Source of the DNA: Phoronis australis
Lineage: Eukaryota > Animalia > Phoronida
DNA: 64,000 bases
Reading direction: 5' to 3'
NCBI GenBank assembly: GCA_002633005.1
Contig: NMRA01000192.1
Location: 533,140 to 597,139, forward strand
Shown: one piece after another, positions 1 through 64,000 of the stretch
How positions within the stretch are numbered: the stretch's first letter is position 1
Layout of the letters: every line of letters begins with the position of its first letter
The notes under the pieces: generated by a model
What the model was told of the DNA's origin: nothing
Databases searched by the model: none
The model's input: only the letters and a program-made list of their open reading frames with translations
Program-made: the position numbers and the translations under genes

Positions 1-271
1 CGTCTGCTTTCTCTTGAAGCTTTTCTTGTTTCTTTTGTTCCTGGTACTTTTCTACTTCGGCAAACATGAGGCCTCCTAAGAAGCTGTACAACACTACGAG
101 CAGACAAAGGCCACCCGTGGTGAACACAAAATGCAGGAAGCTCTTGCAGCCTTTCTTCAAGTTGTCTTTGCTGAACTTCCTCCGAATCCGACTTAGGCGT
201 TCTGCGGCAGTTGTACTCGGGCTTGTTAAGTCTCTTTTCTTGCTTGATATCGATTTGACACTTTTATCCAT
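1..271 (-). CDS. K2P (KCNK/TWIK-family) potassium channel gene 1, 5' part of exon 1 (N-terminus, M1, start of cap); runs off left edge
   Basis: Not in the ORF track. Manual translation from ATG at 271: MDKSVKSISSKKRDLTSPSTTAAERLSRIRRKFSKDNLKKGCKSFLHFVFTTGGLCLLVVLYSFLGGLMFAEVEKYQEQKKQEKLQEKAD. It aligns with CKSFSHFLFSTVGLCLLVLLYSITGGALFTMME of the gene at 9256. Confidence 0.9.
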   Translation of the reverse strand, partial: MDKSVKSISSKKRDLTSPSTTAAERLSRIRRKFSKDNLKKGCKSFLHFVFTTGGLCLLVVLYSFLGGLMFAEVEKYQEQKKQEKLQEKAD

Positions 272-2544
272 CGCTTCACCTTGCACTGTTCATGCAACAA
301 AATAAATTACTTTTCAGAACGGTTTGGTCAAAATCATTTTCGGTAAATGCTTGCGTTGACTTGATTAGGTATGATAGCAAGTTGATCTCAATCAAAACAC
401 TTTTCTAAAATCTTGTTGTCACATAATGAGCACATTGTCTAATGTTTACACCTTGCCCTTTATCGTTTCAACCAACTAAAGTCAATAGGTTTTAGTCTGG
501 TACATGTGATTGTGTTTGCTGCTTAGACACGCACATGCAGGTGCTTATAAGGACTTGTCTTTGTTATTTTACAAACCTTTCGTGTTCGTGCTTGTTCAAG
601 GGCATGCTTACTTGCTTACACGCGATATTTCACATTCCTATGTATTTCTTCAGTTACCGTCGCATGCTGGTATTTTATATAGAGCTTAACCAGCCAGATA
701 GCTGCATTTTGTGTGTGAGACCGAATGCAAAAACATAGTTGGTAAACCATGTGGGTAAAAATTGGAAATTTACATTACAAGAAAGCTCGCTTCTTCAGTT
801 AGATATAAGTCAAAGAATCTTGTAAGCACTGAAATATATGAAGTCCAACAATGCGTACGTTTTTTTAACTCTGGCATTCAAATGAGCCCTACTGTACCTT
901 GTCCCGTGCGATTATTAGGAAGAAAGGCAATTTGACGAACGTCATTTCTTACCTCATCCAACCGCATTTGCAGCAAAGATCAGAAAATTTTAATCGTCTG
1001 TCATCATGACAATACATGAATAATAAATGGAAGATCCATCCAATGTGGCCGACGAGTAGGCGAGCTCTTACGGATTAAAATTAACGGGCAGCTAAAAAGA
1101 CGTTACTGCTCTGTAATTGGTATTGATGCTTAACCTACGATTCATTTGGTGAAGACACAATCGTTAAAGGCAAATGAAAACATCTTATGCAGACAACGAA
1201 TGTGTCACAGCTTACTCACCGATAAACATGGTTTAGCGCCAACTTCGCTTCAATGGGCATGGTCAACATAATCTTGTATCAAGTGAAAAATAAGAACATT
1301 CGTGACACAGTTATTTGAAAGTGCTGATTGGTTGAAAGTTTTGTACAGCTCAGTTGGCAGAGGCTCGAATCGAAGAGTGGCAGGTGATGCAAAAGGCCTC
1401 TGGCATTTTTAAGTCTCTAGTGTGAATAATTTCAGTGCAATTAAAGGACTTATGTTACCAATGATTGATATAGAATAGCATGTAAAAATAAGGGTTGCAT
1501 CACATATACACATTGTGACGTACACCAGTTCCAATATTTACTTTCGTGACCCTCATCCGACAGTGGCGGCGTCTACGCTATCATTTTCATTTGATGTCAT
1601 ACTACGTTGGACATGCGCACTGGAGCGAAGTCCGCAGTAGCCAGCGTTAATAGGTGATTGAGCTGCTGAATATCAGGCATATTCTCCTACGTTAGATGGT
1701 CTCATTTGTCCGTATTATTTATGTCTTCACTAAGCAAACCTTAACTTGAGCATGTAATTGCATGTACCGATTAGAAGTTCATTCTGCAATGCCTCGTTCA
1801 GCAAGAGCTCACTTGCTCGTCTCGCTGGTTCCCTGCGTGCCACTTGGTGGTAACCAGCATGCAGTTATCACTCAATTTTCGTCGGGAAATTTTTTATATC
1901 GGCGTCTCTGATTGGCTGGTCGAATCCTCAACAGGCAGCGCTATATGCAAACTACATGACTGATGGAGGAAGTGTTAATATGATCTGTTGTACAGAAAAA
2001 TTGGGGCATAAAAGTCATGTTCAAGAAATGTGAACCCCAGAAAATTACGGGTGTGCCTTGTCGGAGTTCATCTTTTTACTGTCGCTGAATTTTGTTTTCG
2101 TTGTTCTCCTGTATTCACATACAGTATAAATAACACAGTAGTTAAATCGGCCTGATGATGGCGTGTTTATTGTACATGTATGTGTTTCAAGCACGCAACT
2201 ATTAAATATTAGCCTACTGCAGAAACGAAATATTTGCTTGTACGCCACATGCATGACAAGGCTAAAAATCGTGCATAGTCCGCCATTTTCTCAATTAGTT
2301 GTAAAGCTAACCAATGACTGCCGAGGTTACATCAACCAATGATAAAGCGCGTTCTACCTGCGTGCTGGCTACAAGCTAGCGGCACGTAGGGATCTGGCGA
2401 GATCTGCTCGTTGGCCTTCTTGGGTTGCTCTTGTACATCTATATACATGTACATGTATTGTAGTTATACATAAAGACGAGTGGCTGTTTAGATAGCCATC
2501 TACCTTTATGCATGCATTAACGTCAAGGAAGCATTATGTTTTAA

Positions 2545-3960
2545 GCTCGAATAGACCTCGAAATTTCCCATCGACCTGGTACTTCAGCTTGTCACTTCGT
2601 GAAACTTTTATCAACATTTAGAGCTAACGACCGGCATGCAAAATCTGTGCCACCCTGCACTTACCTTGGACGTTACAGCCTTTTATGTGAAAAATAGCAA
2701 TATAGTATATATCATTTTCGTGCATAATATTTAGCCTTGGTACAAAGCTGTATACTAAATATACAGCTTTGCACCGATGTGGGTAAGAAAGTGGTAAGAT
2801 AAAATATTGCACAAAATGAATGTCATTAAAAACTAGTCTTCCTTGAGAAAACAAAAATTATTTAACGGTGTTGGAAAATATAACGTTCTACAGTTATTCT
2901 GCTGTTAAAGTTGTGGAGTGATCTTTACGACTTGAGCGACGGCTTTCGGCGCCATGAAATATTACGTCACCTATTGGCCAGTTTCTTTTTTCGCCGATTC
3001 TTCAATCAGCTGTTGTTCTTTCTCGAGCTTGCGTACACGTAACGACAAATTATTGGAACTGGTTTCACTTCATTATAAGTTTTTAGAATTTCGATACCGA
3101 AAAACAGATTTTCATAACAAAGTTTGCGGCTGCCAAGTTTTCCCAAAAATTTAGGAAATGGCGCGTACTGTTTTCAAAACGACGATATACTTTTTATTGT
3201 TAGAAAAGGCGGAGAGTTACGCAAGAAAATGACGTTTATTGCATTGTTTTTTCACTTAAACGGCTGTAACGGGCAAGGTGAGTGTCAGTTAATTCCCAGA
3301 TTTTGCATGCACGCAGTCTGGTCTTTAGCTTTACATTTTGATACAAGTTTCACGGCGAGGTGACGAGCAGAACTACATGTACCCTGGCTGTGTGCTATTT
3401 CGGGGTCTACGGAAGAAACACACACAGTGGTACCTAGCTGTATTTTGACGACAGTCTTTATACAGCTAGCTGGCTGGCTACATAATGGTCTGCCTTTTTA
3501 AAAAGGATACTGAACCAAGTTTTGGCCAATACACATACAATAAAATTTGTGTTCACATCTAGCTCTCTAAAACCAAATAATACCCTCTAACCCTCGAGAA
3601 TCTTCAAATGTTTCGAGCAAAATTTGAAGAAAATTCCTAATAAGTCTACAAAACGAGCAAGCGTGACCTGCGCTTTATGCGAGTTGCATGGCAACTGCAG
3701 GGCAAGACCACCCACCGAGAACTTTAATATCTAGTCAGCCAGCTACAGGTGTGAAGATTATAGTCAAAATAAAGCCAGGTACCACTATGTGTTGAGCTCC
3801 AATGGACCACAAAATTTCACACATCCCGGTTAGTTCTCTTCGTCACCTCGTCATGAAACTTCATATCAACATTTAGAGCTAACGATCGGCGTAGGTGCAT
3901 GCAAAAACTTGGAGACCAGCCACACTAATCTTGCCCTTTAAAACCGCTTAAGAGAAAAAA
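2545..3960. repeat. Three degenerate copies of one ~150-230 bp repeat in alternating orientation (> < >), probably MITE arms
   Basis: gtcacttcgtgaaacttttatcaacatttagagctaacgaccggcatgcaaaa (~2591) matches gtcacctcgtcatgaaacttcatatcaacatttagagctaacgatcggc (~3842), and both match the reverse complement of ~3245-3365. Also 3410-3480 is the reverse complement of 3731-3795. Confidence 0.7.
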
Positions 3961-4668
3961 GACCATAATTTCTTGTCTTACCTGGTCCTTCGTTCGGCGA
4001 AATTATCTAATCTAGAACCTTAATTTCTTCTATTTATAATACTTCTAAATAGTCATGAAAAAATGTATCGACTGACACTTCAAATCTGCGACTTCAGTTC
4101 GCGCGATTGCTTTGGAGTTTTCATGTTCAACAGTTGGTAAAACACAGGATTGACATCATCAAAGACACACGATAGAGTAGCTGTAAAAATTTCTATCCAA
4201 AACTTTCGACCTTTTTTAAATGTCTAATATTCCTCAAATATATCAAAAGTAGCTAGATTTTGAGTTTCATACGTTCAACAAATTGTTCATTTGACAAAAT
4301 TTTTTATGACTTTCCAGGACGTGCTGCGGACAATATTAGTGTCGTCCACAGTACGAGTTTCCTTAGAATAAGCTGCAGTGTGCACCAAACGAGTTGTCGC
4401 TAGGTTAAGCAATGAGCGTTACTTGCTCCAAGGTAACATAACGCACGTGTGGCATCTTACTCCACCTGATCAAGGTAGACGTTAACCTAACAGGCAGTCG
4501 CTAATGTTTTCATGAACCAGAATTAACTGCAGAGTGGCGGAATAAAACGACTTGTTCTCTGAATGTCAAGTTACTGATAAAATTCCACTTCTGTCTACGG
4601 GATTAACTTCATCACCAGGTTTACTTTGATTGTAGACACACAGTAGAGAACGGGGAAATGGTCAACTT

Positions 4669-6197
4669 TTTTTTTTTCACTGTGATATATATTTATTGAA
4701 GGATACACAGAACATACAAAGAAATAATAACAAACCCAGAAACCGCGAAGCATTATATCTGGGTTGTAAACAATTCATAAATGAAACTTATATACATAGA
4801 GATATATACAATTAAGTAGTATCTAAAATAAGTATTCCAATACTTAGACATGCTATTACAGATATATAAAAACAAAAATATTTACAGATTCATGTAGGGA
4901 AATCAGATGCAACAATATTGATAAACGGTATATAAAAATTTGCTAACGTTGCTTAGGANNNNNNNNNNNNNNNNNNNNNNNNNNNNNNNNNNNNNNNNNN
5001 NNNNNNNNNNNNNNNNNNNNNNNNNNNNNNNNNNNNNNNNNNNNNNNNNNNNNNNNNNNNNNNNNNNNNNNNNNNNNNNNNNNNNNNNNNNNNNNNNNNN
5101 NNNNNNNNNNNNNNNNNNNNNNNNNNNNNNNNNNNNNNNNNNNNNNNNNNNNNNNNNNNNNNNNNNNNNNNNNNNNNNNNNNNNNNNNNNNNNNNNNNNN
5201 NNNNNNNNNNNNNNNNNNNNNNNNNNNNNNNNNNNNNNNNNNNNNNNNNNNNNNNNNNNNNNNNNNNNNNNNNNNNNNNNNNNNNNNNNNNNNNNNNNNN
5301 NNNNNNNNNNNNNNNNNNNNNNNNNNNNNNNNNNNNNNNNNNNNNNNNNNNNNNNNNNNNNNNNNNNNNNNNNNNNNNNNNNNNNNNNNNNNNNNNNNNN
5401 NNNNNNNNNNNNNNNNNNNNNNNNNNNNNNNNNNNNNNNNNNNNNNNNNNNNNNNNNNNNNNNNNNNNNNNNNNNNNNNNNNNNNNNNNNNNNNNNNNNN
5501 NNNNATGATGTTCCAGTATTCTTTGGAATTCTTGCTTGCGCTGTTAATTTGTTGAAAAAGCTTGTGTCGGTGATCAGCTTTGGCTTGATTTACTAAAGTT
5601 TCAACCAGACGTGACTGCTCCTTGTATCTGTTGTAGATTATAGTGTTGTTAGATCTTCTGAAAGAGCTGTAAAGTCTGTTTCTTGTGCGGATTGCCCGTT
5701 TAACATTACTGTTGAACCACGGTTTGCTGTTGTGTTTAATTATCTTTTCAGTTGATGGGATGTTGTTTTTTAAGATTTCATAGAGAGTACTAGTGAAGAG
5801 TGAAACAGTGTCATCAATGTCGCCAGTGTTCAATATGGAATCCCAGTCAGTGTTGGTGATATCCTGACGCAGTTTATCGGTGTCGACCTGATCATATTTC
5901 CAGTTGGTTCGAGTGGTGTGTTGCTCTTTAACCGGTTTTTTAAGTGTTAGAGTGGTTTCGATAGTGTGGTGATCAGAATTGCCAACAGGAGGTAGTACAG
6001 AACATGAGTCAATGATACTCAAATTGTTTGTTATACACAGGTCAATACATGAATGAGAAACGTCGGTGATACGGGTTGGCTCATTAATTAGTTGTATGCA
6101 GTCATTAGACAATAAAATATCAAACAATTGTAGTCCGGCCGTATTGTCATGATCATCATTGTACCATGTAGAGTTTCGGGCATTGAAATCACCATTT
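4669..6197 (-). mobile_element. 5'-truncated LINE (CR1/L2-like ORF2, AP-endonuclease region), interrupted by an assembly gap
   Basis: ORF2 motifs GDFNA, EPTR, SCIDL, SDH, KPWF at 5505-6197. The 3' end has AATAAA plus a poly(A) tail (poly-T at ~4667-4677 on +). An 11-bp target-site duplication ATGGTCAACTT lies at 4658-4668 and 6198-6208. Confidence 0.9.
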
Positions 6198-6641
6198 ATG
6201 GTCAACTTCAGACCACAAATTCATGACGTTTTATTCTACTCACATCTGTTGCATCTAATTCACTGGACATTAGGAAATCGCGCAATGGGAAAACACAAGA
6301 TACGGCACCATTTGTAGGGGTAAAACATGCGGTAACGAAAGCACGCCAGCGCCACGAACGTGCCATCTTCAGGAACCAAGTTGCTGTCATTTCGTGTAGG
6401 TAAAGGCACAGTCACAAATGGATAACTAACAATGTGAACACTTGCTTTTTAAATCACATTTGAAAACACATTGAAATACACCAAAACAATAATGTCTTCC
6501 TGCTATTATTAACTTCTGTAGCAAATACGACCTTCGGTTTATCTTTTTCACTGTCTTGTTAAAGGAATTTCCAAAGAACAATTCGAGAGCGATCAATTTG
6601 ATTTAACCAAAATAAACAATAAATTATGAGATGATCAACTA

Positions 6642-7729
6642 TTATCCTTGAATTGCAGCGAACACTGCTTCAGCGTCAGTCTTCTTCAGTTTGTCTTCTG
6701 GCTTTTGTATGATTCCAACCTTCTGAGCAACTGTGATCACCCTTGTTCTCACTTCTGCCTGCATGAGATCCATGCACATGGCAATAAGAGCGAGTCCAAC
6801 CAGCAAGTATACAGCGGAGAAGATCGGCTTGGCCACGTTCTCGGCGTCCTGCAAACCAGGCACCAAGTCACCGAGTCCGATTGTAGTGAGAGTGATAAAG
6901 GAAAAGTACAGCGCTTGAACGAAGGTCCAACTCTCCCAAATGGAAAAAAGAACTGCTCCGATAAACAGATAGCTAAGCATGACCAACAGAGTGAGCGAAA
7001 TGGGTACGGACATGTAGCGGTATTTGCTCTTCCATTCTACGTACTGCTCCTTAAGTTCCGTCAAAGATAATCTCATTCGCGGGCTCTCGTACTCGTCGTC
7101 GTCGTCGACGTTCTCGCTGTCCGCGTTGTTATTCATGTTCTTCAAGTCGTCGCCATTGGCACTGTTCCGGTTGCCTTGAGGTGTGATGTTGTTGTTTTCC
7201 GCTTTGTGAGTGATGACAGCGGCGCTTCTTTCCAATGCTGCATGAAGTCCAAAGCTGCTTGCATTATTTGGCTTTGAAAGGTCATTATCGTCTGAGCTTG
7301 TTTCCACATTGTGCTGAATAAGAGAGGCACTACCACTTACCACTCCAGCATTGTTGTTGACGTTGTTTTCGTTAACTTCACCAGTTGTTTGGATTATAGG
7401 GATGGTGTTTTCGGGAACACTTTGTTTCTGGATTACGGTCTTGCTGTGTCTGTTGTTGGCCGCATGTTCGGTAGCTGATTTATCCTCTGCTATCGTTTTG
7501 CTAGCCACAACGTCCGGCGATATATCGTGCTCACTTTCATGCTTCTCGCCGAAACACTTCTCTGGGCAGCATGCATCACAGCAGAGCCGATGATAGACGT
7601 AACGGAAGAGGTCGGCCATGAAACTTCCCATGTTAGCAAGGTAAAGCAGCGCCAATGGGACACCAATAATAGAGTAGATGATCGTGAATAACATGCCTGT
7701 AACAGTCCTCGGATAGATGTGTCCGTATC
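6642..7729 (-). CDS. K2P potassium channel gene 2, exon 2 (end of P1, M2, long cytoplasmic loop, M3, P2, M4, C-terminus)
   Basis: Acceptor tcttgtttcag|GA TAC GGA CAC completes G-Y-G-H-I-Y-P-R-T. M2 is GMLFTIIYSIIGVPLALLYL, P2 is WTFVQALYFSFITLTTIGLGDLVP, M4 is YLLVGLALIAMCMDLMQ; stop at 6642-6644. Confidence 0.95.
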
Positions 7730-8721
7730 CTGAAACAAGAATATTTAGAATGCTTGTCTTACATGGGGTTTTCATAATTTTTGCCACGGCTGCAAATTCC
7801 AAATTCTATTATCGCTTTCACGCGGCAAAGTAATGACGATGTTTACTGGGAGGTGAGTTTCCCGGACGACGGTAAGACTTGAAGAGTTGTCGAAGAGAAA
7901 AATATCCGTTCACAAAGTCATTAAGTTTTTTCGGTGACGAAGGGTCACATATTTAAATAGACTTCTTCAGTGAAACTGTAAACCATATGATTTTGCAGAC
8001 TGTCGGTGTAGAAGATGCAACGTGTTCGATAACCCTTTTGAATAGAAATTTTGGCAGAGTATGCTGGCATGCAAACTGAGTATGAGCGCAGATATTAACA
8101 CGTTCATGATCAACGTATTGATTATAATCTAAACGTACCGTCAGGGAAAACAAATCCCGAAAACGAGACAGTTTCCGTGGATTTGAGACACTTGCAAATC
8201 ACTTGTGATGATGAATCTTTACATATAATAGATCGAAACTAAAGGAAACACACAATTACAATCCATACATAAACATTTCAACCTCATCGATCCAACGGTC
8301 ACCACTTTTTGTTGGATACGCTAGTAAGGCCCAGACCATACGCGAGAAATATATTTCACTGGCGTGATTTTGTGTGGTCTTACGTGGTTTTGTTACTTGC
8401 GCCTACTTGCTGCATGCAAATCACAAACAACCGGAAATCTCACGGATGATTAATATGCGGATTAGTGGGTGGCACGAGGTTCCCGTCGGATCCCCTTGGT
8501 TAGTGATAAGAAACTCCGTCGGCAGGCCGTTTCTAGGACTCATTGTTCGAAATTTGGGGTTGGTTACCACATCATAAATTCTTTCGTAGATTTGTAACGG
8601 CATAAACCGCGTGTTATTGGTTCCCGATCACAAGAACGGCAGGTTTTCCCGACCAAAGAATCCAATGGCAGTTTAACCCATTGATCAATACCAGCTAGTT
8701 TGGTAAGTTTTTCTCACCTAC

Positions 8722-9256
8722 CAATAGTAGTAATGATAGTGGTAGCATATAACAGCGCATTGATCAGTTCCCACTGGGGCTTGATCTCTGCGCCGGGGTA
8801 GGTACCATCCCACATCTCCTCTGATGTAATGTAGTGCGTCTTTCGCTGGAACTCCTTCAGCATGTCTTGAGCCAGGCTCGTCCAGTTATCAAGGTCGTGG
8901 TGGCAATCGATCTGGCGAGACATTAACGCCAACTTCTTCAGAGTTTCTTCGCGGTAGTTGCGGGCGTTGATCTGTGCCTTCTTAAGATTGAGACTCTCGT
9001 TGTCCGCCTCCATCATTGTGAACAAGGCGCCGCCTGTTATGCTGTAGAGAAGTACAAGAAGGCACAGACCAACGGTGGAGAACAGAAAGTGTGAGAAGCT
9101 CTTGCAGAAATTCATGAATTGCTGCTTCGTCATTTTTGACTTCATATCTTCCATTCGCTGACGAAAATTTTTTTTCTCAGAAGCCCGACGAGACACCGCC
9201 GACCTTCTACTTTTTCTTTGGGACACTGTGGTCCTTCTACGCGAGTCCTCTGGCAT
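8722..9256 (-). CDS. K2P potassium channel gene 2, exon 1 (N-terminus, M1, cap, P1)
   Basis: M1 is FLFSTVGLCLLVLLYSITGGALFTMME, P1 is QWELINALLYATTIITTIG, and the phase-1 donor is ATT G|gtaggt. A 992-bp intron (8721-7730) joins in frame: 535+1088 nt = 540 aa plus stop. Confidence 0.95.
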
Positions 9257-9943
9257 TGTGTCGTATCCGTTTATGTTTAGAGGTTTCTCCTGTAATTATA
9301 TCGTGTCTACAGCATAATGTTTACTGAAAGTGAAGTTGTCAAAACCTCAATGTTTTAAGACCACGGCTCGAGCTGTTTAGGTCCCCCAAAGAAGAAGAAA
9401 ATAGGGGGCAGGTTTGACGGTATTTTTTGGATTAAATGGGCAGTGATCTTAGTTGTTTTGAGTAAATTGAGTCAAAAAAAAATGTCTTTTCCTTTTGTCT
9501 ACTCGAATATGTTCTACAAGCAAATTGTCTTTTATCAGGTGATAGTTCACAGTGAGAGTAAATCACCGACTGTAGGTGGCAGTACAAATACAAATTAAAG
9601 CCCGGTACAAGACATTCCATAGTATAACAGTTGCTTGTACTTTGGCCGGACACCCAGACAAATAAATGCAAAATTGTAAATGCTATATGATAGGCTGAGT
9701 GCGTCGTAATGAATAAGAATGCGTATCAAGATAAGCTGAATAACGTCTTTACCGAAAGTTCTAAGTTTCGAGAAAGGTCGAGTACATACCGTAACCCTGT
9801 TAATAATGTCAAACACGAACTACAGGTAAATCGTTTAATCAAGCTAGAAAATATTGACCAGATTTATTTCTAAGTTGTTGAGGTTGACTTTTCTGAAGAA
9901 TACTTACACGTACATGTATATGGTAACCGTAAAGGTCATGAAT

Positions 9944-10107
9944 ATAGATTATTACATGGCGAAGTCGTTATCCCCCGTTATCTAGAGCCCGAGTGGATTT
10001 TGGAGAATTATCGCCCGAGGGGCGTCAGCCCCGAGGGTGATAATTCTACAAAATCCACGAGGGCTCTAGATAAGGGGGATAACGACTGAGAACATGTAAT
10101 AATCTAT
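9944..10107. repeat. 164-bp near-perfect palindrome (foldback/MITE-like)
   Basis: atagattattacatg...gtcgttatccccc(g)ttatctagagccc-gagtggattttggagaattatcgcccgagggg cgtcag ccccgagggtgataattctacaaaatccac-gagggctctagataagggggataacgac...catgtaataatctat. Confidence 0.9.
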
Positions 10108-10568
10108 TTATACCACATACTAAACGAGAAACATTGCAATGAATCGATCTACATGTACCTTTCTCGACTCGCCTCGGCTTTGTAACTACTTTCTATGTCA
10201 GAGGCCCGGGGTCGGAGGTCGTGACCTTTTAAGAAAAGCCGAGCTATTTTTGTCAAATAATGCTTATACTCAAAACCAATTGGAACTTAAAACAAAATAG
10301 AAATGAAGTGAATCTCAAAATTAAGGTTAAGCAACTATTATAGCTTAAAACATGTTTTTTACACGCTAAGCTTCGACCGGGAAATTATCGTCTGCTAAAG
10401 TAGGTTACCACTGGTAACTGAATATAATTCTCAAGTCAATGATCCTGACGACACGATACCCGCATTTAAACTGGAGATCGGTGATTTACAAGTAAGAGGA
10501 CATGAGAGAAAAATTTCACTGAATTAAGATATCATTTTTATGGAAATTATGTGTCTTATTTTTCGTAN

Positions 10569-11246
10569 GACATCATGGGTTGAACACAAGAGATCAGCGA
10601 CTAGCATTGAACAACGGCGGAGAGTAGGGAATTTGTAAGCGACAACGATTATGAGCAAGAAATGAACAAATACTATGAAGAAACGTACGAGAATGGTGGC
10701 CAGGATGACGAAATGGGGTTGCACGAAAGCGAGAACGAGTTTGATATGTTTTCAGCTGCGTACTTTTCTACTTTGAGGCCTTACGAACTGGATCCTCACG
10801 CGAGAGAAGCGGCCTTGGGCTCGGCCAGTCAACCCAGTCATCCAACAGACGATCCTGAATAAAGAGCCGATGTTTCTGAATAGTAAATATTGTCTTTTAT
10901 TGAACCAGGCCTTCATCGTAACATCTCCTCCGATTGGAGTCGAAACACGACTCCTCAAAGAGGGCAGAACACAGAGTGGCTCCGGACAGAATCGCTTTGT
11001 CCACGCTGAGGTCCCACACTCTCGTTCGGCGCACGAAGCGATGCCACTACTGCGCAACTTTGGCGTCCTTCGGAACACCGAGACGTTCTCCGTCTGACTG
11101 CTGTTGCTGTAGCCTCCACAAACGCATCTTTTCATCCCTCTACGAACCTTCTCGACGCTAAATATACTTTACCTTCACTTAACTCTATACACTTGGTTGC
11201 TGATCCGAAAAGTGTGCCGAACGACTTGGGTTCAATCCATGACGTT
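10569..11246 (-). mobile_element. Internally deleted THAP-containing DNA transposon remnant (Kolobok-like); true ends not found
   Basis: Minus strand from 11135: MKRCVCGGYSN...VSV[fs]FPKDAKVAQ*WHRFVRRTRVWD...ATLCSALFEESCF, a decayed THAP domain. A convergent plus-strand acidic ORF (10662-10862) carries LRPYELDP. Imperfect inverted repeats lie at ~10569-10590 and ~11225-11246. Confidence 0.6.
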
Positions 11247-11599
11247 GTACATAATTTTTTTTTTCAATTTTTACGTGTTTCTTTATGAGCTGTGCACTAA
11301 AGGCACTGAAATCAAGTAAGATATAATAATAAAATTTATTTTGAGGTACTAGAGTCATGTTGCGTACACTCCACTAAGACCCGTCATATCTCAAGTGTTC
11401 GCCCCTACGCACATGTGCAAGGTAGCTGAATCATTAGATTAACTCGTATAGGTACATTGTCAAATCTTGGGATGAATTTTTGAATTTATTGCATCTATCG
11501 ATTCAACGCTAAATACCTATTCCGCATCGCTTGGTGTTGAAAGTCTGCTTACAAGCGTCCTTGTTGTTGAAACCTTTGAAATCATATTCTGCATATAGT

Positions 11600-12300
11600 C
11601 ATGTATCAATGGCTCCTCCTAATATTCCTAAAGATGTACCACGAGATTTACTACAACTTTGTACAAAAATACCATTTAGAAATATTTACGACATTCAAAC
11701 TATATTTACAAACCATTGGGGGAAACATGGGATTGATTACCTATCAGATCAACTTTTGCTGACTTTTTACATGTGTAACCTGTAAACTAAGGTTATTGAT
11801 AGTTTTCCAGAGAAGCCTAAGATGTATTTCATGTATGTTGATGGCATATTTATTATCCTTAACCGCGATAAGCTGATGGAGGTCAAACTTGCTTTTGAAC
11901 AAAGTTCTATATTAAAATTCACATACGAATTATCAGTCCGCAATAAGCTTCCATTTTTAGGTGCACTCTTCGATTGTGACGAATCTGGCATTGAAACCTC
12001 TGAATATCAGAAACCTACAAATGATGGAATCTGCTTATATGAAAACAGCGAATGTCGTCGAATACAAAAGCGCTCTGTTTTGGCGAGCTTCTTGAAAAAA
12101 GCATTTTCTGCATGCTCAAATTCGGAAACCTGTAACAATAAATGTAAGCGCATCAAGCAAATTATGATAAGTAGCGGTTATGGAAATATGCTTGTTGATG
12201 AGAGCCGGAATTTTTTCTTAAGCTGCTTACATAAGCGTGAGCGTTTAAAACAAACATGTTGGTGTAACAAGAAATTATTCTACTGTCTATGTCATAAATC
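11600..12300 (+). mobile_element. Penelope-like retroelement reverse-transcriptase remnant (decayed)
   Basis: DFYMCNL*..KPKMYFMYVDGIF (YVDD box mutated), KFTYE..KLPFLG, YQKPTNDG, SEC...KRSVL, SSGYG (NGYP-like). This is the motif order of PLE RT/thumb; frameshifts and stops are present. Confidence 0.8.
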
Positions 12301-13336
12301 TGAGGCGAGTGAAGGGTTTGTTTACTCACATGAGCCGTAAAAATGATCTTTTTTCGTTGAAAAAACTCGACGTGACTTAAACTTTCAACCACACGACGCA
12401 ACTTTTGTAAAAACACGCTTGCGCAATGAAAAGTAATTCAGTTACTTTTTTGTAATAGGTTTCTTTAAGTTTAACAGTAAATTGTATTCAGCTTTCGTAG
12501 CAAACATTTAAGTTAGAATCTAATAAATAGTCTTGGAAGTAATATCAAACTTAAAAAATGTTTATAAATAATAGTCATTAATGCTTCCCTGCGCGTGTGC
12601 ACTGAATTGACCTTGAGGCAGCACATCTAGACAGTCGAGGCGCGTTTCTTGAGTTGGGGCTCATCTCCGTTTGCATGAACGTGGATATGGAATTCGCCGC
12701 CGAAGATGGGTCCGCTTAAGACCTTGTTTGCGTGTCCTTCCTTCTAGGAGTACGTACAGTTGCGACAACCGATTTGTCAGTCATAACCTTGTCACCTTCT
12801 CGGAATTCCGGCATTGTTTGGTTGGAACGCGTTTGATTGTTTTAGTGTTTTGCAGACGATAAAATGTAAGGCGTATGGATTCCTACTTTTCACTACTTTG
12901 TGATTTGCCCATGTATCAAAAAATTACGTACTCGGTGTTATTAACCTGTCGTGTCGTAACACATTCCAGGTTATGTGAGAAAAACCGTAACACAACTTCT
13001 GTGCACGTTGTTATTTTAATGCGAATTCATCAGTTTTAGAGTCGGTAAAACAGGCCGATTCCAAACACGCGTTGAAAGTGTAGAATTTACTAGCACACAT
13101 ACACTTCCGCATCGCCCAACAAATATTTAACCGCAGGCCTCAAATTGTGATTGCGCAAATATATCGGTCTGCAGAAATGACACGCTGTCTACGTAGCTGA
13201 ACGGAAAAATACTTCGTCAATTGAAGATTTTGTCGAATTTTAATTTGTTCACTTGTCACTTCACCATTGACACTTTCACCTAGTGTTGAAATCGTCAACT
13301 GTAATCATTCATTTCGCTGACTGGCTAGCACTCTGT

Positions 13337-13749
13337 GGCCGGTTGCATGAAACAATCCCAAGTAGGAACCAAATTAAAGCCCATAAGTCTTTTTGCGTAT
13401 TTGTGTCTGCTATGGACTAACAGATGCAATGTTTTTCTATCATTTCATCTTGATTGTGAGCTCCTCCATGGTTAATGACATTTTCTAATAATATAACTAA
13501 AAACTGAGCCCAGGGACTCAGCCCGTAAACTGGTGGTGTTGCGAGGAAAGATCCCTAATTACTTTCGATAATATTGACAATTCAACGTAGACTTTATTCT
13601 CGATTTGCATCAAAGTAAAAAATTAACTAAATGACGAAACTAAAACAGTACAAGAAAGGGCAATCGATGCTTTCACAAGTCCAAAAATACGCGGTAGATT
13701 TAGGGAACTTAGTTGAAACCCTATTTGGAACGGTTTCATGCAACTGAAC
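13337..13749. mobile_element. Degenerate MITE with ~50-bp TIRs (PIF/Harbinger-like termini)
   Basis: Left ggccggttgcatgaaacaatcccaagtagg versus reverse complement of right gttcagttgcatgaaaccgttccaaatagg. Confidence 0.55.
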
Positions 13750-14157
13750 ATTGGTTAATAAAAATTATAAAATGACGCCACAAGGTCAACATAAGTTGGC
13801 AGACGACTTCATTTGTACAAGTAGTTGATACAGAAAGGTAAAACAAAGTGAAATATAACCGGGTAAGACCTTCATATTTTTGTCAATAGCTATGGGGAAT
13901 TTGATTTCGCTAATACTAGCAGAGATGAAGCGCCATCGGTTGAGTTGTGAATTGGATATGTCAAAAGAATAGAAGTAAATGCACTTGTTGAGTGTATTAG
14001 TACTAGAAAAATCGAATAGTTTTGATATCATTATGGAATCCTGAACCGTATTACCGATTATCTTTCGCAAGGATTTGATTCGATCAGTTGTACTCGCCGT
14101 TTTATTTCTGCAGATGAATGTCTTCACGCTATCACAATTTCGCTGTGTGCAGGTTAA

Positions 14158-17100
14158 GAGCAGTTCCATATAAAAACCAGATGGTGGGCTATACATGTAT
14201 ATGCAAAATCACCAATTTTTTTTGAAACTTAGCACATCAGCTGGCCTTGTCAAAAGAAACCTGAGCCTGAATTTTTAAGAGTTTCCGAGTTTTCTTTTAA
14301 CCCTTTTTAAGACCACTTTGTACTTTTTCTGAAAAATAGCAAATAATAGTACTTGGAAGTAGGTGACTTTTTGTCAGCAACAGCACATCATCGCTTCACG
14401 CTATTGAAAAAATAACTATATAGCAGAAAGAACAAATAATAACATACAAGATCAACTAGTTCGGATGGATTTATTGATTTTTTATGTCCTCCCATTTTAG
14501 CCAACAAAAATATCATTTTCACAACTAAATATTAAGGCCATTTTTACGCATTTTTATCACTCTCCCAAATCTATATCGAATTTTTTGGAACATGAGTTAA
14601 CTTCCATCTGTTGCAGCTGTCTTTGTTCAGCCAAACGCAAGAATAAAGAATCTTGTCTCTTTCATACTTTGTGTTCAGTCAGTTTTTTACATAACTCACA
14701 CACTTTTCTGCCAATCTGTGACTGTCAGTTTGATTAAAGACTCTAGGAGGCGCTACTCGATTGTGCAATTATCTATAGACCAAGATGCCAAATAGAACAA
14801 ATATCATTCGTTTTGCTGCATCAGTGACGAAGGAGATCATGGGAAGCTGTATGAGAGATTTTTTCTTCGCGGGTTTTCAGTTTTGCTGGTGCAAAAATAA
14901 AAATTTGTTATAGGATTACAGAAACCAAAAAGTGAAGTTTAATGTACTTGTGAGTTAATAATACAAATCCATCACCATCTCATACTTCAGAGAAGCAGGT
15001 TTTATTCTTATTAAGGGTCCCCATTACCCATTGCTTGGTCAGTTTTCAAACAGCGTCATTGACTAAGAATCCCACGCACTGCCTGCAGTGCATGCTGGTC
15101 CATTTTCAGACCTTCTGAACCAATCCCTGTATATGCACTTGAAAAAGTCCTCTCAAACTATTAGCTAAGTTCACACTCAAACTAATCAGGATCTTCGAGA
15201 TCACAAGTGAAAAGAGGACGGTGGATACGAGCAGAAGTGTCGTGTTATTGGACATGCAAAGTGTCACGCAATGCTTCTTTTACTACACAAAAGCTGCCAA
15301 GCATGGTGGCAGTGAGCCGATGGAATTTGCAATTTTAGAAAAATAACAGTTACGGATATTTACGATTGAAAACATAATACTTTCAGTGATATCCAAGATA
15401 CCGGCTTTCCAAACCAGTATTAAAGTAATTGGGTTTTGTTGCGACTTACCAGCTAAAAGTTTCACAATATGTAAATTCCGTTCAAGCGGCGGACTCAAAA
15501 CCACAGTTTCTTGAAGGTATGCTAGGTTTAGTGTATGATGCATTTCTACACAACACTTCAAAAACTGCATTTTGTTTGAAGAAAACACGAGCTACTGAAA
15601 CACAAAGTCCTTTTATTTTGCTCAGTACACATGTCTAAGATAGACGTTTCTCAAAACTAGATAATCACTCCTATAAAAATCTCAGTAGTTTCAATAGAAT
15701 CAATCATGTAAAAAGTATGCTTTACGAGTCTCAAACTGAACATCAAACAAAAAACGCTTGTAAAAAGTGACAGAAGATTTCAATGTTGACCTTCAGTGGC
15801 TTGGATTATTTTCTCCAAACGGCCACCACTCAGATCTCTCCCCCATGGAAGCCCCGAATTTGCGTCATCTTCCATGTTTCCCAATTTCGCCCAGGGTGGA
15901 CCCCAGTCCTCTCACTACGATAATGATGACCACAACAATATCATAAGAATAGACGACAACTAAAACATGTTTATAATTCCCTACAATTTATGATGATAAC
16001 TCATTCATGACTTCAAGCTCCAAGTCCTTCTTTGAGGCAAACTCGTGGGCAGCAGCAGCATCAGCACCTTTAATATTCTGAATATTTCGGATTCGAGACG
16101 CGGCAAACAAAGGAAGAAAAATCCAGCAATCTGCTGCTCCGACAGCCACTCTTCAGAGGAGAAAACTTTTCCTTGCTTATTCTTGGCTTCTCGCATCATC
16201 TTTGCAACCTCAGCTGGCTGTTGTTTTCTGCCTGACTGTTCACCTTCAGGATATATATCACTGGGTTAAGTCTTTACCTTCTCAGAGAAGCGACTAATAC
16301 TTTTCAGGGACCAATCCTGCGGCAACTTGATCAGCAACGTAAACGGCAGACAACTCAGGTGATGATGCAGCTGTGGTAGTAGATAACATATCAGATTGTC
16401 TTGAAATGTGGTCGAACTGAGTCTCGTTCTGGAGGGATGATGAATGAGCACCAACATCCAAGTGCTCATTTAGCTCAGCATCTGTAGGAAAATATTTCGA
16501 GCACCCATAGTGTGTGCATGTGAACTTCGTATGACGGGATACCCTTGGAGTTGTAAAACACTCGAGTGTTGCAAGGTCAAGACTTTTCAGAGGCATCAGT
16601 TTACATGATTTGTTGATGACAAGTTTTCCCTCCCCTACTCTATACATGTAGGCATTCCATGCTCGAATGCCATCGGCGGAATACTCAAAGTTTGTCAGCA
16701 AACTTATCCCTGGGATACTGCGCTTGCGAAGGACCTTTGGGGCATTCACACTACAGGCCGACACATAACAGCCTTTGACACCTCCTCTAGCCTCTAGCGC
16801 ATGTTTCATGTCAACTGCATTTTGTTGCCTTCATTGACGAAGTACTTGGCATGGGACTTCAAGGGTGTGATTTTCCTGTCACAGATGTTTTTCCCTTTTG
16901 ACTTTCAATGAAGTCGTAGCGAAAAATGGAGATGCCGGTGTTACCAGATATGTAGAACAAATGAATCAGAAGGGCGGCTGAATGGTAACAATTGGCATTG
17001 TCGGAGTTTCCGTTATTTGTGGATCCCTAGGTTTCACCTGACTTAGCACATCTACATGTAGCGTGAAACAGCAAACAGTGAAAAAGTCTTGCTTGCAGGC

Positions 17101-18857
17101 ATCTAGAGTATGGATGTAAGTATGTACCTGAAATACAACAATTATGTAACTCAAATAGGTCAGCTAGTTTAAAGAACTACCTTATTACATCTTATTAACA
17201 CCTAAACTGCAATCACGCCACTCAACTTCAAACATGGTTCGTCTCAACACGTTATTATATCAGTAGCTCCTTCAAAACATTTCTAGGGAGGGGGAAATTT
17301 CTCCTTCACAAAGATATGAAAATCAACCATACGTACAAAATGGTTTCAGTTAAAATGAAGGTTTGTGTGCAAAATCTAATAAGAGACAAAGAATGCATCA
17401 CTGTCAAGCTTTTGTTGGGAAATGGCAAGAAAAACACTAGATATTAAGTGCACACTCCCTGTATCGTGTACTGTTACAGTAAGTCAATATACTAAAAAGA
17501 GGTAAAGGCAACAACATTGTTCATCACTGTCTTTCTGTTTAATATTGAGCACATCTGAGAATTACTTTGCAAAACCTTGAATACTAATTGAGGATTTATT
17601 TTTACCTGGTGGCTTTCACCTTTCTTTGTGTGCCATGAGATCCTTTTTTCCAAACCAGTCGGACTGTGCTTTACGGAAACTGATGGGTATCAACTTTATT
17701 GCAAAATCCATTACAACCAAAAGTGGCAAAACTTGGTGTGGGGTGAGAGATGACATCAGATCCTGTTTTGCTTGTTCCTGGTTTATCCCTCTGAAAATAT
17801 GCTGTGTGTTCTGGATAACAGCACGTCAAGTTTTGACTAAAGCCAAGTCCAAACTCATGTCGATGTGTAAAATATATCACGGCACATTTCCATTGGTTTG
17901 CCAGCCAGTCCAACCTCCTATCTCCAGCTCTGGCAAGAATCAGCTGTAATTTCGATATATTTTCAAACTTCTGTGGCACTTTGCACGACTTCAGATGACT
18001 TCTGACGTCTTTAACACAGCTAATGAAGGCCACATTTCCTCCGCGATTACACTTTTGTTACGAAATTTTACCAAATGTACAAGAAGGAAATTCCTCCATA
18101 TTCTTTGCAGTGACAGGAAGTGCATTTAATCTTGAACCCTAAAGTGTTATTGGTAAAGTTAAACAAAGCATGGAGTGTTTTAGAAAATTGGGGTCTCAAA
18201 AGTGAAATTTAAATTTTTGTGATATTGCATTGTTGATATTAGATCATATATTTTAGGTGATATCTCTAAACTAAAAGAGTAGCCTCAATTCTCTTGTCAG
18301 TCAGATTAAGGCCACATCACAAAAATGCCCAAATTCGAGGGCCACGTTTAGCACTAAATATATAAGAGACAAGTTTTTTTAAAACCAATTATCAAAGTTC
18401 AATCTTAGAAGTGTCTACACAGAGAATTTCAACTTCAAATATATTCCGATATAGCAGGCAGGTTAAGCAACATCTTGCCACTAGTGACTGGCCTGAAAAG
18501 GGGTCTCGAAGTTTTCTCCCCTGCTGGAAATTTAATTGTACCTATGAGTTGCAAATTTCCTTTTCTTACTAACTTTACACGAGTCTTTATGACCATCAAT
18601 GTCAAACTGTGTCACCAGTTTTCCAAGTCTGATTTTTTGCCGTTCAAAAAATGCAGTTTTACTGACATGAAAAATGCAAAATATGCCTTTATAGCCAAAT
18701 AGGTCATATCTCGGTAACCAAAGGTCATTGAGTGCAAATATTGCAGCAGTGAACTTTGGGCCAGCATCCCAACACATGTACAAAGTATTAGCTCTGTATG
18801 AATTTTTGAGTATATAGTGATTTTTCATTTTCATATGGTTTTTATATGGAATCATTC
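14158..18857 (-). mobile_element. Sola3-like DDE DNA transposon, decayed and probably internally deleted
   Basis: TTAA at 14154-14157 and 18858-18861; 26-bp TIRs gagcagttccatataaaaaccagatg / rc gaatgattccatataaaaaccatatg (21/26). Frameshifted minus-strand transposase fragments: SDNANCYH...RYDFIESQKGK.ICDR, DMKHALE.RGGVKG, IPGIS...NFEY...IRAW.AY..GEGK, C2H2-like CTHYGC..HLDVGAH, GEQSGRK..PAEVAKMMR..F..EEWLSEQQIAGFF. TTAA TSD with a 5'-GAG end matches Sola3. Confidence 0.75.
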
Positions 18858-21335
18858 TTAATACTTGATGTGCAAATCCACTGTTAGCCAACACTTAAAC
18901 TTCATCGGAGCGCTATTCTCCATTTGGTGAAATACAATGTAGACATAAACCAAAAGAATCGGAGGAAAATTCTTGTGTGTTAGTACTAACCAAATCAACT
19001 AAGTCTTGACACGTTTAGAAAACTGAAAACGACCTTACCGGTTATATTTCACCTCTGTTTGCCTTCCTCTAACTACAACGAATCAAATCGTCTGCCATCT
19101 TCTACCCTTAGTTTTTTACCTATTGACGTCATGCAGTGACCCCAGCGAATGCTTTAGTCCAAGAGTTCACCGGTAGGTTAAAAAAGCAAATGGCGGAGTG
19201 CCTAGCGAAAAGTAAAAGGGTCGTATCTTCGAGTGAATAAATTCTTTCGAGAGGCTTGATTTCTATTCAGTAATATTCGCTGTACTGTATTATTTCCTAA
19301 ATTAAGTGTGTTCACGCGATCTCAGTTTCGACGCGTGTGGGTTAGTGTTTGACGTGCAATTCGAGTGTAATGTGTATGGCACTTGTATACTTTCACTGCA
19401 CGGATTTCCGACCCTTTTACTAATTACGTGTTGATTACATGTAGTTACCGACTACTCCAGTGTGATATGTAGAGTATGACAGTTATGACACCAAATTTCA
19501 CGCTTTCACTGTACGGACTTCCAACCCTTGATTTGCTAACTACTTACGATCACACTGGAGATTTCTTCTGATGTGTTTCCATTTCTAGGAAAAGTTTCGG
19601 TGGATTTTCAGCTCTATTTGAGCGATATTAGTTAATACGTTTAATAGCGTTCGATAAACTGGTACTGTAACTCTCTGTAAAGTCTAAATAAATTCAATCT
19701 AAGCTTAGATCACATAGTCTATGGTCTGACTGAGGTTGTCAGAAAATGGAAAACTTTAGTGTTAACTTCTTACGCAACAAATGTTTGACACATTTCATGG
19801 TAACATGCCATAACCACATACATGTACAGCTGTAGAGTGCATTTGATGCTGAATAAGCAATGATTTGAGTAGCATTGATTTATGGATTACAGTAGTAACT
19901 TAGCTGGCTGTATACATGTATGAAGTAGGCCTGCGATAAAATTACCTGATTAATGATTCGAATAAAATGTTACTGTATTCTCTTCAAAGCGTTCAGTCGT
20001 GAAACAATGCATTGCGTGTCGCAAAGTTGAGACGCGTTTGACGACTGATACTAATTACAGCCCCACCATGAGGGAAACAATACGGAAAATTCAGGAAAAA
20101 TATTCGGCATTTGAAAGAGATCCTACGACTCCTCTATGGTGCGCCGCCCATATATTTTACTGCCGTGATATCAAATATGCCTGTTAAATATTTGCGGAAA
20201 TGTAAGCAAAAATCTGGAATTTGAGAGTTCATGTGACATTGAAAATGCTGGTAGGCTTCTATAAATCAAACAAAAATTATTACGAATGTTAAGTACATGC
20301 TAACTGGCATGACCGCATTTGAATGTTAACTTTGAGTTGTGGATCTATTTGTTGGTAATAATTGCTGAGATATCATCTTTTCAAGTTTGCTTTTTTGTTA
20401 AAAGTTCAAAGGTATTTAAACTGCAGTCAACTGGTTAGCATAGGGGCAAGACAAATATCCACTAAGAACATGACGACATGTGGCTTAAATCAAAAGAATT
20501 CATTACTATATCAATGGGATATGGATGTTCCTAAATATATTACACATTTACAAAAACGCCATCGTGTCACGTACCAAAAAGGTTGAACATGTGTCGCGTC
20601 TGTTGGAATCAACAAAAAATGGACATCCACTTTGCTTTAGACAATTTGATGACGTGCGCGTTTATTTTTAAAGAGACTGTTACAACGTATGATTAAGACC
20701 GTCTATAAAACTACTCTCAACTAGTTCGTAACTCAAATGAGGAATGTTTTTGGTTTGGAAAATGGCAGATCGTCATTGCCTGAAGCAAAGCTCGGAGTAA
20801 AAAAATACGAGCCGCGGCTTATCAATCTTGTGATTGCTGTACTCCAGCATTGACGACCTGTGGGTTCGTTCCAAGCCTAGATATCACGTCTAATTTGACC
20901 AAGGAACAATTTGAGATCAATTTCATTTCCTCAGGTCCTCTAAATATTTTTTGTAACGAAAGTTGCGTTTATAGCCGCTTTGCTGTAAAGGTGCTGCCGC
21001 ATTGTTTGTGTACTGGTCATTGTATTGTGGAGAAACGTTACCTTTCAATGACAGAGAGCCTGGCATCAGTTTCAGGAAAGAGACTTAAGACAATAGACAC
21101 AACTTTTAGTCTTACGCTCCCACATCACAAATTGTGCTCATAGCACCGTGAAATAATTTAGAGAAATGATCTACCGGTAAGTGACCAAATCTTATATGTT
21201 TGATTTCAGAGACTTTCGCCCAAATGAGGCAGTATTCTCTATTTCAGAAATTGCAATGTACATGTACATGTATGGCTTAAAACCAAGTTCTTGAACTAGG
21301 TACCAGAATAATTGTACACATGGGCGGCACTGCCA

Positions 21336-22231
21336 GTGTACGGTTGGATATCTTTACAATGTTCGCGCACTTGAATTCTTCAGGAATAATTTCCGTAAAC
21401 TGAATTTGGGGAGTTAAAGATCTCAGTGTTTTGCGGTTTTCTTTTAATTAATGTTTTATTACAAAATCTTCAGAACACAATGAATATACATAACCCAGAA
21501 AGCGCCAAGAGGCATTAGATCTGGGTTAAAAATACAAAGAAGCCTATATACAATTATTATACACCAATACATAAATTAAAAAATAATGTTAAGATTACAA
21601 TGATATATAATTGCGAATGTAAATAATATATTTTCATACACAAGTATACAATTCTATCGACTCAAACAAAGAGATTTAATGTTATCAAGAAATTCTGATA
21701 CTATTTCAAATAAAACCTTATTTTCATTTGGGTTGAGTTCTTGACATCCATATAGAAACATTAAATTTTGTTGTACAATTGCGGAATTTCAGAATATTTT
21801 TGTAGACATTGGGGTATTAGTGTCTGGAAAAGCTGTACCCTCTGCTCCTTGCATACGTCACAAGCAAAGAAAACATGAGGATATGTCTGGGTGTCTCCAC
21901 AGGAACACAGAGGCGAAATATTATTAAAAATTTCTGGTTGTTTAGGAATAGACCGCATCTTGATCTGTATAGGGTTATTTCATGGTTGCGAAGAAGTTGA
22001 AATGATGTCAATGAGACTGGCAAGTCTTGAGAAGTAGTATGCATTTTAAAGTTATTTTTGAGAGTGATGATTGAAGTGCTTTCTTTTATTTTGGGTGGTA
22101 AGGAATTCCAGTTAACATCGTTGATCTGTCGGTGTACGGTTGGATATCTTTACAATGTTTGCGCACTTGAATTCTTCAGGAATAATTTCCACAAACTGAA
22201 TTTGGGGAGTTAAAGATCTCAGTGTTTTGCG
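21336..22231 (+). repeat. 100-bp direct repeat pair (21336-21435 and 22132-22231) flanking the LINE fragment
   Basis: gtgtacggttggatatctttacaatgtt(c/t)gcgcacttgaattcttcaggaataatttcc(gt/ac)aaactgaatttggggagttaaagatctcagtgttttgcg; 3 mismatches. Confidence 0.95.
21436..22131 (-). mobile_element. 3' fragment of a LINE (ORF2 C-terminus with CCHC knuckle, 3'UTR, A-rich tail)
   Basis: WNSLPPKIKESTSIITLKNNFK...HEITLYRSRCG...[fs]SPLCSCGDTQTYPHVFFAC...LYGCQELNPNENKVLFEIVSEFL. AATAAA plus an A-rich tail lies at ~21436-21460 on the minus strand. Confidence 0.85.
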
Positions 22232-23742
22232 TTCAAACTATAATTTCGGAAAAATGCGGAAAAAATACTCTGACTACGTTTATGAACAGGCCTAAAGGGG
22301 GCAACACTGTGTTGCCCCAAAAATTTCTTTTTATCAAAATGATACTGTTGCATGACGTTTGACTCTTACACTCTTCAAGTCTTGAAGATGTCTTTGTGTT
22401 ACTCGCCAACATGTGAACTGTGCAGCGCCTGTAGTGGAAACAACGAGAGGATGGGCATCCAGTCATTTGCTTTAAAATTTTAATCACGTATATGTTTTGA
22501 TAGTAAGAAGACAATGGATGATGATTAGTTTAAACGTAGAAACTTGTTCCACAGAACATGGACCATCAACTCTGTATAGTCTCAATTCACAACACCGGTG
22601 ATCTTGCGCACAAGCCGGAAACCGCACTATTCACTTACGGCGTCTGGTACTTCCGGCAAGTACGTCGTATCCTCTCTTACCTGAGTTGTGCAGTTGAAGA
22701 GAATGGCGCCTCCAATGAGATAAATATAAATATAAATAGAATTGACATCACGTGGTTTTCGTTGAGCGGAGTGGTCCGCCATCTTGCTGATGAACCATTT
22801 TAATCGAGATGCGTGTGTACTGTGTAGTATCTAGGAACTAATATTGGTAACAACACGAGATTTCAAGTAAAAACTCATAGCTTTATTGTTAAGATCATCA
22901 GGTGCAAACTAGGATTTTTAGGAAATCATCCAAGAAAAACATTGGATACTTGAGCACAGAATTAAAGAGTCTTAACACTTATCTTTAGTTATAGCAGAAA
23001 ACATCAAAAATAGAGTTTGACTTCTGGTATTAAACCCGGAATCGTTGATAAATTTTTGGTCTTTCGAGGATTAAAATTGAAACTGAAATAGAATGATTTT
23101 GTGGGTGAGAATCCAATCACATAAATATTATTATTCAACTTAATTTGGTCCCTAGAACACCCATTAAAGCTGATTTTCGTGGTCTTTTACCTGACTTTCC
23201 TTCTTAATCCGATGTGGGTTTAGTGACCTTATGTTCTCTTCAACATATCTGTTGTTTTCTAGCAACGAAGAAGCACAAAAAGTGTGACTATAAGATTAAT
23301 AGTTTGGCATTTTTACAGACTGAGCAACAGTTCGAAGATTTATTAACTATAGCCAGGTTATTGGGAACAGGACAGGATCGAAGGAAGGGATACGGCACCC
23401 CAAAATGTTATATTGGGACGGTAAATGGGTTGTTTCTGTAGATTTCAAGAGATGGGACAAATTTTATGTAGCCTGATAAGGTATTAAATTTTGCAAGTGT
23501 CTTACTTGAGGAAAATCATCATTTTTATATTCTGTCCTGTTTATGGTCTTCTTGTATTTACAGCGAATCGATGCCTAGGCATGTAGGACAGAGCAGATAG
23601 AGTTTACGACCATTGAGTTTTGTCATATTTACTTTGCAGCAGGGTGTTGTCAATGTAACATAATTTTGTGCCAGCAAATGTCAGATCCAAGTGAATTGAG
23701 AGATTAAAGAAGAGTTGGTTGAAATCTGACATTTGCTGAAGT

Positions 23743-23947
23743 GAAGTGCATGTACCAGTACGGTACAGTAACTTTGAAGTGCATGTACACTGTACCAGTA
23801 CGGTACAGTAACTTTGAAGTGCATGTACCAGTACGGTACAGTAACTTTGAAGTGCATGTACCAGTACGGTACAGTAACTTTGAAGTGCATGTACCAGTAC
23901 GGTACAGTAACTTTGAAGTTCACGTACCAGCACGGTACAGTAACTTT
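23743..23947. repeat. 33-bp minisatellite, ~6 copies
   Basis: Unit gaagtgcatgtaccagtacggtacagtaacttt; one copy has a 7-bp insertion and the last copy has substitutions. Confidence 0.95.
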
Positions 23948-26900
23948 GTACCAGCTAGACATTTACCTTTTACTGTCACGTTGTGATTTTACTGCGTGAT
24001 GGTGATATTTTGAAATAAGTATATTTTGAAATAAATGAAAACTCTCTTGTTTAAAATGGTTACAGTATCTCATTAAGATGTTTCTGTGTGAACATTTTTT
24101 GTTCTTCTCGTTCTGGATGGCCAATCAGATGGACGTATGCTTGTTATTGACAGAACAAATCTGCAAATTCCGCACATTATGGGCTGATAAAATGGGTTCA
24201 TTGATTGCTGTAAAAAATAACATTGGTTAAAATTAATAATGCGAACGTCTTTTGAAAACTCTAGTTCCGCTTATATGCATTGCATCCGACGTGTTGTTTT
24301 ACAACAGAGTCTATAACACATCTGTCTCAACTTTGAGATCATGTCGTTTCAAACTGCTCAAATTACCAGTGTAAAAATTACCAGTTCACCACGCTAAGAT
24401 GAATTAGTACTAGGATAAGTAACAACAAAAACGCAAAAAATAACAATACAGCAAGAGCGTGAGGAAATATTGAGTTTATTAGCTAACCCCGGTAATTATC
24501 ATGCAGCTGAAACAATATTTAACGTGAGCAGTTGTAGTTTGTGTGTGGGTGTGTGCGTGTGTGGGTGGGGGGCTCAGACCCTATTGCGAATGTCCGAGCC
24601 AGACCATCGTTTTCCCGTTTTTTTTTTCTTAGACATCCGTTTGTTTTTCAGTGAAAGTACCACATTCTCTGAAATTCGACCCCTCTATTTTTTGGGCTGG
24701 ATGCCCGACACAAAGTGTTGCCCCCCTTAGCAGTGATATCCTAGACCCACCACTATAATACTATATAGTTAAAGAAAAGTTATGAGCGTATCACTGACGT
24801 AATTTTCCTTGAGACAACTCAGCTCCCCTAACATACGTTATATTTTTTGAAAAGACCTCTGCATATTGATGATTCCTTGGTATAACCTGAAGTAGACAAT
24901 TCCAATCACCTCTCGAGAACGGGTCTGTGCAAATGCATACTTCGATCGGAGCTCCGGTTTCGCCGTCCAAGTAGAGGTGTACACCGGCACACGCGGCTAA
25001 CCGATGTATATGTGCGTGTCTTACCAACCATTACAGGTTGTTTGTGTCACATGTGAATTCTTCCTTTTTCATTGAAATACTTAATATTAACATATCAGTT
25101 TCTATAACTCTATCATTTTTCAAAATTTTGCTTCCAACTTTTATTCAAATTGGCCCATGCCCTCAATTCTGAATATGCACATGAACACAAACATGTACAC
25201 TTCCATTGGTCAATTATTGCATACAATGACACGACTTCACATGCACGCATGTACTGCTGTTTGTTTGCTCATCCGGATTTCCATANGCCCCCCGCTCCCC
25301 ACCTCCCCCCTCCCCTCTTGGTTGCCGCAAGCAAAATGAAACATCAACAACAGTAATTGTCTTTTCGACTGAGCCGGCATAATCTCCCAGGTCCCAACAG
25401 CATTCCGTGAGAATTTCAGCCCACGCATTAGGAATTTTGTCTTTGCCATGGTTTATAGACCGTTTAAGCAATGGAAGGGTCCCATATTTACATTGCTTTA
25501 TGCTACCAATATTTTAAAACCTCGTTAGTATTTAACATGTCAAATTTTATTCTGAAAATTCCCCGGCTTCCATAAGGCCACAGTGCTTTTGTTTACAATG
25601 CGTTCATCATCAATATGGCGGATAGCGTGTCACGCGCTGTCTGGCTTGCGAGTGCAGTCGAGTCACCTCTATCTATATAGCACATTGGGCGCCTCCTCTG
25701 GGAATTCCATAAGAGAATATCGGATGTGCGATTGTGTAGTCTACGATTTATAGAGAAACGCCTAGAAGGACGTGCGCGGTAGGCTTGCTAGATGTGAATG
25801 TCAAAACACAGCTAATAAACGACGTGGGTAAAGAATTTATTAAGTGAAGCTCGCTTTTCAGTTCTCCAAACCTCAATGTGCTGTCCTATTGCATCGAAAA
25901 CTATATCAAAATGTGAGACGTCAATCGTAAGTATGTTTTTGCAAATCCAACACTCAAATGGCACCTTCATGTACCTTGTGACTGTTTAGTCTTTGCCCAC
26001 CGCAATTGTGAAAAGAAGTGTGAGGGTTACCGAATTAGATTTTACTTACAGCTGCCTAAACAAATGCATCTCTGGTATGGTTAGTAAAAGTCACTCCTAA
26101 TTAAACAAATAATTGAAGTTTTTTTGGAACCGAATTAATTCTGACATTCAAAATGTCAGTCTTATGTTTGATGTCTTAAATGAGATTGGAATTCAACCCT
26201 ACCTTTTGACCCCGCCAACTACAGTGTACAATGTCGCCTCCGCCGCCACCCAATTTGGTACAACACCAAATTCACTCCTGTTCATCCCCAGTTGCCTCCA
26301 CCTCTACCCCGTCGACACCTGCTATACCCTCGAACAACAGTTTTACTTCCGTGCCCACCCCCTGTGGTCGCTTTAAGAGGCCCCTACTATGTAAAAATTA
26401 TTGAAAGGCCCTGATCGACTTCGCCAAACTTTCGCCCCTTTGGTCCCAGTCAGATTCCTCCCTACCGTCACTAACTTATTCCTGCACCCCTCCTTCCGCT
26501 AATTGGAGGTCCTCTTGCCATAGGCGTGTGGCAGTTCATTTGTTGGTAGGCAAACCTGGTGGAGGATGTCACAAAGTGTTGGGAGAAATGTGTCATGTTT
26601 TAGACCCGAGCACGTTACACGGCTACTCCTTTAGGGTATGGTTTTCATCTTTAAGGGATTTATTTTATAAATTTCACTTTGTTATGATACCAAAAGGATA
26701 CAATGCCAAAATCATTCTTTAAGGTTTATAAAAGTGACGAAAGAAAGCTCTAACATGGTGTGCGAAATAGAGAGCAACACGAGTGAAACAGAGAGCAACA
26801 CGGTATGAGTAAGCGTAACATCATGTTTGGTGACTTCAGATGTAGTTTCATCTATTACCGAGACTGAAATGAGGCCCAAGGTCAAAATTAACCTTTTTAA

Positions 26901-28479
26901 TATCTAATTTGGGGAATATTCACTAAATTTTGGTCATATTTTGGAGAGGTAGACTTTGAAAGAGTGTAGTTCCGGGCTCCCAAGGGATTTTAAATTGCTT
27001 TCCCTTCTTGAAAATGGGCTCCTGGTTTTCTTGTAACTTCACCCCAGCGATGGAGAATGATACATGTATATTAGATTGTAGATATGGCCGAATTTCATCA
27101 TCCAACGTCAAATTTCATGGTAACACCAATTCCTTAAAGGGTCATTTCAGATTGTCAAAAGCATCTGGTGCACTGATTGTGATAGGATATATTTTAGTTC
27201 TCGAATTTCGACACCCATCAAAGTTTACTGTAACATATCTTACAAGAGTAAAAAATCGCCTAAGGACCACCACGCTTTCGTAGATACACGAACACGTAAT
27301 CAGAACCTTTGCATGCTGCCAGCAAAAATAACTTGGCATATTGGGCCATACAACAAGCACGCGCACGCAAACACACGCACAATGTGAGTTCTGATTTAAA
27401 TGCAAGTTAACTTGAAAAAAATTTTTCATATCCGAATTTCACAGTACGCAATTTTATGAAGCCTCACAAAGAGGTGCGTGCAGACACATGTAGTATACAT
27501 GTACTTTACCGGAAACCTGGAGAGCACGAAAGATGGGGCGTCATAGGAGGGTTTGGAGGCTTCTGCCGAGAAATGGTCAGATTTAACGTAAAAGTGAATT
27601 CTGGTGCATTGCAGTAGTACCCTGTCACGGTTGATCAGTTAAACTTGCACTCCACAAATGCAAAAATCGTGCATGCAATTTGAGAGTGCATATCCGTCAG
27701 ACATGTACATTTTCTCTGCAAAAGGTCATCAAAATCGAACCCGTGACAGTGTGATCGAGACTGTGAATCTCGGACAAACAGATTCATCTCTATTATCGAT
27801 GCTTTTCTAATAACGTAGATCCACAAAAGAGATGCAATTATTGGATTTTTGGGAACGGTTCCAATATATCGTTTTAAACCATTTGGAGCATTGCCTTTAT
27901 GGAATACATAAACAGCGGTCTTGCTTTGTGTTTTTATCGACCGCTCCTGCCCCCAGCCCACGCCTATGCCGGTTGCCACGAAGGTTTCCCCCTCACGTCT
28001 GCAAGTCATTGGGGGTGTTGGTTTCACGGGAAAACCTGAGTAGGTTCAGAGAGGAAGAGCATCGAATGCTTCAATACATTGAGCGCTTCCGGCTATGACA
28101 GTATAAAATGAGAGAGGGAGAAACTTTTTTTTTAAATCATATAAAATCATACATTGTTTTATGACTAGGTGGCCAGCAAAGGCACAGGCCACTAAGAGCT
28201 GACCATCGAGTGACAATCTATTAAATAGATATTAACAATTAAGAAAAACAATATAGATTACAACAGAAAAAGTGCATCTACAATGAAGTTAATTGTAATG
28301 AAAGTTTATTTAAAAACGTAAATTAAACGTGTTTTACAGAGAGACTATTGATACAAAGAAAACTGCACGTTTAGAAAAGTATATGACAAGACGTAGGACA
28401 GGTGATCACGGTTACTTCAATTAGAACATGCATAACAATGTAGAACGTTACACTGAGAGATGTAAGTGTTTAATATGTA

Positions 28480-29910
28480 TTTTTCAATGCATGGAGAACC
28501 CATTACAAAGCTATGCGTGAAATACGTTCAGCAAGTGAATGTACGAACCAAAATACGCACAATCCTGCTGAAAGGTGGTGTTTGGAACTCTTGTAGTCCA
28601 CAGGTTTTTTGATTTCCACTTGAAGCGTATTAACAGGTGGTGATGTTTTGCTCGTAGTTTGAAGCAGTGCTTGCACTGTACGTAATGCTTGAGTAGTCGC
28701 TCGATGTACCCTTACTTAACTGGCAATATTTATAGTGACGCTTGAGGTACATAGGTATGACTGTCAGACACATACAGGTGTATGGTGCCTTAACATGACT
28801 GGTTGCTTGTAGTGATGCTTGAACTATGACTTCAGTAGTCGCTGGAGCTGTCTTTATTTGAGTGGTTGCTTGCGTTGAAGCTTTACGTACATGTATGACT
28901 GTAAGTCACCTGAGGTGCCCTAACTTGCTTGCAGTGGTCGCTTGGGGTGCCTTAATTGCTAATTGTAGGGTCGCTTTGAGTATGTCTTCAGTTGTAGTTT
29001 TAGGTGCCTTTTATTCATTGGCCATAATTCTCCATGATAGCAAGTAGCAGCATATGTTAATAAAAACGACGGGTTTAAGCGGGCTTGACATGTTTCGGCG
29101 TTTATAAAAACACCATCATCAGAAGAAAAAATACAATGTATCATTACTTGTTGTTGGGCCTAGCAAGGTGGCCGCTGGTTTTTTCTTCTGATGTCTCTCT
29201 CACACTGTATCTAAAAATCGAAAAAACTGGGAAATGGTCACGTGGATGGAGTCGACTCAAATAACTAGCACACTTGGACTTCAGTGCGAGCATGCACTGA
29301 CTTAAGTTCAAAAATCAACCGCTTCCTTTTCTTTCATTTAACAAAAGGAAACGACCTTGTTGAGTTTGATGGTTTTTGGTTTCCCCAAGACAAACCAATC
29401 AAACTTTGTATGTTGCTTCGTCATAGTGCATAAACACGGATGGCCATGAGAGCGAAACCTGAAGAAAAGTTGAGTTGACGTGTATCTCTGTAATCACCAT
29501 ACGTAATCCTCCTCGAACAAAATCGCTCCTACAGTAGTTCAGACTAATCACACATGCATTCATTACACCATAAAAGAAATAATTCTCAGTTGAATCGTAC
29601 ATGGATGTGTAAAATCTATGAACATACCAATTGAAAAAGACATTTGGGTGTCATAAATGCTCTTTGTTACTTTCATTTTTGTTTGGATTTGAAAAATAAC
29701 ACATATCATGCCTTCCACAATCTGCAGAAGAATACCAAAACAATTGAGACTGACCAGCTTGATAGGCCACGCTGAACTCGTCGCTGTAAGGAAAATACTT
29801 AATGGGTAGATTTTGCCGCTATGAAACCGTGAATTTTTATATTCCAAGCGAATCTCGCAGTGCCCCCAACGCTGAGTGGTAGTGCTTGTTGAATTGTTTA
29901 ACCTCACTGC
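28480..29910 (-). pseudogene. Possible decayed intronless ORF with a Thr/Ala/Gln-rich repetitive segment; identity unknown
   Basis: One minus frame from ~29800 to 29150 has only about 3 internal stops. Downstream frameshifted pieces read KAPKTTTEDILKATLQLAIKAPQATT, KASTQATTQIKTAPATTEVIVQASLQATSHVKAP and RATTQALRTVQALLQTTSKTSPP. Confidence 0.3.
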
Positions 29911-30740
29911 TCACACTGGGAAAGCTAGATCATATTAATGTTGCGGTTTACATGTACAACCATAGTAGATTTGCCTGGTCGAATTGTTTACGAAAGTCAC
30001 ATTCCCACATAGACCCCTAACCTGCTCCCTATTGACACTGATTGCGTGGTAGGCCTCTCATGGGGCTTCGTCGGCAGTGGTTTGTATTGAGCCACTAAAA
30101 TAATGCATTGGAATTGACATTAATAATTCATTTCGCTGAAGAAAGGCAATGTGGATAATGTACATTCACAATATATTGTGAAGATTGTAAAATCAACCTA
30201 GAGTGCAAAACAAGGTGAACGGACTCTATTGGTATGTTCACTTTACCTAATTGGATTTCAAGATGGTGGACAAAGCCTTGGGTAGTTTCATTGACGCAAC
30301 CGACGAGTCTCAGAGGAAGCTAGCTTGATTATGTGCTTTTCTTGCAATGCCATGGCGTTATCTCACGAAGCCTCCTCGAAATACCCAAGCCATATCGAAA
30401 TTCACTAAACCGGCCGCAAGACAGCGATGGACAGGAGTCCAGCGCCACCTACAGATTCCGTGTTATGCGGGCGAGAGGTTCAACTTGATGGTATAACCAG
30501 CGTTTTTTAAAACGCATTTCCTGCTATTATACTGACTACAAATTTCCCTTGTTGTACAGTGGCACGTACTAATATCTCATGAAAAGACGCAAATCCTTTG
30601 AAATATCAATGGATAAACAAGGACATTATGTTCCAGTCAAGTCTCACTTCGACGGAATATTCGCGACAATGTCAGTAGCTGCGACTGTTCATTTCGATCC
30701 CAGTTGGTGTCAAAACGGTAAAATGAATTATCGAACTTAA

Positions 30741-32427
30741 AGGAGAATGCCACCCGATTTAATTAGTCTTTTTTGCCGTCTTAATCGGTCTATATCCACA
30801 TCGCCTCGCATACGGTCGACCTTACCTTGCCAAGAGGTGTCGCGTTAACCTGTGAGGAAGGTGAGAAACGACTCTAGCGACGTCAGTGGTTCATATGCAG
30901 AGTGAATGCCGCTATGTTGCGGTGCATCGTTCCCGCTTGTCAGAACTAAGCAGCTGCGAGGAAAGCGGATGTATCGTTTTTTTTACTTCCTCGAAAGTCC
31001 GAAATGCTTAGGAAGTGGCTCATGGTAGTGAAGAATGAAATGTACGCTGTAAATAGCAAGTATGAGGCCGTGAAACATCTCCTTGTCTGTGGCCTGCAGA
31101 CGTCGACAGTGCCTGACGAATGCCGGCTTATCAAACTCCATACGTTCCGTTGTCTGAGCTTGTTCACGGCGCCTCTCTTGTATTTCTTCATCACTGTATT
31201 CCTGGTCGAATTGATAGCCTGTAAAACTTAACGATCCACCTGCGAAGTCGGGACTGATGAGCTCTAGCTCGTCCTAAGTCAGGATTGCGAGTTGCCATGT
31301 TGACGTTTATTACTGAGCCTTCTGTTACAAAATGAATTATTCTCACCCTAACCAATACTTATATAAAACTGAAACAAAGTCTGTCTCATTAGATGCAATT
31401 TGTAATGCCTTTGGGGTGTTCGTGAGTGAGTGCAAATGATTAATTTGAGAAGCCAGCAATAAATAAATCACTGCGTTACCGGCTTTAGGTGCAATAAAAC
31501 TAATTGACGGGACACCGAGGCCATGTGAGCTCGTGCTAATTTATTGTTTGCTGGCAGAAACTGTTGTGAAACAACTCGATTTCCATCCCACGGCCACTTG
31601 TTAGGGGAATCTTTATTTCCTTTTACATTACTCAAATAATGATTGTCAATGTACAACTTCTGCCCTGACGGTGCTGTGGCCGGCCAAAGCGGAACTGAAT
31701 TCGCGGCCCCCAACGAGTAAGTAGATTTGCAATTTCGTGGCTAATTCACCAACATAATTAGGTGCACCTTACTTAGGCTCACTAATATAGTATTTTCTTG
31801 ACTGGAAGTTTAGTTTCCACTGAGATTTGGCTGGTTTATGTTCGTGATGTCTGATCAGTTTCCGAGCCACTGGCCGGGATAACGAGTCAATCCGGCCGGC
31901 CGCGACGGGCCTGATCGGGCTCCGAGCCACTGGCCAGGATAACAAGCGTTTTGTGTTTAGAAATCAAAAAATCACAAGTCTAAACAACACAGATGTAGGT
32001 TCTCCTGTCTGCATCTCATGGAAAATACTTCGAAATTATCTCCGAACAGACCCCAAACTCCTGCTACGGACCTTATTGGCCTGCCGAACTTTGTGGGTTA
32101 CGGTGTGTCCAAATACGAATAAATCCGTAAGAGCAAAATAAAACAACAAGTTTTTATGAGAACTAGGTGTATTTTTAAGGGTTTTACATCGAAGTTTGAT
32201 GATTTATTGGTGTTAAACGATCACTTCAAGCGATAAGCTGACACCAGTAACCCGTGTTGTGAACTGCTGAACAAACTGTGTGTGAATGCGATGACGTCAT
32301 TGGATAATTTCAACACCTCCGTCTGCCGTCAGGTGTCAAGTAAGGCAACCGTACGTGTCGTTGTGGAGTAGAACTACTCGATCTAAATTGATACAAATTA
32401 GGTTGTTTTTTTGGGTGGCATGCTCCT
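30741..32427 (+). mobile_element. Non-autonomous Kolobok-like DNA transposon
   Basis: TTAA TSD (30737-40, 32428-31); 15-bp TIRs AGGAGAATGCCACCC / GGGTGGCATGCTCCT (1 mismatch). THAP remnant on + from 30914: MLRCIVPACQN*...VSFFLLP...LRKWLMVVKN...LLVCGLQ. Convergent minus remnant from 31298 contains GYQFDQEYSDEEI. Confidence 0.85.
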
Positions 32428-33372
32428 TTAACTCATCAAACATTGGGAGGAGCTGGCAGTAGAATTAATTCCTTTTATTCTAAATTAATGAACCTCTATG
32501 TAGTACTTGAATTTCTATCCACAAAAATCTTAGTCGGGATCAATCGGAAGTAACTTTCGTTCTCTTATTACTCACTAGAGGGCGCCAATATGAAAATTAC
32601 TCTTTTGGACTTGGCAGTCTTGTGAGTGGTGTTCTTGAAAAGAAACTATGCCCATGAATACGACAGCCGTTTTATTTTTTCCTCTTGGAAAAAAGAGACG
32701 AAAGAAAAGTCTTTACAAGTTGGTCCGCGTCTTCATCGAAGACGACCGGCTCTGTTTGCATTTCAGGACTCTGCGACTTGCGCTGTCTTTGGCTGTTCTA
32801 AAAGCCTGGAAGATTTAAGGGTGAACAATTCTTTTTCTTCTGAAGACCTTATTGTCAGGTTTGATATTGGTTTTGTCATACCTTTTTCATAGTTACCCTG
32901 TACTTGTGTTTATTGCGCCTCCTCTGCGCTATCTGGCGGTGTCTTCGCCTGTGGTCGCTTTTGAGTGAATCCATGTGACCTGTGCATGGAAACAGTTTTT
33001 GTGAACAATATACATGTAGGCAGTCAATCTTTTTTGCAAGAGTCAGCCATAGATCTTATTTAGTCGGCGTATGTTCCCAGCTGCTTTCGGGTGAGGACAG
33101 AGATGTGTAAGAGAGTCCAAGCGTGAACGTGGACCTGTGTCTTTGCTTTGTCCGGAGGCGGGCTTTATCTGTAGCGGTAGTTGCCGGTGTGTTATATCGT
33201 GAACACGATACCAGTCTTTTGTACACATTCGTTTCTCTTTGAAGTCGGACTCTTGATTATTAGTCAATTCATTGGAAAGCAAGATAAAATGTGTTTAGAC
33301 AGCAACCCAAACAAAAACACCTAAATTATCATATATCAGTATAGTTCGGTAGCAGCCCTTCATTGACACAAA

Positions 33373-34336
33373 CTTGGTTGAAGGCACGACTGTACATTTT
33401 GTTAGACAGCTTTACATATGGTGGTCTCGTGGTCTCTATACAATCTCCTATCTTCAGGCGTACAGTTATGAAGGAAAACATCAAGAGACATAACGGACAA
33501 ACAAGTTAATGAGTTACTTCATTTCGAGACCACATGTCAAATCATCAGGCAATAGATGAGATGAACGCGAAATCGAAATAAACTTTGAAGTAAACGGTGA
33601 CAGCAGTTAGAAGGACGTGTACCTGCAAGCAGGGGGTATGGGAGACCACAAGCCATCCTGGGTACACAACCGTGACCTTTTCATTCAGCGCAGGTTTTTC
33701 ATGACTGGTCAATAGAGACTCCAAAATCTTTAACCGAAATGTGTCATTTTCTACCAAGCAAGTGGTCGTTTACTATTTCTGTCCTGGTTATTTTTCGGGC
33801 ATGTTGGTGTAAAAAATCCAAATGCGTAGACAGCCGTCAGGAGAGGGGACATACAATGCACCGTGTGTCCAATGTAACGCTGTTCACGAGAATGAGGACG
33901 GAGACATTCGTTCATATTAGATGTGATAACCACAGGTCGCTATTTTTCCTGACTGGGGTTGTTTTCCATGGCAATGCTATGTGATTTGATATTCTGATAA
34001 CAATGAATAATTTCCATTCAATTTATCACCAGGTTTGACAACCTTAACCCTATCTGTTTCGATTTTCTCAAGCACGTGTTCGTCACTCAATCACTAGACA
34101 TACAGTTCTTATAGTAAACGTCCTTACTAGCGCAAGCGCTAGGTCCAGTGTCAACACGACATCGTGACATGTGGTCTCGAAATGTAGCAACTATTTTAAC
34201 TTGTTTTCCGTTATTTCTTTTGGTGTTTCGCTTCATAACTACACGCCTGAAGCCGGAGATAATACACGTATAGAGACGACAATCGAGTATACATTTAAGC
34301 TGCCTAACAAAAAGTCCTGTCGTGCCTTCAACCAAG
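33373..34336. mobile_element. MITE / non-autonomous DNA element with ~170-bp TIRs
   Basis: 33373-33539 (cttggttgaaggcacgac...catttcgagaccacatgtca) is the degenerate reverse complement of 34166-34336 (tgacatgtggtctcgaaatg...gtcgtgccttcaaccaag). Confidence 0.85.
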
Positions 34337-34884
34337 AATACATATACATATAATCAAATGTATTTGTACTTCATTGTTTTTCAATAATTTTGTTGTACAT
34401 ATATAAGTTAATAAACGCATGATCTATCTCTTTTTCTCTCTCTTAATCGCCTTATTCGCAAAGTTTGGATCCACCAACTTCAAAAGAACATCGGTGCATT
34501 GACCCCGCGCATGAACTCTCCTCTATTTTGACTAACTAAATGTTAATTAGTACTTTAATGAGCTAATAATCGACATGCGTTCATAAAATGAAGTGACGTA
34601 CGCGTAGTCTCCAGATGCGCTTTTCTGATCCGTGTGGGAGCAGATCCGGGCTTAAAGCGGCAACAAGTTCGACTTCTATCCGAAATAACGGTTTTTATTG
34701 ATACCGCTTATCATTATCAAATTGGTCTCAAATCTTTCCTTACTCCAAATAGGTGCAATTCCTGGACTTGGGGAGTACTGACAGTGCTTGTCACCAGGCC
34801 CCACAAATTGTCACTGCGAGTCATTTTATTCGCCGAGCATGGTCTCGTGGAACAACGAAGTGTCTGTACTTTGCAACACAAAAG

Positions 34885-35040
34885 CAGTGGCGGATTCAGA
34901 GGGGGAGTGCAAGGGGCCATGCCCCCCCTAAAATTCTCCCAGATTCCATGAGCCAGTTCGGGGGTGCGAATGTCTGACGGGCACAATCCTGGCTAATATT
35001 CTGCCCTGCCCCACCCCCTAACTCCCTGGATCCGCCCCTG
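34885..35040. mobile_element. 156-bp MITE with apparent 5-bp TSD
   Basis: TIRs CAGTGGCGGATTCAG / CTGGATCCGCCCCTG; AAAAG at 34880-84 and 35041-45. Confidence 0.8.
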
Positions 35041-35090
35041 AAAAGAATCACTTATTATCTTTGTAAGGGACAAAATGAGACCCATTTTAA

Positions 35091-36120
35091 AAGGGAACTG
35101 TATTTTATTCTGAATAAATTCTGGATAGTTTTCTATGAATTGTTGATTAATTTCACAAATAATTCAACACCAAAAATTAAACTTATGTTCTCTAACGAAG
35201 CTCAAAAAATTACCGGCTTGGAGCGCTGCTTAGTCTCGTGACGTATTTGGCGGGGGCAAAGTCACTGTCCTGTGTTAGCGTGCAATCAAGTAGCGTTTTT
35301 TATATTGTCGGAATAAGAAATTTTAGTGTGAAATTTCGGGTCACAAGGGATACCTGTTTGAGCCGAGGCAACACAANNNNNNNNNNNNNNNNNNNNNNNN
35401 NNNNNNNNNNNNNNNNNNNNNNNNNNNNNNNNNNNNNNNNNNNNNNNNNNNNNNNNNNNNNNNNNNNNNNNNNNNNNNNNNNNNNNNNNNNNNNNNNNNN
35501 NNNNNNNNNNNNNNNNNNNNNNNNNNNNNNNNNNNNNNNNNNNNNNNNNNNNNNNNNNNNNNNNNNNNNNNNNNNNNNNNNNNNNNNNNNNNNNNNNNNN
35601 NNNNNNNNNNNNNNNNNNNNNNNNNNNNNNNNNNNNNNNNNNNNNNNNNNNNNNNNNNNNNNNNNNNNNNNNNNNNNNNNNNNNNNNNNNNNNNNNNNNN
35701 NNNNNNNNNNNNNNNNNNNNNNNNNNNNNNNNNNNNNNNNNNNNNNNNNNNNNNNNNNNNNNNNNNNNCTTTAGAAGACGCCTTTTTCGAAGAGTTTGAG
35801 CAACCAGGTGCCATACAAAAAGGCATAGCGAACCTTTTACAGCACTGTGGCAAACAATAAAAAAATAAGGACGATTGATACAATGATAAATTACGATGTA
35901 AACTCTTCAAATATGACATAAGCAATGAATGTGCAAAGCAGCCGATACCCCGCCGTTCACGTCACTGACACATCAGCCAATCAGCGATCGCTTTCAGAAT
36001 TCAGTGTTTTGACCATGAATACGAATTGGCTTTTGTTTGGCACGCAAGTCGGGCAAATGTGAGTTTTATTTGTATGTTAGAACCGATTAACTGCAACATT
36101 ATTTTGACTACAGTCCCCTT
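35091..36120 (-). mobile_element. Kolobok-like element spanning an assembly gap
   Basis: TTAA at 35087-90 and 36121-24; TIRs aagggaactgta / tacagtcccctt. A THAP start, MPFCMAPGCSNSSKK, on the minus strand at ~35826 runs into the gap. Confidence 0.75.
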
Positions 36121-37204
36121 TTAAAGCGATAAGTGTTCAGAATCAGAATTGTATTTCTTTGATAGAACGCAGGCTTATCGTCGCTGTACAATATGTCGTG
36201 TTGTTGAGGGCTCAACCTTGGTATAGACTAGAGCACTTCGGCGGGACTCGTCACCCGGATGTCTTGGCATATTAAACGTTTCTTGCTTTGGTGTAGCACA
36301 TTCGCTAATATCAAGCTGTTTGGGACGAATGTTTTTTGCTCAGCTTCTCTTGAAATTGGCTGAAAAATAAATTCGTATCAGTATACTTAGATAGTAGACT
36401 GTTTATTCGATCCTTTTGTAGCCAGCTCGTGTTGACCAGAGATGCTACTCTAAAGTATAGTGGCCACCCATAGGGTCCCCATTGGGGGTCTAGAAATTTC
36501 CTGTAGTTTAAGATTTTTTGATTGCTTGATGTTGAGATGGTCCCCATGAAGCATTTTAGCTGGCTTGTAATCATGACAATTTTCAGCATTTTTTTAAATA
36601 TACAAACTAAGGCCACCGTTATGAGAAATTCTGTTTTTGCTTATACTACTTGGGCTATGACGCCATCAACATACTAAGTCCAACTAGATTGGAGGACACC
36701 AGGCACCGCGAGTCGTTAAAATATTGTTGCGCACAAACTCCATTGCTTTGAAGATGAACTGTGAAAAATCAACATATCTGATATCCATAGTTCAGAAAAA
36801 TAAGGAAATTTGTGAACCGATAGAAATAACCCTCGTCATGGGTGTGCGATGTGGTATGCGCATACAAATTTCTTTTCCGTTGAGTTTTGTTGTGTAGCAC
36901 GGCGTCTAGTGGTGAAGAAAATGGCAGTGTCGATGGCAGCATTCATAATAGAGGCATCAAACGTATTATTTCCCGCTAGGTCCAGTGCTATACACGTAGC
37001 TCTTTTAAAAAAGCACATTGCATGCCTCCAAAACAAAACGTGTTATTAGAATATTTGGCACTTAATAAACATGCAATGTGATATCAGGATTTAAGACTTC
37101 GTTTAAAAGAATTATTAAACATGACCTTCAATGAGTGGTTAGCTTTTTACATGCTATCCGAATGCAGGACCAATCTCATTAATTAGTCCGTTGAATCCAC
37201 TGAG

Positions 37205-37410
37205 CGTTTAGGTTTCATCCCAGTGGCCGAGTGACGTAGTATTTTCATTGGGCGAGATTGTTCGAGGTCGGAACTTAATCATTTTGGCTGACGGAGATGA
37301 GTTCATTCATACAGACAGCTTGCAGACGTGATTGTAGTTTATCATCGCTGGCACGTAAGTGGTGATGGTCGAGAAATGTGAGCGAGAAAAAATTGACGTG
37401 CCTCGCTGCA
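37205..37410 (+). promoter_or_regulatory. Putative promoter/5'UTR of K2P exon-1 copy A, conserved with 62670-62875
   Basis: Conserved TGACGT (CRE half-site, 37232), ATTGG (reverse CCAAT, 37247) and TCATTC (Inr-like, 37303). The ~120-bp block from 37291 differs from copy B at only about 5 positions. Confidence 0.55.
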
Positions 37411-37590
37411 ATTATTATGCTTTAACCTGTTTCTGCCTACCGTTTAACTGATCTCACTCAGACGCCATGAGGGATGATTAACGGTTGGTTAGGACTCCGT
37501 GTTCAGATTACCTGGAAAACCGCGGATGATTGGAATTAGCTGAACTCAGTTTTTATTTCGACAAACATTAATCCTTGACACGCTGTCAAA

Positions 37591-38197
37591 ATGTTTGCCA
37601 TGTCGGAGCTTCCCTCCTACGAAGACAGTGAAAAAATTGGTGTGGAAATGGAACCACGTGAGACGGATATACTTGACTGTCTATATGAGCCAGACATACT
37701 GGAAAAAACGGATCTCAACGAAAAACCTGTGGAAATGACGGAATCGCAAATCGAAATGCCATACCCGTACAGTTATAACGAACGGAGATGTGATGCTAGC
37801 CGGTGCGTCTCGTGTTGTAAGAAAATCGTAAGATTCTTGTTTTCAACAATTGGCGTGTGCTGTGTCCTTGTCGCCTACTGCATAGCTGGTGGGTTCCTCT
37901 TTGTTTATTTGGAAGCCGAGAACGAGAAATCGAACAAAGTGCGTTCACACGTACTGTCCGACGAATTTAGGCGGAATCACACGAAACTCTTATGGGATCT
38001 TACGGAGCGATTGAATGATTTACATCCGCAAAACTGGTCCGATGAAGCGGAAGAAATACTGAAAAGCTTTCAAAAGGGTTTGTACGTACATATCACGAGG
38101 GACGGGTGGGATGGCAAAATGCCCGGAGAAGAACCCGATTTGATGTGGACGTTTGCTGGCTCACTGCTGTATGCAGTCACGGTGATAACGACTATCG
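37591..38197 (+). CDS. K2P potassium channel exon 1, copy A (N-terminus, M1, cap, P1); no exon 2 found in window
   Basis: M1 is FLFSTIGVCCVLVAYCIAGGFLFVYLE and P1 is WTFAGSLLYAVTVITTIG. The intact 607-nt frame ends at phase-1 donor ATC G|gtaagg. Confidence 0.9.
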
Positions 38198-40910
38198 GTA
38201 AGGCCTTAAATATACACTGATTGCATGCTACAACACGTGTGTCGACAAACGCGCAATAAACTGCAGGAACAACTGTTGAACATTGACACGACTTAAATAT
38301 TCCCTGAACACCTTTATTACACAGCTTCTGCATACCTTGCGCAAAATAGATCGCTCTCCCGGCACCAGCTTTAGGCTAAGAAAATCCACTGACTTGCTTT
38401 TCTCCAAAAAGTGCGATTCGGCTACCCTATTCATTTGACTTTCTGGATCCGCCCGATAGTAAAAGACACTGGTAGCGATTTGCGACAATAACAACCACAA
38501 AAAGCCGTTCATGTGGACCTGTCTGGGGGAATTTTTGGCCGAAAACTTTCCCGAAATCTTGAAACTTTATTGCATGGATATAAGATTTGCGGAATTGTTC
38601 AGCCAATGTTCCGTTAAAATTCCGCAAATGGTTTACATGAATGGGCCTATAAACTTGACACAAAATCATAAAATTGTTACAACGGCTCCATCACGTTATG
38701 CATTGCATGATGCAACGTGTCTATTGTTCCTTTAAATTTAAATTGCCATTTTGGTTAGGTTTCCTGTTTTACCAAAACCTTACGAAGTATCACAGATTCA
38801 TTTGGGCTTGAGGGGTTTCACTTTATCTACGTGTGTATCTATTTACATCGATTTGCATTTTCAGACATCACGTCTTTATTTTGATTCGCTTGTGGTTTCA
38901 TACTAAAATATTACCGTCCAATGCCGTGCTCTGTCTACATTATCTGTAACGACATGTTACGTCTGGTGTGAGTTCTCGTGTAATGTGCGTGCTAACATAG
39001 TTCCGGAAATGGTTTTATCATGCATTTCAAATGGATACTGGCTGTGATTTATCACATGGCTCGCACTGTTTAATAACAGTTCTTTAAATAAATATTAATT
39101 ATTTTAGACGCATCAGCATGGAAACGCATTTTGCACTTAACGGGAAGGGTATTACAACAAAACATGTAATAAAACAATTGCTTTGGAAATCGTATTTTGA
39201 CAAACACATGCGGCATTTTTATCCCTGACCTTCAACTGCGCCAACACCGATCAATGCGAACGATTATTTCATTACCAAATTAGTGTTTCGTTGGATCCTC
39301 AAAACTAGGCAGTAATTTTTCTTTCATTGACAAATCGAGTTGACCTTGATATGAAATTGAAACCGCCGTGGTGAAAACTATATATATACATATATAAATA
39401 CTGCTCATGTTTTTTCAGCTGTGATCCTTGTTCTTTCCGTTTCCCACTTTCTTTGCTGAGCCACAGGCAGATCCAGCAATACTCACGTGACACGTTTAAC
39501 AAACAAAGCGGACGCTGTGCGGTAGAGCTCGTAGTATAAAAATACGCATTCCGTTGTGAAGCACTTTCCGAGGTTCCCATGGTTTATCGCAGACTCTTTA
39601 CATCAAAAAATGAAGTGATGTTGTTCATATGCGCGTACTTGGGTTGTTTAGTGTTGGCAGAGTGACGTGTCATCACTTGAAAATTAGTTTTCAAAGCTTT
39701 TCACTTTCCGGTGACTATATACCGAGCAAAACGACTTTATACCAACAGGATAACTCTACGCAATGAAAAGATTGTACAAATACAGTAGGCCAGGTGTAGT
39801 GAAGCCCATCTGTCATCTGAGAGCAACTACGTCTGACATTTTTACCGAGGCAAAATGTAAATGCAATTGTGTCTCTGATATGAAGCATCATGCAACTGCG
39901 ACATCTGGTGAGACTGTATGGGTGCATGAGAACGGAGCGGAATCCGCTTCAGCAAAATTGTTTGCCTATGTAATGGTGAAGCAATTTAACACGGTTGTCG
40001 TTTACAACATGTATGCGTGAGCGTGACAAAAGTAACGTGTTAAATGTGCGAATCCAATAATGACCGCTCTCTTTGATTTAGAAATGGAGATGAAAAACTC
40101 ACGATTATGTCTAATACCGTCAGCTTATACAAGAGAATTGCGAACAATCTTTAGTTTCGTTCCAGTACATTCTGTTATGTGTGAGCTGCAACGCACGTGG
40201 ACCTCTGTCACGTGACGCAGCTTTCACCCTGAGTCAGTGTCGGTTATTACAGAATAGTGGATGTTCAAAAGAGCAGTGTCGTCATGGGGCGTCCGAGTGC
40301 ACTGCACTCATGCAGCTGGCTATGGCAACACAATAACATGACCAAAATGGGATCAGAAGGGTAACTTCAGCGAATAGCGTTAAGTTTGTTCTAGATTTTG
40401 AGCCTGTTTACATGTTTATGCTGGTTGGGTTATCTTTCTTCGAAGAACTTGCATTATTTGGAGCTACTAGGTACGGTAACTTTAAAACTGCTCTACACAT
40501 GTAACGCGTTCTGGTGTCAAAACGACCATCTTACTTCTCATACGTGTTTGTTTTTCCCATTTTTTAATTGAAATTTGAAATAGATTTCAACACTTGTATT
40601 ACTCATGACTGCCTTATTGCCTTGGCGACTGAAACTAAACCGTCGCGATAAGAGACTTAATGGGTCTGGTCTTCAGCACCAAGGACCTGTAAGTTCTCTC
40701 AAGCGTAGTGATCCTTTCTAATCTAAGAAAGAAACAAGATGAGGCTCATTTTATAACCCTAAGTGGTCTAAATTAAATGTTGGTTTTGACACAAGGCACC
40801 TTTATTTAACACGATTTCACTACGGAGAGCAAGCATACCAGTCCTTCCTTTCACCTTCATGTGAATTGTTCAAAGGTGGTTGGCGATTTCATTCCTTTCT
40901 TTTCGCTGTA

Positions 40911-42442
40911 TACGAGGGTCATTCAATACGTTCTCGGCGTCACCCAGCGGCGATAGCAACTAAATTTGGCTTTTATTGTTCAATATAATCTCCCGTTACA
41001 TCAATGCATTTCTGTCATCTGTGCTCCAGTTTTGCAATGCCTTCGTAAAAGAAACTTTTGTCGAACGCCTCAAAATACTCCTCACGTGACCTGTTTCCCG
41101 CCAGATGTGCGTTTGAAATTGTGCTGAAGATTTCTCAATTAACTTTCTGTATTTAAGTCTTACGTTATCTTATAATTCACCCACGATGAGTGCTGACGAA
41201 CCAAGAAAGAGGTATGCAAGCAAAGATAGCGCATCCTTAAACGACAGAGCAAAAAAACTTACTCAAACAACCCTTGACTTCCGTCAGCTTGACCCGCCCC
41301 TGTGTGATTCGGACTCAAATGAGGACATTGCAAAGCTCGAAAAAGCGCTGACTTCGCCCCAAGTTATTAAAACACTCCGTGAGCAACTATTCCAGCCTGC
41401 CCTGGNTAAAAATCAGACGGGGCCAGGTCTGGAGAATAGGCGGGGTGCGGAAGGATTTCAAAGCCACATCTAGTTTCTTCAGCCACCGCAACTTGGGCAG
41501 TATGAACAGGTGCGTTGTCTTGAAGCAACAGCACTCCATTCCGAAACTGCCCGCGTCTCTTTTCCTTTAATGGTTTTTTCGAGTTTTTCCAAAAGTGATG
41601 CGTAGTAATTCCCAGTAACAGTGTGTCCTCGTTGCAAGTAGTCGATCATCTGAATATCTTCGCTGTCCCAGAACACAGAGGCCATAACATTGCTCGCAGA
41701 GGCACCCAACTTGGACTTTCTCGGGCTTGGGGAACCCACGTGCTTCCATTGTTTACTTTGTTGTTTTGATTCCGGGTCAAAGTGGTGGACCCATGTCATC
41801 CTGGGGTACAAGTCTTCTGGAATATTTGGCTGGATCTGCTTGGAATCTTCATAGAAGTTCCTTTGAAATTTGCATTCTGCTCATTTTCTGATCTTGAGTT
41901 AACATTCTTGGCAGGCATCGTGCACTCCTCATGCCCAAATTTTCATTTGAAATTTTAGAGACAGACCCATTGCTGATTCCAGCAGTGTTTGCCAGTTTAA
42001 CAGTCAATCGCCTGTCTTTCATAACCATTGCATGAATTTTCTGCACATTTTCACTGGAGGTCGATAATTTGGGACGTCCTGGACGAGGGTCGTCTTCAAT
42101 GCTTTCTCTACCCCTCTTGAATAAAGCTGGCCACTTTTTACTGTGGAGTAGCTCGAGGAGTCTGTTCCGAGTGTTTTTCACATCTCTTCACGAATATCTT
42201 TTGGTTTCATTCTTTTTTTACCCAAATGCTTTATGACGGCTCTCGTCTCCGTTATCTCCATGCCGCTAAATGTGTTGTCGTCTGCTTTTTGAAGCAGCGC
42301 TTCCTAGCGGCAGTTGACGGTACTAATTCAACATGAACGCAGTACTGTTATAAAAGATGAAATTTTACTATGGTGTGAAAAAAATTTAACCTGCGTTCCT
42401 GTTTTCTTGGTGATGCCGAGAACTTATTGAACGACCCTCGTA
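40911..42442 (-). mobile_element. Mariner (Tc1/mariner, irritans/Bytmar-like termini) with defective transposase
   Basis: 34-bp TIRs tacgagggtcattcaatacgttctcggcgtcacc / rc tacgagggtcgttcaataagttctcggcatcacc with TA flanks. ORF from 42261: MEITETRAVIK...FKRGRESIEDDPRPGRP...HHFDPESKQQSKQW...VMASVFWD...LLLQDNAPVH...HPAYSPDLAPSDF...KCIDVTGDYIEQ*, with stops and frameshifts. Confidence 0.95.
41084..41405 (+). mobile_element. Foreign insert nested in the mariner, probably the 5'UTR and ORF1 start of a retroelement, cut at the N at 41406
   Basis: It interrupts the transposase between YSPDLAPSDF and EEYFEAFDKSFF. ORF MSADEPRKRYASKDSASLNDRAKK...KALTSPQVIKTLREQLFQPAL stays open to the N. Confidence 0.5.
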
Positions 42443-42911
42443 TATAATAAAAATTTATTGCATTTATCTTTACTAGACATTCTCATAAGTTCAATAGAAT
42501 TTCCGGCGTTTTATGAATAGCGTTCGGATAAATAACTTTGTCATCTGATCGACTCAGGTGTAAATCAACGCGATCACTGAATTATTAAAATGAAAAGAAC
42601 CACTAAGTGCAAAACTATGTTCATTAACTGCAAAAAACACTCACGGATGATTGGAAAGAAAAGCCACTGTTGTTCACATATCTTTATAGAGCAACACTTG
42701 ATTCACAAACATTCATGAATTATGCACTAATCGTTTCGTTTAAACGTTTCAAAATGGATTAAGGAATTTTTCATTGTTAGGTAGCGATTTTTTCACGTGT
42801 ACCCTGTGTTAGGCTGTAAAATAGCTCCGTTAGTCAGCCACTTATCTTTCAAGTGTTTGGCTACACACGCCAGTGAAACTATTATTGCGTAGGCTCCATG
42901 ATACTCACACA

Positions 42912-42998
42912 TCAACAACAGCAACAACAATAACAACAACAAAAACAACAATAATAAAAACAAAAACAACAACAATGCCAACAGCAACATCAGTAGCA
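42912..42998. repeat. Degenerate (CAA)n microsatellite
   Basis: caacaacagcaacaacaataacaacaacaaaaac... Confidence 0.9.
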
Positions 42999-45900
42999 AG
43001 AATACATGTACTATAAAAATTGCAATAGTTAAAATCGCTTTCGGGCAAAAGTGAGGGCACATCTGAGTGAGAGTTCAAGGCAATTACTAAACGCGTTAGC
43101 TAGAATCGATTTTAATGCAATAGTTTTCAACGAGGTTTTTCCAGCGTTGCGCGCTTATTCTCGTGTTTTGCTGTGCGTGGAACGTTGAAACTATACAAAC
43201 GTGAACTGATCTCGAAGGTGATATCACTCAACATATGGACCAATGGAAGGCAACATTGCTCTCGCGAAATCCACATGACCTGATGCCTTCGATTTATGTT
43301 TGTTATGTTGTACTACCATAGACACTTGTTTCATTTGATTTTTTGTCACCCATTGAAGTGGCATTTTTACCTGCTTTGATACACTGTTATTGCCTGCTCA
43401 TTTTCGGTTAGAGGTTGTGGTTTTGCAGCCTCATGATCAGATCACGAATATCGACATTTGATGTCTGCATGGACGGCGTGAATGGAAAGTGATATGTCAC
43501 GGCTTTCCGGTCAAAGTTGCCTCATAAGACCGTGGGCTGGATGCCACAGAATGCCTATGTGTATAAAACCACCCATGTGACCATTTTTGGAGAGATGGGG
43601 TGACTTTATCATGAACTATTGTGGCAAAAGTAAAAATTCACCATGATTTTAAATCTTACACAATCCTAGTTTGGCTAATTATGCAAATTGAATAGAAAAT
43701 ATTTAAATATAACATTTCCACATATTTTTAAATCATCCAGACACAAACAACTGTTTTACATTAAAATGCACATTTAAGGAAAATGCCTGAATCTATAAGC
43801 GATACTTGGTGGTGGAATGTGAAACCACTATTCCAAACCTTTTAATAGTTTTAATGAAGATATAAGTATTCTCAAACTAACACAGTCGCCATTTAATTTG
43901 ACAACAGATTTAAAATTTAAAAACATTTATTTTTCCAAAAACATAACTCAGTTTACATAAGATGGTGAAAAGATTCACCATTTTAATTCCAGGTCCTGCA
44001 TACCTTGTTTTTAAGAAAGTTTTAACAATTCGTTTTACTTTTAGCATTTTTGATCAAAAAATAAAAGTTAACTTTGAGCATTTTTAATTAAAAAAAATAA
44101 GAAGTGAACCACAAAATTTCCCAAAAAAATTGCTCTTACTGTATCATCAAACAGATTCCACCTTGAACATTTGCATCAGAGAAAATTCGGTCATGTTATT
44201 GTTCTTATTAAATTGCTACTGGGTGTACCATTACCCTCTGGTAAGTATCACTAAAATACATGGTCACGTGACCCAGTTGATGACAGATTGATACAAAGTC
44301 AAAAATTAAATTTTACAGATTTGTCGATAAAGTCCTACATAACCTTAAGGTTTTGTAACTTTTCTTAAAATATCTATCATTTGCCAGTATTTTCTGAGAA
44401 ATCGTATTGAGATGCGAGAAAAAGAAATAGGTTACAATGGGTTACAGTTAGGTTAAACTTTGACAATATACTAATGTTTGTTTAACACTACCGATACCAG
44501 TTCTACAAAGTGCAGTGAGACACTGCACAGAAGAGGTGGACAAATTGAAGTTGTGTTTCAGTGTTTTCAACTACATAGTGAAAATACAGTAGGCCTAATG
44601 TCACACAAACTCGCGGCACCAAACAGTTCACACTTGGCAGCACTGCAGGCAGGTATTTCGGTATCAAATGATATTCATGGAGTCAGTTGCTGATACACGT
44701 AAGCTATATGACGATTTAGGTGGACACGGTTTCAGAATATCGCCGCGCTATTTGATGTGAATATTTCGGTAGTTTCCAGTAATCTCGTAAAATTATTGTG
44801 AAGTCTCCGGTATGATTTCTGTGTCTGAAAATAAGCTCTTTATTAATCGTACACCCTGTGCGATATTTGATCGTGAGAAATCTCTCACCTTGGTTCGGCG
44901 CTAAGTCATAGTCATTCTTGTCATTGTATCACGACAATGAATTCAACAAAAGTGTAAACTATGTTTCCTACATGTACATATCTGTACTCCGTTTCGAGTC
45001 TGTGAAAACTTTTGTATCAATGGATCTTGGTTAACAGACTAATGGGCCTTCCAACTACTGGGCGATTCTCATATCGAGATAAGCACATCTGTTATCCAGA
45101 AAGTCGGAGAATACATGCATAACTTCATCAATCAATGATTTTTGCACAATAATAACCACCCCTAATAGAGTAAATTCTCAATACCTTGTGAGCAATAATT
45201 TTGTTCAAAATAGTTGCTGTACAGTCTCTAATCGACCTAAAAATTAGGGTTTTGCGTGCTACAAAACGTCTGCTGGTGCCGAGGCAAATACATGTATTGT
45301 GAAATAACCGGTGACGTATTTCCTTTTGTGCTGTATGCAACAGGCGAGTCCCTGACATGGAACCTTGCAGTGGCCTGCAAACTGCAACACTGTAACAATA
45401 TTATGATGATCACGTCGTGTTCTTGTTGTGTCAAAATATTATATCTGGCGGGCGTTAATGTTTTTCTATGTCAATTAGTGTTTTTCGAAAAACAAAGCAA
45501 CCAATGAGGTGAGTAACACTTCGCGCACTGTGTTCTCAGAAACAGGAGCGCCAGCTGATTTAGCATTTTTGCCAAAAAACATGTTATCAATTAAAATTTT
45601 TATCAACTCTGCATTATGCCACTGAGTAACGGCGTCCGAAGATTATAGACTTGTATGAGAAAATGACTTTCGTGACAAAAAGTGTTTTAGCACATTTTCT
45701 GACATCAGGTGTTCTGCAGAACATTGAACCGACTGATAATTTATGATGTAAAAATCTATTTAGTTATGATGGCTGTCACATTTTCTTGATTCCGTTTATT
45801 TATTCATTTCGCCCTTTGCGTTAAACAGTTTACCTCAGCTCATGGGTGGCGAGACATTTCGGTGGAAACACTTTGTAGCTGCAGGAGTTAAAAATAATCA

Positions 45901-46357
45901 CCTTGTCTGCCAGGCATAGACTTTATCTCAGAAAATCCTGCTAAATCTTAGTTTATGGCATGAGAAAGATTCATTAGTTAAATAGCTGAAACGAATGTGC
46001 ATTACAGTTCATCAGTGCATCAAGTAGCTGCAGATATTAGGTGGAACTGTATGCGGTTTATGCCTTTGCCGTGCACATAAAAGCAAATTCAGCAGAGTGC
46101 GCAGTCATCACCTAGCTTTATACCAAGACATCAATCATAACTTGAGATACTCCTGTTTAAATAGGAGTTGTGGATCAATCTCTTGTTTTATAAACATGGC
46201 ATTAACTAAACAACGGGAGAGAAGATTGGAATTATTTCAAGATCCAATAACTGTCCAATGCAGCCGACCGATGACTGCCAGATGTCAGTTGAGTGTTATG
46301 GGTAGGAAGAAGTCTGTAGTCTCGTGTTGCTGTGCTGGCGTTGACACGACGATCTAG

Positions 46358-46433
46358 TCGTCGTCATTCATCGTCGTCGTCATTCATTGTCGTCATCATT
46401 CATCGTCGTCGTCATTCATCGTCGTCGTCGTCG
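46358..46433. repeat. (TCG/TCA)-based short tandem repeat
   Basis: tcgtcgtcattcatcgtcgtcgtcattcattgtcgtcatcattcatcg... Confidence 0.85.
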
Positions 46434-46659
46434 TATGCGAAAATTCAGATACATAACGCTAAACTTCTCATAGATCAGACGAATCAATAAAATACTTTTT
46501 CAGTACTTGTAGTTGACAAACACCATATTTTTAGAATCTACGGAAACCACAGACAGCCTCAGATTAATCATGTTACACCCCGTATGTTTAGAAGGCAACT
46601 AACCGATCTAAAAGTACTTCACAATTACTCAATTTGTAGTTTTATATAGATATCAGGGT

Positions 46660-47440
46660 ACTTAGACTTCCGTGCGTTCCACGCACTGCTTTAGCCTGCC
46701 TGCGCACAAAGCTCTTCTCTCACGTTCACCTTTCCCTTTCACGTACGTACATGTATATTGGCCCCTCCTGCACCATTTTCGTGTCTCACTGACATATATT
46801 TTGGTTGCACACAGACCACGGCTGTCCTCCCGCAGTCCGCGGTGCTAGTTCCCGACCTGACGGACCTATAATAGTTGCTGTTCCAATTTTTTGAATATCC
46901 TCAAATCAAAAAGAAATTGCGTTTTTCACTAAATAAGATAATTTAATCCAGCCTTTCAAGCACTTTACCGACAATAACGTTTATGTAATCACGAAGACAA
47001 CTGGAATTGTTTTATTGAGCGCAAAGTGAAATCAGTAACTTTTTGCTGTCTCCTCAACAAACATTGTCAGTATATGAATATATGTTTGTATTTTTATTGT
47101 TTAGAAGCAGCAGTTGGGTAATGATTTTGTTTAAAACGAATTGATAATCAGCGAGAATGTGTTTACTCAAGCAGATTTGTGCGCAATAATTTTGTATTGA
47201 ATTATGCGAAGTGGGCCGAGGCAATGGAACGGCGTGCGAGGGTGTGGGACAGGTTTCGAGATCAACGAATAATGTGCAACAGCAAGGCTGGTCTGTAAGA
47301 TTCGGAAATGTGGTTCGGGAGGGGAAATATGCGTTAATCGTAGGCGAAAAGCGAGCGCGAGAGAAGAGATTAGTGCGCGATTAGCTAGCCTAGCAAGAAC
47401 TTAGGCGCCCTTGATTAACCGGAACGCAAGGATTCTGTAG
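46660..47440. mobile_element. Old MITE with long degenerate TIRs
   Basis: tgcgttcc...gcgcacaaagctcttctctcacg...atattggcccctcc on the left mirrors ggaggggaaatat...cgcgagagaagagattagtgcgc...ggaacgca on the right. Confidence 0.55.
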
Positions 47441-49223
47441 ATGTCGTTACACTCTCTGTTGCGAGATTCCGCGAGTACAAGCTGAGTGTAAACAACAGCT
47501 GAGTTCCCCGTAACAACGTAAACAAACCCTTAAACAAAACGAATTGTTGTGTTCGCCACTCATGTCCTATCTCTCAATACTTATGTATAAGCGTTATGTT
47601 GCTTCCTTATTTTTCCATTACGGTTTGTAAGCAGGAACAAATAACTAATTTTATCTCGATGCCGAGGCCAGAAGTCAGACTGGAATCACCATGTATTATT
47701 TTGAATTTCAATTTTTTTATAATCAGTCTTTTTTGCATTATGTCTTTTGCGGCCCAAATTGGCGAGATCTGCAGAGATTTCACTCTGTAGTTTCTCTAGA
47801 TGCCGTTCCCGACATCAAGCGTGCGTACGCTCGGCTGTTTATTGATTCGGATTTTCCGATGGGCCGGTCCGTTGTACAAGCGAAGCACGTGACCACACTG
47901 GCTTCTTTCGCGAGAATCTTGCGTCTACGGAACATCCCAGGATCTTGAGTTTTCTCCGCGAGATACATTAAGCGCCGAGCATGGTTTGAACAGCCCGTTC
48001 TCTTCCAGCCCCAAAACCACTTCTCATCTCCAGTTTTGAATCGTTAAGTGCTCTGAATCAAAAGTTAGATCCCTGTACCAAATGTTGGCTTATAGCAGCT
48101 TGAGCACAGAAACCTTTTGCAGTGATGCACATGTACGTGTTCACTAAAGTTCAGGAAAAATAACGTGTGATCTTGTGCGTATAGAGGTAACACATTTTTG
48201 CATGCAGATAGTGAATTTTAGTCAACTTCATAGTCTACACTATGTCCAAATTGCAATCGAGTAAATTTCAACAGGTGTATTTTCAAACCCTGACACAGCG
48301 TCTAAGAATTATGCCAGTAGTTTGGTATGCTTGTGCAAATGTGAAATTGTGAAACAACACACGACTGTAATTGAAGGAACGGGGTTTTTTTGGCAATTCA
48401 CGTGCCATGAAAATGCTGCCATAGTTCTGAAGTTGAGATTTTGAAAAACGAGAAGTGTGAATTATTTCTCATAGTTACGAAGTCGGACTGGAATTTCCAC
48501 GTTCGTTTTTGTCCCTGTGAATCTGATCAGTTTTGCACAGATGGCCGGGAGCGGATGTGATAAGTGGACGAGCTCAATTAGATTTTATGCATTTACCTGT
48601 CAGCATAGTTGTGCGCCTCCAGCTAGCGTGATGGCAATCTCAGCTAATTTGAAATAACACATAACATTTAAAAAAGACAGTTTGACCATTACAAAATGTT
48701 ATTCATGATTAAACTTAAGCGTTAAGAGAACGAATTCTGTATCCTACACCAGGAAGGTTTTTTGATACAAAGAATTTCACGTTGAAAAAGTAAGGATTGG
48801 TTTGCTCAAATCAATTCAAAATTGCGACAGAAGTCTTGCAGTCAGAATGTACTGATAAATGATCGACTATTAATTTAATTGCGTAGCCGTCTCCTAATTA
48901 GACTACAAAGTGCACTCAATGAGACTTTTATCTCTAGAAAATGACATCCGGGCCTTGAAGTCGAGTCAATGTTTTGTTATCTGATAGTCTGGTTCTTATT
49001 TCTTATTGGTTGATTTTACAACAAATGGGGTCTCAGCTGGACAGTAAAAATTTAACTCCAAAAGCTTTTTAGCGTTTTTCTATGACGAGTACATGCACGT
49101 AGTGACTGCATGATACGGGCGTTATCCGCAACAATATGAAAGGTACTTAAGGAAATGAAACTTCTCTTTCAATTCAGTCGTTGCTAACTAGTAATTACAT
49201 GCCACGCTATTATACAAATATTA

Positions 49224-49347
49224 TTAACACACATACGTGCCGCACACACATACGCACATACGTGCATCCGTATATTCATTCACACATATACATTCACACA
49301 CACGTGCACGCACATTCATTCAAACATTCATACATGCGCATGCGCAT
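49224..49347. repeat. Degenerate (CA)n/(CATA)n low-complexity tract
   Basis: acacacatacgtgccgcacacacatacgcacatacg... Confidence 0.8.
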
Positions 49348-50776
49348 GAATATGACCATATGTTGATTTGCCATGTGACCCACTCACACCATTTAACTGG
49401 TTGGCCATCGAATCACTTGTGTCGAATGGACATCATGTCACAGCACTCTGATTATTCATGCATTCTATAGACCGGTCATACGAATACACTATTCGACAAT
49501 CCAGGTACTTAGGCAGGGATTTAAAGTGATATTATGTGCGAGAAAGTGAGTGCTGGTCACCTGAAAGAGGATTCGAGCCTTCGCACCCCCTGTCACTGTC
49601 TTACGCTCTGCTGGCGGCGCTAAACCACACTCGATAAATATTTTAATACATTTAACTGGTCACCAGTCTTGATTTCATCGTATGTCTGGCAGACAACGTT
49701 AACATTGGCAATCTGTAATAAAATTTAAAAAACACAACATCTTGTGTTGTTTTATAACTCAGGGCGAAACTAATACCTTAAAGAAACAAGTAACAGTAGT
49801 CGCAACGTTCTACGGCCATAAAACGGATGATGTCCCTTTTAACTTCACGCTGTAATCGCGTGCATGCGGTCTGTGACTTTTGCTTTCCAATTATTAATAT
49901 AAGTCGTGTTTACCAAAACAGATATCAATTAAGTTTTGACAGAACAAAATGAAGCAAAGGGATTCAATAAATCACTTGATCTTATGTTTTGGATCATTAA
50001 CTCGGCACAGAAGAAATAAACCCAATTAGTGGGAAAAACAACCGTAGCGGGCATCGACCAATCTCATTGGCAGTGATACAACAGCTTCCTATGGCTGCGT
50101 ACTTGTGTTTAGTTGTAACCACATTATTTCTATTTAATAATGAAGGTGTAACCGATTACATGACAATTTCATCGGTTTTAGGCTTTAATTACGGAACAGA
50201 AGCAAATGGAACTTCCTAGTTGAGTACTTAAGCCGGAACGTTTTTACCGCAAAAATCCATATGTCGATTTGCGAGCGAAGTAAACTTTTAAATGAAATTT
50301 ACCCAGTCTGAGAACTGCAAACACTTCATTGCAAAATCACAAGTCAGTTCACTTAGCTAAGATAGATTTCTCCCACAAACTTTTGATTAGTTTCTGATTG
50401 AGCTCGATCTTTTAAATTTCATTTCATTAACGTAATCGGCGAAAATAAAACATGAGCAAAATGCGGAATGTTGAACAGAATTACATTTTATCTCAAAAAA
50501 TTCCACAGTTGTTCGGAGCTTGGTCATCGAAATACTTAGATTTTGTTACGTGACTGTGTTTTCTTTTTGTTTTCATTTGCAAAACCTGCGAGCCCAGTGA
50601 CACTCGACTTCCCCAGTTGTTGAACCACGTAACTTTCAGGTAGAAAAACTCATTTTGTCTGCCATTTAATTTTAGACTACAGAGATAATGTCCAGCAACA
50701 CAGCACTGTAGTAATAATTACCTCCAAAAACCGACTTCAGTTACCAACCATAATTACCAGGTTATCTGATTTTCAA

Positions 50777-50854
50777 CATGGGTGGCTTAGCACTGAAAAA
50801 AGTGGGCGCTCTAGCCACCCCCCCCCCCCAACCCCCTATGGTGCGCCGCCCATG
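50777..50854. mobile_element. 78-bp miniature TIR element with 5-bp TSD
   Basis: TIRs CATGGGTGGC / GCCGCCCATG; TTCAA at 50772-76 and 50855-59; internal poly-C. Confidence 0.7.
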
Positions 50855-51048
50855 TTCAAATGTTCAAGCAGATTTGGCCACTTAGAAAAGCGAGTTTGGT
50901 ATAATAACGTGTACGCGGACAGGTCAAGGTCATTTCACTATCGTTAAGACTCGGCGAGATTCAGTTGGTTAAAAAGACCAAGCTTGGAAGCATTATTACG
51001 TGTATTATTACTTCTGGAACTCAGGAGAATAATGCACACACTCGTACA

Positions 51049-51206
51049 CAGTGCTGTAATGGTAAAATTAGAGGTAAATAGGCGCCCAAAGCCCACCGTA
51101 TCACCGTAAGAACTGAACGTAACTTACGGTGCGTAGGCGCTACGTTCAAATGCCAAAAGGTGGTTGGCTGCGCCTACGTGCGCCTACGTGCGCCTACGCC
51201 CCACTG
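51049..51206. mobile_element. hAT-type MITE
   Basis: CAGTG...CACTG ends; perfect 8-bp TSD CTCGTACA (51041-48, 51207-14); subterminal gcgcctacgt repeats with inverted taggcgc copies. Confidence 0.8.
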
Positions 51207-52656
51207 CTCGTACACCTGCTTCCTGTGCATTTCCGGAACTGCTCAATTCGTCTCGCACGGCAGTCTAGTGCTCTATATTCATCCCTAAAACTTTTTTCGG
51301 AGCAGTTATCCCATCATTGTGCTACGGTTCTTCGTCATTTTTTCCAACATACACTCAGGAGATTAGTCCTTGAGTTTTTTCACCCCGGCTTTGATCAGTA
51401 TTACCCATCACCGACCATTTTCAAAGCGACTGCTAACAAAACAGCTGTTGAGTTAGCATTCTCGAATAATTTTGTCAGAAAGCCTTTGTTGGGAATTGCA
51501 GGTTTTGCTGCTTTGTTGTTCTTCTAAAAGCTACTAATTCTAAGACGTCATCACTATCGTTTTTGGGTCGTAAAACCAAGTTGTCCGTTTAAAGCTACAA
51601 CTCGCCGATAAGCTGGCTAAAACAAATTTCTCATTAGGCCTTTGCTCACATAAAATGGGTCTCACAATATTTCTTACGATAATGAGATTCTATTTTTGTT
51701 ACCATCTTGAGCATCGAAACCAGTCAGCGATTCAAGAAAACGCTACGCGTATTAAAATTATTGGATGGCGCATGTACGCATTGCCTAGCTATGCCTTGAG
51801 CTCATAACAAAAATGATTCCTATCACGGTAAGGAAGGTCGAGTTTAAGATTGTAAAGGAATGATCCTTTTTTGTTTATTAGCCGGCTCTTCAAGGTAAAA
51901 TGCAGCGTTAATAACGAGAAATTTTTGTTTGAATTAAAGTGAGGTCACCACGCATCAAACAGGTGCTCAAAGATGATTGCTTTCACACTAACAGTTTCAT
52001 CCTTGGAGAGCATTTCGCAGAAAACATGTATTTCCGTACCTTAAGATTTTAACCAAGGAACATTAAATCAACATAGAGCCTGCTTCGATGAAGTTACGTA
52101 TCATTCTTTTAACAGATATCCCTTTAACATCTACATGTAGATTTGAATCTCTTATGAAAACTCCGGATACCTCGCTTCTAAAATTCGTCCACCATGCTCT
52201 CAAGCGTCACAATTTTCTACCCAGTCTGTAACGCTCCTGTTCTGCTGTACATTATACTTTGGACCTATGATCATACATGTATGTATATTGTTCAATAATA
52301 AAGAAACTTTTTCATAGCAAGTGGCTTCATTTTGGTGAAGTTGCAAAACCAATACCAGTAAATGTACAACAGTGTTTAGCGACGACTAAAATAAGCAGAT
52401 GTTCTAAGTTTAGAGCGTTCTTGCTTTCTTTGAGCCAAATAAACTGTATATATGATTTTTTTGGGAAGAAAATTGGCCCGTGTGATTGCAAGTCTCCATA
52501 GAAGCCACTTGGAAGCGTTTCATTTACGCAAGTCGCAGACGGAGAGGGCTGTTCCATGCTGTCAGTGTTGCATTGACTATTTTCAACTTATTTTCCAAGC
52601 ATTGACCACCATGGGAAAACAACAAAGCTATAGCTGTGTCAGAATAGGTTGATGTG

Positions 52657-53050
52657 ATTTATCATTATCACTATCATCACTATAAGTAGTAAATAATAAC
52701 AATATCAGTAATAATAATAATAATAACATGATACTAATGATAGAAATAATATAATTCTAATAGTAATAACAATGGTAGTTATGATAATATTAATTATTAT
52801 TATCATTATCATTATTACTATTATTCATTATTATTTTTATTATTATTTATTTTTATTTATTAAAATAACAACGATAATAATCTAAAGTATAAAAACTATC
52901 ACTGTCGTTGTTCTTACTATAATTGCTGTTTGTAGTTGTCATTGCTGTTGTTTTATATTCATATCCATAATTAGTATTGTTGTTTGCGTTGTTGATAACT
53001 ACAATTTATTCATTTTTTGTTTTATTTTATTTTATTTTGTTTTGTTTTGA
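52657..53050. repeat. AT-rich (AAT/ATT)n low-complexity region
   Basis: ataataataataataac...attattattatcattatcattattac. Confidence 0.85.
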
Positions 53051-54581
53051 ATGCTGTTTTATAAAGGAAGCAGGACCTTGCAGAAAAACATATGACGAAC
53101 AATAGCGTCATGTAGCAAAGGCATGACTGAGAGTAATAGTCGCTAAGTTTGTTTGATAAATAAATAGGCGTGAGAGACAAGAAATATAAGTGATTGGGGG
53201 TCTATATCTGTGCCGATATGTACAAATTGACCCAGTAGTTGGTCACTTTAATTGTTGTCGAAAACACTTTCCGTTACCATAATTGCGGCCAAACTGCGTA
53301 CATGTAGATGCTGGCGATCTATTGTCGAGATGGTTACTGTGACGTCATGAATAACAAAAATCTATTTTTGATGAGCTGCAGTGTTTATAGAGTGAGAGGC
53401 TAATTAGTTTGTTTAAGATAGTTGAACGGAACCTCCGCTTATAATTGAAAGGTTGACAAGAGGGCAGGCTCTCAGAAACCGAAAGTGTGATTTGCCTTGT
53501 ACACCTTGTACACTGTAGTTCCACGATGTATTGTTTCCACATAGCATTTTCAAAGAGGACAGATTTGTTGTTTTCTCTCAAGACTCATGTGCGGAAAAAT
53601 ACATCAGCATCTCGACATTGGGGACATATTCCAGACAGAACATGATTTGCATTCGTTTGCCTAGAATGTCAGTAGCCAGGGGCATGCATTGACTACGAAG
53701 CCGGGTAGAGCTTATTTTCAGGGGAATAAGAATATCAAGTCGACGTTTGTGTGTCCACTGTAGTGCTGTTGTCAGCGTAAAATCGTGTGAAACGAAAAGT
53801 TTTCGTATTTACTTAACGGATAACAGTTTCGCCCAAAAGTTGCTAACTAAGGTGATTTCCAATCCGTTTTGACGTTCAAACGGGACCAGACGTGTTTTTA
53901 CTTGTCACTGGTGACTTTTGTTCAGAAATGAAACATAAACATGAGATTGTCTTGTTCCAACATTTTTGGAACAGCTTGAAATTCATTGGCATGCATTGAC
54001 GAAATATGGACTAGATTTGATCGTTGTGCTAGTGTGTACGCGTGCGTGCGTGTGCGTGTGTATCCACGTGTTTGTAAGTTTGCATGCATGTGTGCATTTT
54101 AATCTTAATGCGTGAATTACTTTAATCGTTATATTTGTTTATCTGTTGATACGTTTGGGTATGGACAAATCATTTAGCATTTAGTATATTTTCCTTCCAC
54201 TTAATTGCTGATCTTTGTTTTGATTATGTTACCACGAAATTAAGAGTGATTATAATTTATACTGCATAGATTTCCGCCGGATGCTAATACAACATATACG
54301 TGTAGTTTAGCGCAAACTATGTAGCACCTTGTTCGAGCCAAGAAAGCCGTGAATTCTCCGAAACTGACATCTGTTTCAATCAGTCCTGATATAATAATTG
54401 ATGTTCTAGCCAGTTAGTCACCTGTGTCAGACCATACGTTCCAGGTTATTAGTCGAGCCTAGCCTTGGCACGCCATACATTAAAGTTTTGCCATCTTTCG
54501 GCTACATGTTGACCCTACCTGCATCAGACTCCAAATCACATGTGCATTGAGTTTTTCAAGCTATAAAATAGGAACAATATT

Positions 54582-54826
54582 AATGATGATGAGGATGATG
54601 ATGACTGAGCCTATGATGATGAAGATGATGTAGATGAAGAAGAAAAATAAGAAGATGATGATGATTATGATGATGATGATGATTATGATGATGATGGTGA
54701 TGATGATGATGATGATGATTATGATGATGATAATGATGATGATGATGATGGTGATGGTGAGGATGATGATGACGACGACGACGACGATGATGATGATGAT
54801 GGTGATGATGACGGTGGTGTTGATGA
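54582..54826. repeat. (ATG)n microsatellite, ~80 triplets, imperfect
   Basis: atgatgatgaggatgatgatg...gatgacgacgacg... Confidence 0.95.
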
Positions 54827-57800
54827 CCGCTGTTATCGGACGTCGTCATCGTGTAACATCATCACCTATTACAAAATTTCATACACATGCAACTATTGTC
54901 ATAGTTATGGACTCTCAAATCTCTTTCGCCCTTTTTAACTGGCCTAAAACGAACGACCAATTAAGTGCTTTTCAATTATAAAATCGGTGTCACGATCTCC
55001 ATTGCCTTGTTGGGGTTCTATTCCCGTTTCCAACGAAAACATCGAAAATCATCAACGACTCGAAAAAACGCTTTAGAATTTATTGCTGAGGAACATCCTA
55101 AAATACAACACATTTACGCATTGCTTTAGACTTTATCGCTGTATTTGCCGGCTCATTCACCATCAATTCAAGATTGGATGAGAGTGGTAATCTTTAAAAC
55201 CTTAAGCATTTCAATTCAGCATTGACAGCTTAACATCGAGCACGATGCAATTTCAAACAATTAACGCTTCTGTCTAAAAAGGGAGTAGCTTCAGAATCTT
55301 CACTAAACACTCTGACTTGACTGTTTGCTATCCGTAAATGACGCGTGACTACAAAAGCATCCACATGGAACGTTTAGTATGCTATCATACTTTGGTTGAA
55401 CGACTTTATTTGTGACTTTGATGGTTATGATGAATACCAAGAACTACTGTGGAATACATACATGTATAATCGTGCCAGTTTCGCTCAAATATAGTTTAAA
55501 CTCCATGACCTTTCAAAGCTGCTATGAACCTGATTCCTGTCAAAAGTACTCACCATTTTAAATTTGTGTTGTTTGAAATTGCTTTTATTCCAGTTATTAT
55601 TGGGTATAAAAAGACGAACTTGTTATAGAACGTTATCAGAATCAACACGTTGGCATGGCCGGGTGGTGTTATGCCTCAAGCATGTTTAACAAACATGCGG
55701 GTCATTTTTCTCAAGCTCCGGAAAAATATTTCCCTCAAGGAAGAAAGAAGCTGAAACTAGTTTTGGAAGGGTACGTGATATAAATCAAAAGTTAAACCGA
55801 TACTAAACAATGTTTTACTATCTTCCGACATTTTCACTGACTCAAACGTTGAAAAAGAATAATGTTCTGTAGACCTTTGCCTTAATCCTCAGTTTGATTC
55901 AAGTTCAGCATCTTCTTCAAACTGTGCTGCTAAATATTCAAGATAGTTTATGGCAACGGCAAAAGGCTGCGCCTCTCGAAATCGCTGAATCCATGCAGTG
56001 AGGATGAGGTTTTAGCTGGACAATGACTTCATCTTTACAGCGAAATAAGAATGATACAACATCATGTAATGAAATAAATTTTGAGCGAAATCACCAAAAC
56101 AGGGTTATCCTTTTAAATGTCATTTTGGTAGACACCAATGGTGCGCGTTCCGTAGCGCGAGTTTCTTGCGAATTTGGCGAGATCAATCAAGATCGCGCAA
56201 GTGCAAGACGAGTGGTTCATAAGCTCAAGACTACATGTACACGGAATACTTGACTTCCGAAATAGAAGCGCCATATCTAAGCATTCCCAGGTTCATACGA
56301 TCTTGAATTGTTGTCGAATGACTCGACGTACATGTATGTATCAAGTCACAGGCAGTGCGTGTATGCGCCATTTTCTAACTCGCAATTTTAGGGTCGGCCA
56401 AGGAAGCCTGTAATATTAGATTTTTAAAATCATGCCAATCTTCCACTAGCTGGGTCACGTGACTACGTCATTTTATTACAAAATTAGGAAAAATAAAGGC
56501 ATATACACACCACAACAACGGCATGAACAGGGTGGGAAATTTCACAGAATAAAATTTTCAAGACGAAATCTCAAAAACTGAGATACACCTTTCTAAATTG
56601 TATCATTTCCATTTTGTTTCCTGCAGCTTTTGATCCTTTTATAAAAAGCACGAAAGTTCTAATTTTTGTAGTCTCTCATGCATAAGTAATTATTTTAGAA
56701 AACAATTCCGGCTAGTAGCGTCTTCGAGAACTGTACACAAAGCGCCGTTTCTAAGATGCGATATCCCGCAGTATATAGTCAAATCTATACCTTTTAGTAG
56801 GTTACTGCATGACCTTAAAACTTACGGTATTAAAATACACGTGTTGATGAAGGCCACTCGGCTTTTCATGTATGACCGATAGAACAGCAAAACATTTCTG
56901 CCGCAAAGTGTTTACTTGTAGGTACATTGTTAAACCATTACACCTTAGTGTTAGTTTACCTTCTCCATCTCTAGGGACAGGAAATTAGTGGGTCAAAATT
57001 GATAATGCGTCTGCTTGAAAATAAAATCGATAAGTGTATCGTTTGCTTATTGGACAAATTGCTTGTGTGGGAAAATTAGATCTATTTCCTCTCAGATCAC
57101 TGTCTGATATATTTTTGCCGTTGTTATTGTCTGCAAGTTAATTCAAATGCGATGTTCAACAATTTGAAGTTGCAAAATGCGACAAACCGTGACCATGCCA
57201 CCCTTATACGAGGATATAGTTGAGTTTTGTTACCGCGATACTACTTAACTGTTTGCTGTTTGCAATTCAGTTCAGGGCACTTGAGGAGCACGTAATGTCC
57301 CGAGTGGTTAGTACGTAAGTTCGGGTTCCGTCCGTCAACAGCCTGCGTAATGCATCCTCACCTTACAGAATGTGATGCTACGAATGCAGTTATGGAGAAA
57401 AGTTATTCAGGTTGTGTAGGAACGTTTTGAAAAGTATGCACATTTAGCCTAACATATAATAACTAAAGCACGTGAAATGTGAAAGTAAAAAGGCTGCGCA
57501 ATTTCACTGGTCACATTTTGGGGTCACGTGAACATGACTTTAAGAGTAAAATTTAGTGAAAACGTTCATTGCTAGCAAGAGCAAAGGATCAGCAAGATAA
57601 TGAAATTTTAAGCACATTTTATTTGCTTTAAATATTGCAGTTGAGATCTCAAAAACCTGTTTAAACCTCAAATAATATTTCGTTTTGATTCGTTTTTCAT
57701 AAACAGCCTAAAAGTCCAATTTTTGATATCCCATCATGCAAAAAAATGGAGCAGTTTAAAAACAGTTCCTAACAGCGTATTTTAGAATAGGGTATGAAAC

Positions 57801-60800
57801 ATGGTTTCCATAAGCTTCATATGAACAAAGTAAGCCGTTTTTGATACTGACTCAATTCTCTCAAGTGTGACGTAATCATGAGAAATCACGTGACAAATTT
57901 ACAACAATGTGATTTAGTAATTCTTACTTGGTGACTGCACCCTTATTAAACGTCCAATCGCGAACTTTTGTTACACTTACCGGTATGGACAAATAACTGA
58001 CCATTATTTTTGAGACACGCCACTATAAGACAACTTTGGAGCCTGGTCTCAAGCAAATATATGCATGAGCATAGACAGATCCTTTGAAGCCCTCAATCAC
58101 CTCTAATTAGACCAAGAAACGATTTGAGGCCAATTACATGACAGCAAATTCTCTATATTCAAAAACTGATTTTGATGATGGAAGGCGGGTTTATACCGAC
58201 TTCCATCAGATATACTAAATGTAATTGATGAGTATAATGTAATCCGAAATTTATTAACAAATTACAAAAATGACATCTTTAGCATCTAATTGACATCTAG
58301 TGAACGAGCACGTGATTGTTTAACTCCCTCTTCCAATTCAGTCCGAGAATGACAATGCCTTGCCACATTTCTACAGATAAATCCAGTTTAAAAACGTCTA
58401 TTGGAACTGAGGCACCCAATCGCTGCCAGCAAACGAAAAGAAATGGTGTCCTTAAAATATGTGCTTACCAGTAGCGCTTCTGATTATGTCACTGTTAGGT
58501 CTTGGGTACAGGATGTTGGTGAATAACTAGAAGGTAAATGCAGAAACATCAAATGTAATACGTAAACAAAATCTCATCGCGGAGACATCGAAATGTTTTC
58601 ACCGTGACTGTTAGCAATTAACCTTCCAGGACGAATATTGATGGGACTGTGAACTTGGAAGGAATTTTGTTGTTGGATTCGCAAATTCTACTAGACTGAT
58701 CCATCTGAATAGAACAAATAACACAGTGTATCACGAATCCATTAACCTTGGTACTTAGTACACTTGAGAACTGATTTACATGTTACAGATTGTGCAATCG
58801 TCTGCCGCGTAACTGGATACATGCAGGGTTATTGTTCAGGATTTTGGCGCCCTGCGCTTCAGCAACTGAAAAATTCAATTCCTGGCATTTTATCTCGAAG
58901 CCTAACGAAACCTGCACATTTCAAATAACAAAACAGTTTCACAACACCTCACTAACCAAACCAAAGTTAACTCGGCATTAAGTCCATGCTTTCTGTCAAA
59001 CAGTTATGAATTAGGCTATTTCCCATCATAAAGTTCTTTTTATTCTTTACCTTTCTGACGTAAGAGGCGATCCCTGAGCTCGAAAACAAGTGCCAATGAG
59101 ACATTGCTTCAGAGCAAGCGATAACCAAACCAAAGTTAAAGGATTAAGACTGTGCTTTTTATAAAAATTGGTCTCGTCGTGTTCTGTACTCAGTTCTGAT
59201 TGTCACCTCTAAGCTCGAGAAGAACAGACAGTCCGCTTTTCCTTCGGAGCATGCGCATAAGTTTTAGGTCACGCTGTTACCTGAAATGTTGAGTTTGAAT
59301 GGACAAAATTATGAACTGTCAGTTCTTTACAACCCCATCACTTCCTAAACTGCTTAGAGAACACTTGGAGCCCAATTTCATATCTGTAAGTAGCCTAATT
59401 CAAAACTTGATTTTTGACAGAAAGCAGTTATAGTGCCTCTTTAAGTAGAGAAATTTCCTGTTGAGACAGACTGCATATTTATGTGGAAGTGACGTCATTG
59501 GCAAACAAGTACAGTATGTCTGACTAGGGAAACGCGCATGGTCAATCTGGCTTAATTTTCAATCAAAAAGGAGGCCGACATTTCAGAGATGAAAAATCGT
59601 TTGACTTGAGTTGTGATTCATTCGTTTCTCTGCTCAGCAACGATGCAGACGGAAGTTAGCACACTGATCATGTTCTTGCCATTCCCGGATTATTTTACTA
59701 TTACGCAGCAAAGCCTTGAGAAAAATTTACAATTTTATTTCTGACAGTGATTGAAAAGAACGGTTTTAACCTTTGTGTAAAAATAACGTTTCGTGTTTCC
59801 TTTGATCGCAAGCTTAGAATACATGTATGTAATTAATTTTAACGATGGCCAGACTTTTTGCTTTTTATGTGTTATGACTGCACATTTTAAAGATGTCATT
59901 GTAAACATCTATTCATGTGTACTATTATTTTATTGTAATCGTTGCCAACACGTGTGGTGTGAAAGTAATCTTGACTGATTACCTGTTAAAGCTACAGTTC
60001 AGTTGAGCCACTTTATCGACGGGCTTGAGTGGTTCACAACACAGCATATCAGCTGGGCTGCATTTCATAGACCCAAGAAACACGCGAAAATGCAAGATCA
60101 CGCAGTTCACAAAACATAGTCATGAATCACCAGCGAACCACGTGATCACACCAGCTTTACACGATAAACGTTGCATCTACGGGTCACAACCCTGGGTAGA
60201 TTTAAATACCTGTCTCGCGGCGAAAAAAATCTAGCCAGATGGTCGTGAGGTCCTAGCGAGGTCCTAGTGTTAATGAACTCCACCCCGTTTCGTGCAAAGT
60301 TTGCAACTTGACCTGTCCTAACGTACATGCAGGGAACCAGGACGTAACCAAGTATGTAAATGATTGCAGTGTTGAGAAGCAAATCGGTCGCGATCGTATA
60401 GTACTAATTTGCGTTAATCACACAACGAACTCCCAGTGAGACTTTTTTAGTGTTTGGGGGTTCTCTTATCTCTCACTTCATTAACAACACATGTACTCGG
60501 TGACATCTGGTTGTCCATAGTCTTATGACGCCTGTTAAAAATACATGTAGCCGGACCGCTTGGAAACTCTGCTTGAGAGTAAGCACATTCTTATTATTAC
60601 CTCATCAAACCAAGAATTTTGATGTTAAAGAAGCCGCAGTGTACATGAATTTACTACTCTATTTCGTTTCTTCAACGTCGTTGTAGTTATGTGAGCAAGA
60701 CAAATCGCGCTTCCGAGAGAATATCGAAAATTCAAGAAAGAACATTAGATTGCATTTATAAAAATGTGGATGTATTTTGTTCGTTTAAAATGAACTGCAA

Positions 60801-61709
60801 CCAAGATTTGATGCTGATGATGATTCATATAACATGGGAAGTGCATGTACTGTGCATGAACATATTTTGCTTGCTGGGCAGTTTTAGCTGATTAATAACA
60901 GTCGAATGTTTATTGGCCACTTAGTCACAAAGAACACGAACAGACATTTCTGCAAAGATCCAAATCACCCCTTTCACGAGGGCTGGGGCAGTGTCATCCG
61001 CAAGAACCAAAAACGCTTGTTCACTGACACTTGTTAGGCGACTATTAATATTAAAATACCGTATATGCATAATTTGTCATATTGCATTCATACATTAAAA
61101 CCTGCCTTCAAAATCAGAAAAATAAAAGTAAGAACAACAAAAATCCAGTGCGATGCACCAATCTTTACTGATCTAACAGTTTTGCTCCCAACATAAACAT
61201 CGAATCGGCTTTGTTGGGTATCACACAAAAGTACAGTTCATGTACATGTAAGTTTTAGCAGTAATCAACTTCGAGAGTGAGCACACACCCACTAATTGAC
61301 CTTTTGAGAGAGCCTCTATTTTTGTTGTTTTTAGTTCTAAAACCGTACATGATTGGAACGTCAGTTGTATGTAATATTGTGACAGTTATCGTGCAAGAGT
61401 GCCTTGTTGCGTGTAAGCGTATGCCAAGACAAAAACGTCATAGTAACACAGTGAGTTCCTGTGGTGTCATAAAACTGAGAAGCACCGTGCTTTAAATGAG
61501 TGGATAATATTACATTAATCTGTTTTCCTGCGTAATTGAGTGTTGAAATATTCATCAAGAAACGCCCAACTAATCTCGCTGATGCGAATGCCTAAAACGA
61601 ACAGCTAGTTCTTTGCAATGCCAAAAATGACTTGTCATTTGAGTAACGAACGAATTCGGACCAGTTTTATTGCTGTTAGTGGTCTGATTTAAAATTTATT
61701 TTCTTCCTT

Positions 61710-61992
61710 CCGTAAAGTAATTATTTGCGGCGTAAAGTTACTTTTTACGGCATAAAGTAATTATTTGCGGTGTAAAGTAACTTCTAACGCCACAATTAAT
61801 TATTTTACGCCAGAAAAAGTTACTTTACGCCCCTAATAATTACTTTACGCCTGAAATAATTACTTGACGCCTTAAATGATTACTTTACGCCGTGAATAGC
61901 TACTTGACGCCGTAAACAATTACTTTACACCGCAAATAATTACTTTACGTCGCAAATAATCACTTTACGCCATAAATAGTTACGTTTTCGCC
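61710..61992. repeat. 20-bp minisatellite with an internal polarity switch
   Basis: About 3.5 units of cgtaaagtaattatttgcgg followed by about 10 units of the reverse complement ccgcaaataattactttacg. Confidence 0.9.
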
Positions 61993-62669
61993 TCTAACAA
62001 GAATTAACTTGCGCACGTAATTTAGCGGCGTAGCGTTCACCCATTTGGCCAACGATAGGGCTTATCGGCGCTTTACTTTTACCTGGTTTTGTTGAGGTGG
62101 GACAGGATTCGTCAACCCAGTTTTGACATACATGAATTAATAGTTACATGTAATTGCATAGGTTTTGCTACCGCTTCTATCCTATGCAATCAGTTTGCCC
62201 AGCTTGTCTTTGACTGATACTCAATTCGGGATTTTCATGCTCCGCTTCTTGACCATTCAGTGGAGCCGTGCAGCTAGCCCGTGTTCACCAAGGCGGCTAC
62301 TCTACGACGGCTGCCACATCTCTGACGCCTTAAATCCAAGCCGATTGGAACACACCATTTGCCGCGAAGCTTTAAAAATCGTTTTTGACATTTTTCATTG
62401 CCTTAAAGGTAAACAGTAAAATACTACTTATTTGAAAAGAAATTACATATCGTTCGTAAAAATAAGGAAATACCGCTGCGCCCAGTTTTCACACAATACA
62501 AAACGTGTGTTAATAAAGTACGTCTGGCACTGAATGAGCCGGCAATGCTATATTCGGGATTTGAGTCGTTATTTAAAAGAATTAAATAACATGAATTTCA
62601 ATCACTTGTTAGCTTTTTACACGGTATCCTAAATCAAGATTAATCTCACAAATTAGTCCATTAAATCAG

Positions 62670-62875
62670 CGCTTAGGTTTGATCCCAGTGGCCGAGTGAC
62701 GTAGTTGTTTCATTGGACGAGCGTGTTCGGAGTTGGAACTTAATCATTTGAACTAACGGAGATGAGTTCATTCATACAGACAGCTTGCAGACGTGATTGT
62801 AGTTCATCATCGCTGGCACATAAGTGGTGATGGTCGAGAAATGTAAGCGAGAAAAGATTGACGTGCCTCGCTGCA
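62670..62875 (+). promoter_or_regulatory. Putative promoter/5'UTR of K2P exon-1 copy B
   Basis: Paralogous to 37205-37410 with the same cccagtggccgagtgacgtag, cattgg and gagatgagttcattcatacagacagcttgcagacgtg motifs. Confidence 0.55.
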
Positions 62876-63063
62876 ACTATTGTACATTATTAACCTGCTG
62901 CTGCCTTACGTTTAATTGATCTCGCTTAGGTACCAAGATTAATGATTTGTGGTCATTTTGTTCGGACTCTGTGTTCACGATTACCTGTAAAACCGCCGAT
63001 GACTGAATTAAAGTGAACTCAACTTTTATTACGAGAAACATTTATACTCGGCACGCCGTTAAC

Positions 63064-63670
63064 ATGTTTGCCACGTCGGAACTTCCCTCTTACGATGACT
63101 GTAAAACAACTGGTGTGGTGATGGAACCGCGCGAGACGGAAATCCTAGACTGTCTATACGAGCCAGAGATACTGGAAAAAGCGGATCTCCATGAAAAGAC
63201 TGTGGAAACGACGGAAATGCAAATGGAAACACCATACCCGTACAGTTATAACGAACGGAGATGTGATGCCGGCAGGTGCGTCTCCTGTTGTAAGAAATTT
63301 GTCAGATTCTTATTTTCAACAGTTGGCGTGTGCTGTGTTCTTGTCGCCTACTGTATAGCGGGTGGGTTCCTCTTTGTTTGTTTGGAAGCCGAGAACGAGA
63401 AATCGAACAAAGTGCGTTCACACGTTATATCCGACGAATTTCGGCGGAATCATACGAAACTCTTATGGGAAGTTACGGAGAGGTTGAATGTCTTACATCC
63501 GCAAAACTGGTCCGATGAAGCGGACGAAATACTAAAAAACTTTCAAAAGGGTTTGTACGTACATGTCACGAGAGATGGTTGGGATGGCAAAATGCCTGGA
63601 GAAGAACCCGATTTGATGTGGACGTTTGCTGGCTCATTGCTGTACGCAGTCACGGTGATAACAACGATCG
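63064..63670 (+). CDS. K2P potassium channel exon 1, copy B; downstream exon(s) presumably beyond the window
   Basis: Same 607-nt length as copy A, 27 aa differences in 202, P1 WTFAGSLLYAVTVITTIG, donor ATC G|gtaagg. Confidence 0.92.
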
Positions 63671-64000
63671 GTAAGGCTTTTTACTATACGGTGTTCACAT
63701 GGTGTGCGTGTATGGACAAAGTGCTGGTACATTTTCTGAGCATCGACTCGACCTAAAATATTCCATCCCCACCATTAAAGGCATTATCTGTTCAGCTTTT
63801 ATTAAGAAGATTTGAGGCCCGCTCTTCCTCACTCCACTCCCAACTTCAGGTCAAAAACTCCGCTGACATACATGTAGTGATCTTCAAAAACCTGGTTTTG
63901 ACTCCCCTCTTCATGTGATCTTCCACAAATGCGACTCTGGTTGGGGCTTTTCATGAAATTCATTCCCGTAACAACAGTAGTGTTACATATTAACCTCAGG

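What the first reader, a model, noticed from the sequence alone, without database searches (positions are those of the whole stretch)
37000..63950. Duplicated promoter + first-exon K2P cassettes with no exon 2 between them: candidate variable-first-exon potassium channel locus
Seen: two intact, equal-length (607 nt) K2P first exons 25.5 kb apart on the same strand. Each has its own ~550 bp of homologous upstream DNA and a canonical phase-1 donor in the middle of the TIG|YG filter. The complete paralog in this window carries M2-M3-P2-M4 on one 1.1-kb exon, and no such ORF or second pore motif is visible between A and B. Intron flanks have diverged strongly with many indels, while both exons keep frame. 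16 of the 27 aa changes fall in the first 56 residues and P1 is identical, which suggests both copies are still under selection. The only N in the interval (41406) sits between two halves of one mariner, so it is unlikely to hide an exon. Established: vertebrate UGT1A and clustered protocadherin loci splice alternative promoter/first exons onto shared constant exons, and K2P channels work as dimers. Inference: A and B may be alternative N-terminus/M1/cap/P1 modules spliced to one shared exon right of the window, giving isoform and heterodimer diversity. I do not know of this architecture in K2P genes.
Basis: partly seen in the sequence, partly recalled or inferred. Interest (0 to 1): 0.85.

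Follow-up and report, generated by a model that had tools for sequence, protein, structure and literature searches.

The report
Two potassium-channel front exons, one tail
An animal genome carries two intact, transcribed copies of the first half of a two-pore potassium channel gene with no second half between them, so they likely share one downstream exon and would give two versions of one channel, but that shared exon lies outside the window and was not seen.

Summary
A (37591-38197) and B (63064-63670) are intact 607-nt K2P first exons with identical donors, dN/dS 0.21 and a conserved upstream block; no exon 2 lies in the visible interval, by searches shown to detect 30-residue pieces. RNA reads show both copies transcribed in sense at low level, and one contig shows an A-like copy spliced at the donor. 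The decisive point was not obtained: the letters after the junction were not displayed, nothing right of the window is held, and no B junction was listed. Best reading (0.55): alternative promoter/first-exon modules on one shared exon. Rivals: A's own exon 2 is missing from this assembly (the N at 41406 is a real gap, not one base), or A is a recent orphan (a frameshift appears in one run's A-type reads). New here: a spliced antisense RNA runs back across both modules. The scan noted this layout before on other DNA (an insect K2P gene; unchecked AI note), which lowers novelty; my paper searches found none describing it in K2P genes.

The parts
37029..37590 (+). Upstream block of module A (likely promoter and 5' UTR); core 37218-37430 is 90% identical to B's
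   Evidence: sense RNA depth begins in the 37300-37449 bin
37591..38197 (+). Module A coding exon: N-terminus, M1, cap, pore helix 1, ending in TI-G at a phase-1 donor (GT at 38198)
   Evidence: A-type sense reads and spliced contig
40909..41086 (-). 3' end of a decayed mariner, with terminal inverted repeat and TA
41087..41405 (+). Unrelated insert in the mariner, opening a 73-codon frame cut by the gap; no Pfam match; likely the start of another mobile element
41406..41406 (.). Single-N scaffold gap of unknown true size
41407..42444 (-). Rest of the decayed mariner (Transposase_1 E 1.5e-19), second terminal repeat
36250..36359 (-). Exon of the antisense RNA upstream of A; acceptor at 36359, left end not mapped (start given is a depth bin)
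58469..58526 (-). 58-nt exon of the spliced antisense RNA, seen in 3 of 3 RNA runs, canonical acceptor and donor
62494..63063 (+). Upstream block of module B (likely promoter and 5' UTR)
   Evidence: sense depth from the 62801-63000 bin in X8
63064..63670 (+). Module B coding exon, same anatomy and donor as A
   Evidence: sense reads in 3 of 3 RNA runs
63563..63608 (-). Antisense exon inside B's coding exon, spliced to 58526 (right end approximate)
   Evidence: joint in 4 reads of run X7, GT..AG on the minus strand, letters between not known
6642..9256 (-). Complete two-exon K2P paralog (exon 1 9256-8722, intron 8721-7730, exon 2 7729-6642); model for the missing exon

Best explanation
A and B are two intact, transcribed promoter-plus-first-exon copies of one K2P channel gene that are likely spliced, one or the other, onto a single shared M2-M3-P2-M4 exon predicted to lie right of the window. 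Shown: an old tandem duplication of promoter, exon 1 and some intron; purifying selection on the coding exon and on a 200-nt upstream core; sense transcription of both; splicing of an A-like RNA at the conserved donor; no exon 2 in the visible 24.9 kb. Inferred: A's pre-mRNA runs through B and is joined to the first exon 2 beyond B; the two subunits would have the same pore helix and tail and differ in promoter, N-terminus (16 changes) and M1/cap (11 changes); as K2P channels are dimers, AA, BB and AB channels would be possible. The main gain is likely regulatory (two promoters) rather than a new pore.
For: Both exons intact with no indel while the flanking intron has 92 mismatches and 67 gap positions over about 320 nt. 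dN/dS 0.205 overall, 0.118 for residues 57-202, Fisher p 2e-9. Upstream core 188 of 208 aligned sites identical against 101 of 136 synonymous sites, p 1.3e-4. No exon 2 in 38198-63063: best tblastn E 0.42 with an independent relative, best HMM domain E 0.12, while planted 30-40 residue pieces scored 1e-8 to 3e-5 and a copy with 25% random decay 1e-3. B sense reads in 3 of 3 RNA runs. A-type sense reads at diagnostic site 37998: 0 of 2 in X6, 4 of 6 in X7, 3 of 5 in X8; at 38164, 2 of 2 in X6. Sense depth is zero over 38200-39849 in 3 of 3 runs. X9 record 4 fits 38107-38198 with 2 differences (B has 5 there) and its other 57 letters fit neither the intron nor anything up to 40299; the fit ends one G past the donor, as an exon opening like the paralog's exon 2 would give. 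An antisense junction 58469 to 36359 links the two sides of the N in the assembled order, and the DNA run shows two letters at sites in and beside B (63380, 63921), so A is unlikely to be B's allele. The assembly writes sized gaps elsewhere (546 and 392 N), so a single N probably means an estimated distance near zero (inference).
Against: The shared acceptor was not seen. The 57 letters of the X9 junction were among 28 rows not shown. No junction from B was listed. The X9 contig is 151 nt, may be one amplified molecule, and carries the B letter at 38164, so it could come from an A allele or a third copy. All 4 of 4 reads covering 38019 in X7 (A-type, 2 starts, possibly one molecule) lack one T, which would end the frame at residue 156; 0 of 4 in X6 and 0 of 5 in X8 show it. 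A maximum-likelihood tree puts all core changes on A (0.090 vs 0), although not significantly (twice the log-likelihood difference 2.25 against an even split) and counts by single outgroups are mixed (3:4, 3:1, 3:2, 2:3, 2:0). Pairwise dN/dS cannot show that A is still under selection today. The N at 41406 hides sequence of unknown length. Depth is only 1-5 reads, with about 18-19% of each run read.
Confidence: 0.55

Rival explanations
1. A and B are two ordinary tandem two-exon genes, and A's own exon 2 is missing from this assembly: hidden in the gap at 41406, dropped by a misjoin at a repeat, or deleted on the assembled haplotype only.
For: The N cuts an insert and part of the mariner is absent, so it is a real gap. 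The neighbouring paralogs are ordinary tandem genes, one complete in 2.6 kb. The assembly has 5 gaps in 64 kb. DNA contigs were checked only over 58001-64000. This reading explains the selection on A and its spliced junction equally well.
Against: The two mariner halves face the same way, have matching terminal repeats (35 of 39) and complement each other but for a short stretch, which fits one element with an insert. Sized gaps are used elsewhere, so a single N suggests a small estimated gap (inference). The antisense junction supports order across the N, though not the gap size.
Confidence: 0.18
2. A is a recent orphan: a full tandem duplicate that lost its exon 2 lately and is starting to decay. 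It is still transcribed and its donor splices by default to whatever acceptor comes next (B's exon 2 or a cryptic exon), with no selected role.
For: 1-nt deletion in 4 of 4 X7 reads at 38019. Tree leans to faster change on A. Mobile-element debris in the interval. Past selection would leave the same dN/dS.
Against: No remnant of an exon 2, even decayed by 25%, so the loss must be a clean deletion. The deletion reads may be one molecule and are absent in X6 and X8. The rate asymmetry is not significant. A's sense signal is as high as B's in X7 and X8 (excess 781 and 1268 nt against 566 and 792).
Confidence: 0.17
3. Interleaved genes: two exon-1 copies followed by two exon-2 copies right of the window, each paired or combined freely.
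For: Nothing right of 64000 could be read, so it is not excluded.
Against: Needs two separate duplications or a rearrangement (inference); no positive evidence.
Confidence: 0.06
4. A makes a selected, truncated M1-cap-P1 half-subunit through a non-channel terminal exon, acting as a dominant-negative or modulating partner.
For: The exon joined to A is unknown. One-pore K2P splice variants with such effects are recalled for mammalian TREK-1 and TALK-1, from no call.
Against: Read-through into the intron (which would add KALNIH then stop) is not seen: sense depth is zero past the donor. No joint within 38199-40299 was listed. The junction opens with G as a K2P exon 2 does (weak).
Confidence: 0.04

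Closest known systems
Clustered protocadherin alpha/gamma and UGT1A loci (variable first exons on constant exons)
   Same: Tandem promoter-bearing large first exons with no constant exon between them. Pcdh alternative promoters: abstract of PMC4835542. Antisense RNA from inside the variable exon running more than 20 kb upstream is described for Pcdh-alpha (bioRxiv 10.1101/360206, passages read); here an antisense exon lies inside B and the RNA is spliced back past both promoters. UGT1A is recalled, from no call.
   Different: Only two modules seen; splicing to a constant exon not shown; the antisense start site, CTCF sites and stochastic choice were not tested; the product is an ion channel.
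Chelicerate sDscam 5' cassette arrays (PMC4835542; abstract and section 11 read)
   Same: Invertebrate precedent for tandem 5' cassettes with own promoters spliced to a constant exon.
   Different: Those arrays are multi-cassette, cassettes generally of two or four exons, with RT-PCR support; here two single-exon modules without a demonstrated constant exon.
K2P genes with alternative 5' exons: C. elegans twk-40 a/b/c (PMC9049526, passages read); TREK N-terminal variation (PMC8396510, passage read)
   Same: One K2P gene, several promoters or upstream exons, different expression and effects.
   Different: There the alternative exons add only N-terminal residues to a common channel; here the alternative unit would include M1, the cap and pore helix 1.
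Insect K2P gene with two alternative M1/cap/P1 modules on a shared GYG exon (earlier AI note e1-7506955, said to be in RefSeq isoform pairs)
   Same: The same layout as proposed here, at the same split in the first pore.
   Different: Unchecked here; another genome; described as old and diverged, whereas A and B are 87% identical.
Ordinary tandem two-exon K2P genes split at TIG|YG (the complete paralog in this window)
   Same: Same exon-1 anatomy and phase-1 donor; A and B are about 34-36% identical to its exon 1.
   Different: Its exon 2 follows after 992 nt; A has none within 24.9 kb of visible sequence.

Membership tests
K2P (two-pore-domain) potassium channel | M1, extracellular cap helices and pore helix 1 ending in the T-x-G filter start | tested here: met
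   A and B align over this region with full K2P proteins P0002 (E 2.5e-17, Pfam PF07885) and the window paralog (E 2e-22); alignment. Pfam alone gave 0 families for A and B and PDB matches to TASK/TREK were weak (best E 0.035).
K2P (two-pore-domain) potassium channel | Second pore domain (M2, M3, P2, M4) in the same subunit | tested here: inconclusive
   Absent from the visible interval; the exon joined to A was not readable; nothing right of the window is held.
K2P (two-pore-domain) potassium channel | Dimeric potassium leak current | not testable with these tools
   Dimer architecture and heterodimers from PMC8436263 (passages read).
Variable-first-exon / constant-exon locus (Pcdh, UGT1A, sDscam type) | Two or more paralogous first exons in tandem, no constant exon between | tested here: met
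   caveat of the gap at 41406
Variable-first-exon / constant-exon locus (Pcdh, UGT1A, sDscam type) | Each first exon has its own promoter and is transcribed | tested here: inconclusive
   Conserved upstream block at both; sense reads from both that begin within the block; no start site mapped, and B reads could in principle come from A's pre-mRNA.
Variable-first-exon / constant-exon locus (Pcdh, UGT1A, sDscam type) | All variable exons splice to the same constant exon | tested here: inconclusive
   One A-like junction, letters not shown; no B junction listed.
Variable-first-exon / constant-exon locus (Pcdh, UGT1A, sDscam type) | Promoter choice coupled to antisense RNA from within the exon (Pcdh-alpha only) | tested here: inconclusive
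   Antisense spliced exon inside B in 4 reads of one run; start site and any regulatory role not tested.
Uncollapsed allele (assembly duplicate) | Allele-level identity extending through the flanks | tested here: not met
   dS 0.315, intron 69% with many gaps; two letters already present at B in the DNA run; RNA junction links both sides in series.
Old pseudo-exon | dN/dS near 1, frameshifts or stops, lost donor, no expression | tested here: not met
   dN/dS 0.205, intact frame and donor, A-type sense reads. A possible frameshift allele in X7 keeps a recent orphan open.

The most novel reading that the evidence does not exclude
A protocadherin-style ion-channel locus: selected promoter + M1/cap/first-pore modules, perhaps more than two, spliced onto one constant exon, with a spliced antisense RNA that starts in or beyond the downstream module and runs back across both promoters to take part in choosing between them, as in Pcdh-alpha.
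Probability: 0.12. Interest if true: 0.8.

Novelty: new variant of a known kind. Interest (0 to 1): 0.42.

Why it matters
If true, a K2P gene diversifies by swapping its promoter, M1, cap and first pore helix as one exon, using the intron in the first selectivity filter as the hinge. M1 is domain-swapped between subunits and the cap carries modulator sites (PMC8436263, passages), so natural A/B pairs with one shared tail would be a clean test of what this module contributes and of isoform heterodimers. It would also mean that gene counts in expanded invertebrate K2P clusters are misread when first exons are counted as genes or as fragments. The value is limited because the logic is known from other families, the two modules have the same pore helix, and the scan has an unchecked note of the same layout in insects.

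Tried and rejected
No whole genome is held, so the scaffold right of B could not be read. No RNA holder was listed for B in the run index; this is not evidence. Absence of sense reads over B's last 70 nt was not counted as evidence, since depth is 1-2 and the tool drops human-like reads without notice. The second read-laying run included a repeat at 35800-36125 that filled the loose-end table, so the junction letters were lost; both calls are used. Metagenome scan with B: 90 pattern matches, 0 confirmed. Protein searches found 2 of 185 (longer), 5 of 40 (near) and 10 of 575 (exon 2 core) candidates, none from this locus and no isoform pair; two exon-1-like proteins (P0007, P0010) share a longest-contig length, which I could not follow. 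The representative search was busy five times and the Atlas did not answer, so no close outgroup and no name for the insert at 41087. The tree held three rows that were exon-2 pieces (P0012, P0017, P0019); I rebuilt it with 7 clean rows. Rejected: A as B's allele; A as an old pseudo-exon; intron read-through as the main product; an exon 2 split into pieces of 30 residues or more (a 20-residue piece scored only E 0.008 and 35% decay was not detectable). Paper searches that found no description of alternative M1-cap-P1 first exons in K2P genes: (listings and abstract starts only; the library lacks most subscription papers; no supplements read).

Full report
1. Observation. The window holds four K2P first-exon sequences and one exon 2: a minus-strand exon 1 running off the left end (ATG 271), a complete minus-strand gene (9256-8722, 7729-6642), and the plus-strand copies A (37591-38197) and B (63064-63670). 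A and B are each 607 nt to a phase-1 G followed by GTAAGG, 89.4% identical, with 27 residue changes, 16 in the first 56 and none after 168. They are K2P first halves by homology to a full-length relative with Pfam PF07885 (P0002, E 2.5e-17) and to the paralog; Pfam does not hit them alone.

2. Selection. Nei-Gojobori dS 0.315, dN 0.064, ratio 0.205; 0.388 for residues 1-56 and 0.118 for 57-202. The intron flanks are homologous beyond chance (0 of 200 shuffles reach the score) but only 69% identical with 67 gap positions, so the duplication is old and took in promoter, exon and intron. A 213-nt upstream core is 90% identical, above its flanks (76-78%, p 8e-5) and above synonymous sites (p 1.3e-4). 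Which copy changed more is unresolved: maximum likelihood puts the core changes on A, but an even split is only 1.13 log units worse, and single-outgroup counts are mixed. A pairwise ratio shows past selection, not that A is still needed.

3. Is exon 2 between them? No trace. tblastn with the paralog's exon 2 and with P0002's second half, and HMMs of 2 and 12 sequences over six frames with stops read as X, give nothing better than E 0.12 in 38198-63063; an HMM without the paralog finds the paralog's exon 2 at 8e-45. Planted pieces of 30-40 residues were found at 1e-8 to 3e-5, a 20-residue piece at 0.008, a copy decayed by 25% at 0.001, by 35% not.

4. The N at 41406. It lies in a decayed mariner (40909-42444, terminal repeats 35 of 39 alike), but the left side ends in about 320 nt of unrelated sequence and the transposase does not join up: the stretch between the SDF and EEYF motifs is absent, about 25 codons by my recall of mariner proteins. 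So it is a true gap. Against a large one: the halves complement each other as one element would, and this assembly writes sized gaps elsewhere (546 and 392 N). I leave about one chance in six for exon 2 being absent from the assembly by this or another defect.

5. RNA. Three stranded raw-read runs with the same species label (X6-X8, one study, 18-19% of each read) and two contig sets were laid. On 58001-64000 at 95% likeness, 22, 18 and 11 reads were laid; B has sense depth of 0.8-1.7 within 62801-63600 in 3 of 3 runs, about two to three pairs each, and no donor-spanning read was listed. On 35800-40299 at 80%, which pools A and B reads, sense depth lies on 37300-38199 and is zero on 38200-39849 in 3 of 3 runs. 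At site 37998 the B letter is in 2 of 2, 2 of 6 and 2 of 5 sense reads, so A-type reads exist in X7 and X8; X6 has 2 of 2 A-type sense reads at 38164. After subtracting B's signal, 250, 781 and 1268 nt remain. X9 record 4 (151 nt) fits 38107-38198 with 2 differences and has 57 further letters beyond the donor that do not fit. Both introns begin GTAAGG, so a fit that stops after the first G is a splice, not genomic sequence of either copy. B differs from A at 5 sites in that stretch, so the contig is nearer A, but it has B's letter at 38164 and may be one amplified molecule or a third copy. Its letters were among 28 rows not shown. Against my reading: 4 of 4 X7 reads at 38019 lack one base (2 starts; 0 of 4 and 0 of 5 in the other runs), which would truncate A at residue 156. 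About one sense pair each lies at 39850-40149 (X8) and 59201-59800 (X7), compatible with a long A pre-mRNA but too few to count.

6. Antisense RNA. A minus-strand exon at 58469-58526 is seen in 3 of 3 runs. Its downstream loose ends match 36333-36359 exactly (X6, 8 reads, agreement 0.78) and in part the exon ending at 57377 (X7, 4 reads, 0.68). Upstream it joins 63563, inside B's coding exon (X7, 4 reads, letters between not known), or two exons not found in the window. All these sites are canonical on the minus strand. The 58469-36359 intron spans A and the N, which supports the assembled order and argues, with the two letters seen at B in DNA run X1 (63380, 63921), that A is a paralog and not an allele. 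The joined exons show no long frame. The likeness to Pcdh-alpha antisense RNA (10.1101/360206, passages read) is a lead only.

7. Mechanism. An exon kept intact with its donor for this long needs a downstream partner. With none visible before B, the simplest reading is that A splices over B to the exon 2 that B also uses (0.55). The products would share pore helix 1 and everything after it, and differ in promoter, N-terminus and a few M1/cap residues (for example Y106C and D143V). Rivals: own exon 2 missing from the assembly (0.18), recent orphan (0.17), two exon 2 copies further right (0.06), selected truncated subunit (0.04). The orphan case could give the same junction by default, so junction data must be paired with population or sister-species data.

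8. Comparison. The logic is that of clustered protocadherins and chelicerate sDscam (PMC4835542, abstract and section 11 read) and UGT1A (recalled). In K2P genes I found only N-terminal alternatives: twk-40 a/b/c (PMC9049526, passages) and TREK (PMC8396510, passages). PMC6377628 was searched for isoform terms and gave only a reference title. Eight searches found no paper on alternative M1-cap-P1 first exons in K2P genes; supplements were not read and subscription papers are mostly missing. The scan's own notes report this layout in an insect K2P gene with RefSeq isoform pairs, alternative M1/half-cap exons in arthropods and alternative last exons in an annelid TASK gene. I could not check them; they raised my prior for the layout and lowered the novelty. 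No note exists for this genome or sequence.

9. Verdict. Observation confirmed; interpretation plausible and unrefuted but unproven at its key step. New variant of a known kind; interest 0.42.

Noticed in passing
window 36250-63608, minus strand: Multi-exon, alternatively spliced antisense RNA (exons at 58469-58526, ending 57377, ending 36359, one inside B's coding exon, two more not in the window) with no long frame; it may be a long non-coding RNA or the 5' UTR of a gene further left.
   Followed up: partly
window 9290-9292, minus strand: The complete paralog's ATG (9256) has a possible acceptor (TTACAG) about 35 nt upstream, so it may have non-coding upstream exons; a link to the antisense RNA above was not tested.
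   Followed up: no
window 1-271, minus strand: A further K2P exon 1 running off the left end, about 42% identical to the complete paralog's; the window is part of a K2P cluster with genes on both strands.
   Followed up: partly
window 38019: 1-nt deletion in 4 of 4 reads of run X7 (2 starts): a frameshift allele of A or one erroneous molecule.
   Followed up: partly
window 41087-41405: Insert in the mariner opening a 73-codon frame cut by the N; no Pfam match, Atlas did not hold it.
   Followed up: partly
window 37232, 37289, 37394 and 62697, 62859: TGACG half-sites (CRE-like, label recalled) in the conserved upstream blocks, two of them kept in both copies; no TATA box found.
   Followed up: no
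window 35800-36125: Expressed multi-copy repeat (RNA depth 12-60 on both strands, many loose ends).
   Followed up: no
window 5505-6220 minus; 11786-12337 plus; 16297-16830 minus: Retroelement endonuclease piece (Exo_endo_phos_2, E 1e-10) and two further frames that look like mobile-element remains.
   Followed up: no
window 61711-61993, 52695-52857, 9944-10107, 54577-54826: Palindromic MITE-like repeats (the first at DNA depth 125-215 against about 7) and a trinucleotide repeat tract.
   Followed up: no
proteins P0007 and P0010: A partial and a full exon-1-like K2P frame from another animal share the same longest-contig length (696,292), hinting at tandem first-exon copies there too.
   Followed up: no
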